Assembly: GCA_964433345.1 (NCBI GenBank) | Contig: CAYSQJ010000005.1 | Span: forward strand, 40,440 to 104,439 | From: an uncultured Bordetella sp. | Lineage (GTDB): Bacteria; Pseudomonadota; Gammaproteobacteria; Burkholderiales; SG8-41 | DNA length: 64,000 bases | Direction of reading: 5' to 3' | Part shown: piece by piece, positions 1-64,000 of the stretch | Position numbering within the stretch: position 1 is the stretch's first letter | Layout: each line of letters starts with the position of its first letter | Translations under genes and position numbers: made by a program | The notes under the pieces: generated by a model | Seen by the model: the letters and a program-made list of their open reading frames with translations, nothing else | What the model was told of the DNA's origin: nothing | Databases searched by the model: none

Positions 1-852
1 GACCGCCGCTTCATCCAGGTCAACCAGCGTTTCTGCGACATGCTGGGTTACACGCGGGAGGAACTGCTGGGCAGGCCGGCGACAGGATTCACCCATGAGG
101 AGGACAGCAAACGTGCGGCCGGGGAGCGGCAGAAGCTGCTCGCCGGTCTGGCCGACAGCCTGTCCGCCGAAATGCGTTATGTGCGCAAGGACGGCAGCCT
201 GCTGTGGGTCAACCGCACGGTGTCGCTGGTGCGGGATGCCGAAGGACAGCCGCTCTATTTCCTGCGCATCGTCGAGGACATCACCGAGCGCAGGAAGCTC
301 GAGGCAGAATTGCGCGAGCTGGCCGCCACCGACATGCTGACCGGCATTCCCAACCGCCGCGCCTTCATTGCACGGCTGGAGGAGGAGCATGCGCGGATCC
401 GCCGTTTCCCGGAGCAGCAGGCGGCGGTGCTGATGCTCGACCTAGATCATTTCAAGAAGGTCAACGACACCCATGGCCATCCCGCGGGTGACGCGGTTCT
501 GCGCCATGTGGCCGAACTGATCAGCTCGCGCATCCGCGCGGTGGATGCCTGTGGCCGATTGGGTGGCGAGGAGTTTTCGATTCTGCTTACCGGCGCCGCA
601 CTGCCGGCTGCAGCCGAGTTCGCCGACCGGCTGCGCCAGGCAATCGCCGCGTCGCCGACGTTCCACGAAGGCCTGAAACTTACTGTAACAGTGAGCATCG
701 GCATTGCGGCATTGAGCGCGGAGGATGCGGTTGCGGATGCCGCACTACAGCGCGCGGACCGCGCGCTGTACCGTGCCAAGGAGTCGGGGCGCGACCGGAG
801 CGAGGTCGACACCGGTGCGCAGCCGCCCGATCCGGCGGCCATGCCCAACTAG
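1..852 (+). CDS. PAS-GGDEF diguanylate cyclase, 5' end cut by window edge
   Basis: Frame 1 is open from base 1 (DRRFIQVNQRFCDMLGYTREELLG, PAS-like) and is continuous with listed ORF 40..852. GGDEF domain with GGEEF active site and RAVD (RxxD inhibitory site) five residues upstream. Confidence 0.85.
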   Translation, partial: DRRFIQVNQRFCDMLGYTREELLGRPATGFTHEEDSKRAAGERQKLLAGLADSLSAEMRYVRKDGSLLWVNRTVSLVRDAEGQPLYFLRIVEDITERRKLEAELRELAATDMLTGIPNRRAFIARLEEEHARIRRFPEQQAAVLMLDLDHFKKVNDTHGHPAGDAVLRHVAELISSRIRAVDACGRLGGEEFSILLTGAALPAAAEFADRLRQAIAASPTFHEGLKLTVTVSIGIAALSAEDAVADAALQRADRALYRAKESGRDRSEVDTGAQPPDPAAMPN

Positions 853-855
853 CAC

Positions 856-1269
856 CTAGCGGTGGAGTTCTCCGGCACGCTCCGGCTGGTAGGTGAGCGC
901 GCTGACCCGCACCGTTGTCGTGTGGCCTTCCGGTAGCGGCCAGTCCAGCGCGCTGCCCACCGACAGCCCGAGCAGTGCGCTGCCGACCGGGGCCAGCACC
1001 GAAATGCGGCCTTCGCCGCCGGCGTCTTTGGGGTAGACCAGCGTCAGTTCGAATTCCTTGCCGGAGTCCGCAAACGAGAAACGCACCGTGGAGTTCATGG
1101 TGACGACGTCGGGCGGCATCTGCCCGGGTTCGAGCACGGTCGCGCGGCCGAGTTCGTCGAGCAGCGCGGCCTTGCCCGGGAACACCGGATCCGGCGTGGA
1201 TTCGATCAGGTTTTCAAGCCGCTCCAGATCCAGCGAGGAGACGGTAATGGGCGGTTTCTTTGCAGGCAT
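856..1269 (-). CDS. rnk: regulator of nucleoside diphosphate kinase (Rnk, GreA/GreB C-terminal-like)
   Basis: ORF 856..1281. ATG at 1269 preferred to TTG at 1281. Blocks PPDVVTMNS and SVLAPVGSALLGL match E. coli Rnk as I recall it, and the size (~137 aa) fits. Confidence 0.8.
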   Translation of the reverse strand: MPAKKPPITVSSLDLERLENLIESTPDPVFPGKAALLDELGRATVLEPGQMPPDVVTMNSTVRFSFADSGKEFELTLVYPKDAGGEGRISVLAPVGSALLGLSVGSALDWPLPEGHTTTVRVSALTYQPERAGELHR

Positions 1270-1326
1270 GGCAGTTCTCAATTCTATTTACGACGCTTAA
1301 ATAAATGTGGCGGCCGCGGCCGCCAG

Positions 1327-1356
1327 AAAAAAACCGCGGCCCTTGCGGACCGCGGT
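1327..1356 (-). terminator. Rho-independent terminator candidate downstream of 1464..2432
   Basis: Minus-strand reading is ACCGCGGTCC-GCAA-GGGCCGCGG followed by T7 (seen as an A-run at 1327-1333 on the + strand). Confidence 0.55.
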
Positions 1357-1449
1357 GCTTGTGATTCCTTATACCCTGATCGGCGCCGAAAGCCAAGGCT
1401 GCGCGGTTTTTCGGCGCTCGCTCGCTGTCTGCTGGCGGGGTATTTTTAT

Positions 1450-1469
1450 TTAACTAATTGTTTTTATTC
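1450..1469 (+). repeat. AT-rich dispersed core motif, copy 1 (TTAACTAATTGTTTTTATTC)
   Basis: Aligned by eye with 8 other copies. Overlaps the stop codon and last codons of 1464..2432. Confidence 0.7.
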
Positions 1470-2432
1470 TGTTTTTGGCGAGTTGGCGAATTTCAGGGGT
1501 TTTCCGGCGGCGAAGGCCGCGGCGTGGGCGAAGGCTTCGCCGAAGTACGCCTCGTAAGTGCCTTGCTCCAGCCAGGCGCTGTGGTTGGTACACAGCGCAT
1601 TGTCGAGCTTGAGCAGTGGATGATCGCCATGCTGCACCGGCTCGTTTTCATAGACATCCGTCGCCGCCATGCCCGGGCGCCCGGCCTTCAGCGCGGCCAC
1701 CAGCGCACCCGGCTCGATCAGTTCGGCGCGCGCCGTGTTGATCAGCAGGGCCGAGGGCTTCATCCTTTCGAGGTGCGCTGCCTTCACCAGCCCGCGCGTT
1801 TCCTTGGACAGCCTGGCCATGATCACCAGCACGTCAGCCTGCGCGAACAGGTCGTCCTGGCTTGCGGCAACTTCGTAACCCGCCGCTTTTGCCGCATTGA
1901 GGGAATTCTCCCGGCCCCAGACCAGCACGCGCATGCCGAAACTGGCGCCGGTCTGCGCGATCAGTCCGCCGATGGTGCCCAGGCCGAGGATCGCCAGCGT
2001 CTTGCCGCGCAGGCCGATGTTGAAGCGCGAGCGCCAGATGCCCTGGCGCATGCCGTCGCATTCGCGCGCGACATCGCGCCAGCTCGCCATGATCAGCGCC
2101 CAGGTGTGCTCGGCCACCGTGTAGGGCGAGGGGTGGCCGCCCGACAGGATCGCGATGCCGTGGTCATTGCAGGCCTCGACGTCGATGTGGTGGAAGCTGC
2201 GGCCGGTCTGGCTGAACAGTTTCAGCTTCGGCAGCTGCTCGATGATGCCGCGGGTGAAGCGTGTGCGCTCGCGGATCGGCACGATGATGTCGGCCTCGCG
2301 CAGGTTAGCCACCAGCCTGGATTCGGCCGGAGCAACGTCATTGAAAATGCGCACCTCGTGCCCATCGAGCGTCTTCAGGCAGTCGAGGGTGCGGACCAGA
2401 TTGTGGTAGTCGTCAGGGATGGCGATGATCAT
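1464..2432 (-). CDS. D-isomer-specific 2-hydroxyacid dehydrogenase family protein
   Basis: 322-aa ORF with NAD-binding ILGLGTIGG motif and typical C-terminal catalytic-domain blocks (INTARAELI, TNHSAW). Confidence 0.8.
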   Translation of the reverse strand: MIIAIPDDYHNLVRTLDCLKTLDGHEVRIFNDVAPAESRLVANLREADIIVPIRERTRFTRGIIEQLPKLKLFSQTGRSFHHIDVEACNDHGIAILSGGHPSPYTVAEHTWALIMASWRDVARECDGMRQGIWRSRFNIGLRGKTLAILGLGTIGGLIAQTGASFGMRVLVWGRENSLNAAKAAGYEVAASQDDLFAQADVLVIMARLSKETRGLVKAAHLERMKPSALLINTARAELIEPGALVAALKAGRPGMAATDVYENEPVQHGDHPLLKLDNALCTNHSAWLEQGTYEAYFGEAFAHAAAFAAGKPLKFANSPKTE

Positions 2433-2547
2433 GGGCGGCGAGTCTACCGCGGCGCGGTCGTGCCGGCCAGAGGTCGGCGACGGTGCGGATGTGTCACAAT
2501 TGCGGCTTCCGTAAAACCGTTGCAGAAGCGCAGAAAGGATTCACATC

Positions 2548-3321
2548 ATGGAACTCGGATTGAAAGGCAAGGTCGCCGTCGTCACCGGCGGCACCGAAGG
2601 CATCGGCAAGGCCACCGTGCAGCGCCTGGTCGCCGAAGGCGCGAAGGTCGCGTTCTGCGCGCGCCGCGCCGAACTGGTGAAGGCCTTCGCCGACGAGCTG
2701 AAGAAGCAGGGCGGCGACGTGCTCGGGCTGGTGGCCGATGCCGCGAAGGAGGGCGAACTGGAAAAATTCGTCGAGGACGCGGCGAAGCATTTCGGCCGCG
2801 TCGACATCCTCGTCAACAATGCCGGCGGCACCGGACAGGATCCCTTTGCCAAGGTGCTGGATCCGGCCTGGAAACACGATCTCGAGATCAAGGTGATGGC
2901 GCATGTGCGCACTGCGCGCGCCGCGATCCCGCACATGAAAAAGGCCGGCGGCGGCCGCATCATCAACCTCAACATGGTCGGCGCCAAGCAGCCCGGCGCC
3001 GCGATGTTCCCCACTACCGTCAGCCGCGCCGCAGGTCTTGCGCTGGCCAAGGGGCTATCGAAGGAACTCGCGCCTGACAACATCCTGGTCAACGTCGTCG
3101 CCGTGGGCAAGATCAAGTCCATGCAGCAGGCGCGCCGTGCCGCGAAGACCGGCAAGACCGTCGAGCAGCACTACGCCGACACCGGCAAGACCGTACCGAT
3201 GGGCCGTGTCGGCGAGTCCGAGGAAGTCGCCAACGTCATCGCCTTCCTTGCTTCCGATGCCGCGAGCTATGTCACCGGCTGCTGCATCAACGTCGACGGC
3301 GGATTGTCCGGCGTGTTGTGA
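2548..3321 (+). CDS. SDR-family oxidoreductase
   Basis: 257-aa ORF with TGGTEGIGKA cofactor motif, NNAG block and typical SDR length. Divergent from 1464..2432. Confidence 0.85.
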   Translation: MELGLKGKVAVVTGGTEGIGKATVQRLVAEGAKVAFCARRAELVKAFADELKKQGGDVLGLVADAAKEGELEKFVEDAAKHFGRVDILVNNAGGTGQDPFAKVLDPAWKHDLEIKVMAHVRTARAAIPHMKKAGGGRIINLNMVGAKQPGAAMFPTTVSRAAGLALAKGLSKELAPDNILVNVVAVGKIKSMQQARRAAKTGKTVEQHYADTGKTVPMGRVGESEEVANVIAFLASDAASYVTGCCINVDGGLSGVL

Positions 3322-3365
3322 TGTCCGGGGGTGATCTTTCAAGGTCACCCGGGCTTTTCCTTGCC

Positions 3366-3445
3366 GTCATTCCGGCGCAAGCCGGAATCCAGGAAACTGA
3401 AGTGGGCGTGCCCTGGATTCCGGAGCGCTGCGCGTCCGGAATGAC
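3366..3445. repeat. Inverted pair of GTCATTCCGG-N-CCGGAATCC hairpin units (REP / dRS3-like)
   Basis: GTCATTCCGGCGCAAGCCGGAATCCAGG at 3366-3393 and its inverted partner CCTGGATTCCGGAGCGCTGCGCGTCCGGAATGAC at 3412-3445. The same unit recurs at 9570-9647. Confidence 0.75.
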
Positions 3446-3451
3446 GATCCA

Positions 3452-4780
3452 TTGGGTCGTCCGCAGTTGAATTCCCTCACCGCAGCCCGCGATACCCTCG
3501 CCGCCTGGCTGTATTTCGCCGTTGTCGTGCTGGTGATCGCGGCGGTCTGGCTGCCGGCGTATCCCGCCTGGATCACCGGCATCATCGCCTGGGCCGCCTG
3601 CCTGCTGCTGTTGCCGAAGCTGCCGCGCCACCAGTTGAAAATGGTGCTGGTGCTGGCCGGACTCGGTGCGCTGGGCATCGGCTGGAGCATGGCGCATGGC
3701 GGCAGCGGCCTGATCGAAATGGCGCTGACCCAGAACGTGCCGCTGGCCGGCATGCTGATCGCGGTGTCCTTCCTGCAGCTGATCGCGGTCGGCCGCGAGA
3801 AGGCGAACGAGCCGCTGCAGCAGGGTCGCGGCGCGCTGTTCAAGACCATGCTCGGCGTGCACCTCTTCGGCGCGGTGATCAATTTCTCCGCGGTGGCGAT
3901 TTTTGCCGATCGCCTGAGCAGCCGCACCAAGCTGACCATGGAACAGGCGATGGGCCTATCGCAGGCCTTCATCATCGGCGCGGCTTGGTCGCCGTTCTAC
4001 GGCGCGATGGCGGCAGCGCTGACCGCGGCGCCCGGCGCCAGCCTGACCCAGCTGATTGTCTGGGGCCTGCCGGTGGCTGCGGCCGGCATGGTGGTCACCG
4101 GCCTGACGCTGACCTCGGCGAAATACAAGCACGCCCGCGACTTCACCGGTTACCCTCTGCACCTCGAGGCCTTGTGGGTGCCGGCGGTGCTGGCGGTCAG
4201 CGTGCTGGCGATCCACGAATGGCAGCCGCAGTGGTCGGTGCTGGCGGTGATCGCCGCGATGTCTTTCCTCGTGACCGTCGTCACGCTGCTGGTGCTGAGC
4301 GGCCGGCGCACCGGCGACATCCTGCTGCGTCACGGCCGCGCGCGGCTGCCGGCGATGAACGGCGAGCTGACGCTGTTCCTCGCTGCCGGCATCCTATCCG
4401 CCGGCATGAACGGCGCCATCGACGTGCTCGACCTAGGACTGCCGTTCTCGCAGTTCGGCTCACTCGAGGCGAGCCTGGTGCTGGTCGTCATGAACGTCGC
4501 CGCCTGGCTGGGGCTGCATCCGATCATCCTGGTGTCAGTGCTGGGGCCCTGGGTGATGCCTTTGCAACCCGACCAGACGCTGCTGGCAATGGTGTTCCTG
4601 ATGAGTTGGGGCGTCGGCCTCACCGCCTGCCCGATGTCGAACACCATGCTGGCAATGGCCGGGCGTTACGGTTTGCCTTTTGGGGAACTGCTGAAGCTGA
4701 ACCGGGTGTTCAGCATCAAGGTGACGGCGATCTGCATCGCCATCATTCATGTTTATGTGGCGGTGACGGCTAGCGGGTGA
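3452..4780 (+). CDS. polytopic inner-membrane protein, putative permease (family not recognised)
   Basis: 442-aa ORF with TTG start and hydrophobic segments throughout (>10 predicted TM). High GC3 is consistent with coding. The start codon is uncertain. Confidence 0.6.
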   Translation: MGRPQLNSLTAARDTLAAWLYFAVVVLVIAAVWLPAYPAWITGIIAWAACLLLLPKLPRHQLKMVLVLAGLGALGIGWSMAHGGSGLIEMALTQNVPLAGMLIAVSFLQLIAVGREKANEPLQQGRGALFKTMLGVHLFGAVINFSAVAIFADRLSSRTKLTMEQAMGLSQAFIIGAAWSPFYGAMAAALTAAPGASLTQLIVWGLPVAAAGMVVTGLTLTSAKYKHARDFTGYPLHLEALWVPAVLAVSVLAIHEWQPQWSVLAVIAAMSFLVTVVTLLVLSGRRTGDILLRHGRARLPAMNGELTLFLAAGILSAGMNGAIDVLDLGLPFSQFGSLEASLVLVVMNVAAWLGLHPIILVSVLGPWVMPLQPDQTLLAMVFLMSWGVGLTACPMSNTMLAMAGRYGLPFGELLKLNRVFSIKVTAICIAIIHVYVAVTASG

Positions 4781-4813
4781 TGTCACTGGTGGTGCTTATC
4801 CGCCAGTATAATT

Positions 4814-4833
4814 TTAAGTGTTTGTTTTTATTG
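4814..4833 (+). repeat. AT-rich dispersed core motif, copy 2 (TTAAGTGTTTGTTTTTATTG)
   Basis: Lies in the 63-nt gap between convergent genes 3452..4780 and 4844..6001. Shares the 19-mer TTGTTTTTATTGATATTTT with copies 5 and 9. Confidence 0.75.
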
Positions 4834-4843
4834 ATATTTTTAC

Positions 4844-6001
4844 TCAAAGCCGGCTCAGTATTTCCGCCCCCTTCGCCAGCGTCGCCTCCGACTTCGCAAA
4901 ACAGAAGCGCAGCACGCGGTGCGCCGGCGGTTCACGGTAGAACACCGACACCGGAATCGACGCGATGCCTTTTTCCTTGGTTAGCCGAACCGCAAGATCC
5001 GTATCTTTCTCGTCGCTTATCGCGTCGTAAGCCAGGTTCTGGAAGAAGGTGCCGCGCGAGGGCAGGGGTTTGAAGCGCGAGCCTTTTAATCCTTCCAGAA
5101 AAAAATCCCGCTTCTTCTGATAGAACGCCGACAGTTCGAGATAGGCGTCCTTGTTCTTCATGTATTCGGCGAAGGCGTACTGCAGCGGACCATTGGCGAC
5201 GAAGGCGTTGAACTGGTGGACCTTGCGGAATTCGGTCATCAGTTCCTTCGGCGCGGCGACGTAGCCGGTTTTCCAGCCGGTGACGCTGTAGGTCTTGCCG
5301 AAGGAGGACACGACAAAGCTGCGTTCGGCCAGTCCCGGAAAACGCGCGACGCTCTGGTGCCGGTGGCCGTCGAAGACGATGTGTTCATAGACCTCGTCGC
5401 TGATGACGACGATATCCGTGTTGCGCAGCGTGCCTTCGAGCAGGCGCAGGTCCTCGGCCGAGAGCACGGTGGCGGTGGGGTTGTTGGGGGTGTTGATGAT
5501 CAGGAGTTTGGTCTTCGGCGTGATCGCCGCCTGCACCGCCTGCCAGTCGATGCTGTAGTCGGGGTAACGCAGCTGCACATAGACCGGCACGCCGCCGTGG
5601 ACCTCCACCGCCGGCGCGTAGCTGTCGTAGGCGGGTTCGAACAGGATCACTTCGTCGCCGGGGCGGATCAGCGCGGCGCAGGCGGTGTAGATGGCGTAGG
5701 TCGCGCCGGGGACGACGGTGACCTCGTGCTCGACGTCGTAGCTCGTGCCATAGAGGGTCGCGATCTTTTCGGCGATGGCTTCGCGCAGCGCGGGAATGCC
5801 GGCCATCGGTGGATACTGGTTGACGCCGGCGTTGATGTACTTGGTCAGCAGCGCCTTCAGTTCCGGCGCGCAGTCGAAGTCGGGGAAACCCTGGGACAGG
5901 TTGATCGCCTTGTGTTCGGCGGCGAGCCGCGACATCACAGTGAAAATGGTGGTGCCGACGTTGGGGAGTTTGGAGTTCAGGTGTCCGGAGTAGGTGGGCA
6001 T
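4844..6001 (-). CDS. ybdL: methionine aminotransferase (class I/II PLP aminotransferase, YbdL-like)
   Basis: 385 aa. Collinear with E. coli YbdL as I recall it (SKLPNVGTTIFTVMS, AINLSQGFPDF, NQYPPMAG, SFGKTYSVTGWKTGY, LRFCFAK). Confidence 0.85.
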   Translation of the reverse strand: MPTYSGHLNSKLPNVGTTIFTVMSRLAAEHKAINLSQGFPDFDCAPELKALLTKYINAGVNQYPPMAGIPALREAIAEKIATLYGTSYDVEHEVTVVPGATYAIYTACAALIRPGDEVILFEPAYDSYAPAVEVHGGVPVYVQLRYPDYSIDWQAVQAAITPKTKLLIINTPNNPTATVLSAEDLRLLEGTLRNTDIVVISDEVYEHIVFDGHRHQSVARFPGLAERSFVVSSFGKTYSVTGWKTGYVAAPKELMTEFRKVHQFNAFVANGPLQYAFAEYMKNKDAYLELSAFYQKKRDFFLEGLKGSRFKPLPSRGTFFQNLAYDAISDEKDTDLAVRLTKEKGIASIPVSVFYREPPAHRVLRFCFAKSEATLAKGAEILSRL

Positions 6002-6023
6002 CGATCAAGGAAAGCGGGAAAAT

Positions 6024-6926
6024 TCAGCAGGCGGCCATTCTAGCGCAGTCGCTTTTCCCGCCTTGCGCCACTGCCGGACCCTCGCCGGCCAGTGCGATGA
6101 AATCCTCGCTGTAGTTTTGCAGCCGCCGCAACAGGTGGCTGCGCTGTGCCGGTGTCAGCATGCCGTCCACCGCCGCATAAAAGGCGGCGCGTTTTTTCCA
6201 CGAATCTTCGAAAGCCCTGGCCAGTGCCGGTGGCCGGCCCTGTTCCCAGTTCACCAGCCAGTCGCGCAGCCGCGTGCTGAAGGCCGCGCGGTCGCCGTTG
6301 CGGGTTTCCAGCAGCGCGAGGAATTCCTTCTGCCGGCGCAAGCGGTCCTCGTGGCGCAGGCGGTCGATCAATGGCAGTTCGCGCATCAGCTCGGTGATGC
6401 GCTGCTCCTGCTCGGCCGACAGTGTGCCGAACCACTCGGCCAGCTGTTTCAGCGTGCGCCGGTTCTGCGCCTGTCGGCGGTTCTCCGCGGATTCGTTGCT
6501 GCGATGCTCGCGCAGGAACTTGCGGTTGTCCTCTTCGAATTCGCGTTTCAGGTGCTCGACCTGTGCCGGGCTCAGGCCTGCGAGCAGTTCCGCGGCGTCG
6601 GGCGCGGCACGCGCGGCCATCACGCCGTAACGCGACTTGATGCCGTCGATCAGCCACAGGATGTCCTCCGCCTGCAGCCCGCGCTCGGCGCGGGCCCGGG
6701 TTTCAGCGAGGAAGCGCGCATATTCCGGCAGCTGCTCGCGGCGGTGCCAGGCATGCAGGCGTGCGAAGCGCTGTCCGAAGCTGTCGCGCTGCGCCGTGTC
6801 GAGATCGAAATAGCTCTGCGCCCGCCAGCCGGCCAGGGTATCGAGCTGGCCGTAGCCCAGCCGCACCATGCTGCAGCCGGCGAGCAGCGGCAGCAGCAGT
6901 GCGCAGAGCAGCAGGCGGAGGTGCAT
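6024..6926 (-). CDS. hypothetical lipoprotein (possibly DUF6279-like)
   Basis: ORF 6024..6974. The internal ATG at 6926 gives MHLRLLLCALLLPLLAGC with a lipobox. Its start abuts the stop of 6928..7863. Confidence 0.6.
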   Translation of the reverse strand: MHLRLLLCALLLPLLAGCSMVRLGYGQLDTLAGWRAQSYFDLDTAQRDSFGQRFARLHAWHRREQLPEYARFLAETRARAERGLQAEDILWLIDGIKSRYGVMAARAAPDAAELLAGLSPAQVEHLKREFEEDNRKFLREHRSNESAENRRQAQNRRTLKQLAEWFGTLSAEQEQRITELMRELPLIDRLRHEDRLRRQKEFLALLETRNGDRAAFSTRLRDWLVNWEQGRPPALARAFEDSWKKRAAFYAAVDGMLTPAQRSHLLRRLQNYSEDFIALAGEGPAVAQGGKSDCARMAAC

Positions 6927-6927
6927 T

Positions 6928-7863
6928 TCAGAGCGCCGCAAAATGGGCGGCCATTTTCTTGCGCGTCGCTGCATCCGGCAGTCGACCGCGGCAGGCCGCC
7001 ATGTTGTCCTCTATGTGGCGGACCAGCTTGGTGCCGGGAATGGCAGCGGTCACCGCGGGGTGGCCGATGATCCATTTCAGGAAAAACTGTGCCCAGCTTG
7101 CACAGTCGAACTCCGCGCACCAGGGTGGCAGCGGCTTGCCGCGCACGCGGCTGAACATTCCCGCCTGCGAAAAGGGACGGTTGATCAGCACCGCAGTGCC
7201 GGAATCGGCGCAGGCCGGCAGCAGTCTGGCGTCGGCCTCGGGTTCGTCGAGCGAATAGTTGAACTGCACGAAATCGAAATCGCCGGTCCTGACCAGGCGT
7301 TCCAGCTCGCCATGCGAGCCCTCGGTGTAATGGGTGATGCCGAGGTAGCGGATGCGTCCCGCCTTTTTCCATTCGCGCAGCACCGGCAGATGGGTCTTGA
7401 GATCGAGCAGGTTGTGCACCTGCATCAGGTCGATGGTCTTGCCGGCCTGCATCAGTTTGGCCGAAGTCTCCATCTGGCGGATGCCGGCCTCGCGGCCGCT
7501 GGTCCAGACCTTGGTGGCGAGGAACAGCGCGGCGCGGTTTTTCTGCGCTGCCGACAGGGCGCCGACGGCGGCCTCGGCATTGCCGTACATCGGCGAGGAA
7601 TCGACGACCTTGCCTCCGAGTTCGGTGAACCGTTTCATCACTGCCGGCAGTTCGGTTTCGGCCAGCCGCGCCGGCGGCACGTCGAAAACCTGCCAGGTGC
7701 CGATGCCGATGGCGGGCAGGCGTTCCCCGCTGCGCGGGATCGCGCGGGTGATCAGGTCGGCGGGGGCGGCAATGGCCTCAGGCATGGCGGCGAGCAGCGC
7801 GGCGGCGCCGGCGGTTTTCAGCAGCGCACGCCGCCGTGGATTGTCCGGGGTCAGGTGTTTCAT
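6928..7863 (-). CDS. aldo/keto reductase with twin-arginine (Tat) signal
   Basis: 311 aa. N-terminus NPRRRALLKTAGAAALLAAMPEAIAAP fits the Tat motif. AKR core blocks present (IGIGTW, DSSPMYGNAE, YLGITHY). Paralogue of 9730..10692. Confidence 0.8.
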   Translation of the reverse strand: MKHLTPDNPRRRALLKTAGAAALLAAMPEAIAAPADLITRAIPRSGERLPAIGIGTWQVFDVPPARLAETELPAVMKRFTELGGKVVDSSPMYGNAEAAVGALSAAQKNRAALFLATKVWTSGREAGIRQMETSAKLMQAGKTIDLMQVHNLLDLKTHLPVLREWKKAGRIRYLGITHYTEGSHGELERLVRTGDFDFVQFNYSLDEPEADARLLPACADSGTAVLINRPFSQAGMFSRVRGKPLPPWCAEFDCASWAQFFLKWIIGHPAVTAAIPGTKLVRHIEDNMAACRGRLPDAATRKKMAAHFAAL

Positions 7864-7883
7864 GATGTGGCCTCATGGTGTGC

Positions 7884-8201
7884 TCAGTGTGTCGTGGCGC
7901 TCTCGCGCAGCCTGTAACCGCGTTCCTGCATGCAGGAACGAAGCAGGTCCTGTTCGGCAAGGAAACGCTGGCTGTCCTGACGCGGCGGCTGCACCGCGAT
8001 CACGCGGCCCTGCGCATCGACGGCCACCTGCGGCGGCGGCGGGTTGTCGAAGCGCCGGGCTTCGGCCTGCGCCTTCGCGAGACAGGATGCAAGGTCGCGG
8101 TCGCGTATTTCGGCCGTTGCGCCGTCCTTGTGCCATTCCAGCGTCGCGCAGCCGGAGATCAGCAGGGCCGCGGCAACTGTCCAGGTGCGGGAGCGCAACA
8201 T
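7884..8201 (-). CDS. small hypothetical lipoprotein
   Basis: ORF 7884..8504. The internal ATG at 8201 gives MLRSRTWTVAAALLISGCATLEW (signal plus lipobox). The upstream part of the ORF looks like non-coding read-through. Confidence 0.55.
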   Translation of the reverse strand: MLRSRTWTVAAALLISGCATLEWHKDGATAEIRDRDLASCLAKAQAEARRFDNPPPPQVAVDAQGRVIAVQPPRQDSQRFLAEQDLLRSCMQERGYRLRESATTH

Positions 8202-8319
8202 ATTGCTGTTAGAGTAGCATCGGCCGGGCGGGTTCAGTGCGGTTCCGCATCGCGGTCGCGCATCACGGCCGGTTTCGTCGAAGACAACTCTCCAAATCAG
8301 CAGAGGAACAGGGCAGACC

Positions 8320-9336
8320 ATGAGGATACTGGTATACGGCGCCGGCGCAATCGGCGGATTCCTGGGCGCGCGGCTGACGCATGCCGGCGAGGACGTGACG
8401 CTGGTGGCGCGCGGTGCGCAGTACGAGGCGCTGGCGAATCGTGGCGTGATCCTGGAAGGGCCGCGCAGCGGGCTGCCCGATCCGGTCAAGGTGCGCGTGT
8501 GCAAGCCGGGAGAGGAAAAAGGTCCCTACGATGTGGTGTTCGTGACCCTGAAGTCGCAGCAGATTGCGGCGGCGGCGCAGCACCTGCGCGGCCTCGTGGC
8601 GAAGGATGGCGTGTTCGTGTTTCCGCAGAACGGCATTCCCTGGTGGTACTTCCAGGGCGTGGATTCGAAATTCAAGGGTGCGCAGATCAGGGCGGTGGAC
8701 CCGGACGGCACGCTGTCTCGGGTTTTCCCGCAGGAGATGATCATCGGCGGCACCTCGATCAAGCCTGCCGACCTGGTCGAGCCCGGCCGCATCCGCCTCT
8801 CCGACGCCGAGACCGACGCACTGGTGATCGGAGAGATCGACAACCGCGTGACGCCGCGGGTGCAGGCCATCGCCGACATGGCGACCCGTGCCGGCTGGAC
8901 GGGGCGTGTGTCAAATGATGTGCGCAGGGTGAAATGGAACAAGCTGCTGTCGAATGCAGTGTGGAATCCGCTGAGCGCAATTACCCAGTCCACCGCGCGC
9001 GAAGCCGCGGAATTCCCCGGCACGCGGCCGCTGGCCGTGGCGCTGATGCGCGAAGTGATTGCCGTCGCAGCAGCCGTGGGCACGAAACTGGATGCCGACG
9101 CCGAGGCACTGGTCGACGGTGCCGCGAAGCGCGTATCGCTGCCGACCTCGACGCTGCAGGACGTGCGCGCCGGGCGTCCGCTGGAGATGGACGCCATCGT
9201 CAATGCGGTGCTCGAACTCGCGCAGATGACCGGCGTTGCGACGCCATCGCTGGACGTGGTCGCGGCCTGCGTCAACCTGCTCAACAAGCGGATTTGTGAT
9301 GACCGCGTGGCGGTGCGGCCGGTGAAGTTGTTGTGA
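8320..9336 (+). CDS. 2-dehydropantoate 2-reductase family (PanE/ApbA-like) oxidoreductase
   Basis: 338 aa. N-terminal MRILVYGAGAIGGFLGARL Rossmann motif and a typical ApbA C-terminal domain (STLQDVRAGRPLE). Confidence 0.8.
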   Translation: MRILVYGAGAIGGFLGARLTHAGEDVTLVARGAQYEALANRGVILEGPRSGLPDPVKVRVCKPGEEKGPYDVVFVTLKSQQIAAAAQHLRGLVAKDGVFVFPQNGIPWWYFQGVDSKFKGAQIRAVDPDGTLSRVFPQEMIIGGTSIKPADLVEPGRIRLSDAETDALVIGEIDNRVTPRVQAIADMATRAGWTGRVSNDVRRVKWNKLLSNAVWNPLSAITQSTAREAAEFPGTRPLAVALMREVIAVAAAVGTKLDADAEALVDGAAKRVSLPTSTLQDVRAGRPLEMDAIVNAVLELAQMTGVATPSLDVVAACVNLLNKRICDDRVAVRPVKLL

Positions 9337-9365
9337 GGTGTGAGGAGTAAGGTGTAAGGCGTAAG
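9333..9365 (+). repeat. Tandem heptamer array GTGAGGT-GTGAGGA-GTAAGGT-GTAAGGC-GTAAG
   Basis: Five consecutive GTRAGGN words starting at the stop codon of 8320..9336. Confidence 0.7.
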
Positions 9366-9369
9366 TTTT

Positions 9370-9464
9370 GTAGCCCGGATGAAGCGAAGCGCAATCCGGG
9401 AATAAGGGTCGAGCCGGCTTTGTTGTTCCCCCGGATTACGGCCTGCGGCCTGCATCCGGGCTAC
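9370..9464. repeat. REP-type inverted pair (GTAGCCCGGATG...ATCCGGG / CCCGGAT...CATCCGGGCTAC)
   Basis: GTAGCCCGGATGAAGCGAAGCGCAATCCGGGAA at 9370-9402 and inverted CCCCGGATTACGGCCTGCGGCCTGCATCCGGGCTAC at 9428-9464. Classic REP-like architecture between convergent genes. Confidence 0.75.
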
Positions 9465-9521
9465 GGGATTGTGGTGTTGGGCGACGGGTAATGAACCGAG
9501 TGCCGACGCGCAGCGGTGCCG

Positions 9522-9579
9522 GCGCTCATCCTTCATCGCTGCCTTTACTGCAGCGGGTCGATGGAAGTCGTCATTCCGG
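9522..9579. repeat. Degenerate duplicate of the 3' end of gene 9730..10692
   Basis: About 80% identity by hand alignment to 9700-9763, which covers the stop codon and last ~10 codons of the AKR gene, with one 7-nt indel. Confidence 0.6.
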
Positions 9580-9647
9580 ACGCGCGTAGCACGAGCCGGA
9601 ATCCAGTGGTTTGTCGGGATGAATTCCGGCGTGCGCCGGAATGACGG
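9570..9647. repeat. Inverted pair of GTCATTCCGG-N-CCGGAAT hairpin units (same family as 3366-3445)
   Basis: GTCATTCCGGACGCGCGTAGCACGAGCCGGAATCCAG at 9570-9606 and GAATTCCGGCGTGCGCCGGAATGACGG at 9621-9647. Confidence 0.75.
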
Positions 9648-9656
9648 TTTCTAATT

Positions 9657-9722
9657 GAGTGATGAGTGACGTGACGGGTCACTGCAGCGCTTGCACTCCG
9701 CGCTCATTACTCATCATTCATC
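9657..9722. repeat. Word-periodic imperfect palindrome (GAGTGAT-GAGTGAC-GTGAC ... CTCATTA-CTCATCA-TTCATC)
   Basis: The arms are made of tandem heptamer words. Lies immediately 3' of the stop of 9730..10692. Confidence 0.55.
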
Positions 9723-9729
9723 GCTGCCC

Positions 9730-10692
9730 TTACAGCAGCGGGTCAATAAAGGCCGCCATCCGCTTGCGCATGGCCGCATCCGGCAGCGTGCCGCGGCCGG
9801 CATCGAGGTTGTCGAGCATGTACTCGACCTTGTCGGTGCCGGGGATCACCGCGTTCACGGCCGGATGGCCGATCAGGTACTTCAGGAAAAACTGGCCCCA
9901 GCTCGCCGCGCCGAATTCCTTCGCCCAGTCCGGCAGTGGCTTGCCCTTGACCGCGCGGAACAGCCGGCCGCGGCCATAGGGCAGGTTGCACAGCAGCGCG
10001 GTTCCGGTGTCGGCGGCGGCGGCGAGCAGCCGGTCCTCGACGCTGCGTTCGGCCATTGAGTAGTTGACCTGGATGAAGTCGATCTTCTCCTGCTGCATGA
10101 TTTCGATCAGCCGCGCGTTGGCGTCTTCCTGGCGCTGTGAATGGGTGACGCCGATGTAGCGGAAATGCCCCTGCTGTTTCCATTCGCGCACGATCGCGAG
10201 CTGCGAGGCGACCATGCCGCGGTCGAGAAAGCCGACGTTGTGCATTTGCATCAGGTCGAACTTTGGTGTGCGCAGGCGCTGTTGAGAGGCTTTCATCTGC
10301 GCGGTGAAGGCGGCGTTGTCGTTGGCGCGCACCTTGGTGGCGAGAAACGTCTCGTCACGCACTTTGAGGTCCGCGAGCAGGTCGCCGACCACTGATTCGG
10401 CGCTGCCGTAGGAGGGCGCGGTGTCGATCAGCTTCGCGCCGCCGCCGAGCAGGGTGCGGATGACCCGGGCGCGTTCGGCGCGCTGCGTGCTGTCGTCTGC
10501 AATGTCGAAAATGATCGCAGTACCGAGGCCGATCACCGGCAGCAGTTCGCCGCTTTTCGGAATCTTGCGGCTGAGCAGGGGCTTGGCCGCGCCCTGCGCC
10601 AGCGACAGGCCGGGCAGTGTTGCCGCGGCGGCAAATCCGGCGCCCATCGTGAGCACATCGCGACGTGTATATAACTTATTGATTTTATTCAT
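9730..10692 (-). CDS. aldo/keto reductase with twin-arginine (Tat) signal
   Basis: ORF 9730..11022. ATG at 10692 gives MNKINKLYTRRDVLTMGAGFAAAATLPGLSLAQG. AKR blocks are collinear with 6928..7863. The start overlaps the stop of 10689..12023 (ATGA). Confidence 0.8.
   Translation of the reverse strand: MNKINKLYTRRDVLTMGAGFAAAATLPGLSLAQGAAKPLLSRKIPKSGELLPVIGLGTAIIFDIADDSTQRAERARVIRTLLGGGAKLIDTAPSYGSAESVVGDLLADLKVRDETFLATKVRANDNAAFTAQMKASQQRLRTPKFDLMQMHNVGFLDRGMVASQLAIVREWKQQGHFRYIGVTHSQRQEDANARLIEIMQQEKIDFIQVNYSMAERSVEDRLLAAAADTGTALLCNLPYGRGRLFRAVKGKPLPDWAKEFGAASWGQFFLKYLIGHPAVNAVIPGTDKVEYMLDNLDAGRGTLPDAAMRKRMAAFIDPLL
10671..10690 (+). repeat. AT-rich dispersed core motif, copy 3 (ATAACTTATTGATTTTATTC)
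   Basis: Covers the first codons (MNKINKLY) of 9730..10692 and the stop of 10689..12023. Confidence 0.7.
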
Positions 10693-12023
10693 AAAATTGT
10701 CTTCTCTGCGGGAGTGGGCGAGTTGTCGGTCCGGGAGCGCCGTTCGTGTTCGCGGCCGAGCAGCAGTGCCAGCGCGAGCCAGCCTGCGGCCACCGGTACT
10801 GTGGCCAGCGAAATCGACGAGGGTTCCATGCCGCTGCCGCGCAGCGCGTGGTAGAGCCAGCCGCTGACGGCATCGCCGCCGCGGAACACGACATTGTCGA
10901 TGACGTACTTGGCCTTGTACTTTTCCTCGCGCGCGAGCACCGTGAACAGCACCTCGCGCGCCGGGTTCGAGATCGCGAAGTTCGCCGCACGCTGCAGCGC
11001 CTGGAAGGCGATCACCACCCACAGCACCGGTGTCAGCGCCAGCGCGAGGAAGCCGGCGGCAAAAACCAGCGGCAGCAGTGCCGCCGCCGGACCCGCACCG
11101 AAACGCCGGATCAGCCTGCCGGTGGCGAGGAACTGCACGAGGATGGTGAGCAGGCTCACCGCGAGGTCGATGCGCGCGAAAATCGCGGTGCGGCGGTTCG
11201 GATCATCGCTCATCGCGGCGACGATGCCGAGCTGCTGGAAGTAGAGGAAGGTGCCTGCCAGCGACAGCAGTGCCACCCACAGCGCTATGCCGGCCAGATA
11301 GGGCGAGCGCAGCACCATGCCGAGACCGGCGAGCCAGCCGCCGCCGAGTTCGGGTTCCGGCCGGGCGGCGGCAGCCGGCGCTTCCTGCTCTTTCAAGCCG
11401 GCTGCAGCGGACTCCAGGCGCATCGCGCAGAATACCGCGGCCTCCAGCAGCACCAGTGCGATCAGCAGCAGGTTGGCGCGGCCCAGCGACTCGGCGAGGG
11501 TGACTGCGAGCAGCGGACCGAGCAGCGCGCCCGCCGAGCCGCCGGCGGCAATGAAGCCGAACAGGCGCTTGCCCTGCTCCGAGCGGTAGAGGTCGGCCAT
11601 GAAGGACCAGAACACCGACACCGCGAACAGGTTGAACACGCTGATCCAGACGAAGAACACACGCGCGGTGTCGGCCAGGGCCACCTTGAAAGTCAGCAGC
11701 AGCCAGAAGGCGAGGATGTTGAGCGCGAAGAAGTGGTAGACCAGCGGGATGAAGCGGCGCCGCGGCAGCCTTGCAACGAGTGCGCCGAACAGCGGCACCG
11801 CTGCGAGCATCACGAAGAAGGTTGCCGTGAACAGCCAGGGCAGGTTTCTGATGCCGCCGGCCAGCCCCATTTCGTCGCGCACCGGGCGCAGCACATAGTA
11901 CGAGGCCAGCAGGAAAAAGAAGTAGGCAAAGGACCACAGCAGCGCGCGGGCCTCTCCGGGCTTCACGGCGGCGACGCGGGCGAGCCAGGCTGGAACCGCT
12001 TGCGGGGTGGCGTTCATCGGCAC
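10689..12023 (-). CDS. MFS-type transporter related to the Npt/TLC (ATP:ADP antiporter-like) family
   Basis: 444 aa, ~12 TM. N-terminal LLWSFAYFFFLLASYYVLRPVRDEMG resembles TLC/Npt-like MFS proteins as I recall them. The family call is tentative. Confidence 0.6.
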   Translation of the reverse strand: MPMNATPQAVPAWLARVAAVKPGEARALLWSFAYFFFLLASYYVLRPVRDEMGLAGGIRNLPWLFTATFFVMLAAVPLFGALVARLPRRRFIPLVYHFFALNILAFWLLLTFKVALADTARVFFVWISVFNLFAVSVFWSFMADLYRSEQGKRLFGFIAAGGSAGALLGPLLAVTLAESLGRANLLLIALVLLEAAVFCAMRLESAAAGLKEQEAPAAAARPEPELGGGWLAGLGMVLRSPYLAGIALWVALLSLAGTFLYFQQLGIVAAMSDDPNRRTAIFARIDLAVSLLTILVQFLATGRLIRRFGAGPAAALLPLVFAAGFLALALTPVLWVVIAFQALQRAANFAISNPAREVLFTVLAREEKYKAKYVIDNVVFRGGDAVSGWLYHALRGSGMEPSSISLATVPVAAGWLALALLLGREHERRSRTDNSPTPAEKTIL

Positions 12024-12205
12024 CGGAATTCATGCAAAGGAAGTGTGCCGAGTATAGGGGGCTGCGCGCCGCCGCGGGGAGGCATTGGATGCGGGAATTC
12101 AAGGCGTGCAATGGAAGCCGTGGTTTACAATATGTGGAAAATAACGTCCGCCCGCCTTGTTCGCAGCGGACATTGTCCGCATCCCAAACAACGAGGAGCT
12201 TCTGA

Positions 12206-13093
12206 ATGCGTCTGGTGACCTTTTCCGATGCCAAGGGCGCACGCGTCGGCGTGCACGACCCCGAGACCAACACCGTCGTCGACCTGTCGGCGTCGACCCG
12301 GCTGCCGAAAGACATGACGGCCTTCGTTGCCTTGGGCAAGAACGGCCTTTCCCGCGCGCGCAAGGCGGTCAGGAGCGGCGAGGGCCGGCTGCCGCTGTCG
12401 GCGGTGAAACTGCTGGCGCCGTTCCCGCGCCCGGCAAAGAACATTCTCTGCGTGGGCAAGAACTATCACGAACATGCCAAGGAATTCCACAACAGCGGCT
12501 TTGATGCGAGTGCCGGCGCCAATGCTATTCCGGATGTGCCGATCATGTTCACCAAGTGGCCGAATTCGGTGATCGGGCCCGGCGACGCGATTCCCAGCGC
12601 CAACGATTACACCAATTCGGTGGACTACGAGGGCGAGCTGACGGTGGTGATGGGCGAGGGCGGTCGCAACATTTCCGAGAAGGACGCCTACAAGCATGTC
12701 TACGGCTACACCATCATCAACGACGTCACTGCGCGCACGCTGCAGAACCGCCACAAGCAATGGTTCCTCGGCAAGAGCCCGGACGGTTTCTGCCCGATGG
12801 GGCCGTGCATCGTCACCAGCGACGAGATCAAGGATGTTACCCAGCTGCGGCTGATCACCAAGGTCAATGACGAGCTGCGCCAGGACGCCTATGTCAGCCA
12901 GCTGATTTTCGACATTCCGCGGCTGATCGCTGACCTGTCGAAGGTGATGACCCTGGAACCCGGCGACCTCATCGCCACCGGCACCTGCGCCGGAGTCGGT
13001 ATCGGCTTCAATCCGCCGAAGTACCTGAAGCCGGGCGACCGCGTCGCCATCACCATCGAGCCGATCGGCACGCTGGAAAACCCGGTGGCCTGA
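12206..13093 (+). CDS. fumarylacetoacetate hydrolase (FAH) family protein
   Basis: 295 aa with FAH-fold blocks (VDYEGELTVVMG, INDVTARTLQ, GKSPDGFCPMGP, LIATGTCAGVG). Confidence 0.8.
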   Translation: MRLVTFSDAKGARVGVHDPETNTVVDLSASTRLPKDMTAFVALGKNGLSRARKAVRSGEGRLPLSAVKLLAPFPRPAKNILCVGKNYHEHAKEFHNSGFDASAGANAIPDVPIMFTKWPNSVIGPGDAIPSANDYTNSVDYEGELTVVMGEGGRNISEKDAYKHVYGYTIINDVTARTLQNRHKQWFLGKSPDGFCPMGPCIVTSDEIKDVTQLRLITKVNDELRQDAYVSQLIFDIPRLIADLSKVMTLEPGDLIATGTCAGVGIGFNPPKYLKPGDRVAITIEPIGTLENPVA

Positions 13094-13095
13094 GC

Positions 13096-14046
13096 ATGCG
13101 TTTCGTACGCTATGACCGCAACGGCGCGGCGCGTCTCGGCGCGCTGGATGGCGACAGCGTGGTCGATCTGCTGGATGCGGCGCCTCTGGGTATTGCGCCG
13201 GCGTTGCTGGCCGCTTTTGCCGACATGACGCGGTTGATCGCCGCGGGTGATGCGGGATTGCGTGCCGCACGCGCAGCGGTGAAATCGGCGCCGGCTTCGG
13301 CGCGCACGCCGCTGGAGAAAGCCCGGCTGCGCGCGCCGATCGCGCCTTCGCTGATTCTGTGCAGCGGCGAGAACTACTGGGACCACCGCGAGGAAAAGCC
13401 CGAGGTCACGCGCAAGGATCCGGAGTTTTTTCTGAAAACGGGACTCGGCGTCGTCGGCCCCGGAGACAACATCGTGCTCGATCCGGCGGTGACCAAAAAG
13501 CTTGACTACGAAACCGAGCTGCTGATCGTCATCGGCAGGCCCGGCCGTCACATCCCGGCGGCGCGCGCGCATGAGCATATCTGGGGCTACACCTTGATGA
13601 ACGATGTCACCGCGCGGGACCGCCAGGTCACGCTGCGGCCAGACGGTTCCTCGGTCTACAACCTCGGGCCGGGCAAGAATTTCGATACCTGCGCACCGAT
13701 CGGCCCGGCGATCGTTACTGCGGACGAGATTCGCGATCCGCAACAGCTCGAACTGCGCACCACGGTCAACGGCGAGCTGCGTCAAAGCAATACCACCGCC
13801 AGGATGATCTGGACTTGTGCGCAGCTGGTGGAGTTTTTCTCGACCTTCGTCACGCTTCAGCCGGGCGTGGTGATCTCCACTGGAACACCCGGTGGCACGG
13901 CCTGGGGCAGCGATGCCGAACTTGGCGGCAGGAAGCCGATGCGCAAGGATGTATCCGCGGCCGGGGCTTACCTGCAGCCGGGCGACGAAGTGGTGTGCGA
14001 GATCGAGGGCGTGGGGCGGCTGGTCAACCGGGTGGTTGCCGGCTGA
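13096..14046 (+). CDS. fumarylacetoacetate hydrolase (FAH) family protein, second paralogue
   Basis: 316 aa with LDYETELLIVIG, MNDVTARDRQ and VISTGTPGG blocks. Starts 3 nt after the preceding stop. Confidence 0.8.
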   Translation: MRFVRYDRNGAARLGALDGDSVVDLLDAAPLGIAPALLAAFADMTRLIAAGDAGLRAARAAVKSAPASARTPLEKARLRAPIAPSLILCSGENYWDHREEKPEVTRKDPEFFLKTGLGVVGPGDNIVLDPAVTKKLDYETELLIVIGRPGRHIPAARAHEHIWGYTLMNDVTARDRQVTLRPDGSSVYNLGPGKNFDTCAPIGPAIVTADEIRDPQQLELRTTVNGELRQSNTTARMIWTCAQLVEFFSTFVTLQPGVVISTGTPGGTAWGSDAELGGRKPMRKDVSAAGAYLQPGDEVVCEIEGVGRLVNRVVAG

Positions 14047-14061
14047 GGCAGGTTGAAAAAA

Positions 14062-14157
14062 GCGGATTAACAGGATTAACAGGATGCGCAGGATAAAAAG
14101 CCCGGCATGCACGCTTGTAAGGTTTTAATCCTGTACATCCTGTTCATCCTGTAAATT
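14062..14157. repeat. Word-periodic palindrome built from CAGGAT words
   Basis: Left arm CAGGATTAA-CAGGATTAA-CAGGATGCG-CAGGATAAAA and right arm TTTTAATCCTG-TACATCCTG-TTCATCCTG, with a 24-nt loop. Lies between the FAH gene and tctC. Confidence 0.75.
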
Positions 14158-14192
14158 GTTCTTGTCCCATTAAAAAAACCGGAGGAGAAATC

Positions 14193-15158
14193 ATGAGAAC
14201 CCGTTATCTGATGTCCGTGTTGCTGCTGGCCTGCGGCGTGGCGCAGGCGCAGGATGTGTTTCCCAGCCGCTCGATCACCATGATCGTGCCTTTCCCGCCG
14301 GGCGGGGTTGCTGACTCCACCGGCCGTCCGACTGCGGCCGCACTGGAGAAGGTGCTGAAGCAGCCGGTGGCGATCACCAACCGTCCGGGCGCCGGCGGTG
14401 CGGTGGGCAATGCCGCGGTGGCCAATGCCAAGCCCGACGGCTACACGGTGCTGATGGCGCTGTCGAGCATTTCGGTGATTCCGGAGGCCGATAAGCTGTT
14501 CAACCGCAAGCCGGCCTACACGCTGGATCAGTTCGCACCGGTGGCCCTGGTTTCCGCCGACCCGGTGATCCTGGTGGTGCATCCCTCGTTGCCGGTAAAG
14601 ACGGTCAAGGAGGTCATCGCACTCGCGCGCAAACAGCCGGGCGAGCTGTCGTTCTCGTCCTCCGGCGTTTACGGCGCGCTGCACATGCCGATGGAAATGT
14701 TCCTGCATGCGGCAAAGCTGAAAATGCGCCATGTGCCGACCACCGGTGGCGGACCGGCGATCACCCAGCTGCTCGGCGGCCACGTCACCATGACTGCCGG
14801 CGGTCCGGCGGCGATCACCTCGCACGTCAAGGCCGGCAAGCTGCGGCCGATCGTGACCTGGGGTGCCGAGCGCCATCCCAACTACAAGGAGGTGCCGACC
14901 TTCAAGGAGCAGGGGATGGACATCGTCTATTACATCTGGGCCGGCATGTTCGTGCCGGCGGCGACGCCGGAGCCGGTGGTCAAGGTGCTGCGTGATGCCG
15001 TGCGTCAGGCGGTTGCCGATGCCGATTTCAGGAGCCAGATGGCGAAGGTGAGTTCGCCGGTGAATTACCTCGATGCGCCGGACTTCGCCAAGTACTTGGA
15101 TGCCGATGCCAAACGCCTCGCCGCCGTGGTCAAGGTGGTGGGCAAGGTCGGCAACTAG
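14193..15158 (+). CDS. tctC: tripartite tricarboxylate transporter substrate-binding protein (Bug/TctC family)
   Basis: 321 aa with signal peptide ...ACGVAQAQ. Bug hallmark blocks present (ITMIVPFPPGGVAD, NRPGAGG, HVPTTGGGPA). Followed by tctB and tctA. Confidence 0.85.
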   Translation: MRTRYLMSVLLLACGVAQAQDVFPSRSITMIVPFPPGGVADSTGRPTAAALEKVLKQPVAITNRPGAGGAVGNAAVANAKPDGYTVLMALSSISVIPEADKLFNRKPAYTLDQFAPVALVSADPVILVVHPSLPVKTVKEVIALARKQPGELSFSSSGVYGALHMPMEMFLHAAKLKMRHVPTTGGGPAITQLLGGHVTMTAGGPAAITSHVKAGKLRPIVTWGAERHPNYKEVPTFKEQGMDIVYYIWAGMFVPAATPEPVVKVLRDAVRQAVADADFRSQMAKVSSPVNYLDAPDFAKYLDADAKRLAAVVKVVGKVGN

Positions 15159-15167
15159 GTCCGCGGC

Positions 15168-15665
15168 ATGGCTGAGGTGCCTGAGTCAACCGCAAGCGAT
15201 GCGCGTGGCGGGGAAAACGGCGGGCTGAAGAGCGATCGCGTCTCCGGCCTGGTGCTGCTGGCACTGGCCGGCTGGATCGTCTGGCTGAACCGGGAGTTTC
15301 CGGTCGGCACACTCGCTGATCCGGGGCCCGGTTATGTGCCGCTGCTGCTCGCGGTCGGGCTCGGTGCGATCGGGCTGCTGGTGGCCCTGTTCGGCGGTGA
15401 CTCCGAGCCGCTGCGCGCCATACGCTGGACCGAGGCGCGTCGCGCAGCGGTGATCCTCGTCGCCTGCGGGGTGCTGACCTTCGCGCTGGAGCGGATCGGC
15501 TACCGGCTGTCGGTATTCGCCTTCCTGGTGTTTTTCCTCGGTGTGGTCGAACGCAAGAAGCCGGTTCCGGTGGCATTGGTTGCAGCCGGGTTCAGTCTCG
15601 CTTCTTTCTATATCGTTGCCGACCTCCTCGGCGTGCCGCTGCCGCGCGGCCCCTGGGGATTTTAG
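15168..15665 (+). CDS. tctB: tripartite tricarboxylate transporter TctB-family small membrane subunit
   Basis: 165 aa, 4 hydrophobic segments. Positioned between tctC and tctA. Confidence 0.7.
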   Translation: MAEVPESTASDARGGENGGLKSDRVSGLVLLALAGWIVWLNREFPVGTLADPGPGYVPLLLAVGLGAIGLLVALFGGDSEPLRAIRWTEARRAAVILVACGVLTFALERIGYRLSVFAFLVFFLGVVERKKPVPVALVAAGFSLASFYIVADLLGVPLPRGPWGF

Positions 15666-15676
15666 AGGCCTACCGG

Positions 15677-17203
15677 ATGCTGGAAACCTTCGACAGCCTG
15701 ATGCTGGGTTTCTCGGTGGCCTTCGAGCCGCGAGTGTTCATGTACGCGGTCGGCGGCTGCATCATCGGCACGCTGGTCGGCATGATGCCGGGACTGGGCC
15801 CGCTCGCCGGCATCAGCCTGCTGCTGCCGGCGACCTTCGGCCTCGATCCGATCATTGCCATCGTGCTGCTCGCCGGCGTTTATTACGGCGCGATGTACGG
15901 CGGCTCGACGACCTCGATCCTGATGCGCATCCCCGGCGAGGCGGCCTCGGTGATGACCTGCGTCGACGGCTACGCGATGACCCAGAACGGCAGGGCGGGG
16001 CCGGCGCTGGCGATTGCCGCGATCGGTTCCTTTTTCGCGGGTACCGTCGGTGTCATCGGCCTGATGCTGATGGCGCCGACGCTGGCGTCATTTGCACTGC
16101 GTTTCGGGCCGCCGGAATACACCGCTCTGCTGCTGATGGGCCTGTTCGTGCTGGCCTACATGAGCGGCGGCTCGATGCTGAAAACGCTGGCGATGGCGTT
16201 TTTCGGCCTGCTGCTGGGCATGATCGGCATTGACGTGATGAGCGGCTATACGCGTTTCAGCTTCGGCATGGTCGAACTTGGAGACGGGGTCGGCATCGTG
16301 CCGGTGGCGGTGGGCCTGTTCGGCATTTCCGAGATCCTGATTACCGCCGGCCAGTCGGAACCGCCCAGGGTGCAGAAGCCAAAGCTGCGCGAGCTGATTC
16401 CCTCGCGCGAGGAGTTTCGCCTGTCAGTGGGGCCGATCCTCCGCGGCAGTCTGCTCGGTTTCGCGATCGGCATCATCCCGGGTTCGGCGCACGTCATTTC
16501 ATCCTTCGTGTCCTACGGCGTCGAGCGCCGGCTGTCGAAGCACCCCGAACGATTCGGCAAGGGCGCAATCGAGGGCGTCGCAGGTCCCGAATCGGCCAAC
16601 AATTCCGCGGCCACCGGCGCCTTCGTGCCGATGCTTGCGCTGGGCATTCCCACAGGCCCGGTCACCGCGGTGATGATTGCGGCGATCATGGTGCACGGCA
16701 TCCTGCCGGGACCGATGCTGATCCAGCAGCAGCCGAACCTGTTCTGGGGTTTCGTCGCCAGCATGTATGTCGGCAACCTGGTGCTGCTGATACTCAACCT
16801 GCCGATGGTCGGCCTGTTCGTCAACCTGCTGCGCATTCCGTACGCCTATCTCTATCCCTGCGTCCTCGCTTTCTGCATCGTCGGCTGTTATTCGGTCAGC
16901 AACAGTGTCACCGATGTCTGGATCATGCTGGCGATGGGCGGCATCGGCTACGGGCTGCGCAAGTTCGGATTCGACCTCGCGCCGGTCGCGCTGGGCCTGG
17001 TGCTGGGGCCGATGCTGGAACTGTCGCTGCGCCAGTCGCTGGCGCTGAGCGGGGGTACTTATGCGATATTCCTCGAGCGCCCGATTGCACTGACCATGTT
17101 CGTGCTGGCGCTGGTGCTGCTTGCGTTTGCGCTGAAGCCGATGCTGTTCAAGGGCAAGGACTGGCGCTCCGATGTCGGCCTCGATGGACCGCCGCCCAGC
17201 TGA
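15677..17203 (+). CDS. tctA: tripartite tricarboxylate transporter TctA-family permease
   Basis: 508 aa, polytopic. Typical TctA blocks (GMMPGLGP, YYGAMYGGSTTSILM, IPGEAAS). Confidence 0.85.
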   Translation: MLETFDSLMLGFSVAFEPRVFMYAVGGCIIGTLVGMMPGLGPLAGISLLLPATFGLDPIIAIVLLAGVYYGAMYGGSTTSILMRIPGEAASVMTCVDGYAMTQNGRAGPALAIAAIGSFFAGTVGVIGLMLMAPTLASFALRFGPPEYTALLLMGLFVLAYMSGGSMLKTLAMAFFGLLLGMIGIDVMSGYTRFSFGMVELGDGVGIVPVAVGLFGISEILITAGQSEPPRVQKPKLRELIPSREEFRLSVGPILRGSLLGFAIGIIPGSAHVISSFVSYGVERRLSKHPERFGKGAIEGVAGPESANNSAATGAFVPMLALGIPTGPVTAVMIAAIMVHGILPGPMLIQQQPNLFWGFVASMYVGNLVLLILNLPMVGLFVNLLRIPYAYLYPCVLAFCIVGCYSVSNSVTDVWIMLAMGGIGYGLRKFGFDLAPVALGLVLGPMLELSLRQSLALSGGTYAIFLERPIALTMFVLALVLLAFALKPMLFKGKDWRSDVGLDGPPPS

Positions 17204-17211
17204 ATTATTTT

Positions 17212-17231
17212 ATAAGTATTTGATTTTAAAT
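17212..17231 (+). repeat. AT-rich dispersed core motif, copy 4 (ATAAGTATTTGATTTTAAAT)
   Basis: Lies between the tctA stop (17203) and the start codon at 17230. Shares an identical 20-mer TATAAGTATTTGATTTTAAA with copy 6 in inverse orientation. Confidence 0.75.
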
Positions 17232-17829
17232 GACTTTTTATAAATCCTTGGAATGGCTGCGCGGTCTTGCTTTGTGCGGCCTGCTGCTTGCCGGCACCGC
17301 CGGCGTACGTGCCGCGGATACCCCGGTCCTGACCGGCGGCCCCTATGTGCCCACGCCGCAGCGCGTCGTCGATGCCATGCTGGCGGTGGCGAACGTGTCG
17401 GACCGCGACTACGTGATCGACCTCGGCTCCGGAGATGGCCGCATTGTCATCACCGCCGCGCAGAAGTTCGGCGCACGGGGCAAGGGTTATGACATCGACG
17501 GCGAACTCGTCGAACGCAGTACTGCCGCGGCGGCGAAACTGAAGCTGGGCGACCGCGTCAGATTCGAGAAGCGCGATGTGCTGCAGGCCGAACTGAAGGA
17601 TGCGACGGTGATCACGCTTTATCTGTTGCCGGCGATGATGCTCGAGCTGCGCGCCAAGCTGCTGCGCGAACTGAAACCGGGCACGCGCATCGTGTCCCAT
17701 GATTTCGATTTCGGCGACTGGCAGCCCGAGCGCACCGTTCACCTCGAGCTCGAGGAGAAATACGACATCACCGGATCCTGGTCTTCGACGGTGTACCTGT
17801 GGACGGTGCCGGACAGGGCCAAACAGTGA
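17230..17829 (+). CDS. class I SAM-dependent methyltransferase with predicted Sec signal peptide
   Basis: 199 aa. N-terminus MTFYKSLEWLRGLALCGLLLAGTAGVRA/AD looks like a signal peptide. Motif I is VIDLGSGDGRI. Confidence 0.7.
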   Translation: MTFYKSLEWLRGLALCGLLLAGTAGVRAADTPVLTGGPYVPTPQRVVDAMLAVANVSDRDYVIDLGSGDGRIVITAAQKFGARGKGYDIDGELVERSTAAAAKLKLGDRVRFEKRDVLQAELKDATVITLYLLPAMMLELRAKLLRELKPGTRIVSHDFDFGDWQPERTVHLELEEKYDITGSWSSTVYLWTVPDRAKQ

Positions 17830-19040
17830 GCGCGGTGCCGGCAGCCGGCCGGCCTCCTTCCTTCACCTTCCTGATGGTCACGCTGCTGGCCGGCCAGACC
17901 ATAGGCACCATGGGCACCACGATCATTCCCTCGGTGGCGCCCAAGGTCGCGGAAACCTACGGCATCCCTTCGGCGCTGGTCGGCTACCAGATCAGCATGA
18001 TCGCGGTGGCGATGATCATCGCGCTGGCTTTCGGCAGCAAGTTCAACCGTCGCTGGGGCTCGACCCGCATGCAGCAGATCGGCCTGACGCTGGTCGCCAC
18101 CGGCGGCTTGGTCGCGATCCTGCCGCATGTCGCCTTCTTTTTCCTGGCCTCGATCGCACTTGGGCTCGGTTACGGCATGCTGACGCCCTCGGCTTCCAAC
18201 CTGCTGTTGCGCTTCACGCCGGCAAAGCGGCGCAACCTCATTTTCTCGATCAAGCAGACCGGAGTGCCGCTGGGCGGCATCGGCGCAGCGCTGATCGGTC
18301 CCGCGGTGGCCGTGCACTTCGGCTGGCAGTGGGCCATCGCCTGCAATTCGATGATTCTCTACGCACTGGTGTTCGTGCTGGGCCGCGGGCGTTCCTACTG
18401 GGACACCGATCGCGACCCGCACGCGTCGATCGGCGGCAATCCCTTCAGCGGAGTCATCGATATCTGGCGCCATCGCGCGCTGCGTCTGCTGTCCCTGTCC
18501 GGCGGCTGTTTCGTGATCGTCCAGTTCGGCATCACCACCTTCACCGTCATCCTGTTCAACGAGGAACTGGGCTGGGGACTGATCGCTGCAGGTCTGGTGC
18601 TGACCGCTGCGCAGGTCGGCGGCGTGGCGGGGCGCCTGTTCTGGGGCTGGCTCGCCGACCGGCTGGGCAATGCCTTCTCCTCGATGCTGATTCTCGGTGC
18701 CGTGATGATCGTGTCTGCGGCGCTGTGCATTGCGCTGACACCCGGATGGTCGATGTTCGCGGCCTGCCTGCTGTTTTTCGTGATGGGTTCGACCGCCAGC
18801 GGCTGGAACGGCGCCTTTCTCGGCGAGGTCGCGCGCCTGGCTCCGCCGGACCAGATCAGTCCGCTGACCGGGGGCTCGCTGGTCTATGTCAATACCGGCA
18901 AGGCGATCGGGCCGATTGCCTGTGCCAATGTATTCCTGCTGACCGGCGACTACACGCTGACCTTTGCGCTGCTCGCAGTGCCGGCCGCGGTCGGCACTGC
19001 CTGTGTCTGGGCGGCGCATCGCCGGCTGTCCAGCAGCTAA
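17826..19040 (+). CDS. MFS transporter (paralogue of the 31258-34867 triplet)
   Basis: ORF 17799..19040. GTG at 17826 overlaps the upstream TGA (GTGA) and aligns with the N-termini of the paralogues. Shares RRNLIFSIKQTGVPLGG. Confidence 0.7.
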   Translation: MSAVPAAGRPPSFTFLMVTLLAGQTIGTMGTTIIPSVAPKVAETYGIPSALVGYQISMIAVAMIIALAFGSKFNRRWGSTRMQQIGLTLVATGGLVAILPHVAFFFLASIALGLGYGMLTPSASNLLLRFTPAKRRNLIFSIKQTGVPLGGIGAALIGPAVAVHFGWQWAIACNSMILYALVFVLGRGRSYWDTDRDPHASIGGNPFSGVIDIWRHRALRLLSLSGGCFVIVQFGITTFTVILFNEELGWGLIAAGLVLTAAQVGGVAGRLFWGWLADRLGNAFSSMLILGAVMIVSAALCIALTPGWSMFAACLLFFVMGSTASGWNGAFLGEVARLAPPDQISPLTGGSLVYVNTGKAIGPIACANVFLLTGDYTLTFALLAVPAAVGTACVWAAHRRLSSS

Positions 19041-19077
19041 AGTCCGATCAGGGAACATTTTTCGGCCGGCAGGTTTT

Positions 19078-19100
19078 GGCGCAGGCTTGCGCCGCTTTTT
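19078..19100 (+). terminator. Weak Rho-independent terminator candidate after the MFS gene
   Basis: GGCGCA-GGCT-TGCGCC stem-loop followed by GCTTTTT. Confidence 0.35.
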
Positions 19101-19273
19101 CCGGTATTGTTCTTCAATGCCGGATGAGGGCACCGCAGCGGTGCGGCATCGGGGCGACCTGCACACTATGCAGGCATTTTCCGCCCATTTTCCGCCGTGG
19201 TGGCAGGCACGGCACTTGCTCTGTTGGATGACGGAGGATTTTATTTTCCGTATCTGTGAAAGAAAGGTGATTC

Positions 19274-20260
19274 ATGAAAACGTTTGCATCGAAGTGCCGC
19301 GGCGCGGGAGTTGTACTGGTCGCGCTGCTGGCCTGCCAGGGCATGGCCGTGGCGCAGAACTATCCGGCGAAGCCCCTGCGCATGGTGGTGCCCTTCGCGC
19401 CGGGCGGCCCCAATGACATTCTTGGCCGCATGGTCGGGCAGAAGCTGACCGAAGCCTGGGGGCAGCCGGTGGTGGTCGACAACCGCGGCGGCGCCGGCGG
19501 CACGGTAGGGCTAGATGCTGCCTCGCGCATGCCGGGTGACGGTTACACCGTGGCAATGGGCGGTTCTAGCAATCTGGCGCTCGCGCCCAGCCTTTACGCC
19601 AAGCTCGCTTATGATCCACTGAAGGATTTCTCGCCGATCATCAACGTCGCCGTGGTGCCCTATGCGCTGGCCGTCAATCCGACGGTGCCCGCGAAGAACG
19701 TCAAGGAGCTGATCAGCGTCGCCGGCCGCAAGGCGGGTTATCTCAGCTACGGTTCTTCGGGTGTGGGCAGCATGTCGAGCCTCGCCGCCGAGATGCTCAA
19801 ATCAATCTCGAAAACAGACATCGTGCACGTGCCGTACAAGGGTACCGCTCCGGCACTGACCGATGTGGTCAGCGGCCACATTGACATGATGCTGGCTGAC
19901 CTGGCGGTGATCAAGCCGCATGCCGACAGCGGGCGCCTGCGGGTGCTGGCCGTTACCGGCCTCAAGCGTTCGGTTGCGGCGCCCAATGTTCCGACCATTG
20001 CCGAATCTGGCCTCCCGGGTTACGAACTGTCTCCCTGGTTCGGCGTGGTGGCGCCGGCAGGAGTGCCGCGCGATATCGTGTCGCGGCTGAATGCCACGAT
20101 CGGCGCCAGCCTCAAGTCGCAGGACGTGTTGAAGCGTTTATCCAACCTCGGTTACGAGCCGCTGGGCGGCAGCCCCGAGGAGTTCGCCGCTGCCATCAAG
20201 GCCGATACCGCGAAGTTTGCGAATATCGTCAAGACCGCCGGTATCAAGGCTCGGCCCTGA
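19274..20260 (+). CDS. Bug-family (TctC-like) periplasmic binding protein, orphan
   Basis: 328 aa with signal peptide ending MAVAQ. Bug blocks present (LRMVVPFAPGGPND, NRGGAGG, HVPYKGTAPA). Confidence 0.85.
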   Translation: MKTFASKCRGAGVVLVALLACQGMAVAQNYPAKPLRMVVPFAPGGPNDILGRMVGQKLTEAWGQPVVVDNRGGAGGTVGLDAASRMPGDGYTVAMGGSSNLALAPSLYAKLAYDPLKDFSPIINVAVVPYALAVNPTVPAKNVKELISVAGRKAGYLSYGSSGVGSMSSLAAEMLKSISKTDIVHVPYKGTAPALTDVVSGHIDMMLADLAVIKPHADSGRLRVLAVTGLKRSVAAPNVPTIAESGLPGYELSPWFGVVAPAGVPRDIVSRLNATIGASLKSQDVLKRLSNLGYEPLGGSPEEFAAAIKADTAKFANIVKTAGIKARP

Positions 20261-20284
20261 GTGCAGGCCAGGCGTGGGGCGCCG

Positions 20285-21886
20285 TCAGTCCTTCGACGGC
20301 GCCAGCGCGGCAACGCCGCGTCCGGCGATGCGTCCGGTGACAAAACACTCCGCGATGTTGCCGCCGGAGAGATAGAGGTGGCCGAAGGAGCTGCCGAGTT
20401 CGCCGGCGGCGTAGAGGCGGGGAATCGGCCGGCCGTGCACGTCGATCACCCGCGACTGCGCGTCGTGGACAGGACCGCCCTGGGTGTTTGAAATGACCGC
20501 CCACACCGGCGCGCCGTAGAAAGGGCCTTTTTCAATCGGCAGCATGCTGTTGGCGGGGCGTGAGTGGTCCTCGTCGCGTCCGGCAGCACATTGCGCGTTC
20601 CAGCGCTTGATCGAGGCGGTTACAGCCACCGGATCGAGGCCAAGCTGGCCGGCGAGTTCTTCCAGCGTGTTGGCGCGCTTGAGGATGCCGTTCCCGACTT
20701 CCTTCAGGTTGTCGTCGCTCCAGTCGTAACGCAGTCCCTCGTCGTTCGAGGTCGCCTTGCCCAGCGGGTACAGCCTGCGCCCGTTGTCGTCACAGATGAT
20801 GTAGGCGGGGTTGCGCGGCGCGCGCTGGGTGACCGGATCGAAATGCCCCAGCGGGCGTACCGCGGTGTCTTGGGTATAGGGCTGGTATTCGGACATGAAG
20901 CGTTTGCCTGAAGCATCGAGCAGTATCCACGCCATCTTCAGTTTCACCGCGTCCTCGTCGCCCGGGAACCAGTCGGGAAAGCGCTTGACGCGCATGCCGT
21001 AGGGATAGGCCGGATCACTGTGGCGGAAACCGTAGGCACCGTGCACATGCCACATGTGCCACAGCGCGGCGCCGAGGTCCTGCGCCATGCGGATGCCGTC
21101 GCCGGTGTTGTGGCGCGCAGCGGCGTTGAACACCGGGTAGGTTTCGAGGAATTGCGCCTTCATCTCGGCATTGCCTTCGAAGCCGCCGGTGGCAAGCACC
21201 ACGCCGCGGCGCGCGCGGATGTGTCGCGGCTTGCCTTCCTGCATCACGGTGATGCCGAGCACTTCGCGTGTCACCGGATCGCTGATCAGGCGCGTCGCGG
21301 CGACACCGAGCCGCACTTCGACGCCGGCCTTCAGCACGTTGTCGTGGACCACCTTGAACAGCTTGGGGCCGTTGGGCGCGCCATTGGCCCAGGGGTAGGC
21401 CTCGCCTGCCCTGAAACCGGGAATGTCGACGACCGAGGTGTGATAGAAGGTGTTGGTGCCGGGCAGCGGATAGTTGCCGCGGATCTGGCGGCGGTAGGGA
21501 TCGCCCGCCTTTTCGCGCTCCGCATTTTCCTCGACCGAGGTGAGCACGCGGGCATCGCAGATTTGCGCCAGTTCGCGGACATAAGCCTCCAGTCCGCACA
21601 TGCCTTCGGCCAGCGCGCGCACGACTTGGTCCGGTGTGCGGCCGCCGTTGGTGGCCTTGAGATAGGCATAGGCCTGCTCCGGGTCATGCGCGCTGCGCAC
21701 CGCGCCATAGGAGCAGATCGACAGTCCGCCGGGCACGGTGGACTTCTCGATCAGCAGGGTTTTGGCGCCGGCCTGTGCTGCATTGAGTGCCGCGATGCCG
21801 CCGCCATGGCCGAAGCCGGCGACGACGACGTCGAAGGTTTCCGTGAATTCCATTTTGACTTTCAATGTTGGATGATCAGTGGTCAT
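20285..21886 (-). CDS. FAD-dependent oxidoreductase (FAD_binding_2 / fumarate reductase-KstD-like flavoprotein)
   Basis: 533 aa. N-terminal FDVVVAGFGHGGGIAALNAAQAG dinucleotide fold and C-terminal LYAAGELG block. ATGA overlap with 21883..22818. Confidence 0.75.
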   Translation of the reverse strand: MTTDHPTLKVKMEFTETFDVVVAGFGHGGGIAALNAAQAGAKTLLIEKSTVPGGLSICSYGAVRSAHDPEQAYAYLKATNGGRTPDQVVRALAEGMCGLEAYVRELAQICDARVLTSVEENAEREKAGDPYRRQIRGNYPLPGTNTFYHTSVVDIPGFRAGEAYPWANGAPNGPKLFKVVHDNVLKAGVEVRLGVAATRLISDPVTREVLGITVMQEGKPRHIRARRGVVLATGGFEGNAEMKAQFLETYPVFNAAARHNTGDGIRMAQDLGAALWHMWHVHGAYGFRHSDPAYPYGMRVKRFPDWFPGDEDAVKLKMAWILLDASGKRFMSEYQPYTQDTAVRPLGHFDPVTQRAPRNPAYIICDDNGRRLYPLGKATSNDEGLRYDWSDDNLKEVGNGILKRANTLEELAGQLGLDPVAVTASIKRWNAQCAAGRDEDHSRPANSMLPIEKGPFYGAPVWAVISNTQGGPVHDAQSRVIDVHGRPIPRLYAAGELGSSFGHLYLSGGNIAECFVTGRIAGRGVAALAPSKD

Positions 21887-22818
21887 TCAAAAACGGGCAG
21901 GGTGGCGCCGGGTGCCTGGAACAGCACGAAACCGCCGACCGTGCCCGGCCATTCCAGCAGCAGGCGCCCGGAGATGTTGCGCACCTGGCACTGAGCATCG
22001 TCGAGATGTCGCCGTGTCGCGTCGAGGTCATCGCTGCTCAGCACATAGCCGGCGATCCAGGGCAGCGACGGTGCCTGCATGCCCAGCGTGCGCTGCAGTG
22101 CCGCGGGAGTGACGAAGAGCAGGGCGCCCCGCTGGCTGTCGATGCGCCACAACGATCCGCTCACCTGCGCCAGCAGGCCGGTGAAACGCGCATAGCGCTG
22201 CGCGGCTTCCTGCGGATCCTCAACGCATACGATCACTGCCGCCAATCCGCGTGCGCGGTTGGCGTGCGCGGTCCATCGCGGCTGCCACAGCAGTTCGGGC
22301 GTGTGCTGCTGGCAGTACTGGATGCGGCCTTCGGCCATGGTGCCCGGGGGCACGCGGACTACGGTGAAGCGCGCGGTGCCGCTGCCGCTGACGTTATCGA
22401 TGCAGGTGCCGATTTCGCGCTGCAGGGCCACGGCTGGGAGCGGTGCGAAGCCGTTTTTCTCCAGTCGCGCATGGTCGGCACCGGCTTCGGCGGTGCCGAA
22501 GGCGATCAGGTGCATGCCGGTGTAGCGCTGGATGGCCGCGCGCAGCTGCTCGGCGATCGGCGTGTCGCCGGTAGGTGTCAGGAACTCGAGGTAGCCTTCG
22601 CGCAGCATCACGCAGCGATTGCCGGCGCCAGCCGGTACCAGCGGACCGCCGGGTTCCAGCCGGTGTGATTGCGCCGAAAACGGCGTCAGCGTGAAGCCGG
22701 CCTGTTCCAGAGCCGCGCTGGCGGCATCGATGTGCGGCACGAAGTGGGCGACATGGTCGATGTTGAGCCTGCCGGTGGATGGCGACTGGGACGCGGGGTT
22801 GGTGCCGGTGGCCGTCAT
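21883..22818 (-). CDS. VOC/glyoxalase-like domain protein
   Basis: ORF 21883..22974. The ATG at 22818 shares one base with the upstream stop. IDHVAHFV...GFTLTPFS and GYLEFLTP blocks resemble glyoxalase-like domains. The call is tentative. Confidence 0.55.
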   Translation of the reverse strand: MTATGTNPASQSPSTGRLNIDHVAHFVPHIDAASAALEQAGFTLTPFSAQSHRLEPGGPLVPAGAGNRCVMLREGYLEFLTPTGDTPIAEQLRAAIQRYTGMHLIAFGTAEAGADHARLEKNGFAPLPAVALQREIGTCIDNVSGSGTARFTVVRVPPGTMAEGRIQYCQQHTPELLWQPRWTAHANRARGLAAVIVCVEDPQEAAQRYARFTGLLAQVSGSLWRIDSQRGALLFVTPAALQRTLGMQAPSLPWIAGYVLSSDDLDATRRHLDDAQCQVRNISGRLLLEWPGTVGGFVLFQAPGATLPVFE

Positions 22819-23816
22819 CAGTAGCCCAGCTTCGGGTCGATGCGCCGCTTCAGCCGCTTGCCGGCGAGAAACAGCGCCAGGTTTTCGAACCAGAGATCGA
22901 TCGTGATGTCGGCGTAATGCTCGCCGTCGTCGCAGGAAACATGCGGGGTGATCACCAGGTTGGGCGTGCTCCACAGCGTGGCATTGGCGGGCAGGGGTTC
23001 GGGATCGACAACGTCGAGCACCGCACCGGCGAGCCGGCCGCTGCGCAGGCGTTTTTCCAGGGCAGCCTGGTCGATCACCGGGCCGCGTGCGATGTTGATG
23101 ACGCCGGCCGAGGGTTTCAGCAGGTCCATGCGCGCGGCGCTGAGCAGGCCGCGGGTTTCCGCGGTCAGCGGCACCGCAAGCACGACGAAATCGGCCTGTG
23201 GCAGCACGCGGTCGAGCTGGCGGTAAGTCACCACGCGGTCGACATGGCGGTTTTTCTGCACGCTGCGCCGCACGCCGATGACCTTGAGGCCGATCTTCTT
23301 CGCGGCGCGGGCGGCAGCCTCACCGAGATCGCCGAGGCCGATGACCACCGCCGTCCTGCCGGTGATGCTGGGCGAGTACAGCGCCTCCCAGCGGCGAGAC
23401 TGCTGGTTGGCCATGACCGCAGCCATCCGCGAGTTGAGCAGGTGATAGGCCATGGTCATGTACTGCTCGGCCTTGTGGCCATGCGCGCCGCTGTTGTTGG
23501 TGAACACCGTGCCGCGAGGTAGCCAGTCGAGCGGCAGCACGCCGTCTATGCCGGCCGAGGTCGAGTGAATCCATTTCAGCCGGGGCGCACGCAGTGCGAA
23601 CCTGTCGCGGTCGGCCGGCAGGCCGATCACCAGGTCGGCATCGGCCAGCGCGGCTTCCAGGATGTCGCCGTCCCAGCCGAAGCTGACCTTGCCTATGTGC
23701 CGGGCCAGCGCCCGGTGCCGCTTGCAGGCTGCAGCCCAGTGCTGCGGCAGGATGTGCGAAATGCCGTTTTTCCGGCGCGTGTTCTCGATGTGCAGCTTCA
23801 GTTTCTTCGTTGTCAT
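22818..23816 (-). CDS. D-2-hydroxyacid dehydrogenase family (NAD-binding)
   Basis: 332 aa with VIGLGDLGEAAARAAKKIG Rossmann motif, INIARGPVIDQAAL and ITPHVS (catalytic His) blocks. Confidence 0.75.
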   Translation of the reverse strand: MTTKKLKLHIENTRRKNGISHILPQHWAAACKRHRALARHIGKVSFGWDGDILEAALADADLVIGLPADRDRFALRAPRLKWIHSTSAGIDGVLPLDWLPRGTVFTNNSGAHGHKAEQYMTMAYHLLNSRMAAVMANQQSRRWEALYSPSITGRTAVVIGLGDLGEAAARAAKKIGLKVIGVRRSVQKNRHVDRVVTYRQLDRVLPQADFVVLAVPLTAETRGLLSAARMDLLKPSAGVINIARGPVIDQAALEKRLRSGRLAGAVLDVVDPEPLPANATLWSTPNLVITPHVSCDDGEHYADITIDLWFENLALFLAGKRLKRRIDPKLGY

Positions 23817-24000
23817 GCCACTTGATTGATCTGTTTGGGGTGCCGGCAGTGCTGGCCCGGCCCGCGCACTGCCGCCATCGGCACGGCGATCATGCCGGAC
23901 GGCGGAGCGGCGTCGACTTGCCCGAGTTTACATTTTTCGAGGCGCCGCCCGGGCGAGCGCGCCGGAATCCGCATGAATGTTCTGAACTGCGGTGTTCATC

Positions 24001-25623
24001 TCAGGTGCTTTTCACCGGCGGCTTTGCCGCGAAAGCCGAGTCGCGCAGGCACATGCGGCCGCGCGGGTCCTGCCACAGCTTGCCGTCCTCGTGCAGCTTG
24101 CCCAGTGCGCGGGCCACCGTTTGGAAGTCGTAGTCGGCGAATTGCTCGGCGAGCTCCGAGTAGTATTTCGGGATTTTCTCGATGACCGCGACGATCTTGG
24201 CCGACAGCTCGGCCACCGCCTTGTCTCCGGAGGCCACTGCCGGCGCCGGGTCGGCCTTGCCGCTGTAGTAGTCGGCGATTTTGGCGCGGTCGGTGTAGGC
24301 GTAGGAAATGCGCTCGAAACGCTCCTTGGGAATGCCCTCGGAAATCGTCGCGTCTATGCCGACCTTGGCGCCCGTCGGCACCACGCCATGGGGCATCACC
24401 GGCAGGCTGGGATCCAGCGGCTTGGCGCGGCTGCCCGGGATCACCATCACGTCCTTGTCGCCCTGCACGCGGGTGGCGATCGCCCACTCGACATCCATCG
24501 CGTTGAACACGTCGATGTCGTCGTCGACCACCACCACGTGTTTCAGGTCCATCACCGACAGCGCGGCGAGCAGGGCGTTCTTGCCTTCGCCGGCCTGCTT
24601 TTTGATGGAAATGATGGCATGCCACATGCCGCAGCCGCCGAGCGTGACGTTGATGTCCTTGATCTGGATGCCGGCGGTTTTCAGTGCGCGGCGGATCTGG
24701 GTGTAACGCGTCGGCGCCATCAGCCAGGTGTTTTCCCAGGGCATGTGCAGCGCGTAATAGATTGCATCCTTGCGCATGGTGATGGCGTTGATGCGCACCA
24801 CCGGATTCCAGTGCAGGCCGCCCATCAGCCGGGTGAATTCGCCGAAGCGGCCTTCGGGCTGGGTCCAGCCGGTCGGCAGGATCTCGCCTTCGAGCACGAT
24901 CTCGGAATCGGCGATGCATGGCAGGTCTATGGTTTCGCACTGCGCGAGTTCGATCGCCGCGCCGCGGATGCCGCCGGCGATGCCCATCTCGTCGGTGCCC
25001 AGCGGGGCGCGGAAGCCTGAGCCGAGGTTCTCGAAGGGATGGTTTCCGATCGAGATCGAGATCGGGCAGGGCCGGCCCGCCTCGTAGGCGCGCTGAGCAA
25101 ACAGCCGCATGTTGTTCGGCGTGACGATGTCGATGCCGGTGAGGTTCTTTTCCTTGACCATGAAGCGGTAGATGCCGGAATTGAGGCCGAACTCCGGATC
25201 CTTGGCGATGGTGATGCCGGCGGTGATCATCGGCCCGCCGTCGTAGATCGAGAACATGGGGATCGGCAGGCTGAACAGGTCGACGTCCTTGCCGGTCCTG
25301 ATTACCTGTTTCAGCGGGGCGTTTTCGACGTAGCGCGGGGGTATCGGATTTTCGATGCCCTGCTGCAGCCGGAATTCGATTTCGGGATAGGTTTCACAGC
25401 CCATCGACATGATTGCTCGCTTCTGCGAGCGGATGATGCCGGAGACCACCGGCATGTCGTAGCCGATGACCTTGTGGAACAGCAGTGCCTTGTCGGACTG
25501 GTCGACCAAGGTCGCAATGTGCCGGCTGTCGACCGGCTGCTTGATGTCGACGAGCTCCTTCTCGGTGCGCAGCCTGTCGAGGAAACCGCGGAAATTTTCG
25601 TCGGCGTAGGGCAGGGGTTTCAT
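24001..25623 (-). CDS. UbiD-family (prenylated-FMN dependent) decarboxylase with ~75-aa C-terminal extension
   Basis: 540 aa with UbiD blocks throughout (ALLFHKVIGYDMPVV, GIYRFMV, GRFGEFTRLMGG, VVVVDDDIDVFN). Stop overlaps the ubiX start region (25620-25623). Confidence 0.85.
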   Translation of the reverse strand: MKPLPYADENFRGFLDRLRTEKELVDIKQPVDSRHIATLVDQSDKALLFHKVIGYDMPVVSGIIRSQKRAIMSMGCETYPEIEFRLQQGIENPIPPRYVENAPLKQVIRTGKDVDLFSLPIPMFSIYDGGPMITAGITIAKDPEFGLNSGIYRFMVKEKNLTGIDIVTPNNMRLFAQRAYEAGRPCPISISIGNHPFENLGSGFRAPLGTDEMGIAGGIRGAAIELAQCETIDLPCIADSEIVLEGEILPTGWTQPEGRFGEFTRLMGGLHWNPVVRINAITMRKDAIYYALHMPWENTWLMAPTRYTQIRRALKTAGIQIKDINVTLGGCGMWHAIISIKKQAGEGKNALLAALSVMDLKHVVVVDDDIDVFNAMDVEWAIATRVQGDKDVMVIPGSRAKPLDPSLPVMPHGVVPTGAKVGIDATISEGIPKERFERISYAYTDRAKIADYYSGKADPAPAVASGDKAVAELSAKIVAVIEKIPKYYSELAEQFADYDFQTVARALGKLHEDGKLWQDPRGRMCLRDSAFAAKPPVKST

Positions 25624-26243
25624 TGTTTCTTCTTGTCCTTCAGTTCGGCCGGGCCGGTGACGCCGGCCCAGCGGTTGATGGTGTCGTGTTCGACATCGAA
25701 CAGGTCGAGTACCCGGCCGACCGTGTGATTGACCAGGTCATCGATGGTCTTGCCACCGCTGTAGAAGGCCGGCACCGGCGGGAAAATGATGCCGCCCATC
25801 AGCGTCACAGCCTCCATGTTGCGGATATGCGCCAGGTTCAGAGGCGTTTCGCGGGTGATCAGCACCAGCCGGCGACGTTCCTTGAGAATCACGTCGGCGG
25901 CACGGGTGATCAGATTGTCGGCGAGGGCGTGGGCAACGCCGCCCAGGGTTTTCATCGAGCAGGGCGCGACCACCATGCCGGCGGTGATGAAGGAACCGCT
26001 GGCGATGGTGGCGCCGATGTCGCGGACGTTGTGGGTGACGTCTGCGAGCCTGTGCAGCGCCTTGCGGTCCATGCCGTATTCCTGGAAGGCATTGAGCACT
26101 CCGGCCTCCGACACCACGAGATGGGTCTCCCAGCCGCCGATTCCGCGCAGGCGCTCGAGGATGCGGATGCCGTAGACGGAGCCTGAAGCGCCGGTCATCG
26201 CGACGATCAGGCGCCGGGGCGTCGTCTTGTGCGGTGCATTCAT
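25620..26243 (-). CDS. ubiX: UbiX-family flavin prenyltransferase
   Basis: 207 aa with RLIVAMTGASGSVYGIRILERL and VVAPCSMKTL blocks. Translationally coupled to the UbiD-family gene. Confidence 0.85.
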   Translation of the reverse strand: MNAPHKTTPRRLIVAMTGASGSVYGIRILERLRGIGGWETHLVVSEAGVLNAFQEYGMDRKALHRLADVTHNVRDIGATIASGSFITAGMVVAPCSMKTLGGVAHALADNLITRAADVILKERRRLVLITRETPLNLAHIRNMEAVTLMGGIIFPPVPAFYSGGKTIDDLVNHTVGRVLDLFDVEHDTINRWAGVTGPAELKDKKKQ

Positions 26244-26470
26244 TGCTCTGCCTCTTTCATCCAGCGGAACAGGTGGTTTCGAGCGGACACAGGATGCCCG
26301 CCTCGAGGATGGCCATCACAGTCAACAGCGTCAACGTCCGGGCAAATGCATTGCCGGTCCGGATCGGGTCCGTTACCTGGCGCAGCCGGTATCCTACACT
26401 GCCCCGCGAGCCTGACGTCCCGGCGGGGGTGAGGATGCGGCTTCCGGGGACTTCGGGCATTTGCGGAGAT

Positions 26471-26593
26471 GGTGACTGGTAAATGGTGATTGGGGGGGGC
26501 GGGGTGATCAAGTCACCAGGTGATTGAGTGACTGGTGATGATGCTTCGGTTTTACCTAATCACTTAATCGCTTAATCACCTGATCACCGTCAC
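26471..26593. repeat. Word-periodic palindrome built from GTGAT/GTGAC words (contains a G8 run)
   Basis: Left arm GGTGACTG-GTAAATG-GTGATTGG...GGTGATCAA-GTCACCAG-GTGATTGA-GTGACTG-GTGATGATG and right arm CTAATCAC-TTAATCGC-TTAATCAC-CTGATCAC-CGTCAC. Overlaps the stop of 26590..27018. Confidence 0.7.
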
Positions 26594-27018
26594 TTGGGAG
26601 GCGCCGTGAAGTAGGTGCCGCGGCCGCTGGCGACCAGTGCGCCGTCCTTGTCGTAAACGTAGGCCTCTGCGGTCGAATACTGGCTGCCGCTGCGAACGAC
26701 CCGGCCCTTGGCGGTCAGGTCGCCGGGCATTGCGGCCTTGTGGTAATCGACGCGGATGTCGATGGTCGGTACCGGGCGGCCGAGCTGGGCGGCGATTGCG
26801 TAATCGGCGACGACGTCGACGATCGCGGCGAGGATGCCGCCGTGGGTATATTTCCGATCGGGGTTGACCACCCATTCCTCGCGCCAGGCGGCCTTCACTT
26901 CGATGCCGTCTTCACCGGCCTTGAGGAAGGTGAAGTTCAGCCACTGGTTGAAGGGGCCGCGGCTGATCAGTTTCTGCAGTTGTTCGAGGCTGGGAGGGGT
27001 GGGTTTGCTGTCGGTCAT
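26590..27018 (-). CDS. PaaI-family hotdog-fold thioesterase
   Basis: 142 aa. The HGGILAAIVDVVADYA block is typical of PaaI/YbgC-like thioesterases. Confidence 0.75.
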   Translation of the reverse strand: MTDSKPTPPSLEQLQKLISRGPFNQWLNFTFLKAGEDGIEVKAAWREEWVVNPDRKYTHGGILAAIVDVVADYAIAAQLGRPVPTIDIRVDYHKAAMPGDLTAKGRVVRSGSQYSTAEAYVYDKDGALVASGRGTYFTAPPK

Positions 27019-27081
27019 TGTTTTGCTCCGGATAAACGGGGATTAAGTGCTACAGGGAGAGACTGCACAACATGATAACGG

Positions 27082-28617
27082 TCATGCCGCCGATGAATTC
27101 TTCTCGGCACGCTGTGCCGCGATTTCGCGCAGGCGCAAGCGATCAACCTTGTTGGTGCCTGCCAGCGGCAGCTGGTCGAGGAAAAACACGCGCCGCGGGT
27201 GCTGGTAGGCGGGGCCGTGGGCGAGTGCATGCTGCTTGAGCTCTTCCTCGCCGGCGTTCTTCCCGGCGCGCAGCACGACGAAGGCGTAGGGAACCTGACC
27301 CTTCAGCTCATGCGCGAAAGGCAGCACGCAGGCCTGGTGCACGGTCGGGTGCTTCTCCAGCAGGCGCTCGACCTCGATCGGGAAAATGTTTTCGCCGCCG
27401 CAGACGAACATGTCATCGGTGCGGCCGACGAAGAAATAGAAGCCGTCGGCATCGCGGCGGCAGACGTCGCCGCTGTGATACCAGCCGCCGGCCAGCCGCT
27501 TCTCGGTTGCTTCCGGCAGGTTGTGGTAGCCGATCAGGATGCCGGGGTTGCGCAGCAGCAGTTCGCCTTCGTCGGGATGCGGGCCGTTGACCAGCTTCGC
27601 CTCGGTGCCGGGATAGGGCACGCCGATCGAACCCGGCGGTCGCGGCTTGCCTTCCGGGTGCGGTCCCAGCGGCACCGGGCCGCCCTCGGTGACACCGTAG
27701 ACCACCAGTGGTTCGGCGTTGGGGAAATGCCTGCGGATGTCGGCGAGCAGCTGCGGCGAGGAGGGCGCAGAGCCCATCATCACGGTGCGCACCGAGGTCG
27801 TATCGGTTTTTGCCAGCAGGTCGCTGCGGGCGAGCAGCATCGAGATCATCGTCGGCACGCCGGAGATCACCGTGCAGCGGTAGCGCGAAAGCGCGGCGAG
27901 GTAGCCCTCGACGCTGAACTGCGGCATCAGCACCATCTTCGCGCCGGCAGTGAGGCCCTGCTTGATCGCGTTGAGCGCGTTCTTGTGATACAGCGGTGCC
28001 GCAACCAGGATGACATCCTTTTTCGATGTGCCGCGGGTATGCGCAAGGATGCGCCGGCTCCAGTTCTGGCCGTAGTGGGTCAGCAGCACACCCTTGGGCT
28101 TTCCGGTGGAACCCGAGGTGTAGGGCTGGATCGCGACAGTGTCCGGGGCCGGCTCGAAAGGCGAGTAAGCGCCGGGATCGAGGAATCGCGACCAGGCATC
28201 GCCGTCGTCATAGACCACCGTGCGGGCATCGGCAGGCAGCAGGTGGCGCCAGGCCGTCTCGCAGAACACCAGTTTTGCGCCGGCATCGTCGACGATGTAA
28301 CGCACGGTGTCGGCGGCGAGCTTGATGTTGATGGGAACCGGCACCATGCCGGCGCGCATCGTGCCCAGCAGTGTGATCACGAATTCGGCGCGGTTCAGGG
28401 CAAGTATGCCGACGCGGTCGCCGGGCTTGAGCCCGCTGCGCTCGAGACCGCGCGCGAGCGCATTGCAGGCGGCATCAAGCTCGCTGAAGCCGTATTCGCG
28501 CGGCGCTGACGCATCTCGCAGGTCGACCAGTGCCGTGCGCGCGAGGCTGGAATGATCGGCGAAAGGCGCGCCGAGGTTGCCGGCGTAGCCGCGGGGTTCG
28601 GGGCAGGGGATGGTCAT
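27082..28617 (-). CDS. AMP-dependent acyl-CoA synthetase/ligase
   Basis: ORF 27082..28638 (TTG). ATG at 28617 preferred. AMP-binding signature YTSGSTGKPKGV and C-terminal GWYHSGD and PLAGTNKVDR blocks. Confidence 0.8.
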   Translation of the reverse strand: MTIPCPEPRGYAGNLGAPFADHSSLARTALVDLRDASAPREYGFSELDAACNALARGLERSGLKPGDRVGILALNRAEFVITLLGTMRAGMVPVPINIKLAADTVRYIVDDAGAKLVFCETAWRHLLPADARTVVYDDGDAWSRFLDPGAYSPFEPAPDTVAIQPYTSGSTGKPKGVLLTHYGQNWSRRILAHTRGTSKKDVILVAAPLYHKNALNAIKQGLTAGAKMVLMPQFSVEGYLAALSRYRCTVISGVPTMISMLLARSDLLAKTDTTSVRTVMMGSAPSSPQLLADIRRHFPNAEPLVVYGVTEGGPVPLGPHPEGKPRPPGSIGVPYPGTEAKLVNGPHPDEGELLLRNPGILIGYHNLPEATEKRLAGGWYHSGDVCRRDADGFYFFVGRTDDMFVCGGENIFPIEVERLLEKHPTVHQACVLPFAHELKGQVPYAFVVLRAGKNAGEEELKQHALAHGPAYQHPRRVFFLDQLPLAGTNKVDRLRLREIAAQRAEKNSSAA

Positions 28618-28644
28618 GCGGTTTGAAAAAAAGCCCAAATCAAA

Positions 28645-28769
28645 GTCAAAAACTTAGCCACAGAGGACGCAGAGTTCACAGAGAAAACCCGAAGACACCC
28701 GAAAGTGGCGGAGGATTATCCGTTACGAGCTTTTACTCCGTGTCCTCTGTGCTCTCTGTGGCCAAAAGG
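28645..28769. repeat. Word-periodic palindrome built from CACAGAG words
   Basis: GTCAAAAACTTAGCCACAGAG-GACGCAGAG-TTCACAGAG ... CTCCGTGTC-CTCTGTGCT-CTCTGTGGC. Homologous to 60205-60312 in the opposite orientation. Confidence 0.8.
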
Positions 28770-28779
28770 TTTTAGCGGG

Positions 28780-29784
28780 TCAAGGCGTAATCACGACCTT
28801 GCCGAACACCTCGCGGTCCTCGATCAGCTTGAGGCCCTTGGCGGCATCCTGCAGTGGCATCACCTCGTCGACCACCGGCTTCATCTTGCCCTGCTGGATC
28901 AGGTCCATCAGCGCCTTCAGGTTTTCGTCGTAGAAGCTGTTGGAGCCGATGATCTGCAGTTCGAAGCTCCAGACGTAGCGCAGGTCTTCCTTGGGGTCGT
29001 AGCCGGCAGTGGCGCCGCAGACCAGGATCTTGCCGCCGCGCTTGACGCATTTCAGCGTCGGCGCCCAGGTGTCGCCGCCGGTGAAGTTGATGACAACGTC
29101 GACGCCGCCCTCGTAGTTGCGGCGCTGCGGCTTGCCGAATTTTTCGATGGCCCACTTCGAGAAATCGGTGGTCTTGTAGTTGATGACATGGTCGGCGCCG
29201 AGATCCTTCAGGCGCTGGATCTTGTCCTCGCTCGAGGCGCAGGCGATGACTTCGGCGCCGAGCATCTTGGCGAGCAGTACGCAGCCGGTGCCGACACCGC
29301 CGCTGGCGCCCAGCACCAGCACCTTGTCGCCCTTCTTGATCGTGTTGTGGGTGATGATCATGCGGTGCGCGGTGCCGTAGGCGACCGGCAGCGAAGCGGC
29401 CTGTTCGAAGCTGACGTTTTCGGGCATCTTGATCAGCTGGTCGGCGGAGACCAGGCATTTCTCGGCCAGTCCGCCATGCATCATCTCGCCCATCAGGCCC
29501 TTTTTCTTGTTCAGCGGGTTGACCAGCACGCGGTCACCCGGTTTCCAGCCGGAAACGCCGGCGCCCACTTCGAGAATCTCGCCGGCGAGGTCGAGGCCGA
29601 TGATCATCGGGAACGGCACCTTGATGCCGGGCATGCCGCGCACCGTGAATACGTCGTGGTAGTTGAACGAGGTCGCCCTGACCCGGATCACCACATGGCC
29701 TTCGCAGACCACCGGATCGGGAAAGTCGGTTACGTATTCCAGTTTGTCCAGACCGCCATGTTCCCGAAGTACGACTGCTTTCAT
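28780..29784 (-). CDS. MDR-superfamily (zinc-type ADH / quinone oxidoreductase-like) reductase
   Basis: ORF 28780..29982. ATG at 29784 gives MKAVVLREHGGLDKLEY. Cofactor motif VLVLGASGGVGTGCVLLAK. Confidence 0.8.
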   Translation of the reverse strand: MKAVVLREHGGLDKLEYVTDFPDPVVCEGHVVIRVRATSFNYHDVFTVRGMPGIKVPFPMIIGLDLAGEILEVGAGVSGWKPGDRVLVNPLNKKKGLMGEMMHGGLAEKCLVSADQLIKMPENVSFEQAASLPVAYGTAHRMIITHNTIKKGDKVLVLGASGGVGTGCVLLAKMLGAEVIACASSEDKIQRLKDLGADHVINYKTTDFSKWAIEKFGKPQRRNYEGGVDVVINFTGGDTWAPTLKCVKRGGKILVCGATAGYDPKEDLRYVWSFELQIIGSNSFYDENLKALMDLIQQGKMKPVVDEVMPLQDAAKGLKLIEDREVFGKVVITP

Positions 29785-29869
29785 TGCATTTCTCCGTTGG
29801 GTGATGATTGATGATGCGACAGCTGCGTCGCCGCCGTGATTATGAACCCTGCGCCCGATCCCTGTCCTG

Positions 29870-30364
29870 TCAGCCCAGCACGCGGTTGACACCGGTGGCG
29901 ACTCGCGCGGCGGCAATGCCGTAGACATGGATCGACACCGCGACGTCGCCGTCGGGGTTGGCGATCCGGTGTACGCCGGCATCGCCTTCGTCGAAGCTCA
30001 GTGTGCCCGCCTTCCGGCGCACCGTCCGCAGCGGTGCCGGCTTGCCGTTATCCGCGCTGTAGAAAGTCTCGCAGATTTCGCCGCGGTACACCGCCACGCT
30101 GCACCAGGTGTGGTGGCTGTGTATGGGGCTCTGCTGGCCATTGCCCCAGACCAGGGACACGACGGTGTAACGGTCGAGAGGGTCCGCATAGAGCAGGTGG
30201 CGCGCGTATTGCTCGGGATCGACACGCAACTGGTCCGGCCCCAGCCAGCTGCCGGAGGCCACGGCCTGGCCGAGTGCCGCAGTGACCGCGGCGGGGAAGA
30301 TTTCGCGGGGTGCGGCGAGCGCTGCGTCAAGTCCGCGAACAAGTGTCTGCAGTGTGTCTGTCAT
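29870..30364 (-). CDS. cysteine dioxygenase type I-like cupin (thiol dioxygenase family)
   Basis: 164 aa. SPIHSHHTW (HxH), GVHRIANP (third His) and SIHVYG blocks parallel the 60324..60938 paralogue. Starts 4 nt after the GntR gene stop. Confidence 0.65.
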   Translation of the reverse strand: MTDTLQTLVRGLDAALAAPREIFPAAVTAALGQAVASGSWLGPDQLRVDPEQYARHLLYADPLDRYTVVSLVWGNGQQSPIHSHHTWCSVAVYRGEICETFYSADNGKPAPLRTVRRKAGTLSFDEGDAGVHRIANPDGDVAVSIHVYGIAAARVATGVNRVLG

Positions 30365-30368
30365 GGCT

Positions 30369-31064
30369 TTAATGGTTCTCCGCGACGATAGCGAGGTTCA
30401 TCACTGAGTCGCTGTTGAGGATCGCCTTCAGCACCATGTCGCGTGCGGCCTCGATCTGCTCCTGGCAGATTTTTTCCGCGGTCGCGCCGTCACCGCGCAC
30501 CAGCGCGCGCACCAGCGTGCGGTGCTCGTGCTGCATTTCCTGGGTGCGGTTGCGAAAGCCGAGGCCGAGGTGCAGAAGGCGGGTCATTTCGTCCAGCAAC
30601 TGGGCGATCGCATGGGCGAGCCGGGCGTTGCCCGAGGCCTGGGCAATCGCGACGTGGAATTCCTTGTTGGCTTCGAGGAAGCGCGCGGTGCTCTTCGGCT
30701 CGCCCGACTGGTAGCCGGCGCGGCAGATCTCGTCGAGCACGCGCAGCCGCTTGGCGTCGACCCGGCCTGCGGCGAGACGCGCGGCGCGCGGTTCGAGCAG
30801 CAGGCGCAGCTCAAAAACATCCTGGATGTCCTTGAGCGTGACCGGGGCCACCATGTAACCGCGACGCGGCATCGCGCGAACCAGCCCGTCGTGGGCGAGG
30901 CGGGACAGTGCCATGCGCACCGGCGCCTTGCCGAGCTTGTACTGTTCACAGAGCTGCGCTTCGGACACCTCGGCGCCCGGCGCGATCAGGCAGCAGATGA
31001 TGTCGTGCTTGACGCGTTCGTAGGCGCGCTCGCTGAGCAGGGGGATGGTTTTTGCGGCAGTCAT
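30369..31064 (-). CDS. GntR-family transcriptional regulator (FadR/FCD subtype)
   Basis: 231 aa. N-terminal wHTH (SEAQLCEQYKLGKAPVRMALSRLAHDGLV) and a C-terminal all-helical FCD-like domain. Confidence 0.85.
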   Translation of the reverse strand: MTAAKTIPLLSERAYERVKHDIICCLIAPGAEVSEAQLCEQYKLGKAPVRMALSRLAHDGLVRAMPRRGYMVAPVTLKDIQDVFELRLLLEPRAARLAAGRVDAKRLRVLDEICRAGYQSGEPKSTARFLEANKEFHVAIAQASGNARLAHAIAQLLDEMTRLLHLGLGFRNRTQEMQHEHRTLVRALVRGDGATAEKICQEQIEAARDMVLKAILNSDSVMNLAIVAENH

Positions 31065-31091
31065 TCCAATGAAATCTTAGAAATGAAAGTC

Positions 31092-31101
31092 TGACATGTC
31101 A
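31092..31101. promoter_or_regulatory. Candidate GntR operator: perfect palindrome TGACATGTCA nested in AGAAATGA-N20-TCATTTCT
   Basis: Located in the divergent intergenic region between the GntR gene (start 31064) and the first MFS gene. The outer 8-bp inverted repeat is at 31079-31086 / 31107-31114. Confidence 0.35.
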
Positions 31102-31257
31102 ATAAATCATTTCTGAAATTTTGAAATGCCCTGCCATGGTGCGCAGACCGCATCGTGAGCGTGCAGCTTGCACCATCGCGGCGCAGTCCACACAATGCAG
31201 CGTGTCTTTCCGGCAACTTTTTTACAGCAGGGTATTTCCGTGACCGGCAGCGTGCTG

Positions 31258-32448
31258 ATGCCCGGCCCGTGGACGGTCGTTGCCGTCGCCACTTTTGCGC
31301 AGATGATGATCGCGATGTCGAACATCCTGCTGCCGACAATCGCACCCAAACTGGCGGAGGCACTGGGCGTCAGCCCGATCCTGATCGGCTACCAGGTCAG
31401 CCTGACCTTCGGCGTGGCGACGGCGGCGACGATGTTCGGCGGCAAGGCGGTGCTGCGTTACGGTGCGGCACGTGCCACGCAGATCTCGGTGCTGTGCTGC
31501 GGTGTGGGACTTGCGCTGTTCGCGCTGCCGCATGTCGCGGCGATCGCGCTCGGCTCGGCCGCGGTGGGCATGGGCATGGGGTTGCTCAATCCTGCGGCAG
31601 CCCACATGCTGGTCAGCTATACGCCGCCGCAGCGGCGCAACATCATGTTTTCGATCAAGCAGACCGGCGTGCCGGTCGGCGGCGTGATCACTGCGCTGAC
31701 CGCGCCGGCGATCGCGGTGAATTTCGGCTACCGCTGGTCGCTGCTGATGGTGGGGCTGATGATTTTCGCCATTGTGCTGGTGCTTCAGCGTTATCGTGAA
31801 GTATGGGACGCCGACCGCGGCAGGGTGCAGCAGGGAGGCGGTGCGGCTTTCGGCGGTGTACCCCTGGTCTGGGGACAGGCCGACCTGCGCTGGATGTCGC
31901 TGGTGGCGATGATCTTTTCGGCGATCCAGCGCATCGTGCTGAGCTTCACCGTGATCTACCTGGTGGCCGAAGGGCGTTACGGACTGGTCGAGGCCGGCGT
32001 CATGCTGTCGGTGGTGCAGATCGGCGGCTCGGCCTCGCGCATCTGCTGGGGCTGGCTCGCCGACCGGATGGGCAGCAGCCTGCAGGTGCTGATGATCATC
32101 TGCGGCCTGACCATCACGTCGACACTGCTGCTGGCGCTGTTCGATCCGGAATGGAATCGGCTCCTGGTCTATGTCCTGTTTTTCGTGATCGGCACGACCG
32201 CGGTGGGCTGGAACGGCGTGTTCCATGCGGAGGCCGCGCGGCTGAGTCCGCCGGGCATGGCCAGCGTGGTGGCGGCAGGCACCACCTTCTTCGTGTTCGG
32301 GGGGGTTCTGGTGGGGCCTGCGGCATTCGCAGCGGCCCATGGCGGCATCGGCAGCTATGGCAATACCTTCCTGCTGGTGACCGCCGCGGCCGTGGCCGCT
32401 TTCGGCCTGCTGTTGATGGCGCAGCGGGCCGCGCGGAAAAATCGATGA
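31258..32448 (+). CDS. MFS transporter, tandem paralogue 1
   Basis: ORF 31168..32448. ATG at 31258 aligns with the paralogue N-termini. Conserved PPQRRNIMFSIKQTGVPVGG. Confidence 0.75.
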   Translation: MPGPWTVVAVATFAQMMIAMSNILLPTIAPKLAEALGVSPILIGYQVSLTFGVATAATMFGGKAVLRYGAARATQISVLCCGVGLALFALPHVAAIALGSAAVGMGMGLLNPAAAHMLVSYTPPQRRNIMFSIKQTGVPVGGVITALTAPAIAVNFGYRWSLLMVGLMIFAIVLVLQRYREVWDADRGRVQQGGGAAFGGVPLVWGQADLRWMSLVAMIFSAIQRIVLSFTVIYLVAEGRYGLVEAGVMLSVVQIGGSASRICWGWLADRMGSSLQVLMIICGLTITSTLLLALFDPEWNRLLVYVLFFVIGTTAVGWNGVFHAEAARLSPPGMASVVAAGTTFFVFGGVLVGPAAFAAAHGGIGSYGNTFLLVTAAAVAAFGLLLMAQRAARKNR

Positions 32449-33644
32449 GCGCTGCCGCACCTTCCATCGTGGTGGTGGTGCTGGCGACCACCGCCGCGCA
32501 GATCGCCTCGGCGATGGGCATCGCGATATTTCCGGTGCTGGCACCCCAGCTCGCGCAGATGCTCGAAGTCGACGCCTCGGCGGTGGGATACCTGATCAGC
32601 ATTCTCTTCGGCGCAGCGATGCTCGCCTCGGGCGCGGTCGGCACCGTGGTGCTGCGCTGGGGCGCCTGCCGCGCGATGCAGTGGTCGCTGTGGGTCTGCG
32701 CTGCCGGCATGGCGGCGGGACTGGCGGGCAAGCTGTGGCTGATGCCGGTGGCGGCGATATGCAGCGGCATCAGCACCGCATTGGCGGCGGCCGGCGCCGC
32801 GCACCTGCTTTACCGTTTCGGGCCGCCGCAGCGGCGCAACCTGGTTTTTTCGATCAAGCAGACCGGCGTGCCGCTGGGCTGGGCAACCATCGCGCTGCTC
32901 GCGCCGGTACTGACCGTGGCCTTCAGCTGGCGGGTTTCGATGTTCGTGGTGCTCGCGTATTCGGTGGCGGGGGCGCTGCTGCTGGAGCGCTGGAGGATGC
33001 ATTGGGACGATGACCGGGATCCCGGCGCCGCTTCGCGCACCAACCTGCTCACCGGCATCGGCGTGCTGTGGCGTTATCCGACGCTGCGCTACCTGGCGAT
33101 GGCGGGCTTTTTCTTTTCCTTTGTCCAGCTTTGCCTGGGCACGTTCACGGTGAACCTGCTGGTGCAGGAGGCCGGCTACGGCCTGGTGGCCGCCGGCGCG
33201 ATGCTGTCGCTGGTGCAGGTTTCGGGCATGGCGGGGCGGCTTGCTTTCGGCTGGATCGCCGATCGCAGCGGGATGGCGCTCGCGGTGCTGGCGCTGACCA
33301 GCCTCGCGGCCGCAGTGGGCTGCGTCGCCAGCCTGTGGATCGCCAGCCGCCCGCCGGTGGCGGCGCTGGCGGTGTTCTATGCCTTGTTCGGTGTCGCGGC
33401 TTACGGCTGGAACGGCGTGATGCACGCGCAGATCGCGAGGTTGAGCCCGCCGGGGATGGTCAGCGTGGCGACCGGCGGCATCATGGTGTGGATTTTCGGC
33501 GGCATCCTCGCCGGCCCCGCGCTGTTCGCGGCGGCGTATCGCGGCATCGGCAGTTATGCCGACACTTTCGGGCTGCTCGCGGTGGCCGCGCTGGCCAGTG
33601 CAGCGCTGGCGGCAGCGGCGGCGCGCGCGGAGCGCAGCCCGTGA
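32445..33644 (+). CDS. MFS transporter, tandem paralogue 2
   Basis: Lies in ORF 31803..33644. ATG at 32445 overlaps the upstream TGA (ATGA). Conserved PPQRRNLVFSIKQTGVPLGW. Confidence 0.75.
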   Translation: MSAAAPSIVVVVLATTAAQIASAMGIAIFPVLAPQLAQMLEVDASAVGYLISILFGAAMLASGAVGTVVLRWGACRAMQWSLWVCAAGMAAGLAGKLWLMPVAAICSGISTALAAAGAAHLLYRFGPPQRRNLVFSIKQTGVPLGWATIALLAPVLTVAFSWRVSMFVVLAYSVAGALLLERWRMHWDDDRDPGAASRTNLLTGIGVLWRYPTLRYLAMAGFFFSFVQLCLGTFTVNLLVQEAGYGLVAAGAMLSLVQVSGMAGRLAFGWIADRSGMALAVLALTSLAAAVGCVASLWIASRPPVAALAVFYALFGVAAYGWNGVMHAQIARLSPPGMVSVATGGIMVWIFGGILAGPALFAAAYRGIGSYADTFGLLAVAALASAALAAAAARAERSP

Positions 33645-34867
33645 CCCCGGCATCCACGCCTCCCTTCGCTACGGTGGCCGCGGTGGTGGCGGCCACCACC
33701 GCGGCACAGGTTGCCGGCGCGATGGGCGCTGCGGTGTTCCCGGTGATCGCGCCGGAGCTGGCGCGTGCGCTGGATGTCGAGGCCTCGCTGATCGGCTACC
33801 AGATGAGCGTGATCTACGGCGCGGCGATGCTGGGATCGATGCTGTTCACCTGGATGGTGGCGCGTTACGGCGGCTGCCGCACCACCCAGATCGGCATGGC
33901 CTGCTGCGTCACCGGCATGGCGGTGGCCCTTCACGGCAGCATCACCGCACTGTTGTTCGCCTCGGTGCTGATCGGCGTTGCGATGAGCATCAACCTCCCG
34001 GCAGCCGCGCACCTGCTGTTCCGCTACAGCCCGCCGCAGCACCGCAATTTCATTTTTTCGCTGAAGCAAACCGGCGTGCCGCTGGCCTGGGCGCTGATGG
34101 CCTTGATCGCGCCGGCGGTGACGCTCGCCTTCGGCTGGCGCTGGGCGCTGGCACTGGTGCTGGTCTCGGCGCTGGCAACGCTGCTGGCGATGCAGCCGGC
34201 GCGCCGCCGCTGGGATGATGATCGCCGTCCCGATCTGCCGGTGCAGGCGCGGGTGTTTGACGGCGTGTTGCTGGTCTGGCGCATGCCGGCGCTGCGCTTG
34301 CTGGGTGTGGCTGCATTCTGCCTCGCCTTCATCCAGCTTTGCGTGAGCACCTTCACGGTGGTGATGCTGGTCGGCGAGGGTGGCTACACGCTGGTTGAGG
34401 CCGGACTGATGCTGTCGGTGGCGCAGATCTTCGGCGTGCTCGGGCGCATCGCCTGGGGCTGGCTCGCCGATCGCAGCGGCGACTGCCTGGAGGCCCTGCA
34501 ATACCTCACCCTGGGCTCGATCGCCTGCTGCGGCGCGGTGTTTTTCCTGCAGCCCGGTTGGCCGGTGGCGGTGACCGGGTTGCTGTTTGCAGTGCTCGGC
34601 GCGACCGCAATCGGCTGGAACGGACTCTATACCGCCGAGGTTGCACGGCGCAGTCCGCCGGGACAGGTAAGCCTCGCCACCGGTGGCGCGATGGTGTGGA
34701 ACTTCGCCGGCATTCTGACCGGGCCGACCGCTTTCACGCTGGTCTACAAGCTGACCGGCAGCTATGCGACGACCTTCGGCATGGTCACCGTGATTGCGCT
34801 GCTGACGCTGGTGGCGCTGCATGCCGGGCGGCGCGTGCTGCGCGGGGAGGGCCATGCTGGTGGATGA
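33641..34867 (+). CDS. MFS transporter, tandem paralogue 3
   Basis: Lies in ORF 33068..34867. GTG at 33641 overlaps the upstream TGA (GTGA). Conserved PPQHRNFIFSLKQTGVPLAW. Confidence 0.7.
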   Translation: MTPASTPPFATVAAVVAATTAAQVAGAMGAAVFPVIAPELARALDVEASLIGYQMSVIYGAAMLGSMLFTWMVARYGGCRTTQIGMACCVTGMAVALHGSITALLFASVLIGVAMSINLPAAAHLLFRYSPPQHRNFIFSLKQTGVPLAWALMALIAPAVTLAFGWRWALALVLVSALATLLAMQPARRRWDDDRRPDLPVQARVFDGVLLVWRMPALRLLGVAAFCLAFIQLCVSTFTVVMLVGEGGYTLVEAGLMLSVAQIFGVLGRIAWGWLADRSGDCLEALQYLTLGSIACCGAVFFLQPGWPVAVTGLLFAVLGATAIGWNGLYTAEVARRSPPGQVSLATGGAMVWNFAGILTGPTAFTLVYKLTGSYATTFGMVTVIALLTLVALHAGRRVLRGEGHAGG

Positions 34868-35606
34868 CCTGTCGCTGTGGCAGATGCTGTTCTGCGCGGG
34901 GGTTGTAACGGTCGCCTTCGCGGTGCGCGGCGGTACCGGTTTCGGCGGCGGCGCGGTGGCGGTGCCGCTGCTGGCGCTGGTGTTCCCGGTGCAGGTGACG
35001 GTGCCGGTGGTGACCGTGCTCAACATGCTGTCCTCGGTGGGCCACGGCGTGGTCGACTGGCGCCATATCGTCTGGCGCGAGATCTGGCGCATCCTTCCCG
35101 GCAGCCTGCTCGGCGTGTTCTTCGGCATTTACCTGTTGACGCTGATCGATACGCAGCCGCTGGCGCGCGCGCTCGGCGTGTTTGTCGTGCTCTATGCGCT
35201 GTACGTGATGGTGTTTGCCGGCCGCACGCCGGCCATTCCGCCGCGCTGGATGCTGCCGGTGGCGGGCGTGACCAGCTTCTGCGCCGGCATCGTCGGTTCG
35301 CTGTTCGGCGGCGCGGCAGGACCGATCTACGTGATCTACCTCAACTCTGCGCGCCTTGCCAAGGACGCTTTCCGCGTGACCATCACCACGGTGATGCTGT
35401 TCCAGGGGCTGACGCGCATTGCCGGCTATGCCTCGCTGGGCCTCTATGACCGCCAGGTGATGCTGCTGCTGGCGGCGGCATTGCCGATGATGATCGCCGG
35501 CTCCTGGCTGGGCGCGCGGCTGGTGCGGCGCTTCGATCAACGGCTGTTTCAACGCGCCCTCGGTGCGGTGCTGCTGGTCAGCGGCACCGCGCTGGCGCTG
35601 AAGTAG
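34854..35606 (+). CDS. TauE/SafE (TSUP) family sulfite-exporter-like membrane protein
   Basis: ORF 34821..35606. ATG at 34854 overlaps the preceding MFS gene by 14 nt. Blocks GGTGFGGGAVAVPLL and GSLFGGAAGPIYV are typical of TSUP proteins. Confidence 0.8.
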   Translation: MLVDDLSLWQMLFCAGVVTVAFAVRGGTGFGGGAVAVPLLALVFPVQVTVPVVTVLNMLSSVGHGVVDWRHIVWREIWRILPGSLLGVFFGIYLLTLIDTQPLARALGVFVVLYALYVMVFAGRTPAIPPRWMLPVAGVTSFCAGIVGSLFGGAAGPIYVIYLNSARLAKDAFRVTITTVMLFQGLTRIAGYASLGLYDRQVMLLLAAALPMMIAGSWLGARLVRRFDQRLFQRALGAVLLVSGTALALK

Positions 35607-35610
35607 GGCT

Positions 35611-36354
35611 ATGCCGGGATTCGACGCCTTCCAGCTGGCTTGGATCGCCGGCTCGGTTTTTGTTGCCTTCGTGGTGCGCGGCATGTCCGGTTTCGGTGCC
35701 GGCATGATTGCCGTGCCGCTGCTCGCTTTCGTGATTCCGCTGCAGCTGGCGGTGCCGCTGTGCAGCCTGCTGGTGTTCGTGCTGTTCGTGATTCTGGTCA
35801 TCCGCGACCGCCGGGAAATCGTCTGGGACGAGTTGCGCCTGCTGCTGCCGCCGACCATCGTCGGCGCGCTGGCCGGGCTGTGGCTGTTTGCGGTGCTCGA
35901 CAACCGGATGCTGGTGCTGCTGCTGGGCTGCTTCCTGATCCTGTATTCGCTGTACATGCTGGCTGTCAGCACGCTGGGCCTGCCGCAGCTGCGCTGCTCG
36001 CAGCGCTGGGCCTTGCCGGTGGGTTTTACCGGCGCCTTTTTCGACACGCTGTTCGGCGGGGGCGGTGGAACCCTAGTGGTGATCTACATCAATGCCCGGG
36101 GTGTCAGTCGTGCGGGATTTCGTGCGACCGTCGCGGCGCTGTGGTTTGCGGAGATGGTGGCCCGTATCGGCGGATACGCCTGGTCGGGTTATTACGACAA
36201 GGGCACGCTGCTGCTGTTCCTGCTGCTGCTGCCCCTGATGTGGGTCGCCACTGTGACTGGCGAGCGCCTGGGCAACCGCGTCAGCAGCGAGACCTTTTCA
36301 CGGATCCTGGCACTGATGCTGCTCGCCAGCGGCGTGAGCCTGCTGCTGAAATGA
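35611..36354 (+). CDS. TauE/SafE (TSUP) family membrane protein, second tandem copy
   Basis: 247 aa with GMSGFGAGMIAVPLL and DTLFGGGGGTLVV blocks. Confidence 0.8.
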   Translation: MPGFDAFQLAWIAGSVFVAFVVRGMSGFGAGMIAVPLLAFVIPLQLAVPLCSLLVFVLFVILVIRDRREIVWDELRLLLPPTIVGALAGLWLFAVLDNRMLVLLLGCFLILYSLYMLAVSTLGLPQLRCSQRWALPVGFTGAFFDTLFGGGGGTLVVIYINARGVSRAGFRATVAALWFAEMVARIGGYAWSGYYDKGTLLLFLLLLPLMWVATVTGERLGNRVSSETFSRILALMLLASGVSLLLK

Positions 36355-36384
36355 GTGGCGGTTAAGGCTGCGACTGCGCTGTAT

Positions 36385-36525
36385 TCAGCGCAGGAAAATC
36401 ACGACAGGGAATACTGCGACAGCAAGGGCGAGTACCAGCCACTCGAGGTTGTTGCGTTTGAGCCAGCCGGTGAAATGCAGAATCAGCACGACGATTGCGA
36501 TCACGTAAAAGGCATAAAACGCCAT
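36385..36525 (-). CDS. Unlisted small ORF: 46-aa two-TM hairpin membrane peptide
   Basis: Hand translation gives MAFYAFYVIAIVVLILHFTGWLKRNNLEWLVLALAVAVFPVVIFLR. ATG at 36525 is preceded by AGGGGGG 8 nt upstream. Below the ORF-track length cut-off. Confidence 0.4.
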   Translation of the reverse strand: MAFYAFYVIAIVVLILHFTGWLKRNNLEWLVLALAVAVFPVVIFLR

Positions 36526-36775
36526 TTCAAACACCCCCCTGTAATTTGCCTGCGAGGATAACCGAATTCAAAGTCGGTCGCCATTGGCCGGGGCAAGGTT
36601 CGCGGTCAGTTGCGGCATTCAGGGCGACGCCCGTTTGTGGTGCGTTCTCCGCCTGCGAACGACAGCTGTCTGCTGTTCGCGGGGGGTGCGGGCGGGGTGC
36701 AGGGTGCTCCGGCATATCCGGACATTGTTGCGTCGCCGATCGGCAATGCTGATGTGTCCGCAAGACTGCAATAAA

Positions 36776-36795
36776 TTAAGTAATTGTTTTTATTG
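36776..36795 (+). repeat. AT-rich dispersed core motif, copy 5 (TTAAGTAATTGTTTTTATTG)
   Basis: Lies in the ~435-nt non-coding region upstream of the ParA-like gene. Shares the 19-mer TTGTTTTTATTGATATTTT with copies 2 and 9. Confidence 0.75.
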
Positions 36796-36960
36796 ATATT
36801 TTATTCATCCTTCCTGTTGTCAGCGGCTTCAATTCCAAGCCGGGCAGCAGCTTGCCGCGATGTATTGAGGCGATGTCCAAACAGCGGTTGCCAATTCCCT
36901 GATTCACAGCGCAAAATCCCCAGTCCAATCCATGGCCGTTACGGCCAGTCGGAGGTCCCG

Positions 36961-37860
36961 GTGGCACGCATTGCGGTATTCAATCAGAAGGGCGGGGTCG
37001 GCAAGACGACGACCACCCTGAACCTTGCCGGCCTGCTGGCGCGGCGCGGCGCGGATCCGCTGGTGATCGACCTCGACCCACAGGGGCATCTCACGGATGT
37101 CTGCGGCGTATCAGTGCCGCGCGCGGATGCCAGCCTCTACGGACTGTATGCGCATGGCGTGCCGCTCGCGGCGTTGAGCATGAGCACGCGAAATGGCTGG
37201 CGTCTGGTGCCTTCGCACATCGAACTGTCCAAGGTCGACACCCAGTTCGGCAAGGGCCCCGCGGTGCTGACGCGCCTTGCCGTCGCGCTCGAGAAGATGC
37301 CGGCCGCGCGCCCGGTGCTGATGGATGCCTGCCCGATGCTGGGTGTGCTGTCGCTGGGCAGCGTGTTTGCGGCTGACGGCGTGATCATCCCGATTTCGAC
37401 GGATTACCTGGCGATGAAGGGGGCGCTGCAGATGGAGCGCACGCTGAAGGCGCTGGAGCAGGTGCTGAAGCGGCGCGTGCCGCGCCGCTACCTGATCACC
37501 CGCTACGATTCGCGGCGCCGCATGTCGCTCGACATCGAGCGCCAGCTGCGCAGCCGTTATGGCGACGAAGTCTGTGCGACGCGCATCGCCGAGAATGTCA
37601 GCCTTGCGGAGAGCCCGGCCTCCAATCAGGACGTCTTCGAGCATGCCCCGGCAAGCCGCGGCGCACGCGATTATGGCAAGCTGCTCGAGGAACTGCTGGC
37701 GACGGATTTCATCCGGCTGGAGCGGCCCGCGAGCGCGCCGGCGGTTAGGACCGTACCGCCGGGGGCGCGCACCGCGCTGGCGGCAGGGCAGGAGACTACG
37801 CTGCGCCGCGGAGTGACTGCCGGGCTGCGTCTGATTCACGCGCGCCGCGCCGGCTCCTGA
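36961..37860 (+). CDS. ParA/MinD-family P-loop ATPase (orphan, no ParB partner in window)
   Basis: Lies in ORF 36784..37860. GTG at 36961 is preceded by GGAGG. Deviant Walker A NQKGGVGKTTTT. The C-terminal ~50 aa are low complexity. Confidence 0.8.
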   Translation: MARIAVFNQKGGVGKTTTTLNLAGLLARRGADPLVIDLDPQGHLTDVCGVSVPRADASLYGLYAHGVPLAALSMSTRNGWRLVPSHIELSKVDTQFGKGPAVLTRLAVALEKMPAARPVLMDACPMLGVLSLGSVFAADGVIIPISTDYLAMKGALQMERTLKALEQVLKRRVPRRYLITRYDSRRRMSLDIERQLRSRYGDEVCATRIAENVSLAESPASNQDVFEHAPASRGARDYGKLLEELLATDFIRLERPASAPAVRTVPPGARTALAAGQETTLRRGVTAGLRLIHARRAGS

Positions 37861-37881
37861 ATCGCGGTTCGGGACGCCGCG

Positions 37882-38112
37882 CTAGCGCGTATCGTCCTGC
37901 CGGCTGATCAGCGAAATCATCCCTTCGAGATCCACGCCTTCCCCGCGCGTGTCCGGGGCCAGCGCGCTGCATTCGAGGATTTCGCAATGATGGTAAATCT
38001 GGCGGATCCGGGTTTCCGCTTCCGCCTGGTCGCGCGCCTGCACCGCCAGGTTCTCCACCACCATGCCGCCGCGGGTCTTGATGCGGAATCCGAACTTGCT
38101 CATGGCGGTCAT
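37882..38112 (-). CDS. small hypothetical protein (76 aa)
   Basis: ORF ending the ggt / gamma-CA co-directional array. No family recognised. An alternative ATG at 38100 exists. Confidence 0.45.
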   Translation of the reverse strand: MTAMSKFGFRIKTRGGMVVENLAVQARDQAEAETRIRQIYHHCEILECSALAPDTRGEGVDLEGMISLISRQDDTR

Positions 38113-38131
38113 GGCAGCGTCCTCGTTGCAA

Positions 38132-38662
38132 TCAGGATTCGTCGGATCGCAGCTCTGCGAGGTAGCGCTTGAAGTTCTTCACATAATGCTCGGAGATGCG
38201 GTTGATGCCCTTGATCTGATCGGGCGTCAGTTGTTTCACCACCTTGCCCGGCATGCCCAGAACCATCGAGCCGTCCGGAATCTCCTTGCCCTCGCCAACG
38301 AAGGCACCGGCGCCGATCAGGCAGTTTTTGCCGATTTTCGCGCCGTTGAGGACCACCGCCTTGATTCCGATCAGGCTGCCTTCGCCGACGGTGCAGCCGT
38401 GCAGCATCGCCATGTGGCCGACGCTGACATTCCTCTCCAGCGTCAGCGGGAAGCCGGGGTCGGCGTGCAGTACCGAGCCGTCCTGCACCTGCGAGTTTTC
38501 GCCGATGGTGATGGTGTCGCTGTCGCCACGCAACACGCAGTTCCACCAGATGCTGGCATTGTTCTCCAGCACCACGCTGCCGATGACGGTGGCATTGGGG
38601 GCTATCCAGTAGTCGCCCTTGCAGACGACCTTGCGGTCTCCAAGCGAATATTTCATCGGCAC
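38132..38662 (-). CDS. gamma-class carbonic anhydrase-like hexapeptide-repeat protein (YrdA/PaaY family)
   Basis: 176 aa. Left-handed beta-helix repeats ([41 protein letters not shown]). Confidence 0.8.
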
Positions 38663-38672
38663 GCCCCGGTCA

Positions 38673-40262
38673 TCAGAAGCCGACGGCCTGGCCGTCGGTA
38701 CGGCGCTCGGAGGCGGCGAAGTAACCGTCTTCCATCTTGTAGATCAACTGTGCACGGCCGAAGTCGGTGGACCAGCGATCGGCCTGCGGCATGTCGTGGC
38801 CGCGGGCGCGCAGCTCGGCCACCGTTTCCGCGGCGACCCCGTATTCGATGCCGACCTTGAGTCCGCTGTCGATGCGCCAGCGCGGCGCGTCCGCGGCAGC
38901 CTGCGGGTTCTGGCCGTAGTCGACCATGCGCGAAACCACCTGCATGTGGCCCTGCGCCTGCATCGAGCCGCCCATCACGCCGAAGCTCATCAGCGGCTTG
39001 CCGTTTTTGGTCAGGAAGCCGGGGATGATGGTGTGGAAAGGGCGCTTGCCGGGAGCGACGATGTTGGCATGGCCTGGCTTCAGACTGAATCCGAAGCCGC
39101 GGTTCTGCAGGCTGATGCCGGTGCCGGGCACGACGACGCCGGAACCGAAACCGGCGAAGTTGGACTGGATGTACGACACCATCATGCCGGATTCGTCGGC
39201 GGCGGTCAGGTAGACCGTGCCGCCTTTCGACGGATTGCCGTGCGCCGGTTCCTGTGCTTTTTTCATGTCGATCAGCTGCGCGCGCTTTTTCAGGTAATCC
39301 TTGTCGAGCATCTCCGACGGTTTCACGCGCATTGTTGCCGGGTCGGACACGTACTCGTTGATGTCGGCGAAGGCGAGCTTCATCGCCTCGATCTGCAGGT
39401 GCATGCTGTCCGGGGAATCGACCGGCAGCTTGGCGACATCGAAATTCTCGAGGATGCCCAGCGCGATCAGCGCGGCGATGCCCTGGCCGTTGGGCGGAAT
39501 CTCGTGCAGCGTGTAGCCGCGGTAGTCGATGCCGATAGGCTCCACCCAGTCATTGCTGTGGGCGGCGAGGTCATCCAGCGTCATTGCGCCGCCGTTCTGC
39601 TTGGCCCAGGCGACGATTTTCTCGGCGAGATCGCCCTTGTAGAAGGCCTCGCCCTTGGTTTCGGCGATGCGCGCCAGCGTCTTGGCCTGCGCCGGGAAGG
39701 AGAATTTCTCGCCGGGCAGCGGCGCGCGGCCGCGCGGCATGAAGGCCTCGGCATATCCGGGCTGGTTTTTCAGTTCCGGTGCCTGGTTGGCCCACAGGCG
39801 GGCGATGGTCGGCGTCACCATATAGCCGTCGTTGGCGTACTGGATCGCCGGTTCGAACAGGTCGGCAAAGGGCAGCTTGCCGAACTTCGCGGACATCTCG
39901 GCCCAGGCCGACACGCATCCGGGAACGGTCACCGAATCCCAGCCGCGCTGCGGCATCGCCTGCGCGCCCTTGAAACGATCCGGAGTCCATGCGGCAGGCG
40001 AGCGGCCGGAAGCGTTCAGGCCGTGCAGCTTTTTGCCGTCCCACAGTATGCAGAACGCATCGCTGCCGATGCCGTTGCTGGTCGGCTCAAGCACGGTCAG
40101 CGAGATCGCGGTGGCAAGGATGGCGTCGACGGCGTTGCCGCCTTTCAGCAGCATGCGCAGTCCGGCCTGGGCGGCCAGCGGTTGCGAGGTGGCCACGGTA
40201 TTGCGAGCCAGGACCGGCATGCGCTGCGAGGTGTAGGGGAACTGGAAGTCGAGTGGGGTCAT
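38673..40262 (-). CDS. gamma-glutamyltransferase-family protein (no signal peptide)
   Basis: ORF 38673..40322. ATG at 40262. GGT blocks present ([22 protein letters not shown] with the putative Thr nucleophile, MSFGVMGG). Confidence 0.8.
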
Positions 40263-40355
40263 GGGAAGTCTCTTGATGGAAAACGGAGCCGCGATTGTCG
40301 AGGACAAAAAAATACGGGGCACGCAGCCCCGTATTTTAACCCACTGGCGAACCGC

Positions 40356-41324
40356 TCAGTTCGGCTTGATACCGGCGTCGCGGGCGACCTTGATCCATTT
40401 CTGGATTTCGGCACGGTTGAACTTGTCATGCGCCTCAGGCGTGCTGCCGTTGGGTTCTGCACCCTGATCGAGCAGAGTCTTGCGGACCTTGGGATCCTTC
40501 AGGGCCTGCACCAGCGCCGAATTGACGCGGTCAACGACCGCTTTCGGCAGGTTGGCCGGACCGAACATCGAGAAACCGCTCGAGACGACGAAGTTTTTCA
40601 GGCCCTGCTCGATCATCGTCGGCACGGTCGGTGCCGCCGGGGAGCGCTTCTCGCCGGTCTGGGCAATCATGCGCAGGCGGCCCTGGGCCACGTAGGGCAC
40701 CGCGGCCGGCATGCTCGGGAACTGCATCTGCACATGGCCGCCGACAAGATCGATCATCGACGGGCCGCTGCCCTTGTAGTGCACGGCGGTGATTTTTACG
40801 CCGGCGGTAGCGATCAGCAGTTCGGCTGCGAGGTGGCCGACCGTACCCTGGCCTGCGGTGGAGTAGAAGATATCGGTCGGGCGTGCTTTCGCCAGCGCGA
40901 TGAATTCCTTCAGGTTTTTCGGCGGCAGCGAGGGGTGGATAACGAAGGCGGTGGGTACGTCGGCGACGATGCCCAGCGGCGTGAAGTCTTTGACCGAGTC
41001 ATACGGCAGCTTGCGGATCATCGCCGGGTTGATGGTGTGGCCGGCCGAAGCCATCAGCAGCGTGTAGCCGTCGGGCGCGGCACGCGAGACCAGTTCGGTA
41101 CCGATCGTGCCGCCGGCGCCGCCGCGGTTGTCGATGATGATCTGCTGGCCGATGATCTCGGCCATTTTCGGCACGAAGATGCGGCCGATGATGTCGGTGT
41201 TGCCGCCGGCGGCGAAGGGGATCACCAGGCGTATGGTTTTCGCCGGGTAGTTCTGCGCGGATGCCGGTGCGGTGGCGGCCAGCAGGCCGGCAGCGGCGGC
41301 AATCCAGAATCGGTTCAATCTCAT
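40356..41324 (-). CDS. Bug-family (TctC-like) periplasmic binding protein, orphan
   Basis: ORF 40356..41396. ATG at 41324 gives the signal MRLNRFWIAAAAGLLAATAPASAQ. Blocks IRLVIPFAAGGNTD and NRGGAGG. Confidence 0.85.
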   Translation of the reverse strand: MRLNRFWIAAAAGLLAATAPASAQNYPAKTIRLVIPFAAGGNTDIIGRIFVPKMAEIIGQQIIIDNRGGAGGTIGTELVSRAAPDGYTLLMASAGHTINPAMIRKLPYDSVKDFTPLGIVADVPTAFVIHPSLPPKNLKEFIALAKARPTDIFYSTAGQGTVGHLAAELLIATAGVKITAVHYKGSGPSMIDLVGGHVQMQFPSMPAAVPYVAQGRLRMIAQTGEKRSPAAPTVPTMIEQGLKNFVVSSGFSMFGPANLPKAVVDRVNSALVQALKDPKVRKTLLDQGAEPNGSTPEAHDKFNRAEIQKWIKVARDAGIKPN

Positions 41325-41534
41325 CAGGTTCTCCTCGTGATTGTGTGGCGTACGCGGTGCGTCGCCGACAGTTGGTTTGACCGTGGAGTTTACCAAGCCT
41401 GAGGCTGCCGTGCATCGTGCCCTGTCCCGCTGACCGGAGGTCCAATCCGTGGCGCTGTCGCAGTCCGGTCAGGCGCCGCGGAGTAGAATCGCCGGATACC
41501 GCGGGCGCTCCGCGGCAGCAACGGAGACTGAACG

Positions 41535-43256
41535 ATGACGATGAAACGCATGACCATCATGGGGACACGCCACGTTGTCGCGGCGGGGCATTACCTCGCC
41601 GCTCACGCGGCTTTCGAAATTCTCGAGGCCGGCGGCAATGCGATCGATGCCGGCGTTGCAGCGGGGCTCGCCATCGGCGTGCTGCAGACGGAGAAGGTCA
41701 ACATCGGCGGCGTTGCGCCGCAGATCATCTACACCGCGAAGGACCGCAAGGTGCATTCGATCGACGGCCTCGGCGTGTGGCCGGCCGCGGTGACGCCGGA
41801 TTACTTCATGAAAAAATACGGCGGCAAGATTCCCCCGGGCGTGGAGCGCTGCGTGGTGCCGGCGGCCCCGGATGCCTGGATCACCGCATTGTCGAAATTC
41901 GGCACCATGAGTTTCGGCGAAGTAGCGTCTGCGGCGATCCGTTTCGCCAGCGAGGGTTTTCCGATGTATCCGCTGATGGCGGACTTCATCGGTGCCAACA
42001 CCGAATACTACGGCCGCTGGCCTTCGAGCAAGAAGGTGTTCATGCCCGGCGGCAAGCCGCCGGTGCCGGGCAAGGTCTTCGTGCAGGCGGACCTCGGCCG
42101 CACGCTGAAGTACATGGCTGACGAGGAGCGCCGCGCGGCGAAGCGCAAGGGGCGCAAGGCCGGACTGCAGGCCGCGCGCGATGCCTTCTACAAGGGCGAC
42201 ATCGCGAAGGCGGTGACCAAGTGGATTGCCGGCCAGGGCGGGTTGATGCGTTATGACGATTTTGCAAACTTCAAGGTCAACTTCGAGCCGACCGTGAAAT
42301 CGAAGTTCGGCAACATCGAGCTGCATGCCTGCGGCCCGTGGTCGCAGGGACCGGCGCTGCCGATGGCGCTGAACATCCTCAAGGGCTACGACCTGAAGGC
42401 GATGGGGCACAACACGCCGCAGTACATCCATGTCGTGACCGAGGCATTGAAACTGGCTTTCGCCGACCGCCACCAGTATTTCGGCGATCCCAAGTTCGTC
42501 AAAGTGCCGCTGAACGGTCTGCTGTCGGAAAAGTATTCGGCGTGGCGCCGCTCGCTGATCCGAAGCAACGAGGCGTGGCCGGAGATGCCGCCCGCGGGCG
42601 ACCCGAGAACGCTGTCGACAGTGCAGAACATCTGCATGCCGGAACCGCAGCCCGACGAGGCGCCGGGGCCGGGCGACACTTCCTACCTCTGCGTGATCGA
42701 CCGCCACGGCAACGCGTTCTCGGCGACGCCTTCCGACGGCTCCGACAAGACGCCGCTGATTCCTGGTGTCGGCATCCTTTGTTCCGGACGCGGCACCCAG
42801 TCCTGGGCTGATCCCTCGCACCCGTCCTCTGTGGCGCCGGGCAAGCGCCCGCGGCTGACGCCGAATCCCGCGCTGGCGCTGAAGAACGGCAAGGCTTACA
42901 TGCCCTTCGGCACGCCGGGCGGCGATGTGCAGATCCAGGCGATGATCCAGGTCTTTCTCAACATCAACGTCTTCGGCATGTCGGTGCAGGACGCGGTGGA
43001 GGCGCCGCGCTTCGCCAACTACAGCTACCCGGGTTCCTTCGAGCCGCATCCCTATTTCCCGGGCCGCTTGTATCTGGAGTCGCGCATAGCCAAATCCACC
43101 GGCGAGGCGCTGGCGGCGATGGGGCACAAGGTCTACTGGTGGGACGACATGACCTGGCTCGCCGGGTCGGTATGCACCATCGTCAACGACCACGCGCAGG
43201 GCGTGCTGCACGGCGGCGCGGATCCGCGGCGTCCGGCCTACGTGCTGGGCTGGTGA
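41535..43256 (+). CDS. gamma-glutamyltransferase-family protein, second paralogue (no signal peptide)
   Basis: 573 aa. Blocks EAGGNAIDAGVAA, GDTSYLCVIDRHGN (Thr nucleophile context) and PFGTPGGD. Confidence 0.8.
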   Translation: MTMKRMTIMGTRHVVAAGHYLAAHAAFEILEAGGNAIDAGVAAGLAIGVLQTEKVNIGGVAPQIIYTAKDRKVHSIDGLGVWPAAVTPDYFMKKYGGKIPPGVERCVVPAAPDAWITALSKFGTMSFGEVASAAIRFASEGFPMYPLMADFIGANTEYYGRWPSSKKVFMPGGKPPVPGKVFVQADLGRTLKYMADEERRAAKRKGRKAGLQAARDAFYKGDIAKAVTKWIAGQGGLMRYDDFANFKVNFEPTVKSKFGNIELHACGPWSQGPALPMALNILKGYDLKAMGHNTPQYIHVVTEALKLAFADRHQYFGDPKFVKVPLNGLLSEKYSAWRRSLIRSNEAWPEMPPAGDPRTLSTVQNICMPEPQPDEAPGPGDTSYLCVIDRHGNAFSATPSDGSDKTPLIPGVGILCSGRGTQSWADPSHPSSVAPGKRPRLTPNPALALKNGKAYMPFGTPGGDVQIQAMIQVFLNINVFGMSVQDAVEAPRFANYSYPGSFEPHPYFPGRLYLESRIAKSTGEALAAMGHKVYWWDDMTWLAGSVCTIVNDHAQGVLHGGADPRRPAYVLGW

Positions 43257-43344
43257 TGCCCGGAGCAGGGCATTGGCACGATTGCTGCTAATGCCCTGGC
43301 TTGCAACAACTGAATCTCCTACAACAAATACGAGGAACTGACAT

Positions 43345-44313
43345 ATGAACATCCATATCCGACATGCCATCGCGGCCGTTGCCGCCGCGACCGCAGCAAG
43401 CCTTGCACTCCCGGCTTTTGCTGCGTACCCCGAGCGCCCGGTGCGTCTCATCGTGGGCTTTCCGCCGGGCGGCGCGGCCGATACGCTGGGCCGCATCGCC
43501 GCGCAGCAGCTGACCGACCGCATCGGCCAGCAGGTGGTGGTTGACAACCGCGGCGGTGCCGGCGGCCTGATCGCGACCGAGATCGCGGTCAAGACCAATG
43601 CCGACGGCTATACGCTGCTGTTCTCCTCGATCCCGCACGTGATCAACCCGCACCTGCGCAAGGTCGGCTATGACCCGGTCAAGGATTTTGTGCCGGTGGT
43701 GCAGTTCGTGGCGGTACCGCTGATGATGGCCTCCGCGCCTTCGTTTCCCGGCAAATCGGTGAAGGAGCTGATTGACCAGGCCAAGGCCAATCCGGGCAAG
43801 ATCAACTACGGTTCCGCAGGCAGCGGTTCCTCCAGCCATCTCGCAGTGGAACTGTTCAAGAGCATGGCCGGCATTCGCATGGAACACATCCCGTACAAGG
43901 GAACGGGGCCGCTGATCACCGACATGCTCGGTGGACGCATCGGCGTCACCATCGCCAGCGCCGTGCCGCTGTCGCCCCAGGTGAAGTCGGGCAAGTTGCG
44001 CGGCCTCGCGGTCACCAGCCCCAAGCGCTCCGCGGCTTTTCCGGAACTGCCGGCGATCGCTGAAACCGTGCCGGGCTATGAAGTCATCAACTGGTTCGGC
44101 ATTTTTGCGCCTGCCGGCACGCCGGCTGCCGCCGTCAACCGCGTCAATGGAGCGCTCAACGAAGCGCTGAAGTCTGCGGAGCTGGTGAAGTTGCTCAACG
44201 CGCGCGGTGCCGACGCGGTCGGGGGTACTCCGGCGAATTTCATGCGCGTGGTCCGTGCCGACAACCTGAAGTGGGCCAAAGTCGTCAAGGAGTCGGGTGC
44301 GAAGGTCGAGTGA
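43345..44313 (+). CDS. Bug-family (TctC-like) periplasmic binding protein, orphan
   Basis: 322 aa. Signal ...SLALPAFA. Blocks VRLIVGFPPGGAAD, NRGGAGG and HIPYKGTGP. Confidence 0.85.
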   Translation: MNIHIRHAIAAVAAATAASLALPAFAAYPERPVRLIVGFPPGGAADTLGRIAAQQLTDRIGQQVVVDNRGGAGGLIATEIAVKTNADGYTLLFSSIPHVINPHLRKVGYDPVKDFVPVVQFVAVPLMMASAPSFPGKSVKELIDQAKANPGKINYGSAGSGSSSHLAVELFKSMAGIRMEHIPYKGTGPLITDMLGGRIGVTIASAVPLSPQVKSGKLRGLAVTSPKRSAAFPELPAIAETVPGYEVINWFGIFAPAGTPAAAVNRVNGALNEALKSAELVKLLNARGADAVGGTPANFMRVVRADNLKWAKVVKESGAKVE

Positions 44314-44439
44314 TGTGATGTGGCGGTAATGACGGTGTTGCGTCCCGGCGGCGCGATCCGTCAAACGGTGTGCCGTCGCCCCCGGATGTTCCAGGTCACT
44401 CGGGGTGACGGTTTTTTCATGGTCCGGGAGGATAAAAAT

Positions 44440-45426
44440 ATGTTTAAAATCAAATACTTATATAAATACCTGCTGCCTGCATCAGCCTTGCTTGCGGCTG
44501 CCGGCGCAGTGCAAGCCCAAAGTACTGCGAACTATCCCAACCGCACCATCCGCTACATCGTTGGCTACACCCCCGGCGGCACCTCCGACATGCTGGCGCG
44601 CGCCGTGGGTCAGAAGATTTCCGCGGCCTTTGGCCAGCAGGTGATCATCGACAACCGTCCCGGTGCCGGCACCAACATCGGCACCGAAATCGGCGCCAGG
44701 GCGCCGGCTGACGGCTATACGCTGTTCATGCCGACGGTGGCCAATGCGATCAACCCGACGCTGTATCCGAAACTCGGTTATGACATGCTGAAGGATTTCG
44801 CCTATGTCACCAATTTCGCCAAGGTGCCCGGCATCGTCGTCGTGCATCCCTCGCTGCCGGCAAAAAATGCGAAGGAACTGATTGCCATTGCCAGGGCGAA
44901 TCCGAATTCGCTGCGCCATGGCTCTACCGGCGTCGGCAGCCCGCATCATCTTGCCGGCGAGATCTTCAAGTCCATGGCGGGCGTGAAAATGGTTCATGTG
45001 CCCTACAAGGGTGCAAGTCCGGCGATCGCCGACATCATTGCCGGACACATCGAAGTCTATTTCGGCGCGATGGTGTCCACGCTGCCGCATGCGCGCAGCG
45101 GACGCCTGCGTGCGCTGGGCGTGACCAGCCTGAAGCGTGTCAGCGCGGCAAAGGACGTGCCGACACTGGATGAACAGGGATTGAAGGGATTCGAGACCGG
45201 TTCCTGGTTCGGCATGGCGGTGCCCACCGGCACGCCCCGCGACATCATCACCAGGCTGCATGCAGAATCGACCAAGGCACTGCAGGCGCCCGATCTGCGC
45301 GACCGCATGATCGCCGAGGGCGCCGAGTTCGTCGGCGACACGCCCGAGCAGTTCACGGCCTTCATCAAGGCCGAGATCGAGAAGTGGGGCAAGGCTGTCA
45401 AGGCCTCGGGCGCGAGAGTCGATTGA
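44440..45426 (+). CDS. Bug-family (TctC-like) periplasmic binding protein, orphan
   Basis: ORF 44320..45426. ATG at 44440 gives the signal MFKIKYLYKYLLPASALLAAAGAVQAQ. Blocks IRYIVGYTPGGTSD, NRPGAGT and HVPYKGASPA. Confidence 0.85.
   Translation: MFKIKYLYKYLLPASALLAAAGAVQAQSTANYPNRTIRYIVGYTPGGTSDMLARAVGQKISAAFGQQVIIDNRPGAGTNIGTEIGARAPADGYTLFMPTVANAINPTLYPKLGYDMLKDFAYVTNFAKVPGIVVVHPSLPAKNAKELIAIARANPNSLRHGSTGVGSPHHLAGEIFKSMAGVKMVHVPYKGASPAIADIIAGHIEVYFGAMVSTLPHARSGRLRALGVTSLKRVSAAKDVPTLDEQGLKGFETGSWFGMAVPTGTPRDIITRLHAESTKALQAPDLRDRMIAEGAEFVGDTPEQFTAFIKAEIEKWGKAVKASGARVD
44442..44461 (-). repeat. AT-rich dispersed core motif, copy 6 (reverse strand ATAAGTATTTGATTTTAAAC)
   Basis: Encodes codons 1-8 of the Bug protein that starts at 44440. 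Confidence 0.75.
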
Positions 45427-45458
45427 GCGGCGCAGCAGCACTGCCCGATCCGCGGGCG

Positions 45459-46508
45459 ATGTTGGCGGATCAGGATCATCCGCTGCTCGCCGCGGCGGCA
45501 CAGCCCGACGACGCGGTGTTGCGTTCGGCACTGCAGCAGGCGCTGCAAGCGGGTGACGATGCAGGGATCAGGGCCGCGCTCGCCGCGCAGCCGCCGGCCC
45601 GGGCGTGGCGTGCGGCACAGCAGCTCGCGGCGGCACTCGACGCGCAGGGCGAGGGCATCGGCCTGCGCTTTTTTGCAATTCCCCTGGTGATCGTTGCCGG
45701 CGCGCGCAAATCCTGCACGGTGCAGGGCGCGCTGCCCGAGGCGCATGTACTGCGCGGCTTGCTGGAGCAGCACGGCGCCGTCGGTGTCACCCGCAATTTC
45801 GGTCTCGGCAACGCGCTGGTCAGCGCCGAAGCGCTGGATACACTGTCGCCGTCGGCGCTGTGGCGTGTTGCAGCCGATCCGTCGCAGCGCCCGCCGCTGG
45901 AAGCGCTGCAACCGGAACCGATCAAGGTCGCCGGCAGCCGCGAGCAGGTGCATCTCCGCTTCATCACCGGCGCCGGCATTACGCCGCAACATTTGCCGTC
46001 CTTCCTGGAGTCCGCATCCAACATCGGTACCTGGGGCATGGCGATGACCAGGGAACTCGCGCGCCAGCTCGCGCAGCCCGGCCTTGAAATCCTGCCGATG
46101 CCGCGCCCGCCGCAACCGCTGCTGCTCGCTGCCCACGCCGGCCGCCGGGCCCAGCTCGAAGCCGCGCTGAGCCTGTTTCTCGGCAACACGCTGCGCCGAT
46201 TCCGCATGGCCGTCGGCGATCCCGAAGCCGTACTCTCGGCGCACCGCCTCGACAGCGGCGCCGGCGAACTGCGGCTGAGCCTCAGTACGCCGTTTGACGA
46301 TTCGCTGTTTGAGGGGTTCGCCTGGCCGCTGCAGCCGCAGGATGAGACCACGGAGGTGACGCAGCTTTTTCATTCGTCACTCGCTGAGTGCCGTGTAACG
46401 AACGTGACGGTTCTTGACAGGGTTTTGCCGGACCGGTTTGCGGGCGGGGCGGGGTTTGTGGCGGGACGGATGCTGGAGGGATTGACCAGGGAGCCGAAAA
46501 AACATTGA
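45459..46508 (+). CDS. hypothetical protein (349 aa), family not recognised
   Basis: ORF 45384..46508. First ATG at 45459. Codon bias matches the neighbours. Ala/Leu-rich with no TM segment or known motif seen. Confidence 0.5.
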   Translation: MLADQDHPLLAAAAQPDDAVLRSALQQALQAGDDAGIRAALAAQPPARAWRAAQQLAAALDAQGEGIGLRFFAIPLVIVAGARKSCTVQGALPEAHVLRGLLEQHGAVGVTRNFGLGNALVSAEALDTLSPSALWRVAADPSQRPPLEALQPEPIKVAGSREQVHLRFITGAGITPQHLPSFLESASNIGTWGMAMTRELARQLAQPGLEILPMPRPPQPLLLAAHAGRRAQLEAALSLFLGNTLRRFRMAVGDPEAVLSAHRLDSGAGELRLSLSTPFDDSLFEGFAWPLQPQDETTEVTQLFHSSLAECRVTNVTVLDRVLPDRFAGGAGFVAGRMLEGLTREPKKH

Positions 46509-46533
46509 GTCGCTTTGATTCCGGGCGCGGACC

Positions 46534-47877
46534 TTGACTGCCCCTTTCAACGACCGCTTGCCGTTACGCAGTCTGGGTGAGTTGCATGCCCAGTTGACGG
46601 GCTTTGTGCGTGCACGTCTGTGGTTGCAAGTGCTGATTGCGATGTTCCTGGGTGTTGCAGCCGGTGTTGCAATGGGACCGGGCGTCGGGTGGTTGGAACC
46701 TGCCACGGCGCATACCTTGACCAACTGGCTGGCGTTACCCGGACATATGTTCCTGGCAATGATCCAGATGATCGTGATTCCGCTGGTGGTGGCCTCGATT
46801 GTTCTGGGAATGTCGGCGGGTGGAGGTATTGCCGAGTTGCGGCGCACCGGTGTGCGTGTCGTGATGTTTTTTGTATTGACTACAGTTGCGGCTGTGGTGA
46901 TAGGGGCGGCTGTCGCGTTATTGATTCGCCCAGGTGATTATGTGGACCGCCAGCTGATTGCTGGCGTTACCGAGTCTGCACCAATTGTTGCAGTTGAATC
47001 CAAGCCTGAACTGAAGCTGGAGGATTTGCCGGCACGCATTGTCGAGCTGGTGCCGAGCAATCCGTTGCGGGCGGGGATCGATCAAAACATGATGCAGGTC
47101 GTATTGTTTGCCGCGCTGCTCGGCATTGCCCTGATGACCCTGTCAAAAGACAATGCACGACCACTCCTCGATCTGCTGCGCGCGGTGCAGGCGGTGGCGA
47201 TGGTGGTGGTGCATTGGGCCATGTACCTGGTGCCTCTGGCGGTATTCGGACTGCTTGCGCAAATCACCACGCGACTGGGACTCGATGCCTTGCTCGGCAT
47301 GGGCGTCTATGTGCTGACAGTGTTGCTGGGATTGGCCGGCGTGGTCGCGATGTATCTGGCGATCTATGCCTTGAAGCGTCGCGAATCGCCGCTGGTTTTT
47401 TTGCGCGCATCGTCGGAGGTTCTGCTTCTGGCGTTTTCGACCTCCAGTTCAGCCGCCGTGATGCCGGTGTCGCTGCGGACGGCCGAAGACAAGCTGGGGA
47501 TCAGCCCGAGCCTGGCGCAGTTTGTGATTCCGCTCGGTGTCACCATCAACATGGCAGGCACGGCCCTGTACCAGGTCGTTGCGACGCTGTTTTTGGCGCA
47601 GGTCTTCGGTGTGGATATTGACCTCGGCGGGATACTGCTGATCGTGGTACTGGCAGTCGGCGCATCCATCGGTTCGCCCGGCACGCCCGGAGTTGGTATC
47701 GTGATCCTCGCCATGCTCCTCGGCAGCGTCGGCATTCCGGCGAGCGGCATTGCGCTGATCATTGGTGTGGACCGGATGCTCGACATGTGCCGTACCACGG
47801 TGAACGTTGCCGGGGATTTGATTGCTTGCACGGTGCTGGACGGCAAAAATCAGGATTCAGCTGCACAGCCAGGATAA
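46534..47877 (+). CDS. dicarboxylate/amino acid:cation symporter (DAACS/SDF family)
   Basis: 447 aa with TTG start. SDF-family blocks (NMAGTALYQ, VDRMLDMCRTTVNVAGD). Third-position GC is visibly lower than in the neighbours. Confidence 0.8.
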   Translation: MTAPFNDRLPLRSLGELHAQLTGFVRARLWLQVLIAMFLGVAAGVAMGPGVGWLEPATAHTLTNWLALPGHMFLAMIQMIVIPLVVASIVLGMSAGGGIAELRRTGVRVVMFFVLTTVAAVVIGAAVALLIRPGDYVDRQLIAGVTESAPIVAVESKPELKLEDLPARIVELVPSNPLRAGIDQNMMQVVLFAALLGIALMTLSKDNARPLLDLLRAVQAVAMVVVHWAMYLVPLAVFGLLAQITTRLGLDALLGMGVYVLTVLLGLAGVVAMYLAIYALKRRESPLVFLRASSEVLLLAFSTSSSAAVMPVSLRTAEDKLGISPSLAQFVIPLGVTINMAGTALYQVVATLFLAQVFGVDIDLGGILLIVVLAVGASIGSPGTPGVGIVILAMLLGSVGIPASGIALIIGVDRMLDMCRTTVNVAGDLIACTVLDGKNQDSAAQPG

Positions 47878-48015
47878 GCCGCTCTCCCGGGAGGAGTTGC
47901 TCCGCGGTGCACAGCGTTGCAAGCTGTCGTGTTCCGCTGGAGGAGCATTACGTGATCTTTTCACGGCTGAAAATGATTGCTGGTCCGTACCCCCGAAACT
48001 GCTACAGTGCGCGCC

Positions 48016-48996
48016 ATGAAACCCTATGCCGCACTGAATCCCGAACTCATACTCGACGCCATCGAATCCAGCTGCGGCCTGCGCTGTGACGGCCGCCTGC
48101 AGGCGCTGAACAGCTACGAAAACCGCGTCTACCAGGTGTGGCTGGACGACGGCCAGTCCATTGTCGCGAAGTTCTACCGGCCGCAGCGCTGGAGTACCGA
48201 AGCCATCCAGGAAGAGCAGGACTTCGCCACTGAACTTGCCGCGCGCGAGCTGCCGGTGGTGGCGCCGCTGGTTTTCAAGGGTCGCACGCTGCACGAACAC
48301 GGCGGTTTCCAGTTCGCGCTGACGCCGCGCCGCGGCGGGCGCACACCGGAATTTGATGACCCGGAGACGCTGCAGTGGATGGGGCGCTTCATTGCCCGCA
48401 TTCATGCAGTGGGTGAGGTAAAGCCCTTTGTGCATCGCCCGACGCTGGACATCGAATCCTTCGCCTACGAGCCGGTGCAGTTCGTGCTCGACAGCGAGTT
48501 CGTGCCGGATGACCTCTATGACACCTATGCCAGCGTTGTCGAAGACGTGGTCGAAAGAATCGAACGGCGCTGGGAAACCGCCGGCAAGGTCCGGCAAATC
48601 CGGCTTCACGGCGACTGCCATGCCGGCAACGTGCTGTGGACCGACGAGGGGCCGCATTTCGTCGACCTCGACGATGCGCGCATGGGGCCTGCGGTGCAGG
48701 ACCTGTGGATGTGCCTGTCGGGCGACCGCAAGTCGCAGCAGGCCCAACTGCTGCATTTGCTCGAGGGTTACTGCGAGTTCCGCGAATTTGATGCAGGGGA
48801 ACTGATGCTGGTGGAGGCGCTGCGCACGCTGCGCATGGTGCATTACGCGGGCTGGCTGGCGCGGCGCTGGGACGATCCCGCCTTCCCGGCGAGCTTTCCC
48901 TTTTTCAATACCCAGCGTTATTGGCAGGACCACATCCTCTCGCTGCGCGAACAGGCCGCGGCGCTGGACGAATCGCCGCTGCAATGGCTGCGCTGA
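48016..48996 (+). CDS. srkA: stress-response serine/threonine kinase SrkA (YihE/RdoA family)
   Basis: ORF 47977..48996. ATG at 48016. LNSYENRVYQV, KFYRPQRWS and HGDCHAGNVLW blocks match YihE as I recall it. Confidence 0.8.
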   Translation: MKPYAALNPELILDAIESSCGLRCDGRLQALNSYENRVYQVWLDDGQSIVAKFYRPQRWSTEAIQEEQDFATELAARELPVVAPLVFKGRTLHEHGGFQFALTPRRGGRTPEFDDPETLQWMGRFIARIHAVGEVKPFVHRPTLDIESFAYEPVQFVLDSEFVPDDLYDTYASVVEDVVERIERRWETAGKVRQIRLHGDCHAGNVLWTDEGPHFVDLDDARMGPAVQDLWMCLSGDRKSQQAQLLHLLEGYCEFREFDAGELMLVEALRTLRMVHYAGWLARRWDDPAFPASFPFFNTQRYWQDHILSLREQAAALDESPLQWLR

Positions 48997-49820
48997 ATTC
49001 ACTGCTGCGCATCGTCATCATCGGTGTCGCGGCCTGGGCCATCGTCGTTGCCTGGGTCTGGCTGACGCAGGACCGGCTGGTGTATTTCCCCCAGGTCGGC
49101 CGTGACAATCCGGCGACACCCGCTGCAGCGGGACTGCGTTTCGAGAACCTGCGGCTCAAAACTGAAGACGGCGAGACGCTGGCGGCGTGGTGGGTGCCGG
49201 CGACAGCGGGCAAGCCACGCGGCGCGGTGCTGCTGCTGCACGGCAACGCCGGCAGCATCGCTGACCGCATCATCTACCTGCCGCAGTTCACGGCGATGGG
49301 TTACGGCGTGCTGCTGGTCGATTACCGTGGTTATGGCCGCAGCAGCGGTTCACCGGATGAGGAAGGCACTTATGCCGATGCGCGCGCCGCCTGGCGCTGG
49401 CTCAATGAACGCGGTTTTGCTGCCGGGGACACAGTGCTGGTCGGTGAATCTCTGGGCGGCGCGGTGGCGGCGGAACTCGCGGCACGCGTGCAGCCGCGGG
49501 CTCTGCTGTTGCTGTCGACTTTCACGTCGGTCGACGACCTCGGCAGCGAACTCTATCCCTGGCTGCCGGTGCGCTGGATCAGCCGCTTCCGCTACGACAC
49601 GCTGCAGGGTGTGAAGGATTATCGCGGGCCGGTGCTGGTGGTACACAGCCGGGATGACGAGATCGTGCCTTTTGCGCATGCCCGGCGGCTGCAGGCGGCT
49701 GCGGGTGCGCGAGGACGACTTCTCGAAATGCGCGGCGGGCACAATGATGCTTTTGTGTTCGGCAAACCGGAGCAGGTCGCGGCGGTGGCCGCGTTTCTCC
49801 GCAGTGCTGCTCCGATGTGA
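48984..49820 (+). CDS. alpha/beta-fold hydrolase with N-terminal membrane anchor
   Basis: ORF 48921..49820. ATG at 48984 overlaps srkA by 13 nt. Nucleophile elbow GESLGG. N-terminal hydrophobic segment. Confidence 0.75.
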   Translation: MAALNSLLRIVIIGVAAWAIVVAWVWLTQDRLVYFPQVGRDNPATPAAAGLRFENLRLKTEDGETLAAWWVPATAGKPRGAVLLLHGNAGSIADRIIYLPQFTAMGYGVLLVDYRGYGRSSGSPDEEGTYADARAAWRWLNERGFAAGDTVLVGESLGGAVAAELAARVQPRALLLLSTFTSVDDLGSELYPWLPVRWISRFRYDTLQGVKDYRGPVLVVHSRDDEIVPFAHARRLQAAAGARGRLLEMRGGHNDAFVFGKPEQVAAVAAFLRSAAPM

Positions 49821-49822
49821 TT

Positions 49823-49842
49823 TTAAGTATATGATTTTATTT
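49823..49842 (+). repeat. AT-rich dispersed core motif, copy 7 (TTAAGTATATGATTTTATTT)
   Basis: Fills the 30-nt gap between the hydrolase stop (49820) and the patatin start (49851). Confidence 0.7.
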
Positions 49843-49850
49843 GTAAATAT

Positions 49851-50651
49851 ATGAAAAGCGAACTCAAGGTCGGCATCGCCCTCGGCGCGGGTTCGGCCCG
49901 CGGCTGGGCACATATCGGCGTGCTGCGCGCGCTGGCCAAGGCCGGCATTCGACCGCAAATCATCTGCGGCTCCTCGATCGGTGCTCTTGTCGGCGCCGTG
50001 CATGCGGCGGGACAGCTCGACGCGCTGGAAGAGTGGGTGCTGGGACTGACCTGGCGCAAGGTGCTCGGTTTTTTCGACATCAGCTTCGATGGCGGCTTCC
50101 TGAAAGGCGCGAAGCTGATTGCCTATCTCGAAGACCATTTGCTCGACCGCTCGATCGAGGAACTGGAGTTGCCCTTCGGTGCTGTCGCCACCGACCTGCG
50201 CAGCGGCCGCGAAATTTGGCTGCGCGAAGGGCGGGCGGCCGATGCCGTGCGTGCCTCGATCGCATTGCCGGGGCTGTTCACGCCTTTCGTGCTCGACGAC
50301 CGCCTGCTGGTCGACGGCGCGCTGGTGAATCCGGTTCCGGTGTCCCTGTGCCGCGCGATGGGTGCTGACATCGTGATCGGTGTCGATCTCGGCGGCGGGC
50401 GCATGGCGCGCCGCGCCGGTGCCGCGCGCCGTGACAGGTCGCTGAACATGATCGAGGTGGTCGCCGAGAGCATCAACATCATGCAGGTGCGGATTACCCG
50501 CAGCCGCCTTGCCGGAGAGCCTGCCGATGTGCTGGTTACGCCGCTGCTCGAGGACATCGGCACCATGGAATACCACCGCGCGGCCGAGTCCATTGCCGAG
50601 GGGCATGCCGCGGCGGAACTCGCGCTGCCGCAGATCAGGCGACTGTTGTAG
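49851..50651 (+). CDS. patatin-like phospholipase (RssA-like)
   Basis: 266 aa. Oxyanion GAGSARG, serine lipase motif GSSIG and a DGA/DGG-type catalytic Asp context (LVDGALVN). Confidence 0.85.
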   Translation: MKSELKVGIALGAGSARGWAHIGVLRALAKAGIRPQIICGSSIGALVGAVHAAGQLDALEEWVLGLTWRKVLGFFDISFDGGFLKGAKLIAYLEDHLLDRSIEELELPFGAVATDLRSGREIWLREGRAADAVRASIALPGLFTPFVLDDRLLVDGALVNPVPVSLCRAMGADIVIGVDLGGGRMARRAGAARRDRSLNMIEVVAESINIMQVRITRSRLAGEPADVLVTPLLEDIGTMEYHRAAESIAEGHAAAELALPQIRRLL

Positions 50652-50671
50652 AACGATCGCCCGCAGGCGAC

Positions 50672-51448
50672 TCAGTCAAGGCCCAGCGCGTCGCGGGTGT
50701 TGCGGACCAGGGTTTTGGGCGCGATCGGCTTGTTGAGGTAGCCGGAAGCGCCATAGGCCAGCGCGGCCACGATGTCGTCGCGTTCGGCGCGTGCCGTGAC
50801 GACGATGATCGGCGTGTCCTTGTACTCCGCGTGCTCGCGGATCTTGCCGAGGACGTCGAGACCAACGACATCACGCAGGTCGACATCCATGATGATCAGG
50901 TCGGGTAGCGGCGTCTTGCCCATGGCCGCGGCGATCTCATTGCGCGTGCCGGCGCCTCGCACGTCGAAGCCGTTCTGCATCAGCGCGCGGGCGGCGGCCA
51001 GCGCTTCCGCCTCGTGGCTGTCGATGACCAGCACGACATGCTTGCCGCCGCCACGCGGCGGTACCGGCTTGCCGGGCCGGTTGAGGATGCTGATCTGGTA
51101 GCCGGCCTTCAGCCTGCGGACACCGGAGATGGTGGTTTCGGCATGCCGCAGCTGCTCCAGCGTAGGCTCCTTCGGGCGCTCGCTGAGAAAGTTTTCCAGC
51201 TCGCGCACGGCGGGCGGCGGTGCGGCTCCCTTTTCCGGCAGCAGTTCGAGGTATCCGTCCTTGACCAGCAGCGCCAGTGCGCCACCGATGTCGCCGGCAC
51301 GCGGGAAACGCGCCCGCAGCTCGGAAACCGTTGCCTGCTGGCCGACGGCCGCGAGCAGACCCTTGGTGCCGGGTTTCAGCAGGCCGGGCCTGGCCGCGAT
51401 TTCGGCTTTTCCCTTGGCGGTGGTGGTGTAGGCAACGTTGTCGGTCAT
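50672..51448 (-). CDS. response regulator: unusual N-terminal wHTH-like module plus C-terminal receiver domain
   Basis: ORF 50672..51481. ATG at 51448. Receiver domain from about residue 137 (VVLVIDS...LIIMDVDL...IVVTA...YLNKP). The N-terminal ~70 aa resemble the N-terminus of 54037..57291. Confidence 0.75.
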   Translation of the reverse strand: MTDNVAYTTTAKGKAEIAARPGLLKPGTKGLLAAVGQQATVSELRARFPRAGDIGGALALLVKDGYLELLPEKGAAPPPAVRELENFLSERPKEPTLEQLRHAETTISGVRRLKAGYQISILNRPGKPVPPRGGGKHVVLVIDSHEAEALAAARALMQNGFDVRGAGTRNEIAAAMGKTPLPDLIIMDVDLRDVVGLDVLGKIREHAEYKDTPIIVVTARAERDDIVAALAYGASGYLNKPIAPKTLVRNTRDALGLD

Positions 51449-51645
51449 TTTGGTGTCGGTGATTGCGCAGGCTCCTGGCATGGTCGGCGATGGCCGGCAA
51501 ACATGTCAAACCCGCTGAATCCGCTGATTTGATGATGCTGAATTGACCTGCCTGGCGAAGCCATGTTCCCGCAAGCCGGCAGAAAGCACGCGAGTTTACT
51601 GCAAAGACGGCGGCAAAAGACGGTGTCCATCGTACACTTGCGGCC

Positions 51646-52479
51646 ATGGATGCATGGCGCGACGGTTTTGCCGACGGTTTCCCGCTGCTGTGGCCGCTGC
51701 GCGATGCCGCGGCGGCTGCGCAGGGCGCAGACTGGCCGTCCCGCGCCGCGATGCAGCGCGCGCTGGACGCGGCGGGAGCAAGGACTGCATCGGGCCTGCC
51801 GCTCAGGCTGGTTGCCCCGATGCCGGACGGTCTGTCCTACGAGCAACGTCTGTTTTGCCGCGGCGAACTCGAATTCCGTGAACGCAGCTGGCACGACCTG
51901 TTCAATGTGCTGGTGTGGCTCGGTTTTCCGCGCGCGAAGGCGGCGCTCAATGCGCGGCATCATGCGGCGCCGGCGGTGTCACAGGGCCGCGGCCCGGTGC
52001 GCGATGCGCTGACACTGTTCGATGAAAGCGGACTGATCGTGCTGTCGGCGGATGCGCACCTGCTGGAAATGATCCGCGGCTTTTGCTGGAAGTCACTGTT
52101 CTGGACACACCGCGCGCAGGTCATCGACGGCATGCGGTGTCTGCCCTTCGGGCATGCGCTGTGCGAAAAGGCGCTGTCGCCGTACAAGGGCATGACCGGG
52201 CACAGCCTGCTGTTCGATGTCGATCAGGATTTTCTCGGTCTTTCCCCTGCCGCGCAGTTGCGGGAGGTCGATGCCCGTGTTGCCGCGCATCTTGCCGATC
52301 CGGCCGCCATGCTCGACACGCGGGAACTCGCGCCGCTGCCGGTGCTGGGCATTCCGGGCTGGTGCGCGGACAACGGGCGGGAAGATTATTACGACGACCG
52401 CCGGCATTTCCGGCCGGGACGCAGGACGCGGGAGCGGCGACATGCAAACGTGCCATTGCCGGTGAAAGGAGAGGCATGA
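51646..52479 (+). CDS. DUF3025-like hypothetical protein
   Basis: 277 aa. The [24 protein letters not shown] block resembles DUF3025 as I recall it. ATGA overlap with dtd. Confidence 0.55.
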
Positions 52480-52925
52480 TTGGATTGCTGCAGCGGGTCA
52501 GTGCGGGCGAGGTCGTGATCGAGGGACGGGTGGTCGGCGCCATCGGCCGCGGCCTGCTGGTGCTGCTCGGTGTGGAGGCAGGCGATACCGAGGCCGAGGC
52601 GGACAGGCTGCTCGGGCGCCTGCTCGATTACCGGGTGTTCGCGGATGCCGAAGGCAGGATGAATCTGTCGCTGCGCGATGTCGGCGGCGGCCTGCTGCTG
52701 GTACCCCAGTTCACGCTGGCGGCGGACACGCGCAAGGGTCTGCGCCCGGGCTTCTCGACGGCGGCGGCGCCGGAGCAGGGGCGGCGGCTGTTCGAGCACG
52801 TGGTCGCCTCAGCCCATGCTCTGCACGCGCCGGTGGCCCAGGGCGAATTCGGCGCGGACATGAAGGTCACGCTGACCAACGATGGTCCGGTGACCTTCTG
52901 GCTGCAGGTGCGCCCGCCGGCATGA
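52476..52925 (+). CDS. dtd: D-aminoacyl-tRNA deacylase
   Basis: Lies in ORF 52083..52925. ATG at 52476. MIGLLQRV...GLLVLLGV...LLLVPQFTL...[16 protein letters not shown] is the canonical Dtd pattern. 149 aa. Confidence 0.85.
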
Positions 52926-52982
52926 ATTCACGGGTAGAATCCGCCAGCGCTGCCATCAGACGTTTGGGTGCATTAAATTTAT

Positions 52983-53002
52983 AAATAAAATCAGATAGTT
53001 AT
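52983..53002 (-). repeat. AT-rich dispersed core motif, copy 8 (reverse strand ATAACTATCTGATTTTATTT)
   Basis: Lies between dtd and the htpX promoter region. Confidence 0.7.
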
Positions 53003-53028
53003 AATTATTTTCGGACGACGGCGAGGTA

Positions 53029-53056
53029 CTTGAACTTGCGTGTGCCGGCCTCATCT
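53029..53056 (+). promoter_or_regulatory. sigma-32 (RpoH)-type heat-shock promoter candidate for htpX
   Basis: CTTGAA (53029-53034), a 14-nt spacer, then CCTCATCT (53049-56), compared with the E. coli consensus CTTGAA-N13-15-CCCCATNT. Lies 42 nt upstream of the htpX ATG. Confidence 0.55.
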
Positions 53057-53097
53057 AAGGACCGTTGCCCAATCACATTTCTGGAGCCTGTGAACCT

Positions 53098-53973
53098 ATG
53101 AAACGTGTCTTTCTGCTGATTGCCACCAACTTCGCGATCCTCGCGGTGCTCAGCGTGACCATGCAGTTGCTGGGGATCGACGCTGCTCTGGAAAACGAGG
53201 CCGGGCTCAATCTCCAGGGCCTGCTGGTCTTCGCCGCCATCTTCGGTTTCGGCGGCGCGTTCATTTCGCTGTTCATCTCGAAATGGATGGCCAAGCGGTC
53301 GATGGGCGTGCACGTGATCGAGGTGCCGTCGAACATGACCGAGCGCTGGCTGGTCGACACCGTCAAGCGTCAGGCCGAGCGTGCCGGCATCGGCATGCCG
53401 GAAGTCGGCATCTACGATGCGCCCGACGTCAATGCCTTTGCCACCGGCTGGAACCGCAATGACGCACTGGTCGCGGTCAGCACCGGCCTGCTCAACAACA
53501 TGAGCCAGGAGGAGGCCGAGGCCGTGCTCGGTCACGAAGTGAGCCATGTCGCCAACGGCGACATGGTGACGCTGACGCTGATCCAGGGCGTGGTCAATAC
53601 TTTCGTCATTTTCCTGTCGCGCGTGATCGGCTTTTTCGTCGATCGCGTGCTGCTTAAAAACGAGCGCGGACAGGGGCCCGGCTTCTTCATCGCGACCATG
53701 GTTGCGCAACTGGTGTTGGGCGTGCTGGCGAGCATGGTCGTCGCCTGGTTCAGCCGGCAGCGTGAATTCCGCGCTGACGCCGGCGGCGCAGAACTGGCCG
53801 GTCGCCAGAAGATGATCGCCGCGCTGGAGCGGCTCAAGGTGAACCACGAGCAGACCGCATTGCCGGCGCAGATGGCGGCCTTCGGCATCTCGGGCGGTGG
53901 CGGCATGGCACGGTTGTTCATGTCGCATCCGCCGCTGGACGAGCGCATCGAGGCGCTGCGCAACAGCCGCTGA
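53098..53973 (+). CDS. htpX: membrane zinc metalloprotease HtpX
   Basis: ORF 53065..53973. ATG at 53098. HEVSH zinc motif, NAFATG block, TM topology and size are typical of HtpX. Confidence 0.9.
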
Positions 53974-53986
53974 TCGCTCTTTGCTG

Positions 53987-54017
53987 AAAAAAACCGCGCC
54001 CTCGGGCGCGGTTTTTT
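53987..54017. terminator. Bidirectional Rho-independent terminator between htpX and 54037..57291
   Basis: A7-CCGCGCC-CTCG-GGCGCGG-T6, with a symmetric A-run and T-run, lying between convergent stops. Confidence 0.75.
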
Positions 54018-54036
54018 ATTGGGCCCGAACCGCAGT

Positions 54037-57000
54037 TCAGGGGCGCAGCAGGGGATCGCGCAAGGTACCGGTAATGCCGAGATTGCCCCGTGCCACCACC
54101 AGTCCGCGTGACCCGAGTTCGGCGTTGACGCGGCCTGCCAGCGCACTGTCTGCGCTGATGTTGAGCGCGCCACTGGCATTCAGCGGGCCGGAGGTGAGCT
54201 GCAGCTGCTTGTAGGCATAGCGGCCGTTGCTGGCGCTGAGTGCGCCGCCGAGCGTGTCGAAACGGGTTTTGCCGCCCCGGGTCCCGCTGGCAGTCGGCGA
54301 CTGGATGGCGCGGACCAGGTCGACGTTGTTCAATTCGCCGGTGCTGACGGTGAAGGACAGTTCCGCCGCGCTGCCGTCAAAAAGGGTTTTCAGATCCTTG
54401 CCCTGGAGTGCATAGCTGCCGTTGGCACTGACCGAGCCGGTGGCCGAGAAGTCGCGCGTGTAAGCCCTCAGCAGGTCCTGCAGCCTTCCGTTCTCGAGGC
54501 TGAATTCGCCCTCGACGCTGATGCCCGATTCCCAGGCGGCCTTCAGCGCGCCCTTGACACGGCCGCCGCCGACCCGGCCGTCGATGCTGCTGACGGTGGC
54601 CTGTCTGCCGCTGATCTGCACCGAGGCCGAGAGGTCGCTGAATTGCAGCTCGGGTCCCAGCGGCAGCAGCCACTCACGAGCCTGGATGTTCAGCGCCAGG
54701 CCCTTGTCATTCGGGGTCAGTTCGACCACCAGCTTGCCGTCCTGCATGCGCATTCTCTGCATCGCGCCGTTGCGACCGAAGCTGAGGGTCGCGTCAAACT
54801 GCGGAACATCGAGCGGCATCCCGCTGACCTTGACGCCGGTCATCCGCAGCTGACGTACCTGCAGTTCCGCGCCGTCGACGCCCCTGGCCAGCGCCGGCAG
54901 CAGCTGTGCGCCGGCGGCGTCCATGCTGACCGCATTGGCGGTGACGGTGTCGAACTCGCGCGCGCCGAGCAGCAGGCTCCAGGGCATCATCGGGATGTTC
55001 ACCGTGTCGGCCTTGATCTGCTGCGTGCTGCCGATGCTGATCCGCTCCAGCCGCAGCACCTGCTCGGGATATACCGTGTAGCGCATGTTGGCGATGCGCA
55101 CCGGCTGGCCCAGGCGCTGTGAAACGAGATCCTGCACGGCGGGTATCTGCGCCGTCAGCGGCATCAGCTGCAGGGCGGCGAGGCCGACAACGAGGATCAG
55201 TACCAGGACGACGACGGCGATCAGACCCTTGCGGCGCGGCTTGCGGTCGGCGCGGAAGGTGGAGGCGGCATCGCGCGCCTCGGACTCCATGCGCAGCTTG
55301 CGGTCGGCGGCCGCGGCCTTTGCGCGTTCCTCGGCTTCGGCGCGGTAACGCGCATCCGCCTCGGCCTCGGCGCGAGCCCGTGCCCGCAGCTCTTCCTCGA
55401 CCCGCGACTTGACGGTCTTCTCGGCGTTCTCGCGCAGTTCCTGTTCGCGCACGACGCGTGCCACCGCCTCGGTCTTCGCGCGCTCCTCGGCCTCCGCCCG
55501 TGCCTTGCGCTCCGCTTCCATTTGCGCCTTGGCCTTGGCCACTGCGGCCTCGGCAAGCGCCGCGCGCTGTTCGGCTTCTTCCCGCGCGCGCTTGATCTCG
55601 GCGCTTTCGCCGGCTGCGGCCTGGCGGGCGAGGCGTTCGGCATCCTCGCGCGCCTTCTGTGCAATCTCCAACTGGCGGTCGGCTTCCTCGCGCGCCTTGC
55701 GTTCGGCAACAGTGCGCGCTGCTATCTCGGCCTGCGCCTTTTTCTCGGCCTCTTCGCGCTTGCGGCGCTCTTCCTCTATGACCGCTTCGACTTCGGCACG
55801 GGCCTTCTGCTCGGCCTCGGCCTGCGCCTTGCGCACGGCTTCCTCGCGCAGCTCGCGCTCGGCGGTCACCTTGGCTTCGGCGGCCTCGCGGGCGCGGCGT
55901 TCTTCGGCCACCCGCGATTCCATTTCCTCGCGGGCACGGCGTTCTTCCTCGGCACGCGCTTCGGCTTCGGCGGCCGCCTTGCGCGACTGTTCCTGCAGCT
56001 GGCGCAGTTCCGCCTTTGCCTTGGCTTCGGCCTCGGCGCGTGCCTTGTGTGCGATCTCTTCGGCCTGCCGCCGCTGTTCCTCTTCGCGCTGGCGGGCTTC
56101 GGCTTCGGCTTTTGCACGCGCCTCCGCTGCCGCACGCGCCTCCGCTTCCATGCGTGCCTTCGCCTTGGCTTCCTCAAGTGCCTTCATCGCAGCGGCGGCC
56201 TTGGCCTGAGCCTCGGGATCCGATCCCTGGGTGGCCCGTGCTTCGGCAGCGGCCTTGGCACGGGCAGCTTCCTCGGCCATCTGCCGCGCCTGGGCGACCG
56301 CCGATTCCGCAGCGCGGGCGCGTGCTTCGGCTTCCTCGAGCGCCTTGCGCTCGGCTTCCAGGCGCGACTTGATTTCCGCTTCCATGCGCTGGCGGGCCTC
56401 GGCTTCGCGTTTCGCCGAGTCCTGGGCGCGGGCGAGGGCTTCCGCCATGGCCTTCATTTGCGCCTCGAGTGCCTCGCGCGCCCGGGTTTCCGCCGCGGCG
56501 TGTGCGTTGGCTTCCGCCTCGGCCTTCTCCTGGGCCTCGGCTTCGGCCTTGGCGTGTGCTTCCGCGGTGGCCTTCGCCAGCGCATCGGCTTTGGCGCGCG
56601 CTTCCGCCTCGGCGCGTGCCCTGGCTTCCGCGGCGGCCTTGTTCGAGGCTTCCTGTGCGAGCTTGAGTCGGGCCTCGGCTGCTGCCTTGGCGGCGGCATC
56701 GGCAGCTGCCTTGCTTTCGGCTTCGGCCCGGGTGCGTGCTTCGGCTGCGGCTTTGGCGGCAATGTCGGCCTTGGCCTTGGCTTCCGCCTCGGCTTTCAGC
56801 CGGGCTTCGGCAGCAGCGCGGGCCTGGGCCTCCGCCTGCTGCCTTGCCTTGGCTTCCATTGCCGCTTTTGCCGCAGCCTGGGCGCGGGCCTTGGCCTCGG
56901 CTTCCTTCTGCTTGCGCTGCTCGGCCTCGGCATTGATCTTCGCGACGGCGTCGGGCGAGGTGAAGTCGAGGTCCATTTCGCCCTCATCCGCCGGCGGGGG

Positions 57001-57291
57001 CGGCGCGGCGGCCGGGCGCGCGGCGCCGGGTACTGCAACTGCCGCCGGTTTTGCAGCCGGTGCGGCGGCGGGCGTGGAAAATACCTTGACGTAGCCGGAC
57101 TTGGTCAGATCATCGAGTATGGCTTCGACGTCTTTGGCGTCGAGCTTGCTCTTGGCGACCAGTTCGGCGACCGTGGACTTGCCGTCCACCGAAAGAAAAA
57201 CGTTTCCGGAGTTGCGGTCAAGTTTGGCGGTCTTGTTCTTGAAATCGAGAACGCCCTTGGAAGTCTTGGCGAAGACGGTTTGCGGGTGCAT
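54037..57291 (-). CDS. 1084-aa bitopic protein: N-terminal wHTH-like module, ~565-aa A/E/R/K-rich helical region, one TM, AsmA-like periplasmic C-terminal domain
   Basis: Single long ORF with no signal peptide. KPRRKG precedes the TM GLIAVVVLVLILVVGLAALQLM (55162-55227). The C-terminal 374 aa carry AsmA-like blocks (GKTRFDTLGGALSASNGRY, LNASGALNISADS). Confidence 0.75.
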   Translation of the reverse strand: MHPQTVFAKTSKGVLDFKNKTAKLDRNSGNVFLSVDGKSTVAELVAKSKLDAKDVEAILDDLTKSGYVKVFSTPAAAPAAKPAAVAVPGAARPAAAPPPPADEGEMDLDFTSPDAVAKINAEAEQRKQKEAEAKARAQAAAKAAMEAKARQQAEAQARAAAEARLKAEAEAKAKADIAAKAAAEARTRAEAESKAAADAAAKAAAEARLKLAQEASNKAAAEARARAEAEARAKADALAKATAEAHAKAEAEAQEKAEAEANAHAAAETRAREALEAQMKAMAEALARAQDSAKREAEARQRMEAEIKSRLEAERKALEEAEARARAAESAVAQARQMAEEAARAKAAAEARATQGSDPEAQAKAAAAMKALEEAKAKARMEAEARAAAEARAKAEAEARQREEEQRRQAEEIAHKARAEAEAKAKAELRQLQEQSRKAAAEAEARAEEERRAREEMESRVAEERRAREAAEAKVTAERELREEAVRKAQAEAEQKARAEVEAVIEEERRKREEAEKKAQAEIAARTVAERKAREEADRQLEIAQKAREDAERLARQAAAGESAEIKRAREEAEQRAALAEAAVAKAKAQMEAERKARAEAEERAKTEAVARVVREQELRENAEKTVKSRVEEELRARARAEAEADARYRAEAEERAKAAAADRKLRMESEARDAASTFRADRKPRRKGLIAVVVLVLILVVGLAALQLMPLTAQIPAVQDLVSQRLGQPVRIANMRYTVYPEQVLRLERISIGSTQQIKADTVNIPMMPWSLLLGAREFDTVTANAVSMDAAGAQLLPALARGVDGAELQVRQLRMTGVKVSGMPLDVPQFDATLSFGRNGAMQRMRMQDGKLVVELTPNDKGLALNIQAREWLLPLGPELQFSDLSASVQISGRQATVSSIDGRVGGGRVKGALKAAWESGISVEGEFSLENGRLQDLLRAYTRDFSATGSVSANGSYALQGKDLKTLFDGSAAELSFTVSTGELNNVDLVRAIQSPTASGTRGGKTRFDTLGGALSASNGRYAYKQLQLTSGPLNASGALNISADSALAGRVNAELGSRGLVVARGNLGITGTLRDPLLRP

Positions 57292-57450
57292 GGCTTAACA
57301 CCGTGATTTGTTGGACAGTTTTGTCGAAGGCCGGCTGCTGGCGCGGCTCCCCGCCTCCCGCGGGTCCACGATTCGGCCGTGGCGGCAGCGGGCGTTCCCG
57401 GCATTGCAAGTGCCGGAACATTATAGTTACTATAGCCCGATACAACAAAA

Positions 57451-58419
57451 ATGATGCTTATGCGGCCTGATCCACTTTCCGTCGCTGCAGACGGGCGCCA
57501 TGCCTCGCGCGATGTCACCAATCAGGTCGACACCACCGATCCGCTCCCCGTTTCTTTCGAAATCGCGCAGATCTACGAGCGGCTGTATCGTCGCGAGTTT
57601 CCCTCCGGACTGCTGCGCGTGTTCGCCGATATCGGGCGCCTGTACCGCGGCGAGTTTCCCGGCTACCACGCCTGCGAGACCGACTACCACGACATACAGC
57701 ACATCCTCGAAGTGACGCTGGCGATGGCGCGGCTGATGGATGGCTGTGCGCGCTCGACCAGTCCCCTGGTCATGAGCGAGCGCCTGTTCCAGCTCGGCAC
57801 GGTGAGCGCGCTGTTCCACGACATCGGCTACCTGCGCCGGCGCGACGATACCGAGAAGCGGCATGGCGCGGAGTACACGCGCACCCACGTCGGCCGCGGC
57901 GCCGAGTTCATGTCCTGGTACCTGCCGGAGGTGGGACTCGATGAGTTGGCCGATCCGGCTGCGCGGATCGTGCATTTCACCGGCTACGAAGTGCCGGTCA
58001 ACAGCATCCGCATTGATCCGCAGTACCGGATGGTCGGCAACCTGCTCGGCAGCGCCGACATCCTTGCGCAGATGGCGGACCGCTGCTACCTCGAGAAGTG
58101 CCATGATCGCCTGTACCCGGAGTTCGTGCTCGGCGGCATCGCGCGGCAGATCGACGACAAGGGCGAGGAAAAAGTGGTATTCGAGTCCCCGGCCGACCTG
58201 ATATTCAAGACACCGGGGTTTTTCACCGGTGCCCGCAAGCGTCTGGAGCAGGACCTCGCCGGCGTCTACCGTTTCGTCGACCGGCATTTCGAGGGGCAGA
58301 ACCTGTATTACGCCTTCGCGCGCCGGAACATCGATTACGCGCGGACCATTGCCGAGGCCCGCGACATTACGCTGTTGCGCCGCAAGCTGCCGGACAGCGG
58401 CTTCGCCGAAGCCGCCTGA
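57451..58419 (+). CDS. HD-domain phosphohydrolase-like protein
   Basis: 322 aa. Contains H...HD (YHDIQHILEV, ALFHDIGYL). Divergent from the 1084-aa gene. Confidence 0.65.
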   Translation: MMLMRPDPLSVAADGRHASRDVTNQVDTTDPLPVSFEIAQIYERLYRREFPSGLLRVFADIGRLYRGEFPGYHACETDYHDIQHILEVTLAMARLMDGCARSTSPLVMSERLFQLGTVSALFHDIGYLRRRDDTEKRHGAEYTRTHVGRGAEFMSWYLPEVGLDELADPAARIVHFTGYEVPVNSIRIDPQYRMVGNLLGSADILAQMADRCYLEKCHDRLYPEFVLGGIARQIDDKGEEKVVFESPADLIFKTPGFFTGARKRLEQDLAGVYRFVDRHFEGQNLYYAFARRNIDYARTIAEARDITLLRRKLPDSGFAEAA

Positions 58420-58446
58420 GGCGGCTTTTTTTATTCCGGCCGCCGC

Positions 58447-59442
58447 TCAGGCGACCTTCAGCAGGATTTTCCCGGTGTGCTGGCTGGATTCCATCAGCGC
58501 ATGTGCCTTCGCCGCATCAGCCAGCGGCAGCGCGCTGTGGGTGACCACGCGGATCTTGCCGGCGGCGATCAGCGGCCACACCTGTGATTCCAGTTCACGC
58601 GCGATGCGTGCCTTGAAGGCGTCCGGTCGCGTGCGCAGCGTCGAGCCGGTGTAGACCAGGCGCTTGAGCATCACCGGCATCAGGTTGATTTCCACCTTGG
58701 AGCCGGCACCGAAAGCGAGCTGGATGATGCGCGCGTCATGGCTAGCCGCCTTGAAATTCTTTTCGATGTTGGGGCCGCCGACGATGTCGAGGATCACGTT
58801 GGCGCCGCCTTCGCCGCGCACGACTTCGACGAAATCCTCGGAGCGATAGTCGACGACGCGGTCCGCGCCCAGATCCTTGCAGATCCGGCAGCGCGCTTCC
58901 GGGCTGTCGGTGGCGATGACTTTTGCGCCGAAAGCCTTGCCGAGCTGGATGCAGGTGGTGCCGATGCCGCCGGCGCCGCCGTGGACGAGGAAGGTTTCGC
59001 CGGCCTTGAGTCCGGCGCCGATGAAGACGTTGCTCCAGACCGTGAAATAGGTTTCAGGCAGGCCGGCCGCGTCCACCATGTCCAGCCCCTCGGGCACGGC
59101 GAGGCAGTGTTCGGCATCGACGGCGACGTATTCGGCGTAACCGCCGCCATTGGTGAGGGCGACCACGCGGTCGCCGGTTTTCCAGCGCTTCGCGTTGGCG
59201 CCCAACGCGACGACGGTGCCTGACACTTCGAGACCCGGCAGGTCGGAGGCGCCGGCGGGGGCAGGGTAGAGGCCCTTGCGCTGCATGATGTCGGGACCGT
59301 TGATGCCGGCAGCAACGACCTTGACCAGCACTTCATGCGGTTTCGGCACCGGCAGCGGGCGGGTGACGGGTTTCAGGACTTCGGGGCCGCCGGGCGCGGA
59401 AATTTCGACGGCTTGCATGGTTGCGGGCAGTGTATTGCTCAT
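58447..59442 (-). CDS. NAD(P)H:quinone oxidoreductase (MDR, PIG3/Qor-like)
   Basis: ORF 58447..59526. ATG at 59442. Blocks VKVVAAGINGPD and FLVHGGAGGIGTTCIQLGKAFGAKV. Confidence 0.8.
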   Translation of the reverse strand: MSNTLPATMQAVEISAPGGPEVLKPVTRPLPVPKPHEVLVKVVAAGINGPDIMQRKGLYPAPAGASDLPGLEVSGTVVALGANAKRWKTGDRVVALTNGGGYAEYVAVDAEHCLAVPEGLDMVDAAGLPETYFTVWSNVFIGAGLKAGETFLVHGGAGGIGTTCIQLGKAFGAKVIATDSPEARCRICKDLGADRVVDYRSEDFVEVVRGEGGANVILDIVGGPNIEKNFKAASHDARIIQLAFGAGSKVEINLMPVMLKRLVYTGSTLRTRPDAFKARIARELESQVWPLIAAGKIRVVTHSALPLADAAKAHALMESSQHTGKILLKVA

Positions 59443-59458
59443 GATGTTTTCGATTCCT

Positions 59459-60184
59459 TTATTTTCCGGATTCCCGGTATCTGCGGATGCGTTCCTTGAG
59501 CCCCGGTGTACTGACGGAGCGGGCAAGTTCGGCCATGTCTTCGGCGCGGCTGTCCACGACGGTGCGGCGATGCAGGGCGGCGGCAGCGGCTGGCGTCAGT
59601 GTATCGGCCGCGGACTGCGCATCGGCGATCAATGAAGGCCAGTCCTGCCGCGCGGCCACGTGCGTCAGGAAACCGTCGGCGAGGGCGGTGTCGGCATCGA
59701 AGCTGCGCGAGTTGGACAGGATGTCGCGGGCGCGGTCGGCGCCGATGCGCTGCGCCAGGCGACGCGTGCCGAGCACCACGCCGAAGCGCAGGCCCGGCAT
59801 GCGGAAGATCGTACCGGGTTCGGCCACACGCAGGCCACAGCTGGCGACGAGGTCGGCGCCGGCACCAAACACACGGCCGTGGGCCAGTGCCAGTGTCTCA
59901 TGCGGTGCGTGATACAGCGCCTGCAGCAGGGTCTCGATGCGGATGAAGCGCAGCGCGAGATCGCCTTCGCTCTGTGCCTGGACATCCGTGAAATCAAAGC
60001 CGGCGCAGAAATGCGGACCGGCGCCTTCAAGGATCAGCAGCCGCGTGCCGTCGGTGGCGGCGTACTCGACGGCGTCGAGCAGCGCTTCGACCAGCGACGC
60101 TGACAGCGCGTTGGCTTTCTGCGGCCGGTTCAGCGTCAGTCGCGTGACATGACCGTCGTGGCTGCGCAGCAGTTCGTCGCTCAT
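59459..60184 (-). CDS. enoyl-CoA hydratase/isomerase (crotonase) family protein
   Basis: 241 aa. LNRPQKANAL, GAGPHFCAGFD and GRVFGAGADL blocks. Confidence 0.8.
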   Translation of the reverse strand: MSDELLRSHDGHVTRLTLNRPQKANALSASLVEALLDAVEYAATDGTRLLILEGAGPHFCAGFDFTDVQAQSEGDLALRFIRIETLLQALYHAPHETLALAHGRVFGAGADLVASCGLRVAEPGTIFRMPGLRFGVVLGTRRLAQRIGADRARDILSNSRSFDADTALADGFLTHVAARQDWPSLIADAQSAADTLTPAAAAALHRRTVVDSRAEDMAELARSVSTPGLKERIRRYRESGK

Positions 60185-60204
60185 GGAAGGTGACTTAAAG
60201 GCAT

Positions 60205-60312
60205 GGCCACAGAGGGCACAGAGAAAAAACCGAGAACACAGAGGAATTCATCTTGGGGCGCGGCATTTTGCTGCTTCGGTTTTTCTCTGTGTCCTCTGTG
60301 GCTGCTTTTGAC
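60205..60312. repeat. Word-periodic palindrome built from CACAGAG words (homologue of 28645-28769, inverted)
   Basis: GGCCACAGAGGGCACAGAGAAAAAACCG ... CGGTTTTTCTCTGTGTCCTCTGTGGCTGCTTTTGAC. Lies between the mdo-like stop and the crotonase start. Confidence 0.8.
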
Positions 60313-60323
60313 TTTCTTATTCT

Positions 60324-60938
60324 TCATCCCTGAATCCCTGCACGCACTTCCGCCGAGCGGTCCCAGAAGTTCGGCAGTTGCGGGCTCGAGTAGCCGGAGA
60401 CAAAGGGTTTTTCGGCGCCGGTCGCCGGATCGAAAACATGGCGGCTGACGGCGCCGATGTTGGCGCCGTAGACGTGGATGCTGATCGACGGCCGGTCGGC
60501 CAGCGCGTTGGAGACCTCGTGGATGTCGCCCACCGTTGGCGACACGCGGTCGACCTGGCCCGGCAGCAGGCGCTCGGTCTCCCCGGCTTCCATGGGTTGG
60601 CCGGGTCCGGTGTGCGAGTAGCGCCGCGCGTTCTCGGCGCCGCGCATCATGCCGACCAGTCCCCATACGGTGTGATTGTGCACGGGGGTTTTCTGGCCGG
60701 GCCCCCAGACGAAGCTCACTACCGAAAAGCGTTCCAGAGGATCGCAGTGCAGCAGGTACTGCTGGTAGAACTGCGGGTGCGGCTGCGCGCATTCATCGGG
60801 CAGCCAGTCGTCGTGTTTGATCAGATCACCGAGCAGGCGGCCGCCTTCCTCGTGCATGATTTTTTCGTCATGCCCGCTGCGTTCGACGAGTCGGGTCATT
60901 TCACTGATGAAATGGCGGAAGCGTGCCGTGTTTTTCAT
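60324..60938 (-). CDS. mdo: 3-mercaptopropionate dioxygenase-like thiol dioxygenase (cysteine dioxygenase family)
   Basis: ORF 60324..61091. ATG at 60938 (ATGA overlap). Collinear with P. aeruginosa PA2602 as I recall it (DDWLPDECA, YQQYLLH, RFSVVSFVWGPGQKTPVHNH, SISIHVYGANIGAV, KPFVSGYS). Confidence 0.75.
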   Translation of the reverse strand: MKNTARFRHFISEMTRLVERSGHDEKIMHEEGGRLLGDLIKHDDWLPDECAQPHPQFYQQYLLHCDPLERFSVVSFVWGPGQKTPVHNHTVWGLVGMMRGAENARRYSHTGPGQPMEAGETERLLPGQVDRVSPTVGDIHEVSNALADRPSISIHVYGANIGAVSRHVFDPATGAEKPFVSGYSSPQLPNFWDRSAEVRAGIQG

Positions 60939-62077
60939 GATTTGTCCTTGAGTTCGGAAAGCACTTCTTCGGTATGCGCGCCCAGCGCCGGCGGTCCGCG
61001 GCGCACGCCCAGGCGCTGCCCCGAGACATGCTGCGGTGAAATTACCGTCTTGCTGGCGACGCCGTTGGGCATTTGCAGGTCCTGCACCCACTCCATGTGT
61101 TTGACCTGCGGGTCAGCCAGCACCTGCGAATAATTGTACAGCGGCGCGCAGGGCACGCCGCGGGCGTTCATCCGTGCCAGCAGGTCGGCGGCGTCGTGCT
61201 TGATGAACTCCGCCTCCAGCAGCTCGCGCAATGCGTCCTGGTGCTGTGCGCGCAACGACGGCGACGTGAAGCGCGCGTCCTGCGTCAGATCGCTCCTGCC
61301 GATCACTTCGCAGGCGGCCTCCCACAGCTTGTTGGTGCCGGCGGCCAGCGCGAAATAACCGTCGCGGCAGCAGAATGCGGCATAGGGTGCATTCATCGGA
61401 TGCGCGGAGCCCAGCCGCACCGGATCGCGCCCGGTGCCGAACAGCTCGCTGGTCTGCAGGTTGGCGATGCCGAGCATGGCTCCAAGCATCGAAACATCGA
61501 CGTAATCGCCGTGGCCGGTGCCGCGGGCCTTGTGCAGTGCGGCTGCGGCGCTGAATGCCGCATAGAGGCCGGCCGAAAAGTCGGCGATCGGTATTCCGCA
61601 TTTCGCGGGACGGCCGTCGCGCTCGCCGGTGACGCTCATCACACCGCTCATCGCCTGCACCGTCATGTCGAAGCCGCCGTCGCCGGCGCGCGGCCCGCTC
61701 TGGCCGAAGGCGGAGACCGAGCAATAGACGAGTGCGGGATGCTCCTTCACCAGCGTCGCGTAATCGAGCCCGAATTTCGCCATCACGCCGGGGCGGAAAT
61801 TCTCGAGCAGGATATCGGCCGACAGCGCGAGGCGGCGTGCGTCGGCGCGTCCTGCATCGGTCTTCAGATCAAGCACGATCGAGCGCTTGTTGCGGTTGAC
61901 CGAGGCGAAATACTGGCTGTAGCCGTCGAGGATCGGCGGCCACTGCCGCATCAGGTCGCCCTCGGGCGATTCGACCTTGATCACGTCGGCGCCCATGTCG
62001 GCGAGCAGGCAGCCGGCGAACGGACCGGCCAGCACCTGGCAGAACTCGATGACGCGTATGCCTTGCAGGGGAAGCAT
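60935..62077 (-). CDS. family III (CaiB/BaiF) CoA-transferase
   Basis: 380 aa. N-terminus LQGIRVIEFCQVLAGPFAGCLLADMGADVIKVE is typical of the family. Confidence 0.8.
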   Translation of the reverse strand: MLPLQGIRVIEFCQVLAGPFAGCLLADMGADVIKVESPEGDLMRQWPPILDGYSQYFASVNRNKRSIVLDLKTDAGRADARRLALSADILLENFRPGVMAKFGLDYATLVKEHPALVYCSVSAFGQSGPRAGDGGFDMTVQAMSGVMSVTGERDGRPAKCGIPIADFSAGLYAAFSAAAALHKARGTGHGDYVDVSMLGAMLGIANLQTSELFGTGRDPVRLGSAHPMNAPYAAFCCRDGYFALAAGTNKLWEAACEVIGRSDLTQDARFTSPSLRAQHQDALRELLEAEFIKHDAADLLARMNARGVPCAPLYNYSQVLADPQVKHMEWVQDLQMPNGVASKTVISPQHVSGQRLGVRRGPPALGAHTEEVLSELKDKS

Positions 62078-62155
62078 GGTGGATTGCGATGGGTTGACGG
62101 GGCGCGGGGACCCGTGAATTTCAGGTTCCTATGCTAGCACGCACACCGCAGAGCT

Positions 62156-62884
62156 TCAGCCCTTGACGGCCGCAGAAAAACGTCCGCGCTTGTCGAGCAG
62201 CTCGAGAGCCTGCCGTTCGCGACCGGTCATCGGCAGCGCCGCCTTTGCCGCGCCGTAGTCGAAGCGGAATCCGGTGCGGGCGACGATGTCTTCAACCGTT
62301 GTTTGCGGATTGAAGGTATCAAGACGGAAGCGCGAACCGGCTTTCGGCTCGCGCAGAAAAACCGCCAGCGGCGTCACCAGCGCCGTCATGTTGCCGGAGG
62401 CGGTGACAAAATCGAGTTTGTCGACCAGCGCGCGCGGCGTGTGGTCGGTGCGCCAGGTGACGACGCGTTTTGCGGTCGGCAGCATCACTGCCGCGCCGCC
62501 GCCGCCGGGCAGGCGCACTTTCGGATTTTCCCAGGAGCCGATCGCCGAGACATTGGTGCGGCCTTCGGCGTCGATCTGCGCACAGCCGAGATAAACGAGG
62601 TCGAGGCCGCCGCGCGCACAGAGATCGTAGAAATCCTGGTTGGCGAAAATCGCCGGCGAGCCGTGGACGATCGCCGGATCGCTGCTCGACAACGGCACTT
62701 CTACCGGTTGCGGCTCGACGCCGCCGGCTACATTGATGTAGGTGAACGGAAAATCGTAGGCGCGTTTCGCCAGCAGGCAGGCGAGCATCGGCAGCGTGGA
62801 GTTGACGCCGCTGAAGGTGATTTCGCCGGCGCGGATCTGGCGCGCGAGATTGACGACGATGAAGGAGAGGGGCGTCCAGTTCAT
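62156..62884 (-). CDS. two-subunit CoA-transferase, beta (B) subunit (glutaconate/3-oxoacid CoA-transferase-like)
   Basis: 242 aa. Blocks LGCAQIDAEGRTN and LPGGGGAAV are typical of B subunits. Confidence 0.75.
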   Translation of the reverse strand: MNWTPLSFIVVNLARQIRAGEITFSGVNSTLPMLACLLAKRAYDFPFTYINVAGGVEPQPVEVPLSSSDPAIVHGSPAIFANQDFYDLCARGGLDLVYLGCAQIDAEGRTNVSAIGSWENPKVRLPGGGGAAVMLPTAKRVVTWRTDHTPRALVDKLDFVTASGNMTALVTPLAVFLREPKAGSRFRLDTFNPQTTVEDIVARTGFRFDYGAAKAALPMTGRERQALELLDKRGRFSAAVKG

Positions 62885-62942
62885 GTTGTGAGTATATGTT
62901 CGAGCTGTGGCTGCTTTCCTGCCAGCACTCCGAGGTTTTTAT

Positions 62943-62962
62943 ATAACTATTTGTTTTTATTG
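62943..62962 (+). repeat. AT-rich dispersed core motif, copy 9 (ATAACTATTTGTTTTTATTG)
   Basis: Overlaps the stop and last 7 codons (LKNINKNK) of 62947..63504. Upstream of the CoA-transferase B start. Confidence 0.75.
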
Positions 62963-63504
62963 ATATTTTTTAGCGGCCGCAGAATGCTGCGCCAGGCTGC
63001 GAGTTTGCGGCGGTAGTCGAGGGCGGCATGTGCCGGGCTGGTCGAAGGCAGCCGTTGCAGGCGCAGCGCACCGGGTTCCAGCGCCGGCTGCACGTGGATG
63101 CGGAAGCAGCGTTCGGCGGTCGCGCCGTTGAAAAACACATGCGTGATCCGCGGATGGCGGGCGAAAAAGGCCGGCAGGTCATTGGTGATGACCGAGTCGG
63201 GGTCGATGTCGGCATCAAGGCTGCCCGGGCGCGTGCAGGCTGCGAGCACGTCCCACAGCGCGACGCCGGCGGATCTGATGAGGCGTGTGCGCTTCGCGTA
63301 AGGCAGTTCAGGTGATGCGCCAACGAGGTCACCCATGATGCGCCAGAAGGCATTGCGCGGATGGGCATAGTACTGCCCCGCGCGCAGGGACTCGGCGCCG
63401 GGCATGCTGCCCAGCACCAGCACCCGCGCGCCGGCATTGGCCAGCGGTGCGAAGCCGCGCAGGACCGCTGCAGGTTCAGCTTGATGCGACGGCTTCCGGG
63501 GCAT
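62947..63504 (-). CDS. DNA-deoxyinosine (hypoxanthine) glycosylase, UDG-superfamily
   Basis: 185 aa. GFAPLANAGARVLVLGSMPGAESLRAGQYYAHPRNAFW and RLPSTSPA blocks match this UDG family as I recall it. Overlaps the 3' end of 63476..63979 by 29 nt. Confidence 0.7.
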   Translation of the reverse strand: MPRKPSHQAEPAAVLRGFAPLANAGARVLVLGSMPGAESLRAGQYYAHPRNAFWRIMGDLVGASPELPYAKRTRLIRSAGVALWDVLAACTRPGSLDADIDPDSVITNDLPAFFARHPRITHVFFNGATAERCFRIHVQPALEPGALRLQRLPSTSPAHAALDYRRKLAAWRSILRPLKNINKNK

Positions 63505-63979
63505 CGGCGAGGTGTTGTGCGAGCACGCCGTCGCGATCTTCCATGTAGCCTTCGACCGCGGGGTAGTCGATCTCGTAATACGGGTGCATCGAGCCCGGCC
63601 ATGCGCCTTGCGGCACCACGGCCGCGGCCTCGACCATGAATCCCGGCACCAGCGTCAGCTCGGGCTGTTCGCGCAGGCGGTCGGTGGTCACGAGTTTTTC
63701 GGCGGTGACCAGCACGCGTTTTGCGGCGCGGGTCAGAGGATGATCCCAGAACGGCGAACCGTAGACGCGGGCATTGCCCTCATCGTCGATTTCCGCGGCA
63801 TGAATCACGGCAATGTCGGGACTCAGCGCCGGAATGACATAGACCTCGCTGCCCGAGCCGTAGGGATCGCGCAGCGTCTGCCAGCCGTTGACGCGCGCCA
63901 GTTCGCTGCCGTGCACGCCGGCCACCGGCTGGAAGGGTATCCCGTAGGAGGCTGCACGCAGCCCCGCGACCAGGGTCAT
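63476..63979 (-). CDS. CoA-transferase alpha (A) subunit-like, C-terminal ~60% only
   Basis: 167 aa. LRAASYGIPFQP, PDIAVIHAAEIDDEGN and VVPQGAWPGSMHPYY blocks correspond to the middle and C-terminal part of A subunits. Preceded by an in-frame TGA. Confidence 0.7.
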   Translation of the reverse strand: MTLVAGLRAASYGIPFQPVAGVHGSELARVNGWQTLRDPYGSGSEVYVIPALSPDIAVIHAAEIDDEGNARVYGSPFWDHPLTRAAKRVLVTAEKLVTTDRLREQPELTLVPGFMVEAAAVVPQGAWPGSMHPYYEIDYPAVEGYMEDRDGVLAQHLADAPEAVASS

Positions 63980-63982
63980 TCA

Positions 63983-64000
63983 GGCATGTTCCTCGAGCCT
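63983..64000 (-). other. Open reading frame fragment (...RLEEHA) in the same frame as 63476..63979, separated only by TGA 63980-63982
   Basis: Direct reading of the minus strand: AGG CTC GAG GAA CAT GCC TGA ATG ACC. The window ends here. Confidence 0.4.

Follow-up and report, generated by a model that had tools for sequence, protein, structure and literature searches.

A family of nine AT-rich elements, each referred to here as a box, is present in the 64,000-nucleotide stretch of DNA that was analysed (the window). The box is a real, non-random element that is restricted to one clade; its placement is neutral with respect to genic context, and its role is probably exerted at the level of DNA. 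We tentatively interpret it as a putative docking site, retained by selection, for a protein that binds or bends DNA in a sequence-specific manner, with IHF as a possible candidate.

Copies of the box within the window

The degenerate core WTAASTRWTTGWTTTTATT, searched with up to 3 mismatches, matches the window at exactly nine sites. These are the nine positions and strands given in the original prediction, and the excess over shuffled DNA is evident, with 0 matches in each of 100 dinucleotide-preserving shuffles. The window is GC-rich (61-69%), as had been noted, and a scan for AT islands (≥25 nt, ≥84% A+T) returned 10 islands, of which 9 are box copies and one (31101-31128) is without the motif. 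An nhmmer profile based on over 160 copies from other genomes found the same nine and no tenth copy in the window at E values up to 10, and an independent repeat search recovered the family as groups D12 and I7. Alignment of the copies also confirmed the eleven invariant core positions, the identical 19-mer common to copies 2, 5 and 9, and the identical 20-mer that copies 4 and 6 carry in opposite orientations.

Gene boundaries were taken from codon-usage-based calls, and the metagenome gene calls are in agreement with these. The predicted placement at gene boundaries holds for all nine copies, each being intergenic or reaching no further into a gene than its first or last few codons, but in related genomes the box is sometimes inside genes. 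The copies are as follows.

Copy 1, 1443..1479, plus strand: reaches into the 3' end of a 2-hydroxyacid dehydrogenase gene (1464-2432, minus strand), sharing its final codons and TAA stop (1464-1466), and lies upstream of an rnk/greB-like gene (856-1269, minus strand) at a distance of 177 nt
Copy 2, 4807..4843, plus strand: separates a convergent pair, the gene at 3452-4780 (plus strand) and an aminotransferase gene (4844-6001, minus strand) whose stop is 2 nt away
Copy 3, 10664..10700, plus strand: runs across the stop of an MFS transporter gene (10689-12017, minus strand) as well as the ATG and opening codons (MNKINKLY...RRDVL) of the gene that follows (9730-10692, minus strand)
Copy 4, 17205..17241, plus strand: fills the 26-nt spacer from tctA (15677-17203) to a methyltransferase gene (17230-17829), overlapping the predicted ATG of the latter
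Copy 5, 36769..36805, plus strand: upstream of a ParA-like gene (36961-37860, plus strand), within a spacer of 426 nt
Copy 6, 44432..44468, minus strand: spans the start codon (ATG, 44440) and opening codons (MFKIKYLYKY) of a TctC-family gene (44440-45426, plus strand)
Copy 7, 49816..49852, plus strand: the whole 30-nt spacer from a hydrolase gene (48984-49820) to a patatin-like gene (49851-50651)
Copy 8, 52973..53009, minus strand: intergenic, with dtd (52476-52925) on one side and an htpX-like M48 peptidase gene (53098-53973) on the other, and upstream of a conserved promoter-like block (53029-53061) by 26 nt
Copy 9, 62936..62972, plus strand: flanked by two minus-strand genes, directly following the stop of the upstream one and 55 nt short of the start of the CoA-transferase gene (62884)

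Because the Pfam domain of the dehydrogenase ends at residue 314 of 322, its 8-residue tail is read from copy 1. A hairpin directly precedes the T-rich strand of copy 2. The metagenome gene call for the TctC-family gene begins at the same ATG as ours, and there is no Shine-Dalgarno sequence before the ATG of the patatin-like gene at copy 7.

Sequence and distribution of the box

The 20-nt core originally described is real, yet the conserved unit is longer, at about 35 nt, with the consensus wwttttaTAAGTATTTG(T/A)TTTTATTGATATTTTTat. It spans about -7 to +29 from the core start, has sharp edges, holds about 28 informative positions and is strictly asymmetric. Its G/C positions are fixed within the AT context; the strongly conserved positions include 4-7 and 14-22, with a second TTGAT, and both ends of the box supply stop codons. 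Position 11 follows a lineage ‘dialect’, being A in 11/12 copies from VGIF and T in 19/20 from CAMBGJ. The segments TTGATA and TGnTATTTT are similar to -35 and extended -10 elements. An Rfam search returned 0 matches and literature searches by string and by topic found none, in keeping with the earlier statement that it was not recognised as a named element; the box appears to be undescribed so far.

With one genome per species scanned, more than 116 box loci were found, nearly all in Burkholderiales/Betaproteobacteria metagenome-assembled genomes of 55-68% GC, representing about 30 uncultured species. None was found in 0.48 Mb from more distant GC-rich relatives, nor in phage contigs. AT-rich islands occur at 1.79 per 10 kb within the clade, where 17/19 contain the motif, versus 0.08 per 10 kb in non-clade loci of GC above 0.60, where none does. 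As such, the box is hugely over-represented, contrary to the possibility that it is no commoner than AT-rich DNA would predict. Its density in clade genomes is about one per 7 kb.

Placement, origin and conservation

More than 90% of box copies lie outside genes. Relative to flanking genes 51 are sense and 60 antisense, while 27 are in convergent and 23 in divergent spacers; these shares equal the background spacer proportions, and no orientation preference relative to genes is evident. The adjoining genes are functionally unrelated. This placement bears on whether the box is a promoter or UP-type module, as was originally proposed, or a single-regulon operator, governing transcription of the adjoining gene. 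The -35-like and extended -10-like segments and the fixed distance of copy 8 upstream of a promoter-like block would suit such a module. However, the lack of orientation bias and of a common function among neighbours, the 17% of copies between convergent genes, and the location of copies within nuoG and gltB all argue against it. About half of the downstream start codons are too close to the box for a promoter and leader, and a simple promoter scan of 1-20000, which holds four copies, gave one match, located elsewhere. We consider this the least probable of the readings weighed here.

Stop codons crowd the box, with 50/79 within about 30 nt on one side and 61/91 on the other. This, the hairpin at copy 2 and the Shine-Dalgarno-less leader of the patatin-like gene, which in seven genomes is formed entirely by the box with a fixed ATG position, would agree with an AU-rich signal in RNA, such as an RNase E entry site, an S1 landing pad used where there is no Shine-Dalgarno sequence, or the U-tract of a terminator. 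Because the asymmetric box is used equally in both orientations to transcription, however, transcripts would carry either the U-rich or the A-rich strand. Together with the null Rfam result and the lack of enrichment of adjacent hairpins across copies, this renders an RNA-level role very improbable. The metatranscriptome contigs that were found are too sparse for transcript ends to show.

Copies inside genes are informative as to origin. In L111 and L115, nuoG has a perfect copy that can be aligned codon by codon, and without indels, to homologues lacking the motif; a graded series runs from L205 (none) through L206 (7.5 bits) and L204 (14.6 bits) to the perfect copies. The gltB genes of L023, which has the box, and L058 differ there by AT-ward substitutions only, again with no indel. 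These indel-free alignments indicate that the box arises in place by substitution rather than by insertion, and under directional pressure. Where boxes are read in a coding frame, they fall in tolerated peptides such as variable linkers; the forward frame yields KYLFLLIF, which forms the signal-peptide core in four genes.

Copies 7 and 8 were located in relatives through protein homology only, and are hence free of ascertainment bias. Copy 7 is kept in 6/6 relatives (79-99% protein identity), with the ATG at box positions 26-28, and copy 8 is kept in the same orientation in 3/3 (L124, L125 and L128). Identity at these two copies is 72-73% within the box versus 22-38% in the flanks. The distance from copy 8 to the promoter-like block is held at 25-26 nt in four species, while the sequence between has diverged. 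In L011, copy 2 is maintained (76-80% nucleotide identity) at its orthologous position, where the flanking spacer is unalignable. Over about 10 kb in four species (74-83% nucleotide identity) there is no gain or loss of boxes, and the substitutions preserve the consensus. Judged from these alignments, orthologous copies appear to be under purifying selection, and the invariant positions are kept in relatives, an expectation on which the original prediction had been staked.

Some features nonetheless resemble a selfish interspersed repeat of REP, MITE or gene-conversion type, copied from site to site, mostly tolerated and without host function. The copies are many, short, near-identical and sharp-edged, with stop codons at both ends and lineage-specific variant frequencies. 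Presence also varies among relatives: L098 carries a copy at a site that is empty in the window, L009 and JAHCLD differ, and in one spacer the box of L072 and that of L084 point in opposite directions. REP/REPIN and MITE families (REP, ERIC, Correia) are likewise short, abundant, mostly intergenic and often near gene 3' ends, and some bear IHF sites or provide stop or start codons (PMC3184786). Such families, however, have palindromes or terminal inverted repeats and spread by insertion, whereas box copies show no enrichment of flanking hairpins or palindromes, and those inside genes originate through substitution only, in graded steps. No target-site duplications were found at box copies, and no transposase or other recurrent gene family beside or bracketed by them. 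A selfish repeat is, with this stability over four species, improbable, and the suggestion of a very small mobile repeat relic is not supported, given the duplication, transposase and indel evidence.

Candidate functions of the box

The main rival to a docking site is a putative uptake-signal-like tag, a sequence preferred by the DNA-uptake machinery of the clade; uptake bias and recombination (molecular drive) would spread motif-creating mutations wherever they are tolerated. This idea, already present in the original prediction, has gained strength from the in-place origin of copies, the lineage ‘dialects’ and the tolerated coding frames. USS of Pasteurellaceae and DUS of Neisseriaceae share with the box a clade-specific hyper-abundance with a sharp boundary, occurrence in both orientations and in all spacer types at background proportions, origin by point mutation without indels even in genes such as nuoG and gltB, stability at orthologous sites, tolerated coding frames and lineage ‘dialects’. 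These are published hallmarks of both systems, and GTDB places Neisseriaceae within the order Burkholderiales. However, the box is about seven times sparser (one per 7 kb versus about one per kb), its roughly 28 informative positions far exceed the 9-12 nt cores of known signals, and it is almost purely A/T and largely extragenic. Drive alone predicts neither the kept distance to the promoter-like block nor that to the patatin ATG. We regard an uptake tag as a serious alternative, if a somewhat unlikely one.

The docking-site reading draws on the spacing of about 7 kb, the placement at stop codons and the in-gene build-up by substitution, which make a protein-recognition tag likelier than a jumping element. 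It is also favoured by the over-representation within one clade, the retention of orthologous copies, the context-neutral placement, the fixed G/C positions and the kept distance to the promoter-like block near copy 8. The original prediction had noted a resemblance to IHF sites, which goes beyond composition but is incomplete. In one fixed register the reverse strand of the box fits WATCAANNNNTTR without a mismatch in 26% of copies and with a single mismatch in 64%, versus 0.7% and 16.5% when those sequences are shuffled. TTGTTT, the commonest variant, departs from the IHF core at one position, a degree of agreement that composition by itself reaches in about 1/6 of cases (~16%). An A5 tract lies 9 nt upstream of the IHF-consensus match, recalling the A-tract geometry of the lambda H' site. 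Positions that are usually free in IHF sites are strongly conserved in the box, so IHF alone is insufficient to account for the whole of it. Lineage shifts at position 11 are odd for so conserved a protein.

According to PMC3333891 with its reference 6 (Boccard & Prentki 1993) and PMC3184786, the enterobacterial RIB/RIP, the IHF-binding linker of BIME-1, are like the box interspersed extragenic repeats with an IHF-type site, located at 3' ends of transcription units in hundreds per genome. Unlike the box, RIBs place the IHF site between two inverted GC-rich REP palindromes and are tied to REP/RAYT biology. RIB/RIP have 13 conserved positions where the box has about 28, and the box is AT-rich in a GC-rich genome and arises in place. 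GapR of Caulobacter, a nucleoid protein tied to supercoil management, also lands on AT-rich DNA at gene 3' ends in a GC-rich genome (PMC8510090). GapR is, however, alphaproteobacterial and reads AT-richness and overtwisting, whereas the box is a fixed 28-nt sequence.

Substitution spread into coding DNA, ‘dialects’ and orientation neutrality also mark DNA uptake sequences, and under the docking-site reading the benefit of a single site must suffice to fix about 15 substitutions inside nuoG.

Taken as a docking site, the box would be a clade-specific, asymmetric and non-transposed recognition site of about 30 bp, with copies arising in situ by base substitution and then retained by selection. 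Its putative reader would most likely be an abundant sequence-specific DNA-binding or DNA-bending protein, IHF being the best-fitting known candidate and another nucleoid protein or a clade-specific binder being possible. Such a protein would occupy a site roughly every 7 kb, chiefly where DNA is least constrained, immediately 3' of stops, and in spacer-poor long genes or operons the site would be written into tolerant coding segments. Once bound, it would introduce fixed bends or anchors into the chromosome. These could act as supercoil or domain barriers, or nearby promoters could use them as architectural sites.

Extent and composition of the AT-rich box

The original prediction placed nine copies of a 20-nt AT-rich core at gene boundaries in the window. 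A search with the degenerate core (up to 3 mismatches) returned exactly those nine positions and strands, and 100 dinucleotide-preserving shuffles gave 0 core matches. The invariant positions and the common 19-mer and 20-mer proposed there agree with the window copies, and all nine copies are intergenic or touch only the first or last codons of a gene, as judged from codon-usage gene calls that are consistent with public metagenome gene calls. The family, termed here the box, was recovered independently by a repeat search of the window (D12 and I7), and a profile built from copies in other genomes matched the nine window copies and nothing else. Numbered 1-9 by coordinate, the copies discussed individually below are:

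4807-4843, plus strand: copy 2
10664-10700, plus strand: copy 3, providing the start codon and N-terminus of a gene
36769-36805, plus strand: copy 5
44432-44468, minus strand: copy 6, likewise providing a start codon and N-terminus
49816-49852, plus strand: copy 7, forming an entire Shine-Dalgarno-less spacer
52973-53009, minus strand: copy 8

The GC content of the window is 61-69% throughout, and of its ten AT islands (at least 25 nt, at least 84% A+T) nine are box copies. The sole motif-free island, 31101-31128 (AATAAATCATTTCTGAAATTTTGAAATG), lies in the divergent spacer between 30369-31064 (minus strand) and a gene starting at 31240 (plus strand). Three tandem paralogous genes of ~400 aa occupy 31240-34867, with a fourth copy 13 kb away at 17874-19040, and the common DNA blocks of the four are 60-77% identical (repeat families D3-D5 and D8). 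A further repetitive region is a 1084-aa ORF at 54037-57291 (minus strand), whose central part is a tandem array of dozens of degenerate repeats (period a multiple of 6-24 nt); these are GCC/TTC-rich on the plus strand, which implies an Ala/Glu/Lys-rich protein.

An alignment of 181 distinct copies, taken from the window and from related genomes, delimits a conserved unit that begins at about -7 and ends at about +29 when counted from the start of the core: wwttttaTAAGTATTTG(T/A)TTTTATTGATATTTTTat. On both sides conservation drops abruptly into unrelated GC-rich sequence, and no conserved flank was found in this alignment beyond about 35 nt. Because most of the aligned loci had been picked with a 26-nt pattern, the 65 copies that mismatch it were analyzed apart; the right half, TTGAtwATTTT, is still conserved in them. 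Rfam covariance models run on the whole window gave no match at gathering score, and no tRNA or tmRNA genes were found in it. Exact-string and topic literature searches likewise found no published description of the box sequence.

Carriers of the box and origin of its copies

The window represents part of the chromosome of an uncultured bacterium that has been found in wastewater, sludge and compost. A one-genome-per-species scan identified at least 116 box loci in about 30 species with a GC content of 55-68%. Among the matches listed, nearly all come from MAGs that carry the label Burkholderiales, Betaproteobacteria or "Bordetella"; this last name is probably a misassignment. In a second, unbiased sample, fetched through homology to a patatin-like protein, the box was present in the six closest relatives (79-99% protein identity), and 74 more distant loci (up to 59% identity, about 0.5 Mb) contained no box.

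AT-rich islands and motif content in the clade and outside it
Clade sample: 1.79 islands per 10 kb; motif in 17/19
Non-clade loci with GC > 0.60: 0.08 islands per 10 kb; motif in 0/4

Given this difference, the clade gained islands and did not relabel pre-existing AT-rich DNA. The density is 9 boxes in 64 kb in the window and about 1.6 motif-bearing islands per 10 kb in the unbiased clade sample. A phage origin was considered and set aside, since the single match among 2.9 million viral contigs lies in a 37% GC contig and looks like chance. TctC/Bug solute-binding genes make up about 10.6% of predicted proteins (91/858) in the window and loci L007-L122 of related genomes, an unusually large expansion, and the window itself is rich in them.

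The manner in which copies arise can be followed within genes. A perfect copy is found within nuoG at the related-genome loci L111 and L115, encoding residues 659-668 (KNINKNNNLS) between the molybdopterin and C-terminal domains. NuoG homologues in the PDB are too divergent at this site for the indel question, which was settled with metagenomic homologues: 21 align across the box point with zero gaps, and the motif-free ones carry an equal-length GC-rich segment such as G-I-A-G-R-L-D-N-R-L. At the codon level the orthologues form a graded series, from no box in L205 through a partial one in L206 (7.5 bits) and a copy of 14.6 bits in L204 to the perfect copies. The nuoG copy is the sole clear box in the 20.7 kb of L204, which is mostly a tightly packed nuo operon. 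A weak partial box in the nuoM/nuoN region of the same operon (15992-16018, CAAGTTCTTGTTTTTATTGCGTTTTTCATGG, nhmmer E 0.58) may be another copy forming in place; this contig contains many frameshift-split genes, so sequence errors are possible. The gltB-like gene of L023 holds a one-mismatch copy that differs from its L058 orthologue only by AT-ward, mostly synonymous substitutions. Read in its forward frame the box encodes KYLFLLIF, which serves as the hydrophobic signal-peptide core in four genes. Because the in-gene copies in nuoG and gltB are gap-free and the nuoG series is graded, we conclude that substitution created these copies where they stand, under a directional force that was either selection for the DNA motif or a drive.

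These observations run against the suggestion in the original prediction that the copies are relics of a small mobile repeat. No boundary pair shows a conspicuous target-site duplication of 3-8 nt (the highest z among about 1200 tests is about 3), the two ends of the box do not form an inverted repeat, and comparison with motif-free homologues of nuoG and gltB did not reveal the filled and empty sites differing by element length that are expected of a MITE. A selfish interspersed repeat is improbable: the in-gene copies are substitution-only, transposition signatures are missing, and box positions are stable over the long term. REP and REPIN elements were also rejected, as the box is non-palindromic and lacks a RAYT-type recurrent neighbour family. 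Indeed the ubiquitous TctC is the sole neighbour gene family that recurs, at 12% of neighbours versus 10.6% of predicted proteins overall, and where two boxes bracket genes, these encode ordinary transporters and enzymes. Nor does the RIB/RIP (BIME-1) type with inverted REP palindromes apply, the 40-nt flanks folding no better than random 40-mers from the same loci (mean -9 versus -10 kcal/mol). The window does contain a REP-like, GC-rich palindromic repeat of 28 nt (CCGTCATTCCGGCGCAAGCCGGAATCCA) in two inverted copies, 3364-3391 and 9620-9647, which are 93% complementary and both located in spacers. Repeats of the classical REP type are therefore present in this genome as well, separate from the AT-rich box.

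Conservation, turnover and placement

Copy 7 is kept in 6/6 relatives, where the patatin ATG falls at box position 26-28, and copy 8 is kept with unchanged orientation in each of the three relatives whose sequence includes its site. Ungapped comparison at these two copies gives 72-73% identity within the box versus 22-38% in the flanks next to it. Copy 2 persists in L011 (overall identity 76-80%), where the spacer around it is unalignable. Four species that are syntenic over about 10 kb, at 74-83% nucleotide identity, neither gained nor lost a box there. Turnover is nevertheless evident: L098 carries a box at a site that is empty in the window, and L072 and L084 hold a box in one spacer in opposite orientations. 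The window spacer 28618-28779, between two minus-strand genes, contains a GC-rich inverted-repeat element of ~110 nt (GCCACAGAGGACGCAGAG ... CTCTGTGCTCTCTGTGGC); syntenic L098 is without this element and has an AT-rich box there instead, after the orthologous stop codon. Elsewhere in the window, the sodium:dicarboxylate symporter gene at 46480-47996 is missing in the close relatives L123 (95% identity) and L126, with synteny resuming on both sides. This segment, the least GC-rich 2-kb bin (0.609), probably represents a recent gene gain or loss, and no AT-rich box is found at its junctions.

Upstream of the htpX-like M48 peptidase gene a block, CTTGAACTTG-N10-CCTCATCTAAGGA (53029-53061), is kept in four species, and in all four it lies 25-26 nt downstream of copy 8 across diverged intervening sequence. 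Sigma-E promoters have the consensus GAACTT-N16-TCTAA and sigma-32 promoters CTTGAA-N14-CCCCATnT; we take the block to resemble both, as would presumably suit an htpX-like gene.

Such fixed spacings bear on the idea, also raised in the original prediction, that the box is an uptake-signal-like tag, which we regard as a doubtful though still credible explanation. It shares most evolutionary signatures with the box, namely in-place origin, coding-frame tolerance, dialects and context neutrality. As with USS/DUS, the box is hyper-abundant in one clade and in both orientations, originates through point mutations, persists at orthologous sites and occupies tolerated coding frames. However, USS/DUS occur at about one per kb, a density the box does not reach; it is also very long, and its spacings to the promoter block and to the start codon are kept across species. 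In its strongest form this explanation would make the box a DNA uptake or self-recognition signal of a new kind and the first one beyond the Pasteurellaceae and Neisseriaceae: a ~28-nt AT-rich tag in GC-rich uncultured Burkholderiales, written by molecular drive into spacers, nuoG, gltB and signal peptides, with lineage dialects. We consider that version unlikely.

Orientation of the box relative to its flanking genes
Both sense: 51
Both antisense: 60
Convergent spacer: 27
Divergent spacer: 23

This mix of spacer types equals the background of the window spacers (72% co-directional, 15% convergent, 13% divergent). Stop codons crowd the box from either side. Of 79 sense stops to its left, 50 end no more than 30 nt away and 11 use box T1A2A3; of 91 antisense stops to its right, 61 fall at box positions 4-41 and 33 sit on the right-hand TTA. 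Start codons are scattered at a median of about 90 nt, many at distances too short for a promoter. Judged from predicted genes, the box also occurs within operon spacers, at start codons and between divergent genes. The promoter or UP-type module named in the original prediction is not supported, given the near balance of sense and antisense copies, the convergent cases and the wide spread of start distances. Unbiased orientation and convergent contexts clash with any promoter or operator role, which is very improbable, and equally with a function exerted at the RNA level, for which the chance is scarcely better. Metatranscriptome runs that contain this organism consist of sparse contigs only. 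Hairpins beside copies 1 and 2 had hinted at the U-tract of an intrinsic terminator. That reading was rejected because 169 copies showed no enrichment of hairpins on either flank, whichever context class they belonged to; half of the copies, moreover, would be transcribed as the A-rich strand. With respect to replication, 60-65% of copies have their T-rich strand on the G-rich strand (p about 0.004-0.02, uncorrected). This weak trend does not exceed the bias in gene orientation, which sets the box apart from strongly polar motifs such as Chi or KOPS. On the minus strand at copy 5 (36765-36815), a 10-codon mini-ORF, MNKISIKTIT*, follows GGAAGG and may be chance or a gene-start remnant.

A candidate protein-docking site and its implications

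The original prediction also noted a fit of the GATTTT-type copies to the IHF consensus. The 13-bp IHF core WATCAANNNNTTR falls in a fixed register on the reverse strand, box positions 13 to 1, with 26% perfect matches, 64% with 1 mismatch and 10% with 2, against shuffle rates in that register of 0.7%, 16.5% and 58.6%, respectively. The one-register matches lie far above composition, although the majority variant deviates by one mismatch, having A for the core T. On the reverse strand an A5 tract occupies positions 27-23, 9 nt upstream of the IHF-type core, a placement that we liken to the lambda H' site, and the conserved unit of about 35 bp is about the size of an IHF footprint, so that both tract and length are as expected of an IHF site, with its A/T tract about one helical turn 5' of the core. 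In a comparison of consensus motifs by eye, none of a Bacteroidetes-type promoter, CtrA, FNR/CRP, Fur, Fis, Lrp, an H-NS nucleation site or a DnaA box fits better. Conservation is also strong at positions 4-7 and 14-22, including a second TTGAT 9 nt from the first, and position 11 differs by lineage, being A in 11/12 copies of the VGIF lineage and T in 19/20 of CAMBGJ. Judging from these positions and lineage preferences, IHF alone does not explain everything in the box.

Two features speak for a protein as the reader of the box: its G/C positions are fixed within an AT background, and it is asymmetric over a length of ~30 bp. Weighing these protein-site features together with the IHF fit and the positions it leaves unexplained, we commit, tentatively, to the box as a docking site under selection, recognized by a sequence-specific DNA-binding or DNA-bending protein, with IHF the leading though unproven candidate. 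The docked protein would probably have an architectural or topological role. Analogous protein-site roles would be those of the IHF-binding RIB elements, placed at 3' ends of transcription units (PMC3333891, reference 6), and of the GapR sites of GC-rich Caulobacter, which are AT-rich and likewise located at 3' ends (PMC8510090).

In broad terms the box can be grouped with interspersed extragenic protein-site repeats or with uptake signals, yet it differs from each in being non-palindromic, near-pure A/T in a GC-rich genome, informative at ~28 positions and written into genes by substitution. If it is a docking site, an environmental and wastewater Burkholderiales clade would mark its chromosome about every 7 kb with one long protein site, strong enough to reshape the nuoG and gltB coding sequence. 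This would be a rare case in which nucleoid-protein anchors or domain barriers can be read straight from sequence, and the gain and retention of sites would become directly testable. Should the box be an uptake signal, it would constitute a third, very different family of such signals and would imply natural transformation in an uncultured group. On either reading, AT-rich N- or C-terminal protein tails in these genomes can derive from the box, of which annotators should be warned, and the box is a clean marker for assigning metagenomic contigs to the clade.

Follow-up and report, generated by a model that had tools for sequence, protein, structure and literature searches.

In Variovorax and Advenella, 3-mercaptopropionate is converted to 3-sulfinopropionyl-CoA in a CoA-dependent sulfinate route. 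In Variovorax paradoxus TBEA6 and Advenella mimigardefordensis this route reportedly comprises the 3-mercaptopropionate dioxygenase Mdo, a CoA-transferase or SucCD, and the desulfinase Acd. In the phthaloyl-CoA and isophthalyl-CoA decarboxylase systems (8oz5) of anaerobic phthalate degraders, CoA activation is clustered with a UbiD-like decarboxylase and a UbiX-like prenyltransferase. The hmf cluster of Cupriavidus basilensis, a furan system, combines the UbiD-family enzyme HmfF (6h6v) with an adjacent UbiX (HmfG) and has acyl-CoA synthetase, MFS and TctC-type genes nearby; TauABC/SsuA-type ABC and tctC transporters have been reported next to such clusters (PMC8091172). The locus described here shares features with all three. 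It lies in a stretch of 64,000 nucleotides (the window) from an uncultured member of the Burkholderiales. Our literature search found no paper describing its gene combination and none linking a CDO-type enzyme with UbiD, in agreement with the initial annotation, which knew of no pathway that joins a thiol dioxygenase to a UbiD decarboxylase.

Pfam and NCBIfam profile searches located every gene named in the initial annotation where it had been placed. Start codons were corrected for three genes. The MDR gene begins at an ATG with a GGAGA Shine-Dalgarno sequence, replacing a longer ORF that reached 29982, and the VOC start was moved to the ATG at 22818. For the ACS gene an upstream TTG is an alternative start that would extend it to 28638. 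The cupin ATG sits 4 nt past the TAA of the GntR gene, and a sigma-70-like promoter match was found by the latter (31102–31074). UbiX and UbiD share an ATGA overlap, as do FAD and VOC; the VOC start overlaps the 2HADH stop by 1 nt, and the MFS triplet is joined by 4-nt overlaps (32445/32448 and 33641/33644).

Table 1. Features of the array and its surroundings, in window coordinates.
Feature	Position	Strand	Basis and remarks
Fourth MFS gene	17799..19040	+	
TctC/Bug solute-binding protein	19274..20260	+	PF03401; convergent with flavoprotein gene
FAD_binding_2 flavoprotein (FAD)	20285..21886	-	PF00890
Two-domain VOC (Glyoxalase_3) metalloprotein	21883..22818	-	PF13468
D-isomer-specific 2-hydroxyacid dehydrogenase (2HADH)	22818..23816	-	PF02826
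UbiD-family prFMN decarboxylase, HmfF clade	24001..25623	-	three UbiD Pfam domains; TIGR00148
UbiX flavin prenyltransferase (prFMN synthesis)	25620..26243	-	NF004685
ABC permease remnant	26243..26445	-	tblastn
Inverted repeat, 8-nt periodic words	26503..26588		RNA fold
PaaI-type hotdog thioesterase	26590..27018	-	PF03061; TIGR00369
AMP-forming acyl-CoA synthetase (ACS)	27082..28617	-	PF00501 + PF13193
Long inverted repeat, MDR/ACS intergenic	28654..28765		RNA fold
MDR-superfamily NAD(P)H reductase	28780..29784	-	ADH_N + ADH_zinc_N
Thiol-dioxygenase-family cupin (CDO_I), 164 aa	29870..30364	-	PF05995
GntR/FCD-family regulator	30369..31064	-	PF00392 + PF07729; heads minus-strand array
MFS triplet	31168/31258-32448, 32445-33644, 33641-34867	+	PF07690 x3; divergent from GntR gene
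Two TauE/SafE (TSUP) membrane proteins	34854-35606, 35611-36354	+	PF01925 x2

The cluster is real and conserved across a family of uncultured Burkholderiales. The core order MDR, ACS, PaaI, UbiX, UbiD, 2HADH, VOC, FAD, TctC was constant in dozens of MAG loci. In 80 loci with UbiD identities of 75–98% it read MDR, ACS, PaaI, (permease), UbiX, UbiD, (ATPase, binding protein), 2HADH, VOC, FAD, TctC. Transporter, Rieske and RidA genes are variably present inside the core with the order unbroken, some versions carrying Rieske oxygenases. Of 79 high-quality genomes of the family, 74 encode a UbiD orthologue, as do all 32 genomes of the genus. Among the cluster's proteins the MDR reductase is conserved best (78–99% identity across loci), and TctC occupies the same position in most loci.

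The two hairpins proposed in the initial annotation were borne out as inverted repeats with stable RNA folds. The one between MDR and ACS has 34-nt arms (-56 kcal/mol, z -4.6). The other, upstream of UbiX, has 29-nt arms that are 76% complementary (-35.1 kcal/mol, z -3.6), and its word pattern occurs four times where 0.27 occurrences are expected. It lies in the 346-nt gap 26244–26589, which is not plain spacer: inside is the 3' end (~69 codons) of an ABC permease gene of the NitT/TauT family, aligned by tblastn to residues 202–270 of the permeases of two other loci, L062 and L013 (48–51% identity, E 1e-13). An intact 270-aa permease stands between PaaI and UbiX in 38 loci, and the repeat occupies the scar of the lost gene. 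A complete NitT/TauT (SsuA-type) ABC transporter is found in other versions of the cluster; in the window only this permease remnant is left of it.

UbiX and UbiD exceeded the cut-offs of their models (NF004685, 268.8 bits against 188; TIGR00148, 307.6 against 244.85), as did PaaI (TIGR00369, 71.6 against 36.6). The best PDB match of UbiD was HmfF (6h6v, E 9e-79), followed by AroY (9e-52), and its Glu-containing FGE stretch and N-x-G-x-Y-R stretch align with HmfF. None of MDR, ACS, 2HADH and FAD reached the curated cut-off of any named NCBIfam equivalog. The MDR protein aligns full-length with the acryloyl-CoA and crotonyl-CoA reductase models, its first PDB match being 2eih and the Ccr family following; it is probably an enoyl-thioester reductase. 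For ACS the best PDB matches were feruloyl-CoA synthetase and 4-coumarate-CoA ligases (E 1e-60), and for 2HADH NF041369 gave 189 bits, under its cut-off. The flavoprotein matched the KstD, flavocytochrome c and TcuA models below cut-off and urocanate reductase in the PDB (E 1e-30), which suggests a C=C oxidoreductase of the fumarate-reductase, KstD or urocanate-reductase type. No PDB match was obtained by sequence for the VOC protein. When its AF2 model (pLDDT 87.7) was compared with VIA-align, it reached Z 21 to 3p8a, 18–20 to HPPD and hydroxymandelate synthase and 16–17 to extradiol dioxygenases, and its N-terminal domain Z 10.6 to methylmalonyl-CoA epimerase. H22, E78 and E163 are invariant and H103 nearly so; judged from the model, either a dioxygenase or an epimerase/isomerase function is conceivable. 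Among the transporters, TctC matched BugE, Bug27 and terephthalate-binding proteins in the PDB, and the MFS triplet weakly resembled the aromatic-acid/H+ and galactonate transporter families.

With moderate confidence we read the array as one conserved chromosomal catabolic island, organized in several transcription units, for an acid that bears its carboxyl group on an sp2 carbon, with the cupin as an accessory. Several transcripts are expected because the internal gaps of 85–346 nt contain stable hairpins. Judging from the enzyme families, the most likely substrate is an acrylic-type or (hetero)aromatic acid, which may be a dicarboxylate. Gene functions in the following scheme are family matches, from whose names alone the sequence of steps is deduced. 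Uptake would proceed through the MFS triplet and a TTT system that depends on TctC, a role that the NitT/TauT ABC transporter would fill in other lineages, and the GntR/FCD protein would exert control as a repressor. With prFMN supplied by UbiX, the HmfF-clade UbiD would strip one carboxyl group, and the 4-coumarate/feruloyl-CoA-ligase-like synthetase would convert the remaining carboxylate to a CoA ester. The MDR reductase may then reduce the C=C bond conjugated to the thioester, with the PaaI thioesterase freeing or proof-reading the CoA ester. Finally the tightly coupled 2HADH, VOC metalloenzyme and FAD oxidoreductase would pass the resulting hydroxy or oxo acid to central metabolism. The cupin, presumably co-transcribed with the regulator, would oxidise a thiol-bearing substrate variant or a thiol by-product to the sulfinate and would not be the entry enzyme of the pathway.

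The cupin itself belongs, by sequence and model, to the thiol-dioxygenase family, and its active site looks intact. Its best PDB sequence matches were 3-mercaptopropionate dioxygenases (E 1e-21). The AF2 model (pLDDT 94.6) superimposes in Foldseek on the Mdo enzymes of Pseudomonas aeruginosa and Azotobacter vinelandii (4tlf, 3uss, 6xb9) with TM 0.84 and an rmsd of 1.7–1.8 Å to 4tlf and 6xb9 over ~154 columns, at ~30–32% identity and with the same three-His iron site and Ser-His-Tyr motif. Across 39 homologues H82, H84, H132, S144, H146, Y148 and R55 are invariant and C88 is present in at least 90%; the active-site residues are retained down to 36% identity. The three His metal ligands are among these residues, set in a confidently modelled thiol-dioxygenase fold. 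The protein nevertheless differs from Mdo. It has 164 aa instead of ~200 and lacks the C-terminal lid region, carries Arg55 for the Mdo-marking Gln62 and Cys88 for Gly95 (exchanged for Cys in 4wvz, an engineered cross-linked variant), and shows no residue clearly aligned with Arg168. Arg55 stands at the position of Arg60 in mammalian CDO and Arg66 in the Variovorax mercaptosuccinate dioxygenase MSDO (8vni), residues that bind a substrate carboxylate (bioRxiv 10.64898/2026.05.19.726356). Cys88 falls on the position of the CDO Cys93-Tyr157 cross-link, and CDO likewise has the Ser-His-Tyr motif; overall similarity to these enzymes is much weaker (E 1e-5 for CDO, 1e-3 for MSDO). On sequence grounds we regard the protein as a new short subfamily of thiol dioxygenases, marked by Arg55 and Cys88.

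The initial annotation had proposed a candidate pathway for a sulfur-bearing acid. Spelled out, the cupin would form a sulfinate, CoA activation and later steps would release sulfite, and the TauE pair would export it. We consider such a dedicated route unlikely, although it keeps an appreciable chance of being correct. In addition to the intact active site, which is under purifying selection, and to Arg55 at the carboxylate-binding position, the route has a precedent in the CoA-dependent sulfinate route of Variovorax and Advenella, with which the array shares the pairing of a thiol dioxygenase with subsequent CoA activation of a carboxylate. The cluster, however, contains no desulfinase-type acyl-CoA dehydrogenase in Pfam and NCBIfam searches, UbiD/UbiX, VOC, 2HADH and FAD have no role in the Variovorax and Advenella route, and no evident task falls to UbiD in the proposed sulfur scheme. 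Closer to it than the array is a separate CoA-transferase operon of the window (58447–62077), in which a second thiol dioxygenase, a canonical Mdo-like gene (60324–60938), lies beside a family III CoA-transferase; a sulfite-oxidase-family gene is found elsewhere in the genome. The expected cupin–UbiD–TauE neighbourhood was conserved in part. At least 22 further genomes have the cupin within the cluster, 4–8 kb from the UbiD gene; where present it always lies between GntR and MDR, adjoining the GntR gene (among 19 loci that have the cupin and at least 4.5 kb of DNA upstream of MDR, 18 have GntR). Some versions of the cluster unite the three sulfur-related parts, which suits the sulfur reading: in one metagenomic contig the cupin shares the cluster with a pair of TauE genes and an SsuA-family ABC transporter. 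TauE recurs beside the core in about 17 loci. Yet the cupin was found in 29 and not found in 50 of the 79 high-quality genomes, against 74 with UbiD; it is absent from 20 of the 43 loci that include DNA upstream of MDR (present in 23), and in two genera none of the genomes had it (0/29 with UbiD in 20/29, and 0/9 with UbiD in 9/9). It is an optional, lineage-variable accessory outside the conserved core, and the sulfur pathway is therefore only partly supported. TauE, too, accompanies loci with and without the cupin, including 10 of 15 cupin-less ones with at least 4.5 kb upstream of MDR, and its transporter family is generic, with 12 members encoded by this genome and 13 of 14 control genomes giving matches. 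NitT/TauT (SsuA-type) transporters are also reported next to hmf clusters (PMC8091172). On these grounds together we take sulfur chemistry to be accessory and not the demonstrated purpose of the array.

Quite unlikely, in our view, is a phthaloyl-CoA type of logic, in which the synthetase converts a dicarboxylic acid to its mono-CoA ester, the form that UbiD then decarboxylates. UbiD could indeed act on a CoA ester instead of the free acid, or run as a carboxylase. Synthetase, UbiX and UbiD belong to the same conserved block wherever all three are present, a thioesterase is available for product release, and another contig of this genome carries a paralogous ACS–UbiD pair with a TAXI-TRAP transporter. 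Phthaloyl-CoA decarboxylase, however, is only distantly similar in sequence (E 6e-21 against 9e-79 for HmfF), the hosts here are probably aerobic, and four loci (L061, L066, L068, L072) keep UbiD, MDR and cupin with no synthetase match.

We hold it very unlikely that the array is a furan variant (HMF or 2,5-furandicarboxylate) with HmfF/HmfG, a furoyl-CoA synthetase and a final CoA hydrolase as counterparts of UbiD/UbiX, ACS and PaaI. HmfF is the closest solved relative of UbiD, the UbiX partner, an MFS transporter and a TctC-type protein are present as in hmf clusters, and metagenomes from compost and wastewater contain the organism. HmfF, however, owes its furan specificity to His296 (PMC7976604), where the UbiD of the array has Asn, and this UbiD has an ~85-aa C-terminal extension. 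The cluster lacks the molybdenum furoyl-CoA dehydrogenase HmfABC and the oxidase HmfH, and MDR, VOC, 2HADH and FAD have no counterpart in the hmf pathway.

Expression of the array finds weak support in contigs of two wastewater metatranscriptomes, which map to UbiD, PaaI, ACS, MDR, cupin, GntR, 2HADH and TauE and span the MDR/cupin and cupin/GntR junctions at a depth of 2–7, where DNA carry-over is possible. The initial annotation allowed for two or three adjacent operons; that these are unrelated and only happen to be neighbours is the least credible reading. The sub-blocks are set apart by gaps (85, 141–162, 184 and 346 nt) and stable hairpins, and a promoter-like site precedes the MDR gene, but the order and orientation of all sub-blocks are kept at 75–98% UbiD identity and across most genera of the family, and inserted transporter, Rieske and RidA genes do not split them apart, so that the array behaves as one conserved unit despite its internal gaps.

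ORF listing combined with Pfam and NCBIfam scans recovered every gene that the initial annotation had named in the array, i.e. the minus-strand genes from the GntR regulator to the FAD flavoprotein, the divergent MFS and TauE genes and the TctC gene. We read the junctions between these genes from the sequence. As described before, 4 nt separate the GntR stop from the cupin ATG. ATGA overlaps connect UbiX with UbiD and the VOC gene with the flavoprotein gene, a 1-nt overlap is found between the 2-hydroxyacid dehydrogenase (2HADH) and VOC genes, and 4-nt overlaps occur among the MFS genes. Wider gaps lie between cupin and the MDR reductase (85 nt), MDR and the acyl-CoA synthetase (ACS; 141–162 nt), PaaI and UbiX (346 nt) and UbiD and 2HADH (184 nt). 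Both previously reported hairpins are confirmed: inverted repeats are located at 26503–26588 (folding energy of the RNA -35 kcal/mol, z -3.6) and 28654–28765 (-56 kcal/mol, z -4.6). Just upstream of the GntR gene, at 31074–31102 on the minus strand, lies the region's highest-ranking match to a sigma-70-like promoter (TTGACA, 17 nt, TAAGAT).

Coordinates of the array genes, of a second dioxygenase operon in the window and of insertion sites in related loci (L numbers denote DNA stretches of relatives)
Feature	Stretch	Position	Strand	Basis or context
GntR/FCD regulator	window	30369-31064	-	ORF listing, Pfam/NCBIfam
CDO_I cupin	window	29870-30364	-	ORF listing, Pfam/NCBIfam
MDR reductase	window	28780-29784	-	ORF listing, Pfam/NCBIfam
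AMP-forming acyl-CoA synthetase	window	27082-28617 (28638 with upstream TTG start)	-	ORF listing, Pfam/NCBIfam
PaaI-type thioesterase	window	26590-27018	-	ORF listing, Pfam/NCBIfam
UbiX	window	25620-26243	-	ORF listing, Pfam/NCBIfam
UbiD	window	24001-25623	-	ORF listing, Pfam/NCBIfam
D-2-hydroxyacid dehydrogenase	window	22818-23816	-	ORF listing, Pfam/NCBIfam
Glyoxalase_3/VOC protein	window	21883-22818	-	ORF listing, Pfam/NCBIfam
FAD_binding_2 flavoprotein	window	20285-21886	-	ORF listing, Pfam/NCBIfam
Three MFS genes	window	31168-34867	+	divergent from GntR gene
Two TauE genes	window	34854-36354	+	divergent from GntR gene
TctC gene	window	19274-20260	+	convergent with flavoprotein gene
Family III CoA-transferase	window	60935-62077	-	operon of second dioxygenase
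Second thiol-dioxygenase-family gene	window	about 60324-60938	-	about 204 aa
Enoyl-CoA hydratase	window	59459-60184	-	operon of second dioxygenase
PIG3-type MDR	window	58447-59526	-	operon of second dioxygenase
Rieske or RidA/YjgF insertion	L039	13433-15248
Rieske or RidA/YjgF insertion	L046	6729-8490
Rieske or RidA/YjgF insertion	L061	13967-14362
Rieske or RidA/YjgF insertion	L068	11738-12205

A search with the UbiD protein yielded 529 related stretches in a collection containing one genome per species, and the best 80 were compared by tblastn with all proteins of the window. Except for a few doubtfully labelled records, these 80 loci all belong to MAGs of uncultured Burkholderiales or Betaproteobacteria. 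The order MDR, ACS, PaaI, UbiX, UbiD, 2HADH, VOC and FAD, followed by TctC on the opposite strand, is constant and is held at UbiD identities of 75–98%, MDR being the best-conserved protein (78–99% identity). A UbiD orthologue (E below 1e-150) was present in 74 of 79 high-quality genomes sampled from the family of the window and in all 32 genomes of its genus. Together, the constant order across loci and the presence of UbiD in most genomes of the family indicate that the array is a family-typical unit passed on vertically rather than a chance neighbourhood.

The UbiD protein comprises the domains PF20695, PF01977 and PF20696 (UbiD_N, UbiD and UbiD_C) and scores above the curated family cut-off (TIGR00148, 307.6 bits versus 244.85). 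Among PDB sequences it is closest to HmfF (E 9e-79), followed by AroY (9e-52) and phthaloyl-CoA decarboxylase (6e-21). The catalytic Glu and Arg of the E/D-R-E ionic network are kept according to the HmfF alignment alone, in which G-R-F-G-E-F pairs with G-P-F-G-E-Y and N-S-G-I-Y-R with N-V-S-I-H-R. UbiX, encoded directly upstream (NF004685, 268.8 bits versus 188), is the predicted supplier of prFMN. In HmfF a His (H296/297) determines furan specificity (PMC7976604). In contrast, an Asn of UbiD aligns with His296 of PtHmfF, so that the furan-specifying residue is missing, and the pyrrole-2-carboxylate decarboxylase PA0254 likewise has Asn at this position (PMC7976604). The residue may thus point to a non-furan substrate, for example an N-H heteroaromatic one. 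UbiD also continues for about 85 residues (24001–24260, minus strand) beyond the end of the HmfF alignment (query 453/540, HmfF 447/448). With a median length of 540 aa in the best 80 loci, its orthologues keep this C-terminal extension.

Among known systems, phthaloyl-CoA decarboxylase (Pcd) clusters fit the content of ligase, UbiD and UbiX, the similarity of UbiD to Pcd being the distant one quoted above. Elsewhere in the same genome (contig 10, 29000–48000; L098) we noticed a paralogous UbiD (36% identity) directly after another AMP-forming ACS. Next in line are a TAXI-type binding protein and a TRAP membrane protein of the fused DctM type, and an AraC regulator is encoded close by. This second ACS-UbiD pair would fit a phthaloyl-CoA-type logic. 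Of the hmf furan catabolic cluster, neither HmfABC (molybdenum furoyl-CoA dehydrogenase) nor HmfH was found beside UbiD/UbiX, either by Pfam among the genes from 15.6 to 37.9 kb or in the gene families that recur in the best 80 loci. On account of the GntR regulator and of signs pointing to an N-heteroaromatic substrate, we also considered the dipicolinate (dip) cluster of Alcaligenes faecalis. It was rejected, as the key enzyme there is a monooxygenase, its description makes no mention of UbiD and the GTATAC motif of DipR is unlike the palindrome of our locus.

The remaining core enzymes were compared with characterized families. The synthetase is most similar to feruloyl- and 4-coumarate-CoA ligases (E 1e-60), and MDR aligns over its full length with the acryloyl-CoA reductase and crotonyl-CoA reductase models, under their cut-offs, as well as with structures of the Ccr family. 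The flavoprotein is of the fumarate-reductase/KstD/urocanate-reductase type. For the VOC protein no sequence relative was found in the PDB. Its model (pLDDT 87.7) has a two-domain VOC fold, matching an uncharacterised S. aureus protein (Z 21), HPPD/hydroxymandelate synthase (Z 18–20) and extradiol dioxygenases (Z 16–17), with an N-terminal domain resembling methylmalonyl-CoA epimerase (Z 10.6). Residues H22, E78, H103 and E163 are conserved; the fold search matched dioxygenases and epimerases/isomerases without telling them apart.

Because a UbiD, which points to a carboxylate at an sp2 carbon, is combined with an ene-reduction module and a hydroxy/oxo-acid trio, the array is most likely a single catabolic island whose substrate is a carboxylic acid of unsaturated or (hetero)aromatic type, perhaps with two carboxyl groups. 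UbiD would act on the carboxylate either as free acid or as CoA ester. Ligase, MDR and thioesterase would constitute a CoA-dependent ene-reduction module, and 2HADH, VOC and FAD a tightly coupled trio for hydroxy or oxo acids. In those lineages that keep it, the cupin would oxidise a thiol, either on a variant form of the substrate or in a by-product. Uptake genes differ by lineage. The order of these steps is one that we infer. We class the cluster as catabolic, built around a prFMN decarboxylase and equipped with a new thiol-dioxygenase subtype.

Uptake functions and inserted genes were assessed by clustering the ORFs of the best 80 loci and annotating recurrent families. Most versions of the cluster carry a NitT/TauT-type ABC system, with the permease between PaaI and UbiX (38 loci) and the ATPase (31 loci) and an SsuA/NMT1-family binding protein (34 loci) between UbiD and 2HADH. 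Judging from the sequence, this system has been lost in the lineage of the window. Directly upstream of UbiX, at 26243–26445 on the minus strand, there is a remnant encoding the last ~69 residues of a NitT/TauT permease (E 1e-13), and the word-periodic hairpin at 26503–26588 sits in the scar of the lost permease. The ATPase and binding-protein genes, which flank UbiD in other loci, are wholly gone. The same compact layout is found in the closest relatives of the window (L001 and L002). Further recurrent families are a Rieske oxygenase in 15 loci, whose subunits resemble AndAc/AndAd of anthranilate dioxygenase (419 and 161 bits, under the cut-offs), a RidA-type gene in 10 loci, a YjgF-like gene in 6 and, in some loci, a LysR regulator. 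In some versions the Rieske and RidA/YjgF insertions lie in the interval from the binding-protein gene to the VOC gene, a hint that these lineages use an amino-aromatic or N-heterocyclic compound. As substrate clues, TctC and the ABC binding protein of the other loci gave family-level PDB matches only. MFS and TauE proteins showed weak or no NCBIfam matches, TauE having no equivalog match.

In several studies, metagenomes of wastewater, activated sludge and compost contain almost the whole window. In two wastewater metatranscriptomes we found contigs on UbiD, PaaI, ACS, MDR, cupin, GntR, 2HADH and TauE, some of them bridging the MDR/cupin and cupin/GntR junctions, at a depth of only 2–7 and with DNA carry-over possible; a further metatranscriptome (X23) contained only short fragments. 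This gives a weak hint that the cluster is expressed and is no proof of operon structure. The cluster is near-universal in a family of uncultured Burkholderiales that occurs in metagenomes of lakes, soil, groundwater, compost and wastewater. It therefore probably acts on a natural compound that is common and whose turnover still has no assigned pathway. All parts belong to known families, and we found their combination in no paper. Searches on HmfF/UbiD/CoA ligase/thioesterase or on UbiD/UbiX/TTT transporters returned nothing matching the cluster, nor did a search for cysteine dioxygenase combined with UbiD; the initial annotation, too, knew of no pathway linking a thiol dioxygenase with a prFMN decarboxylase. 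Likewise, for bacteria with a probably aerobic lifestyle we found no description of CoA-thioester chemistry combined with an HmfF-clade prFMN decarboxylase.

By sequence the cupin is nearest to the 3-mercaptopropionate dioxygenases (Mdo) of P. aeruginosa and A. vinelandii (E 1e-21 to 1e-19), similarity to mercaptosuccinate dioxygenase (1e-3) and cysteine dioxygenase (CDO, 1e-5) being far weaker. A Foldseek search with its AlphaFold (AF2) model (pLDDT 94.6) matched the Mdo structures 4tlf, 6xb9 and 4wvz with TM 0.84 and an rmsd of 1.7–1.8 A, and the top 43 matches were all thiol dioxygenases. H82/H84 align with H89/H91 and H132 with H142 of Mdo, the three iron ligands, and S144, H146 and Y148 with the outer-sphere Ser-His-Tyr motif (S155, H157, Y159). 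The metal ligands, whose absence would have spoken against a thiol dioxygenase according to the initial annotation, are thus all present and, like Ser-His-Tyr and Arg55, invariant in 23 orthologues from the loci and in 39 homologues from the database, with identities as low as 36%. Cys88 is found in at least 90% of these homologues. Arg55 occupies the position of Mdo Gln62 and CDO Arg60, Cys88 that of Mdo Gly95 (Cys in the variant 4wvz) and of the cross-linking Cys93 of CDO. The Gln62 that, with the substrate-carboxylate-binding Arg168, marks the Gln-type Mdo subtype is therefore replaced by Arg55 in the cupin; Thr157 aligns with Arg168, and the neighbouring R161 is nearly invariant. In eukaryote-type CDO, Cys93 goes together with the Tyr of the cross-link; Cys88 of the cupin may form a similar cross-link, overall similarity to CDO being weak. 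The cupin is a protein of the thiol-dioxygenase family with predicted activity, forming a distinct short subfamily (164–170 aa). This subfamily is small, with 78 clusters in a large protein database, nearly all of them unnamed metagenomic sequences. A short Mdo-like scaffold carrying an Arg and a Cys typical of CDO would represent a new subtype and could help to reveal the part these residues play in substrate choice, as well as the use of a Cys-Tyr cross-link, if any, in bacteria.

The initial annotation had listed the cupin among the genes of the array and suggested that the co-occurrence of cupin, UbiD and TauE be checked across genomes. The UbiD core is kept, but the cupin was found in only 29 of the 79 high-quality genomes, and TauE occurs with and without it. 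Counting all sampled genomes of each genus, the cupin is present in 23 of 32 genomes in the window's own genus g1 and in 15/32 in g4 (UbiD 28/32), and in none of the 29 genomes of g3 (UbiD 20/29) and the 9 of g5 (UbiD 9/9). Where enough upstream sequence was available it occurs in 23 of 43 loci, always between GntR and MDR, and in 22 genomes it lies on the same contig as UbiD at a distance of 4–8.4 kb. We conclude that the cupin is an accessory of the cluster. One locus with 94% identical UbiD (L004) is devoid of GntR and cupin, yet loci at 75% identity retain both, which points to repeated loss of the cupin. In another stretch (L081, 1080–6207) a 48%-identical homologue is located outside any UbiD cluster. 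It adjoins an MFS gene and is divergent from an MDR gene, a TctC gene and a gene for a 426-aa, probably secreted protein for which we found neither a family match nor a relative within the window.

Both TauE proteins belong to PF01925 (129.9 and 127.1 bits versus a cut-off of 32.6). TauE is present in 10/15 cupin-less and 6/19 cupin-bearing loci, a negative trend (Fisher p 0.08) in which no positive link to the cupin is seen, many of the cupin-bearing 10-kb flanks ending before the place where TauE is expected. Because the 3.49-Mb genome itself contains 12 PF01925 genes and the family was matched in 13 of 14 control genomes, TauE/TSUP is a generic family and its name no evidence of sulfite export. 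More generally, annotations such as "sulfite exporter TauE" or "sulfonate ABC transporter" should not be taken as proof of sulfur metabolism. Transporters of the TauABC and TctC types have also been reported next to hmf furan clusters (PMC8091172). On one metagenomic contig, cupin, two TauE genes and an SsuA-type ABC system are united in one cluster. This combination would fit a sulfur substrate, but none of these parts is specific evidence for one.

We consider it unlikely that the array encodes a hitherto undescribed aerobic route for unsaturated or heteroaromatic carboxylates that contain sulfur (for example thiophene-carboxylate-like, mercapto-aryl or mercapto-acrylic acids). In such a route prFMN-dependent decarboxylation and CoA-thioester reduction would expose a thiol, the new Arg/Cys-type dioxygenase would turn it into a sulfinate, and the paired TSUP proteins would export the released sulfite; lineages devoid of the cupin would apply this core to analogues of the substrate with oxygen or nitrogen. 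The 3-sulfinopropionyl-CoA route consists of Mdo, CoA activation and the desulfinase Acd. In contrast, Pfam scans of the array genes detected no desulfinase-type acyl-CoA dehydrogenase beside the dioxygenase, and a gene of the sulfite-oxidase family is located in another part of the genome, outside the cluster.

A second thiol-dioxygenase-family gene is located in a minus-strand operon at 58447–62077. Its product is of the canonical Mdo type, with a Y-Q-Q-Y-L-L motif and Gly at the cross-link position. This operon looks like a candidate 3-mercaptopropionate/3-sulfinopropionate route and agrees with the sulfur theme more closely than the main array does.
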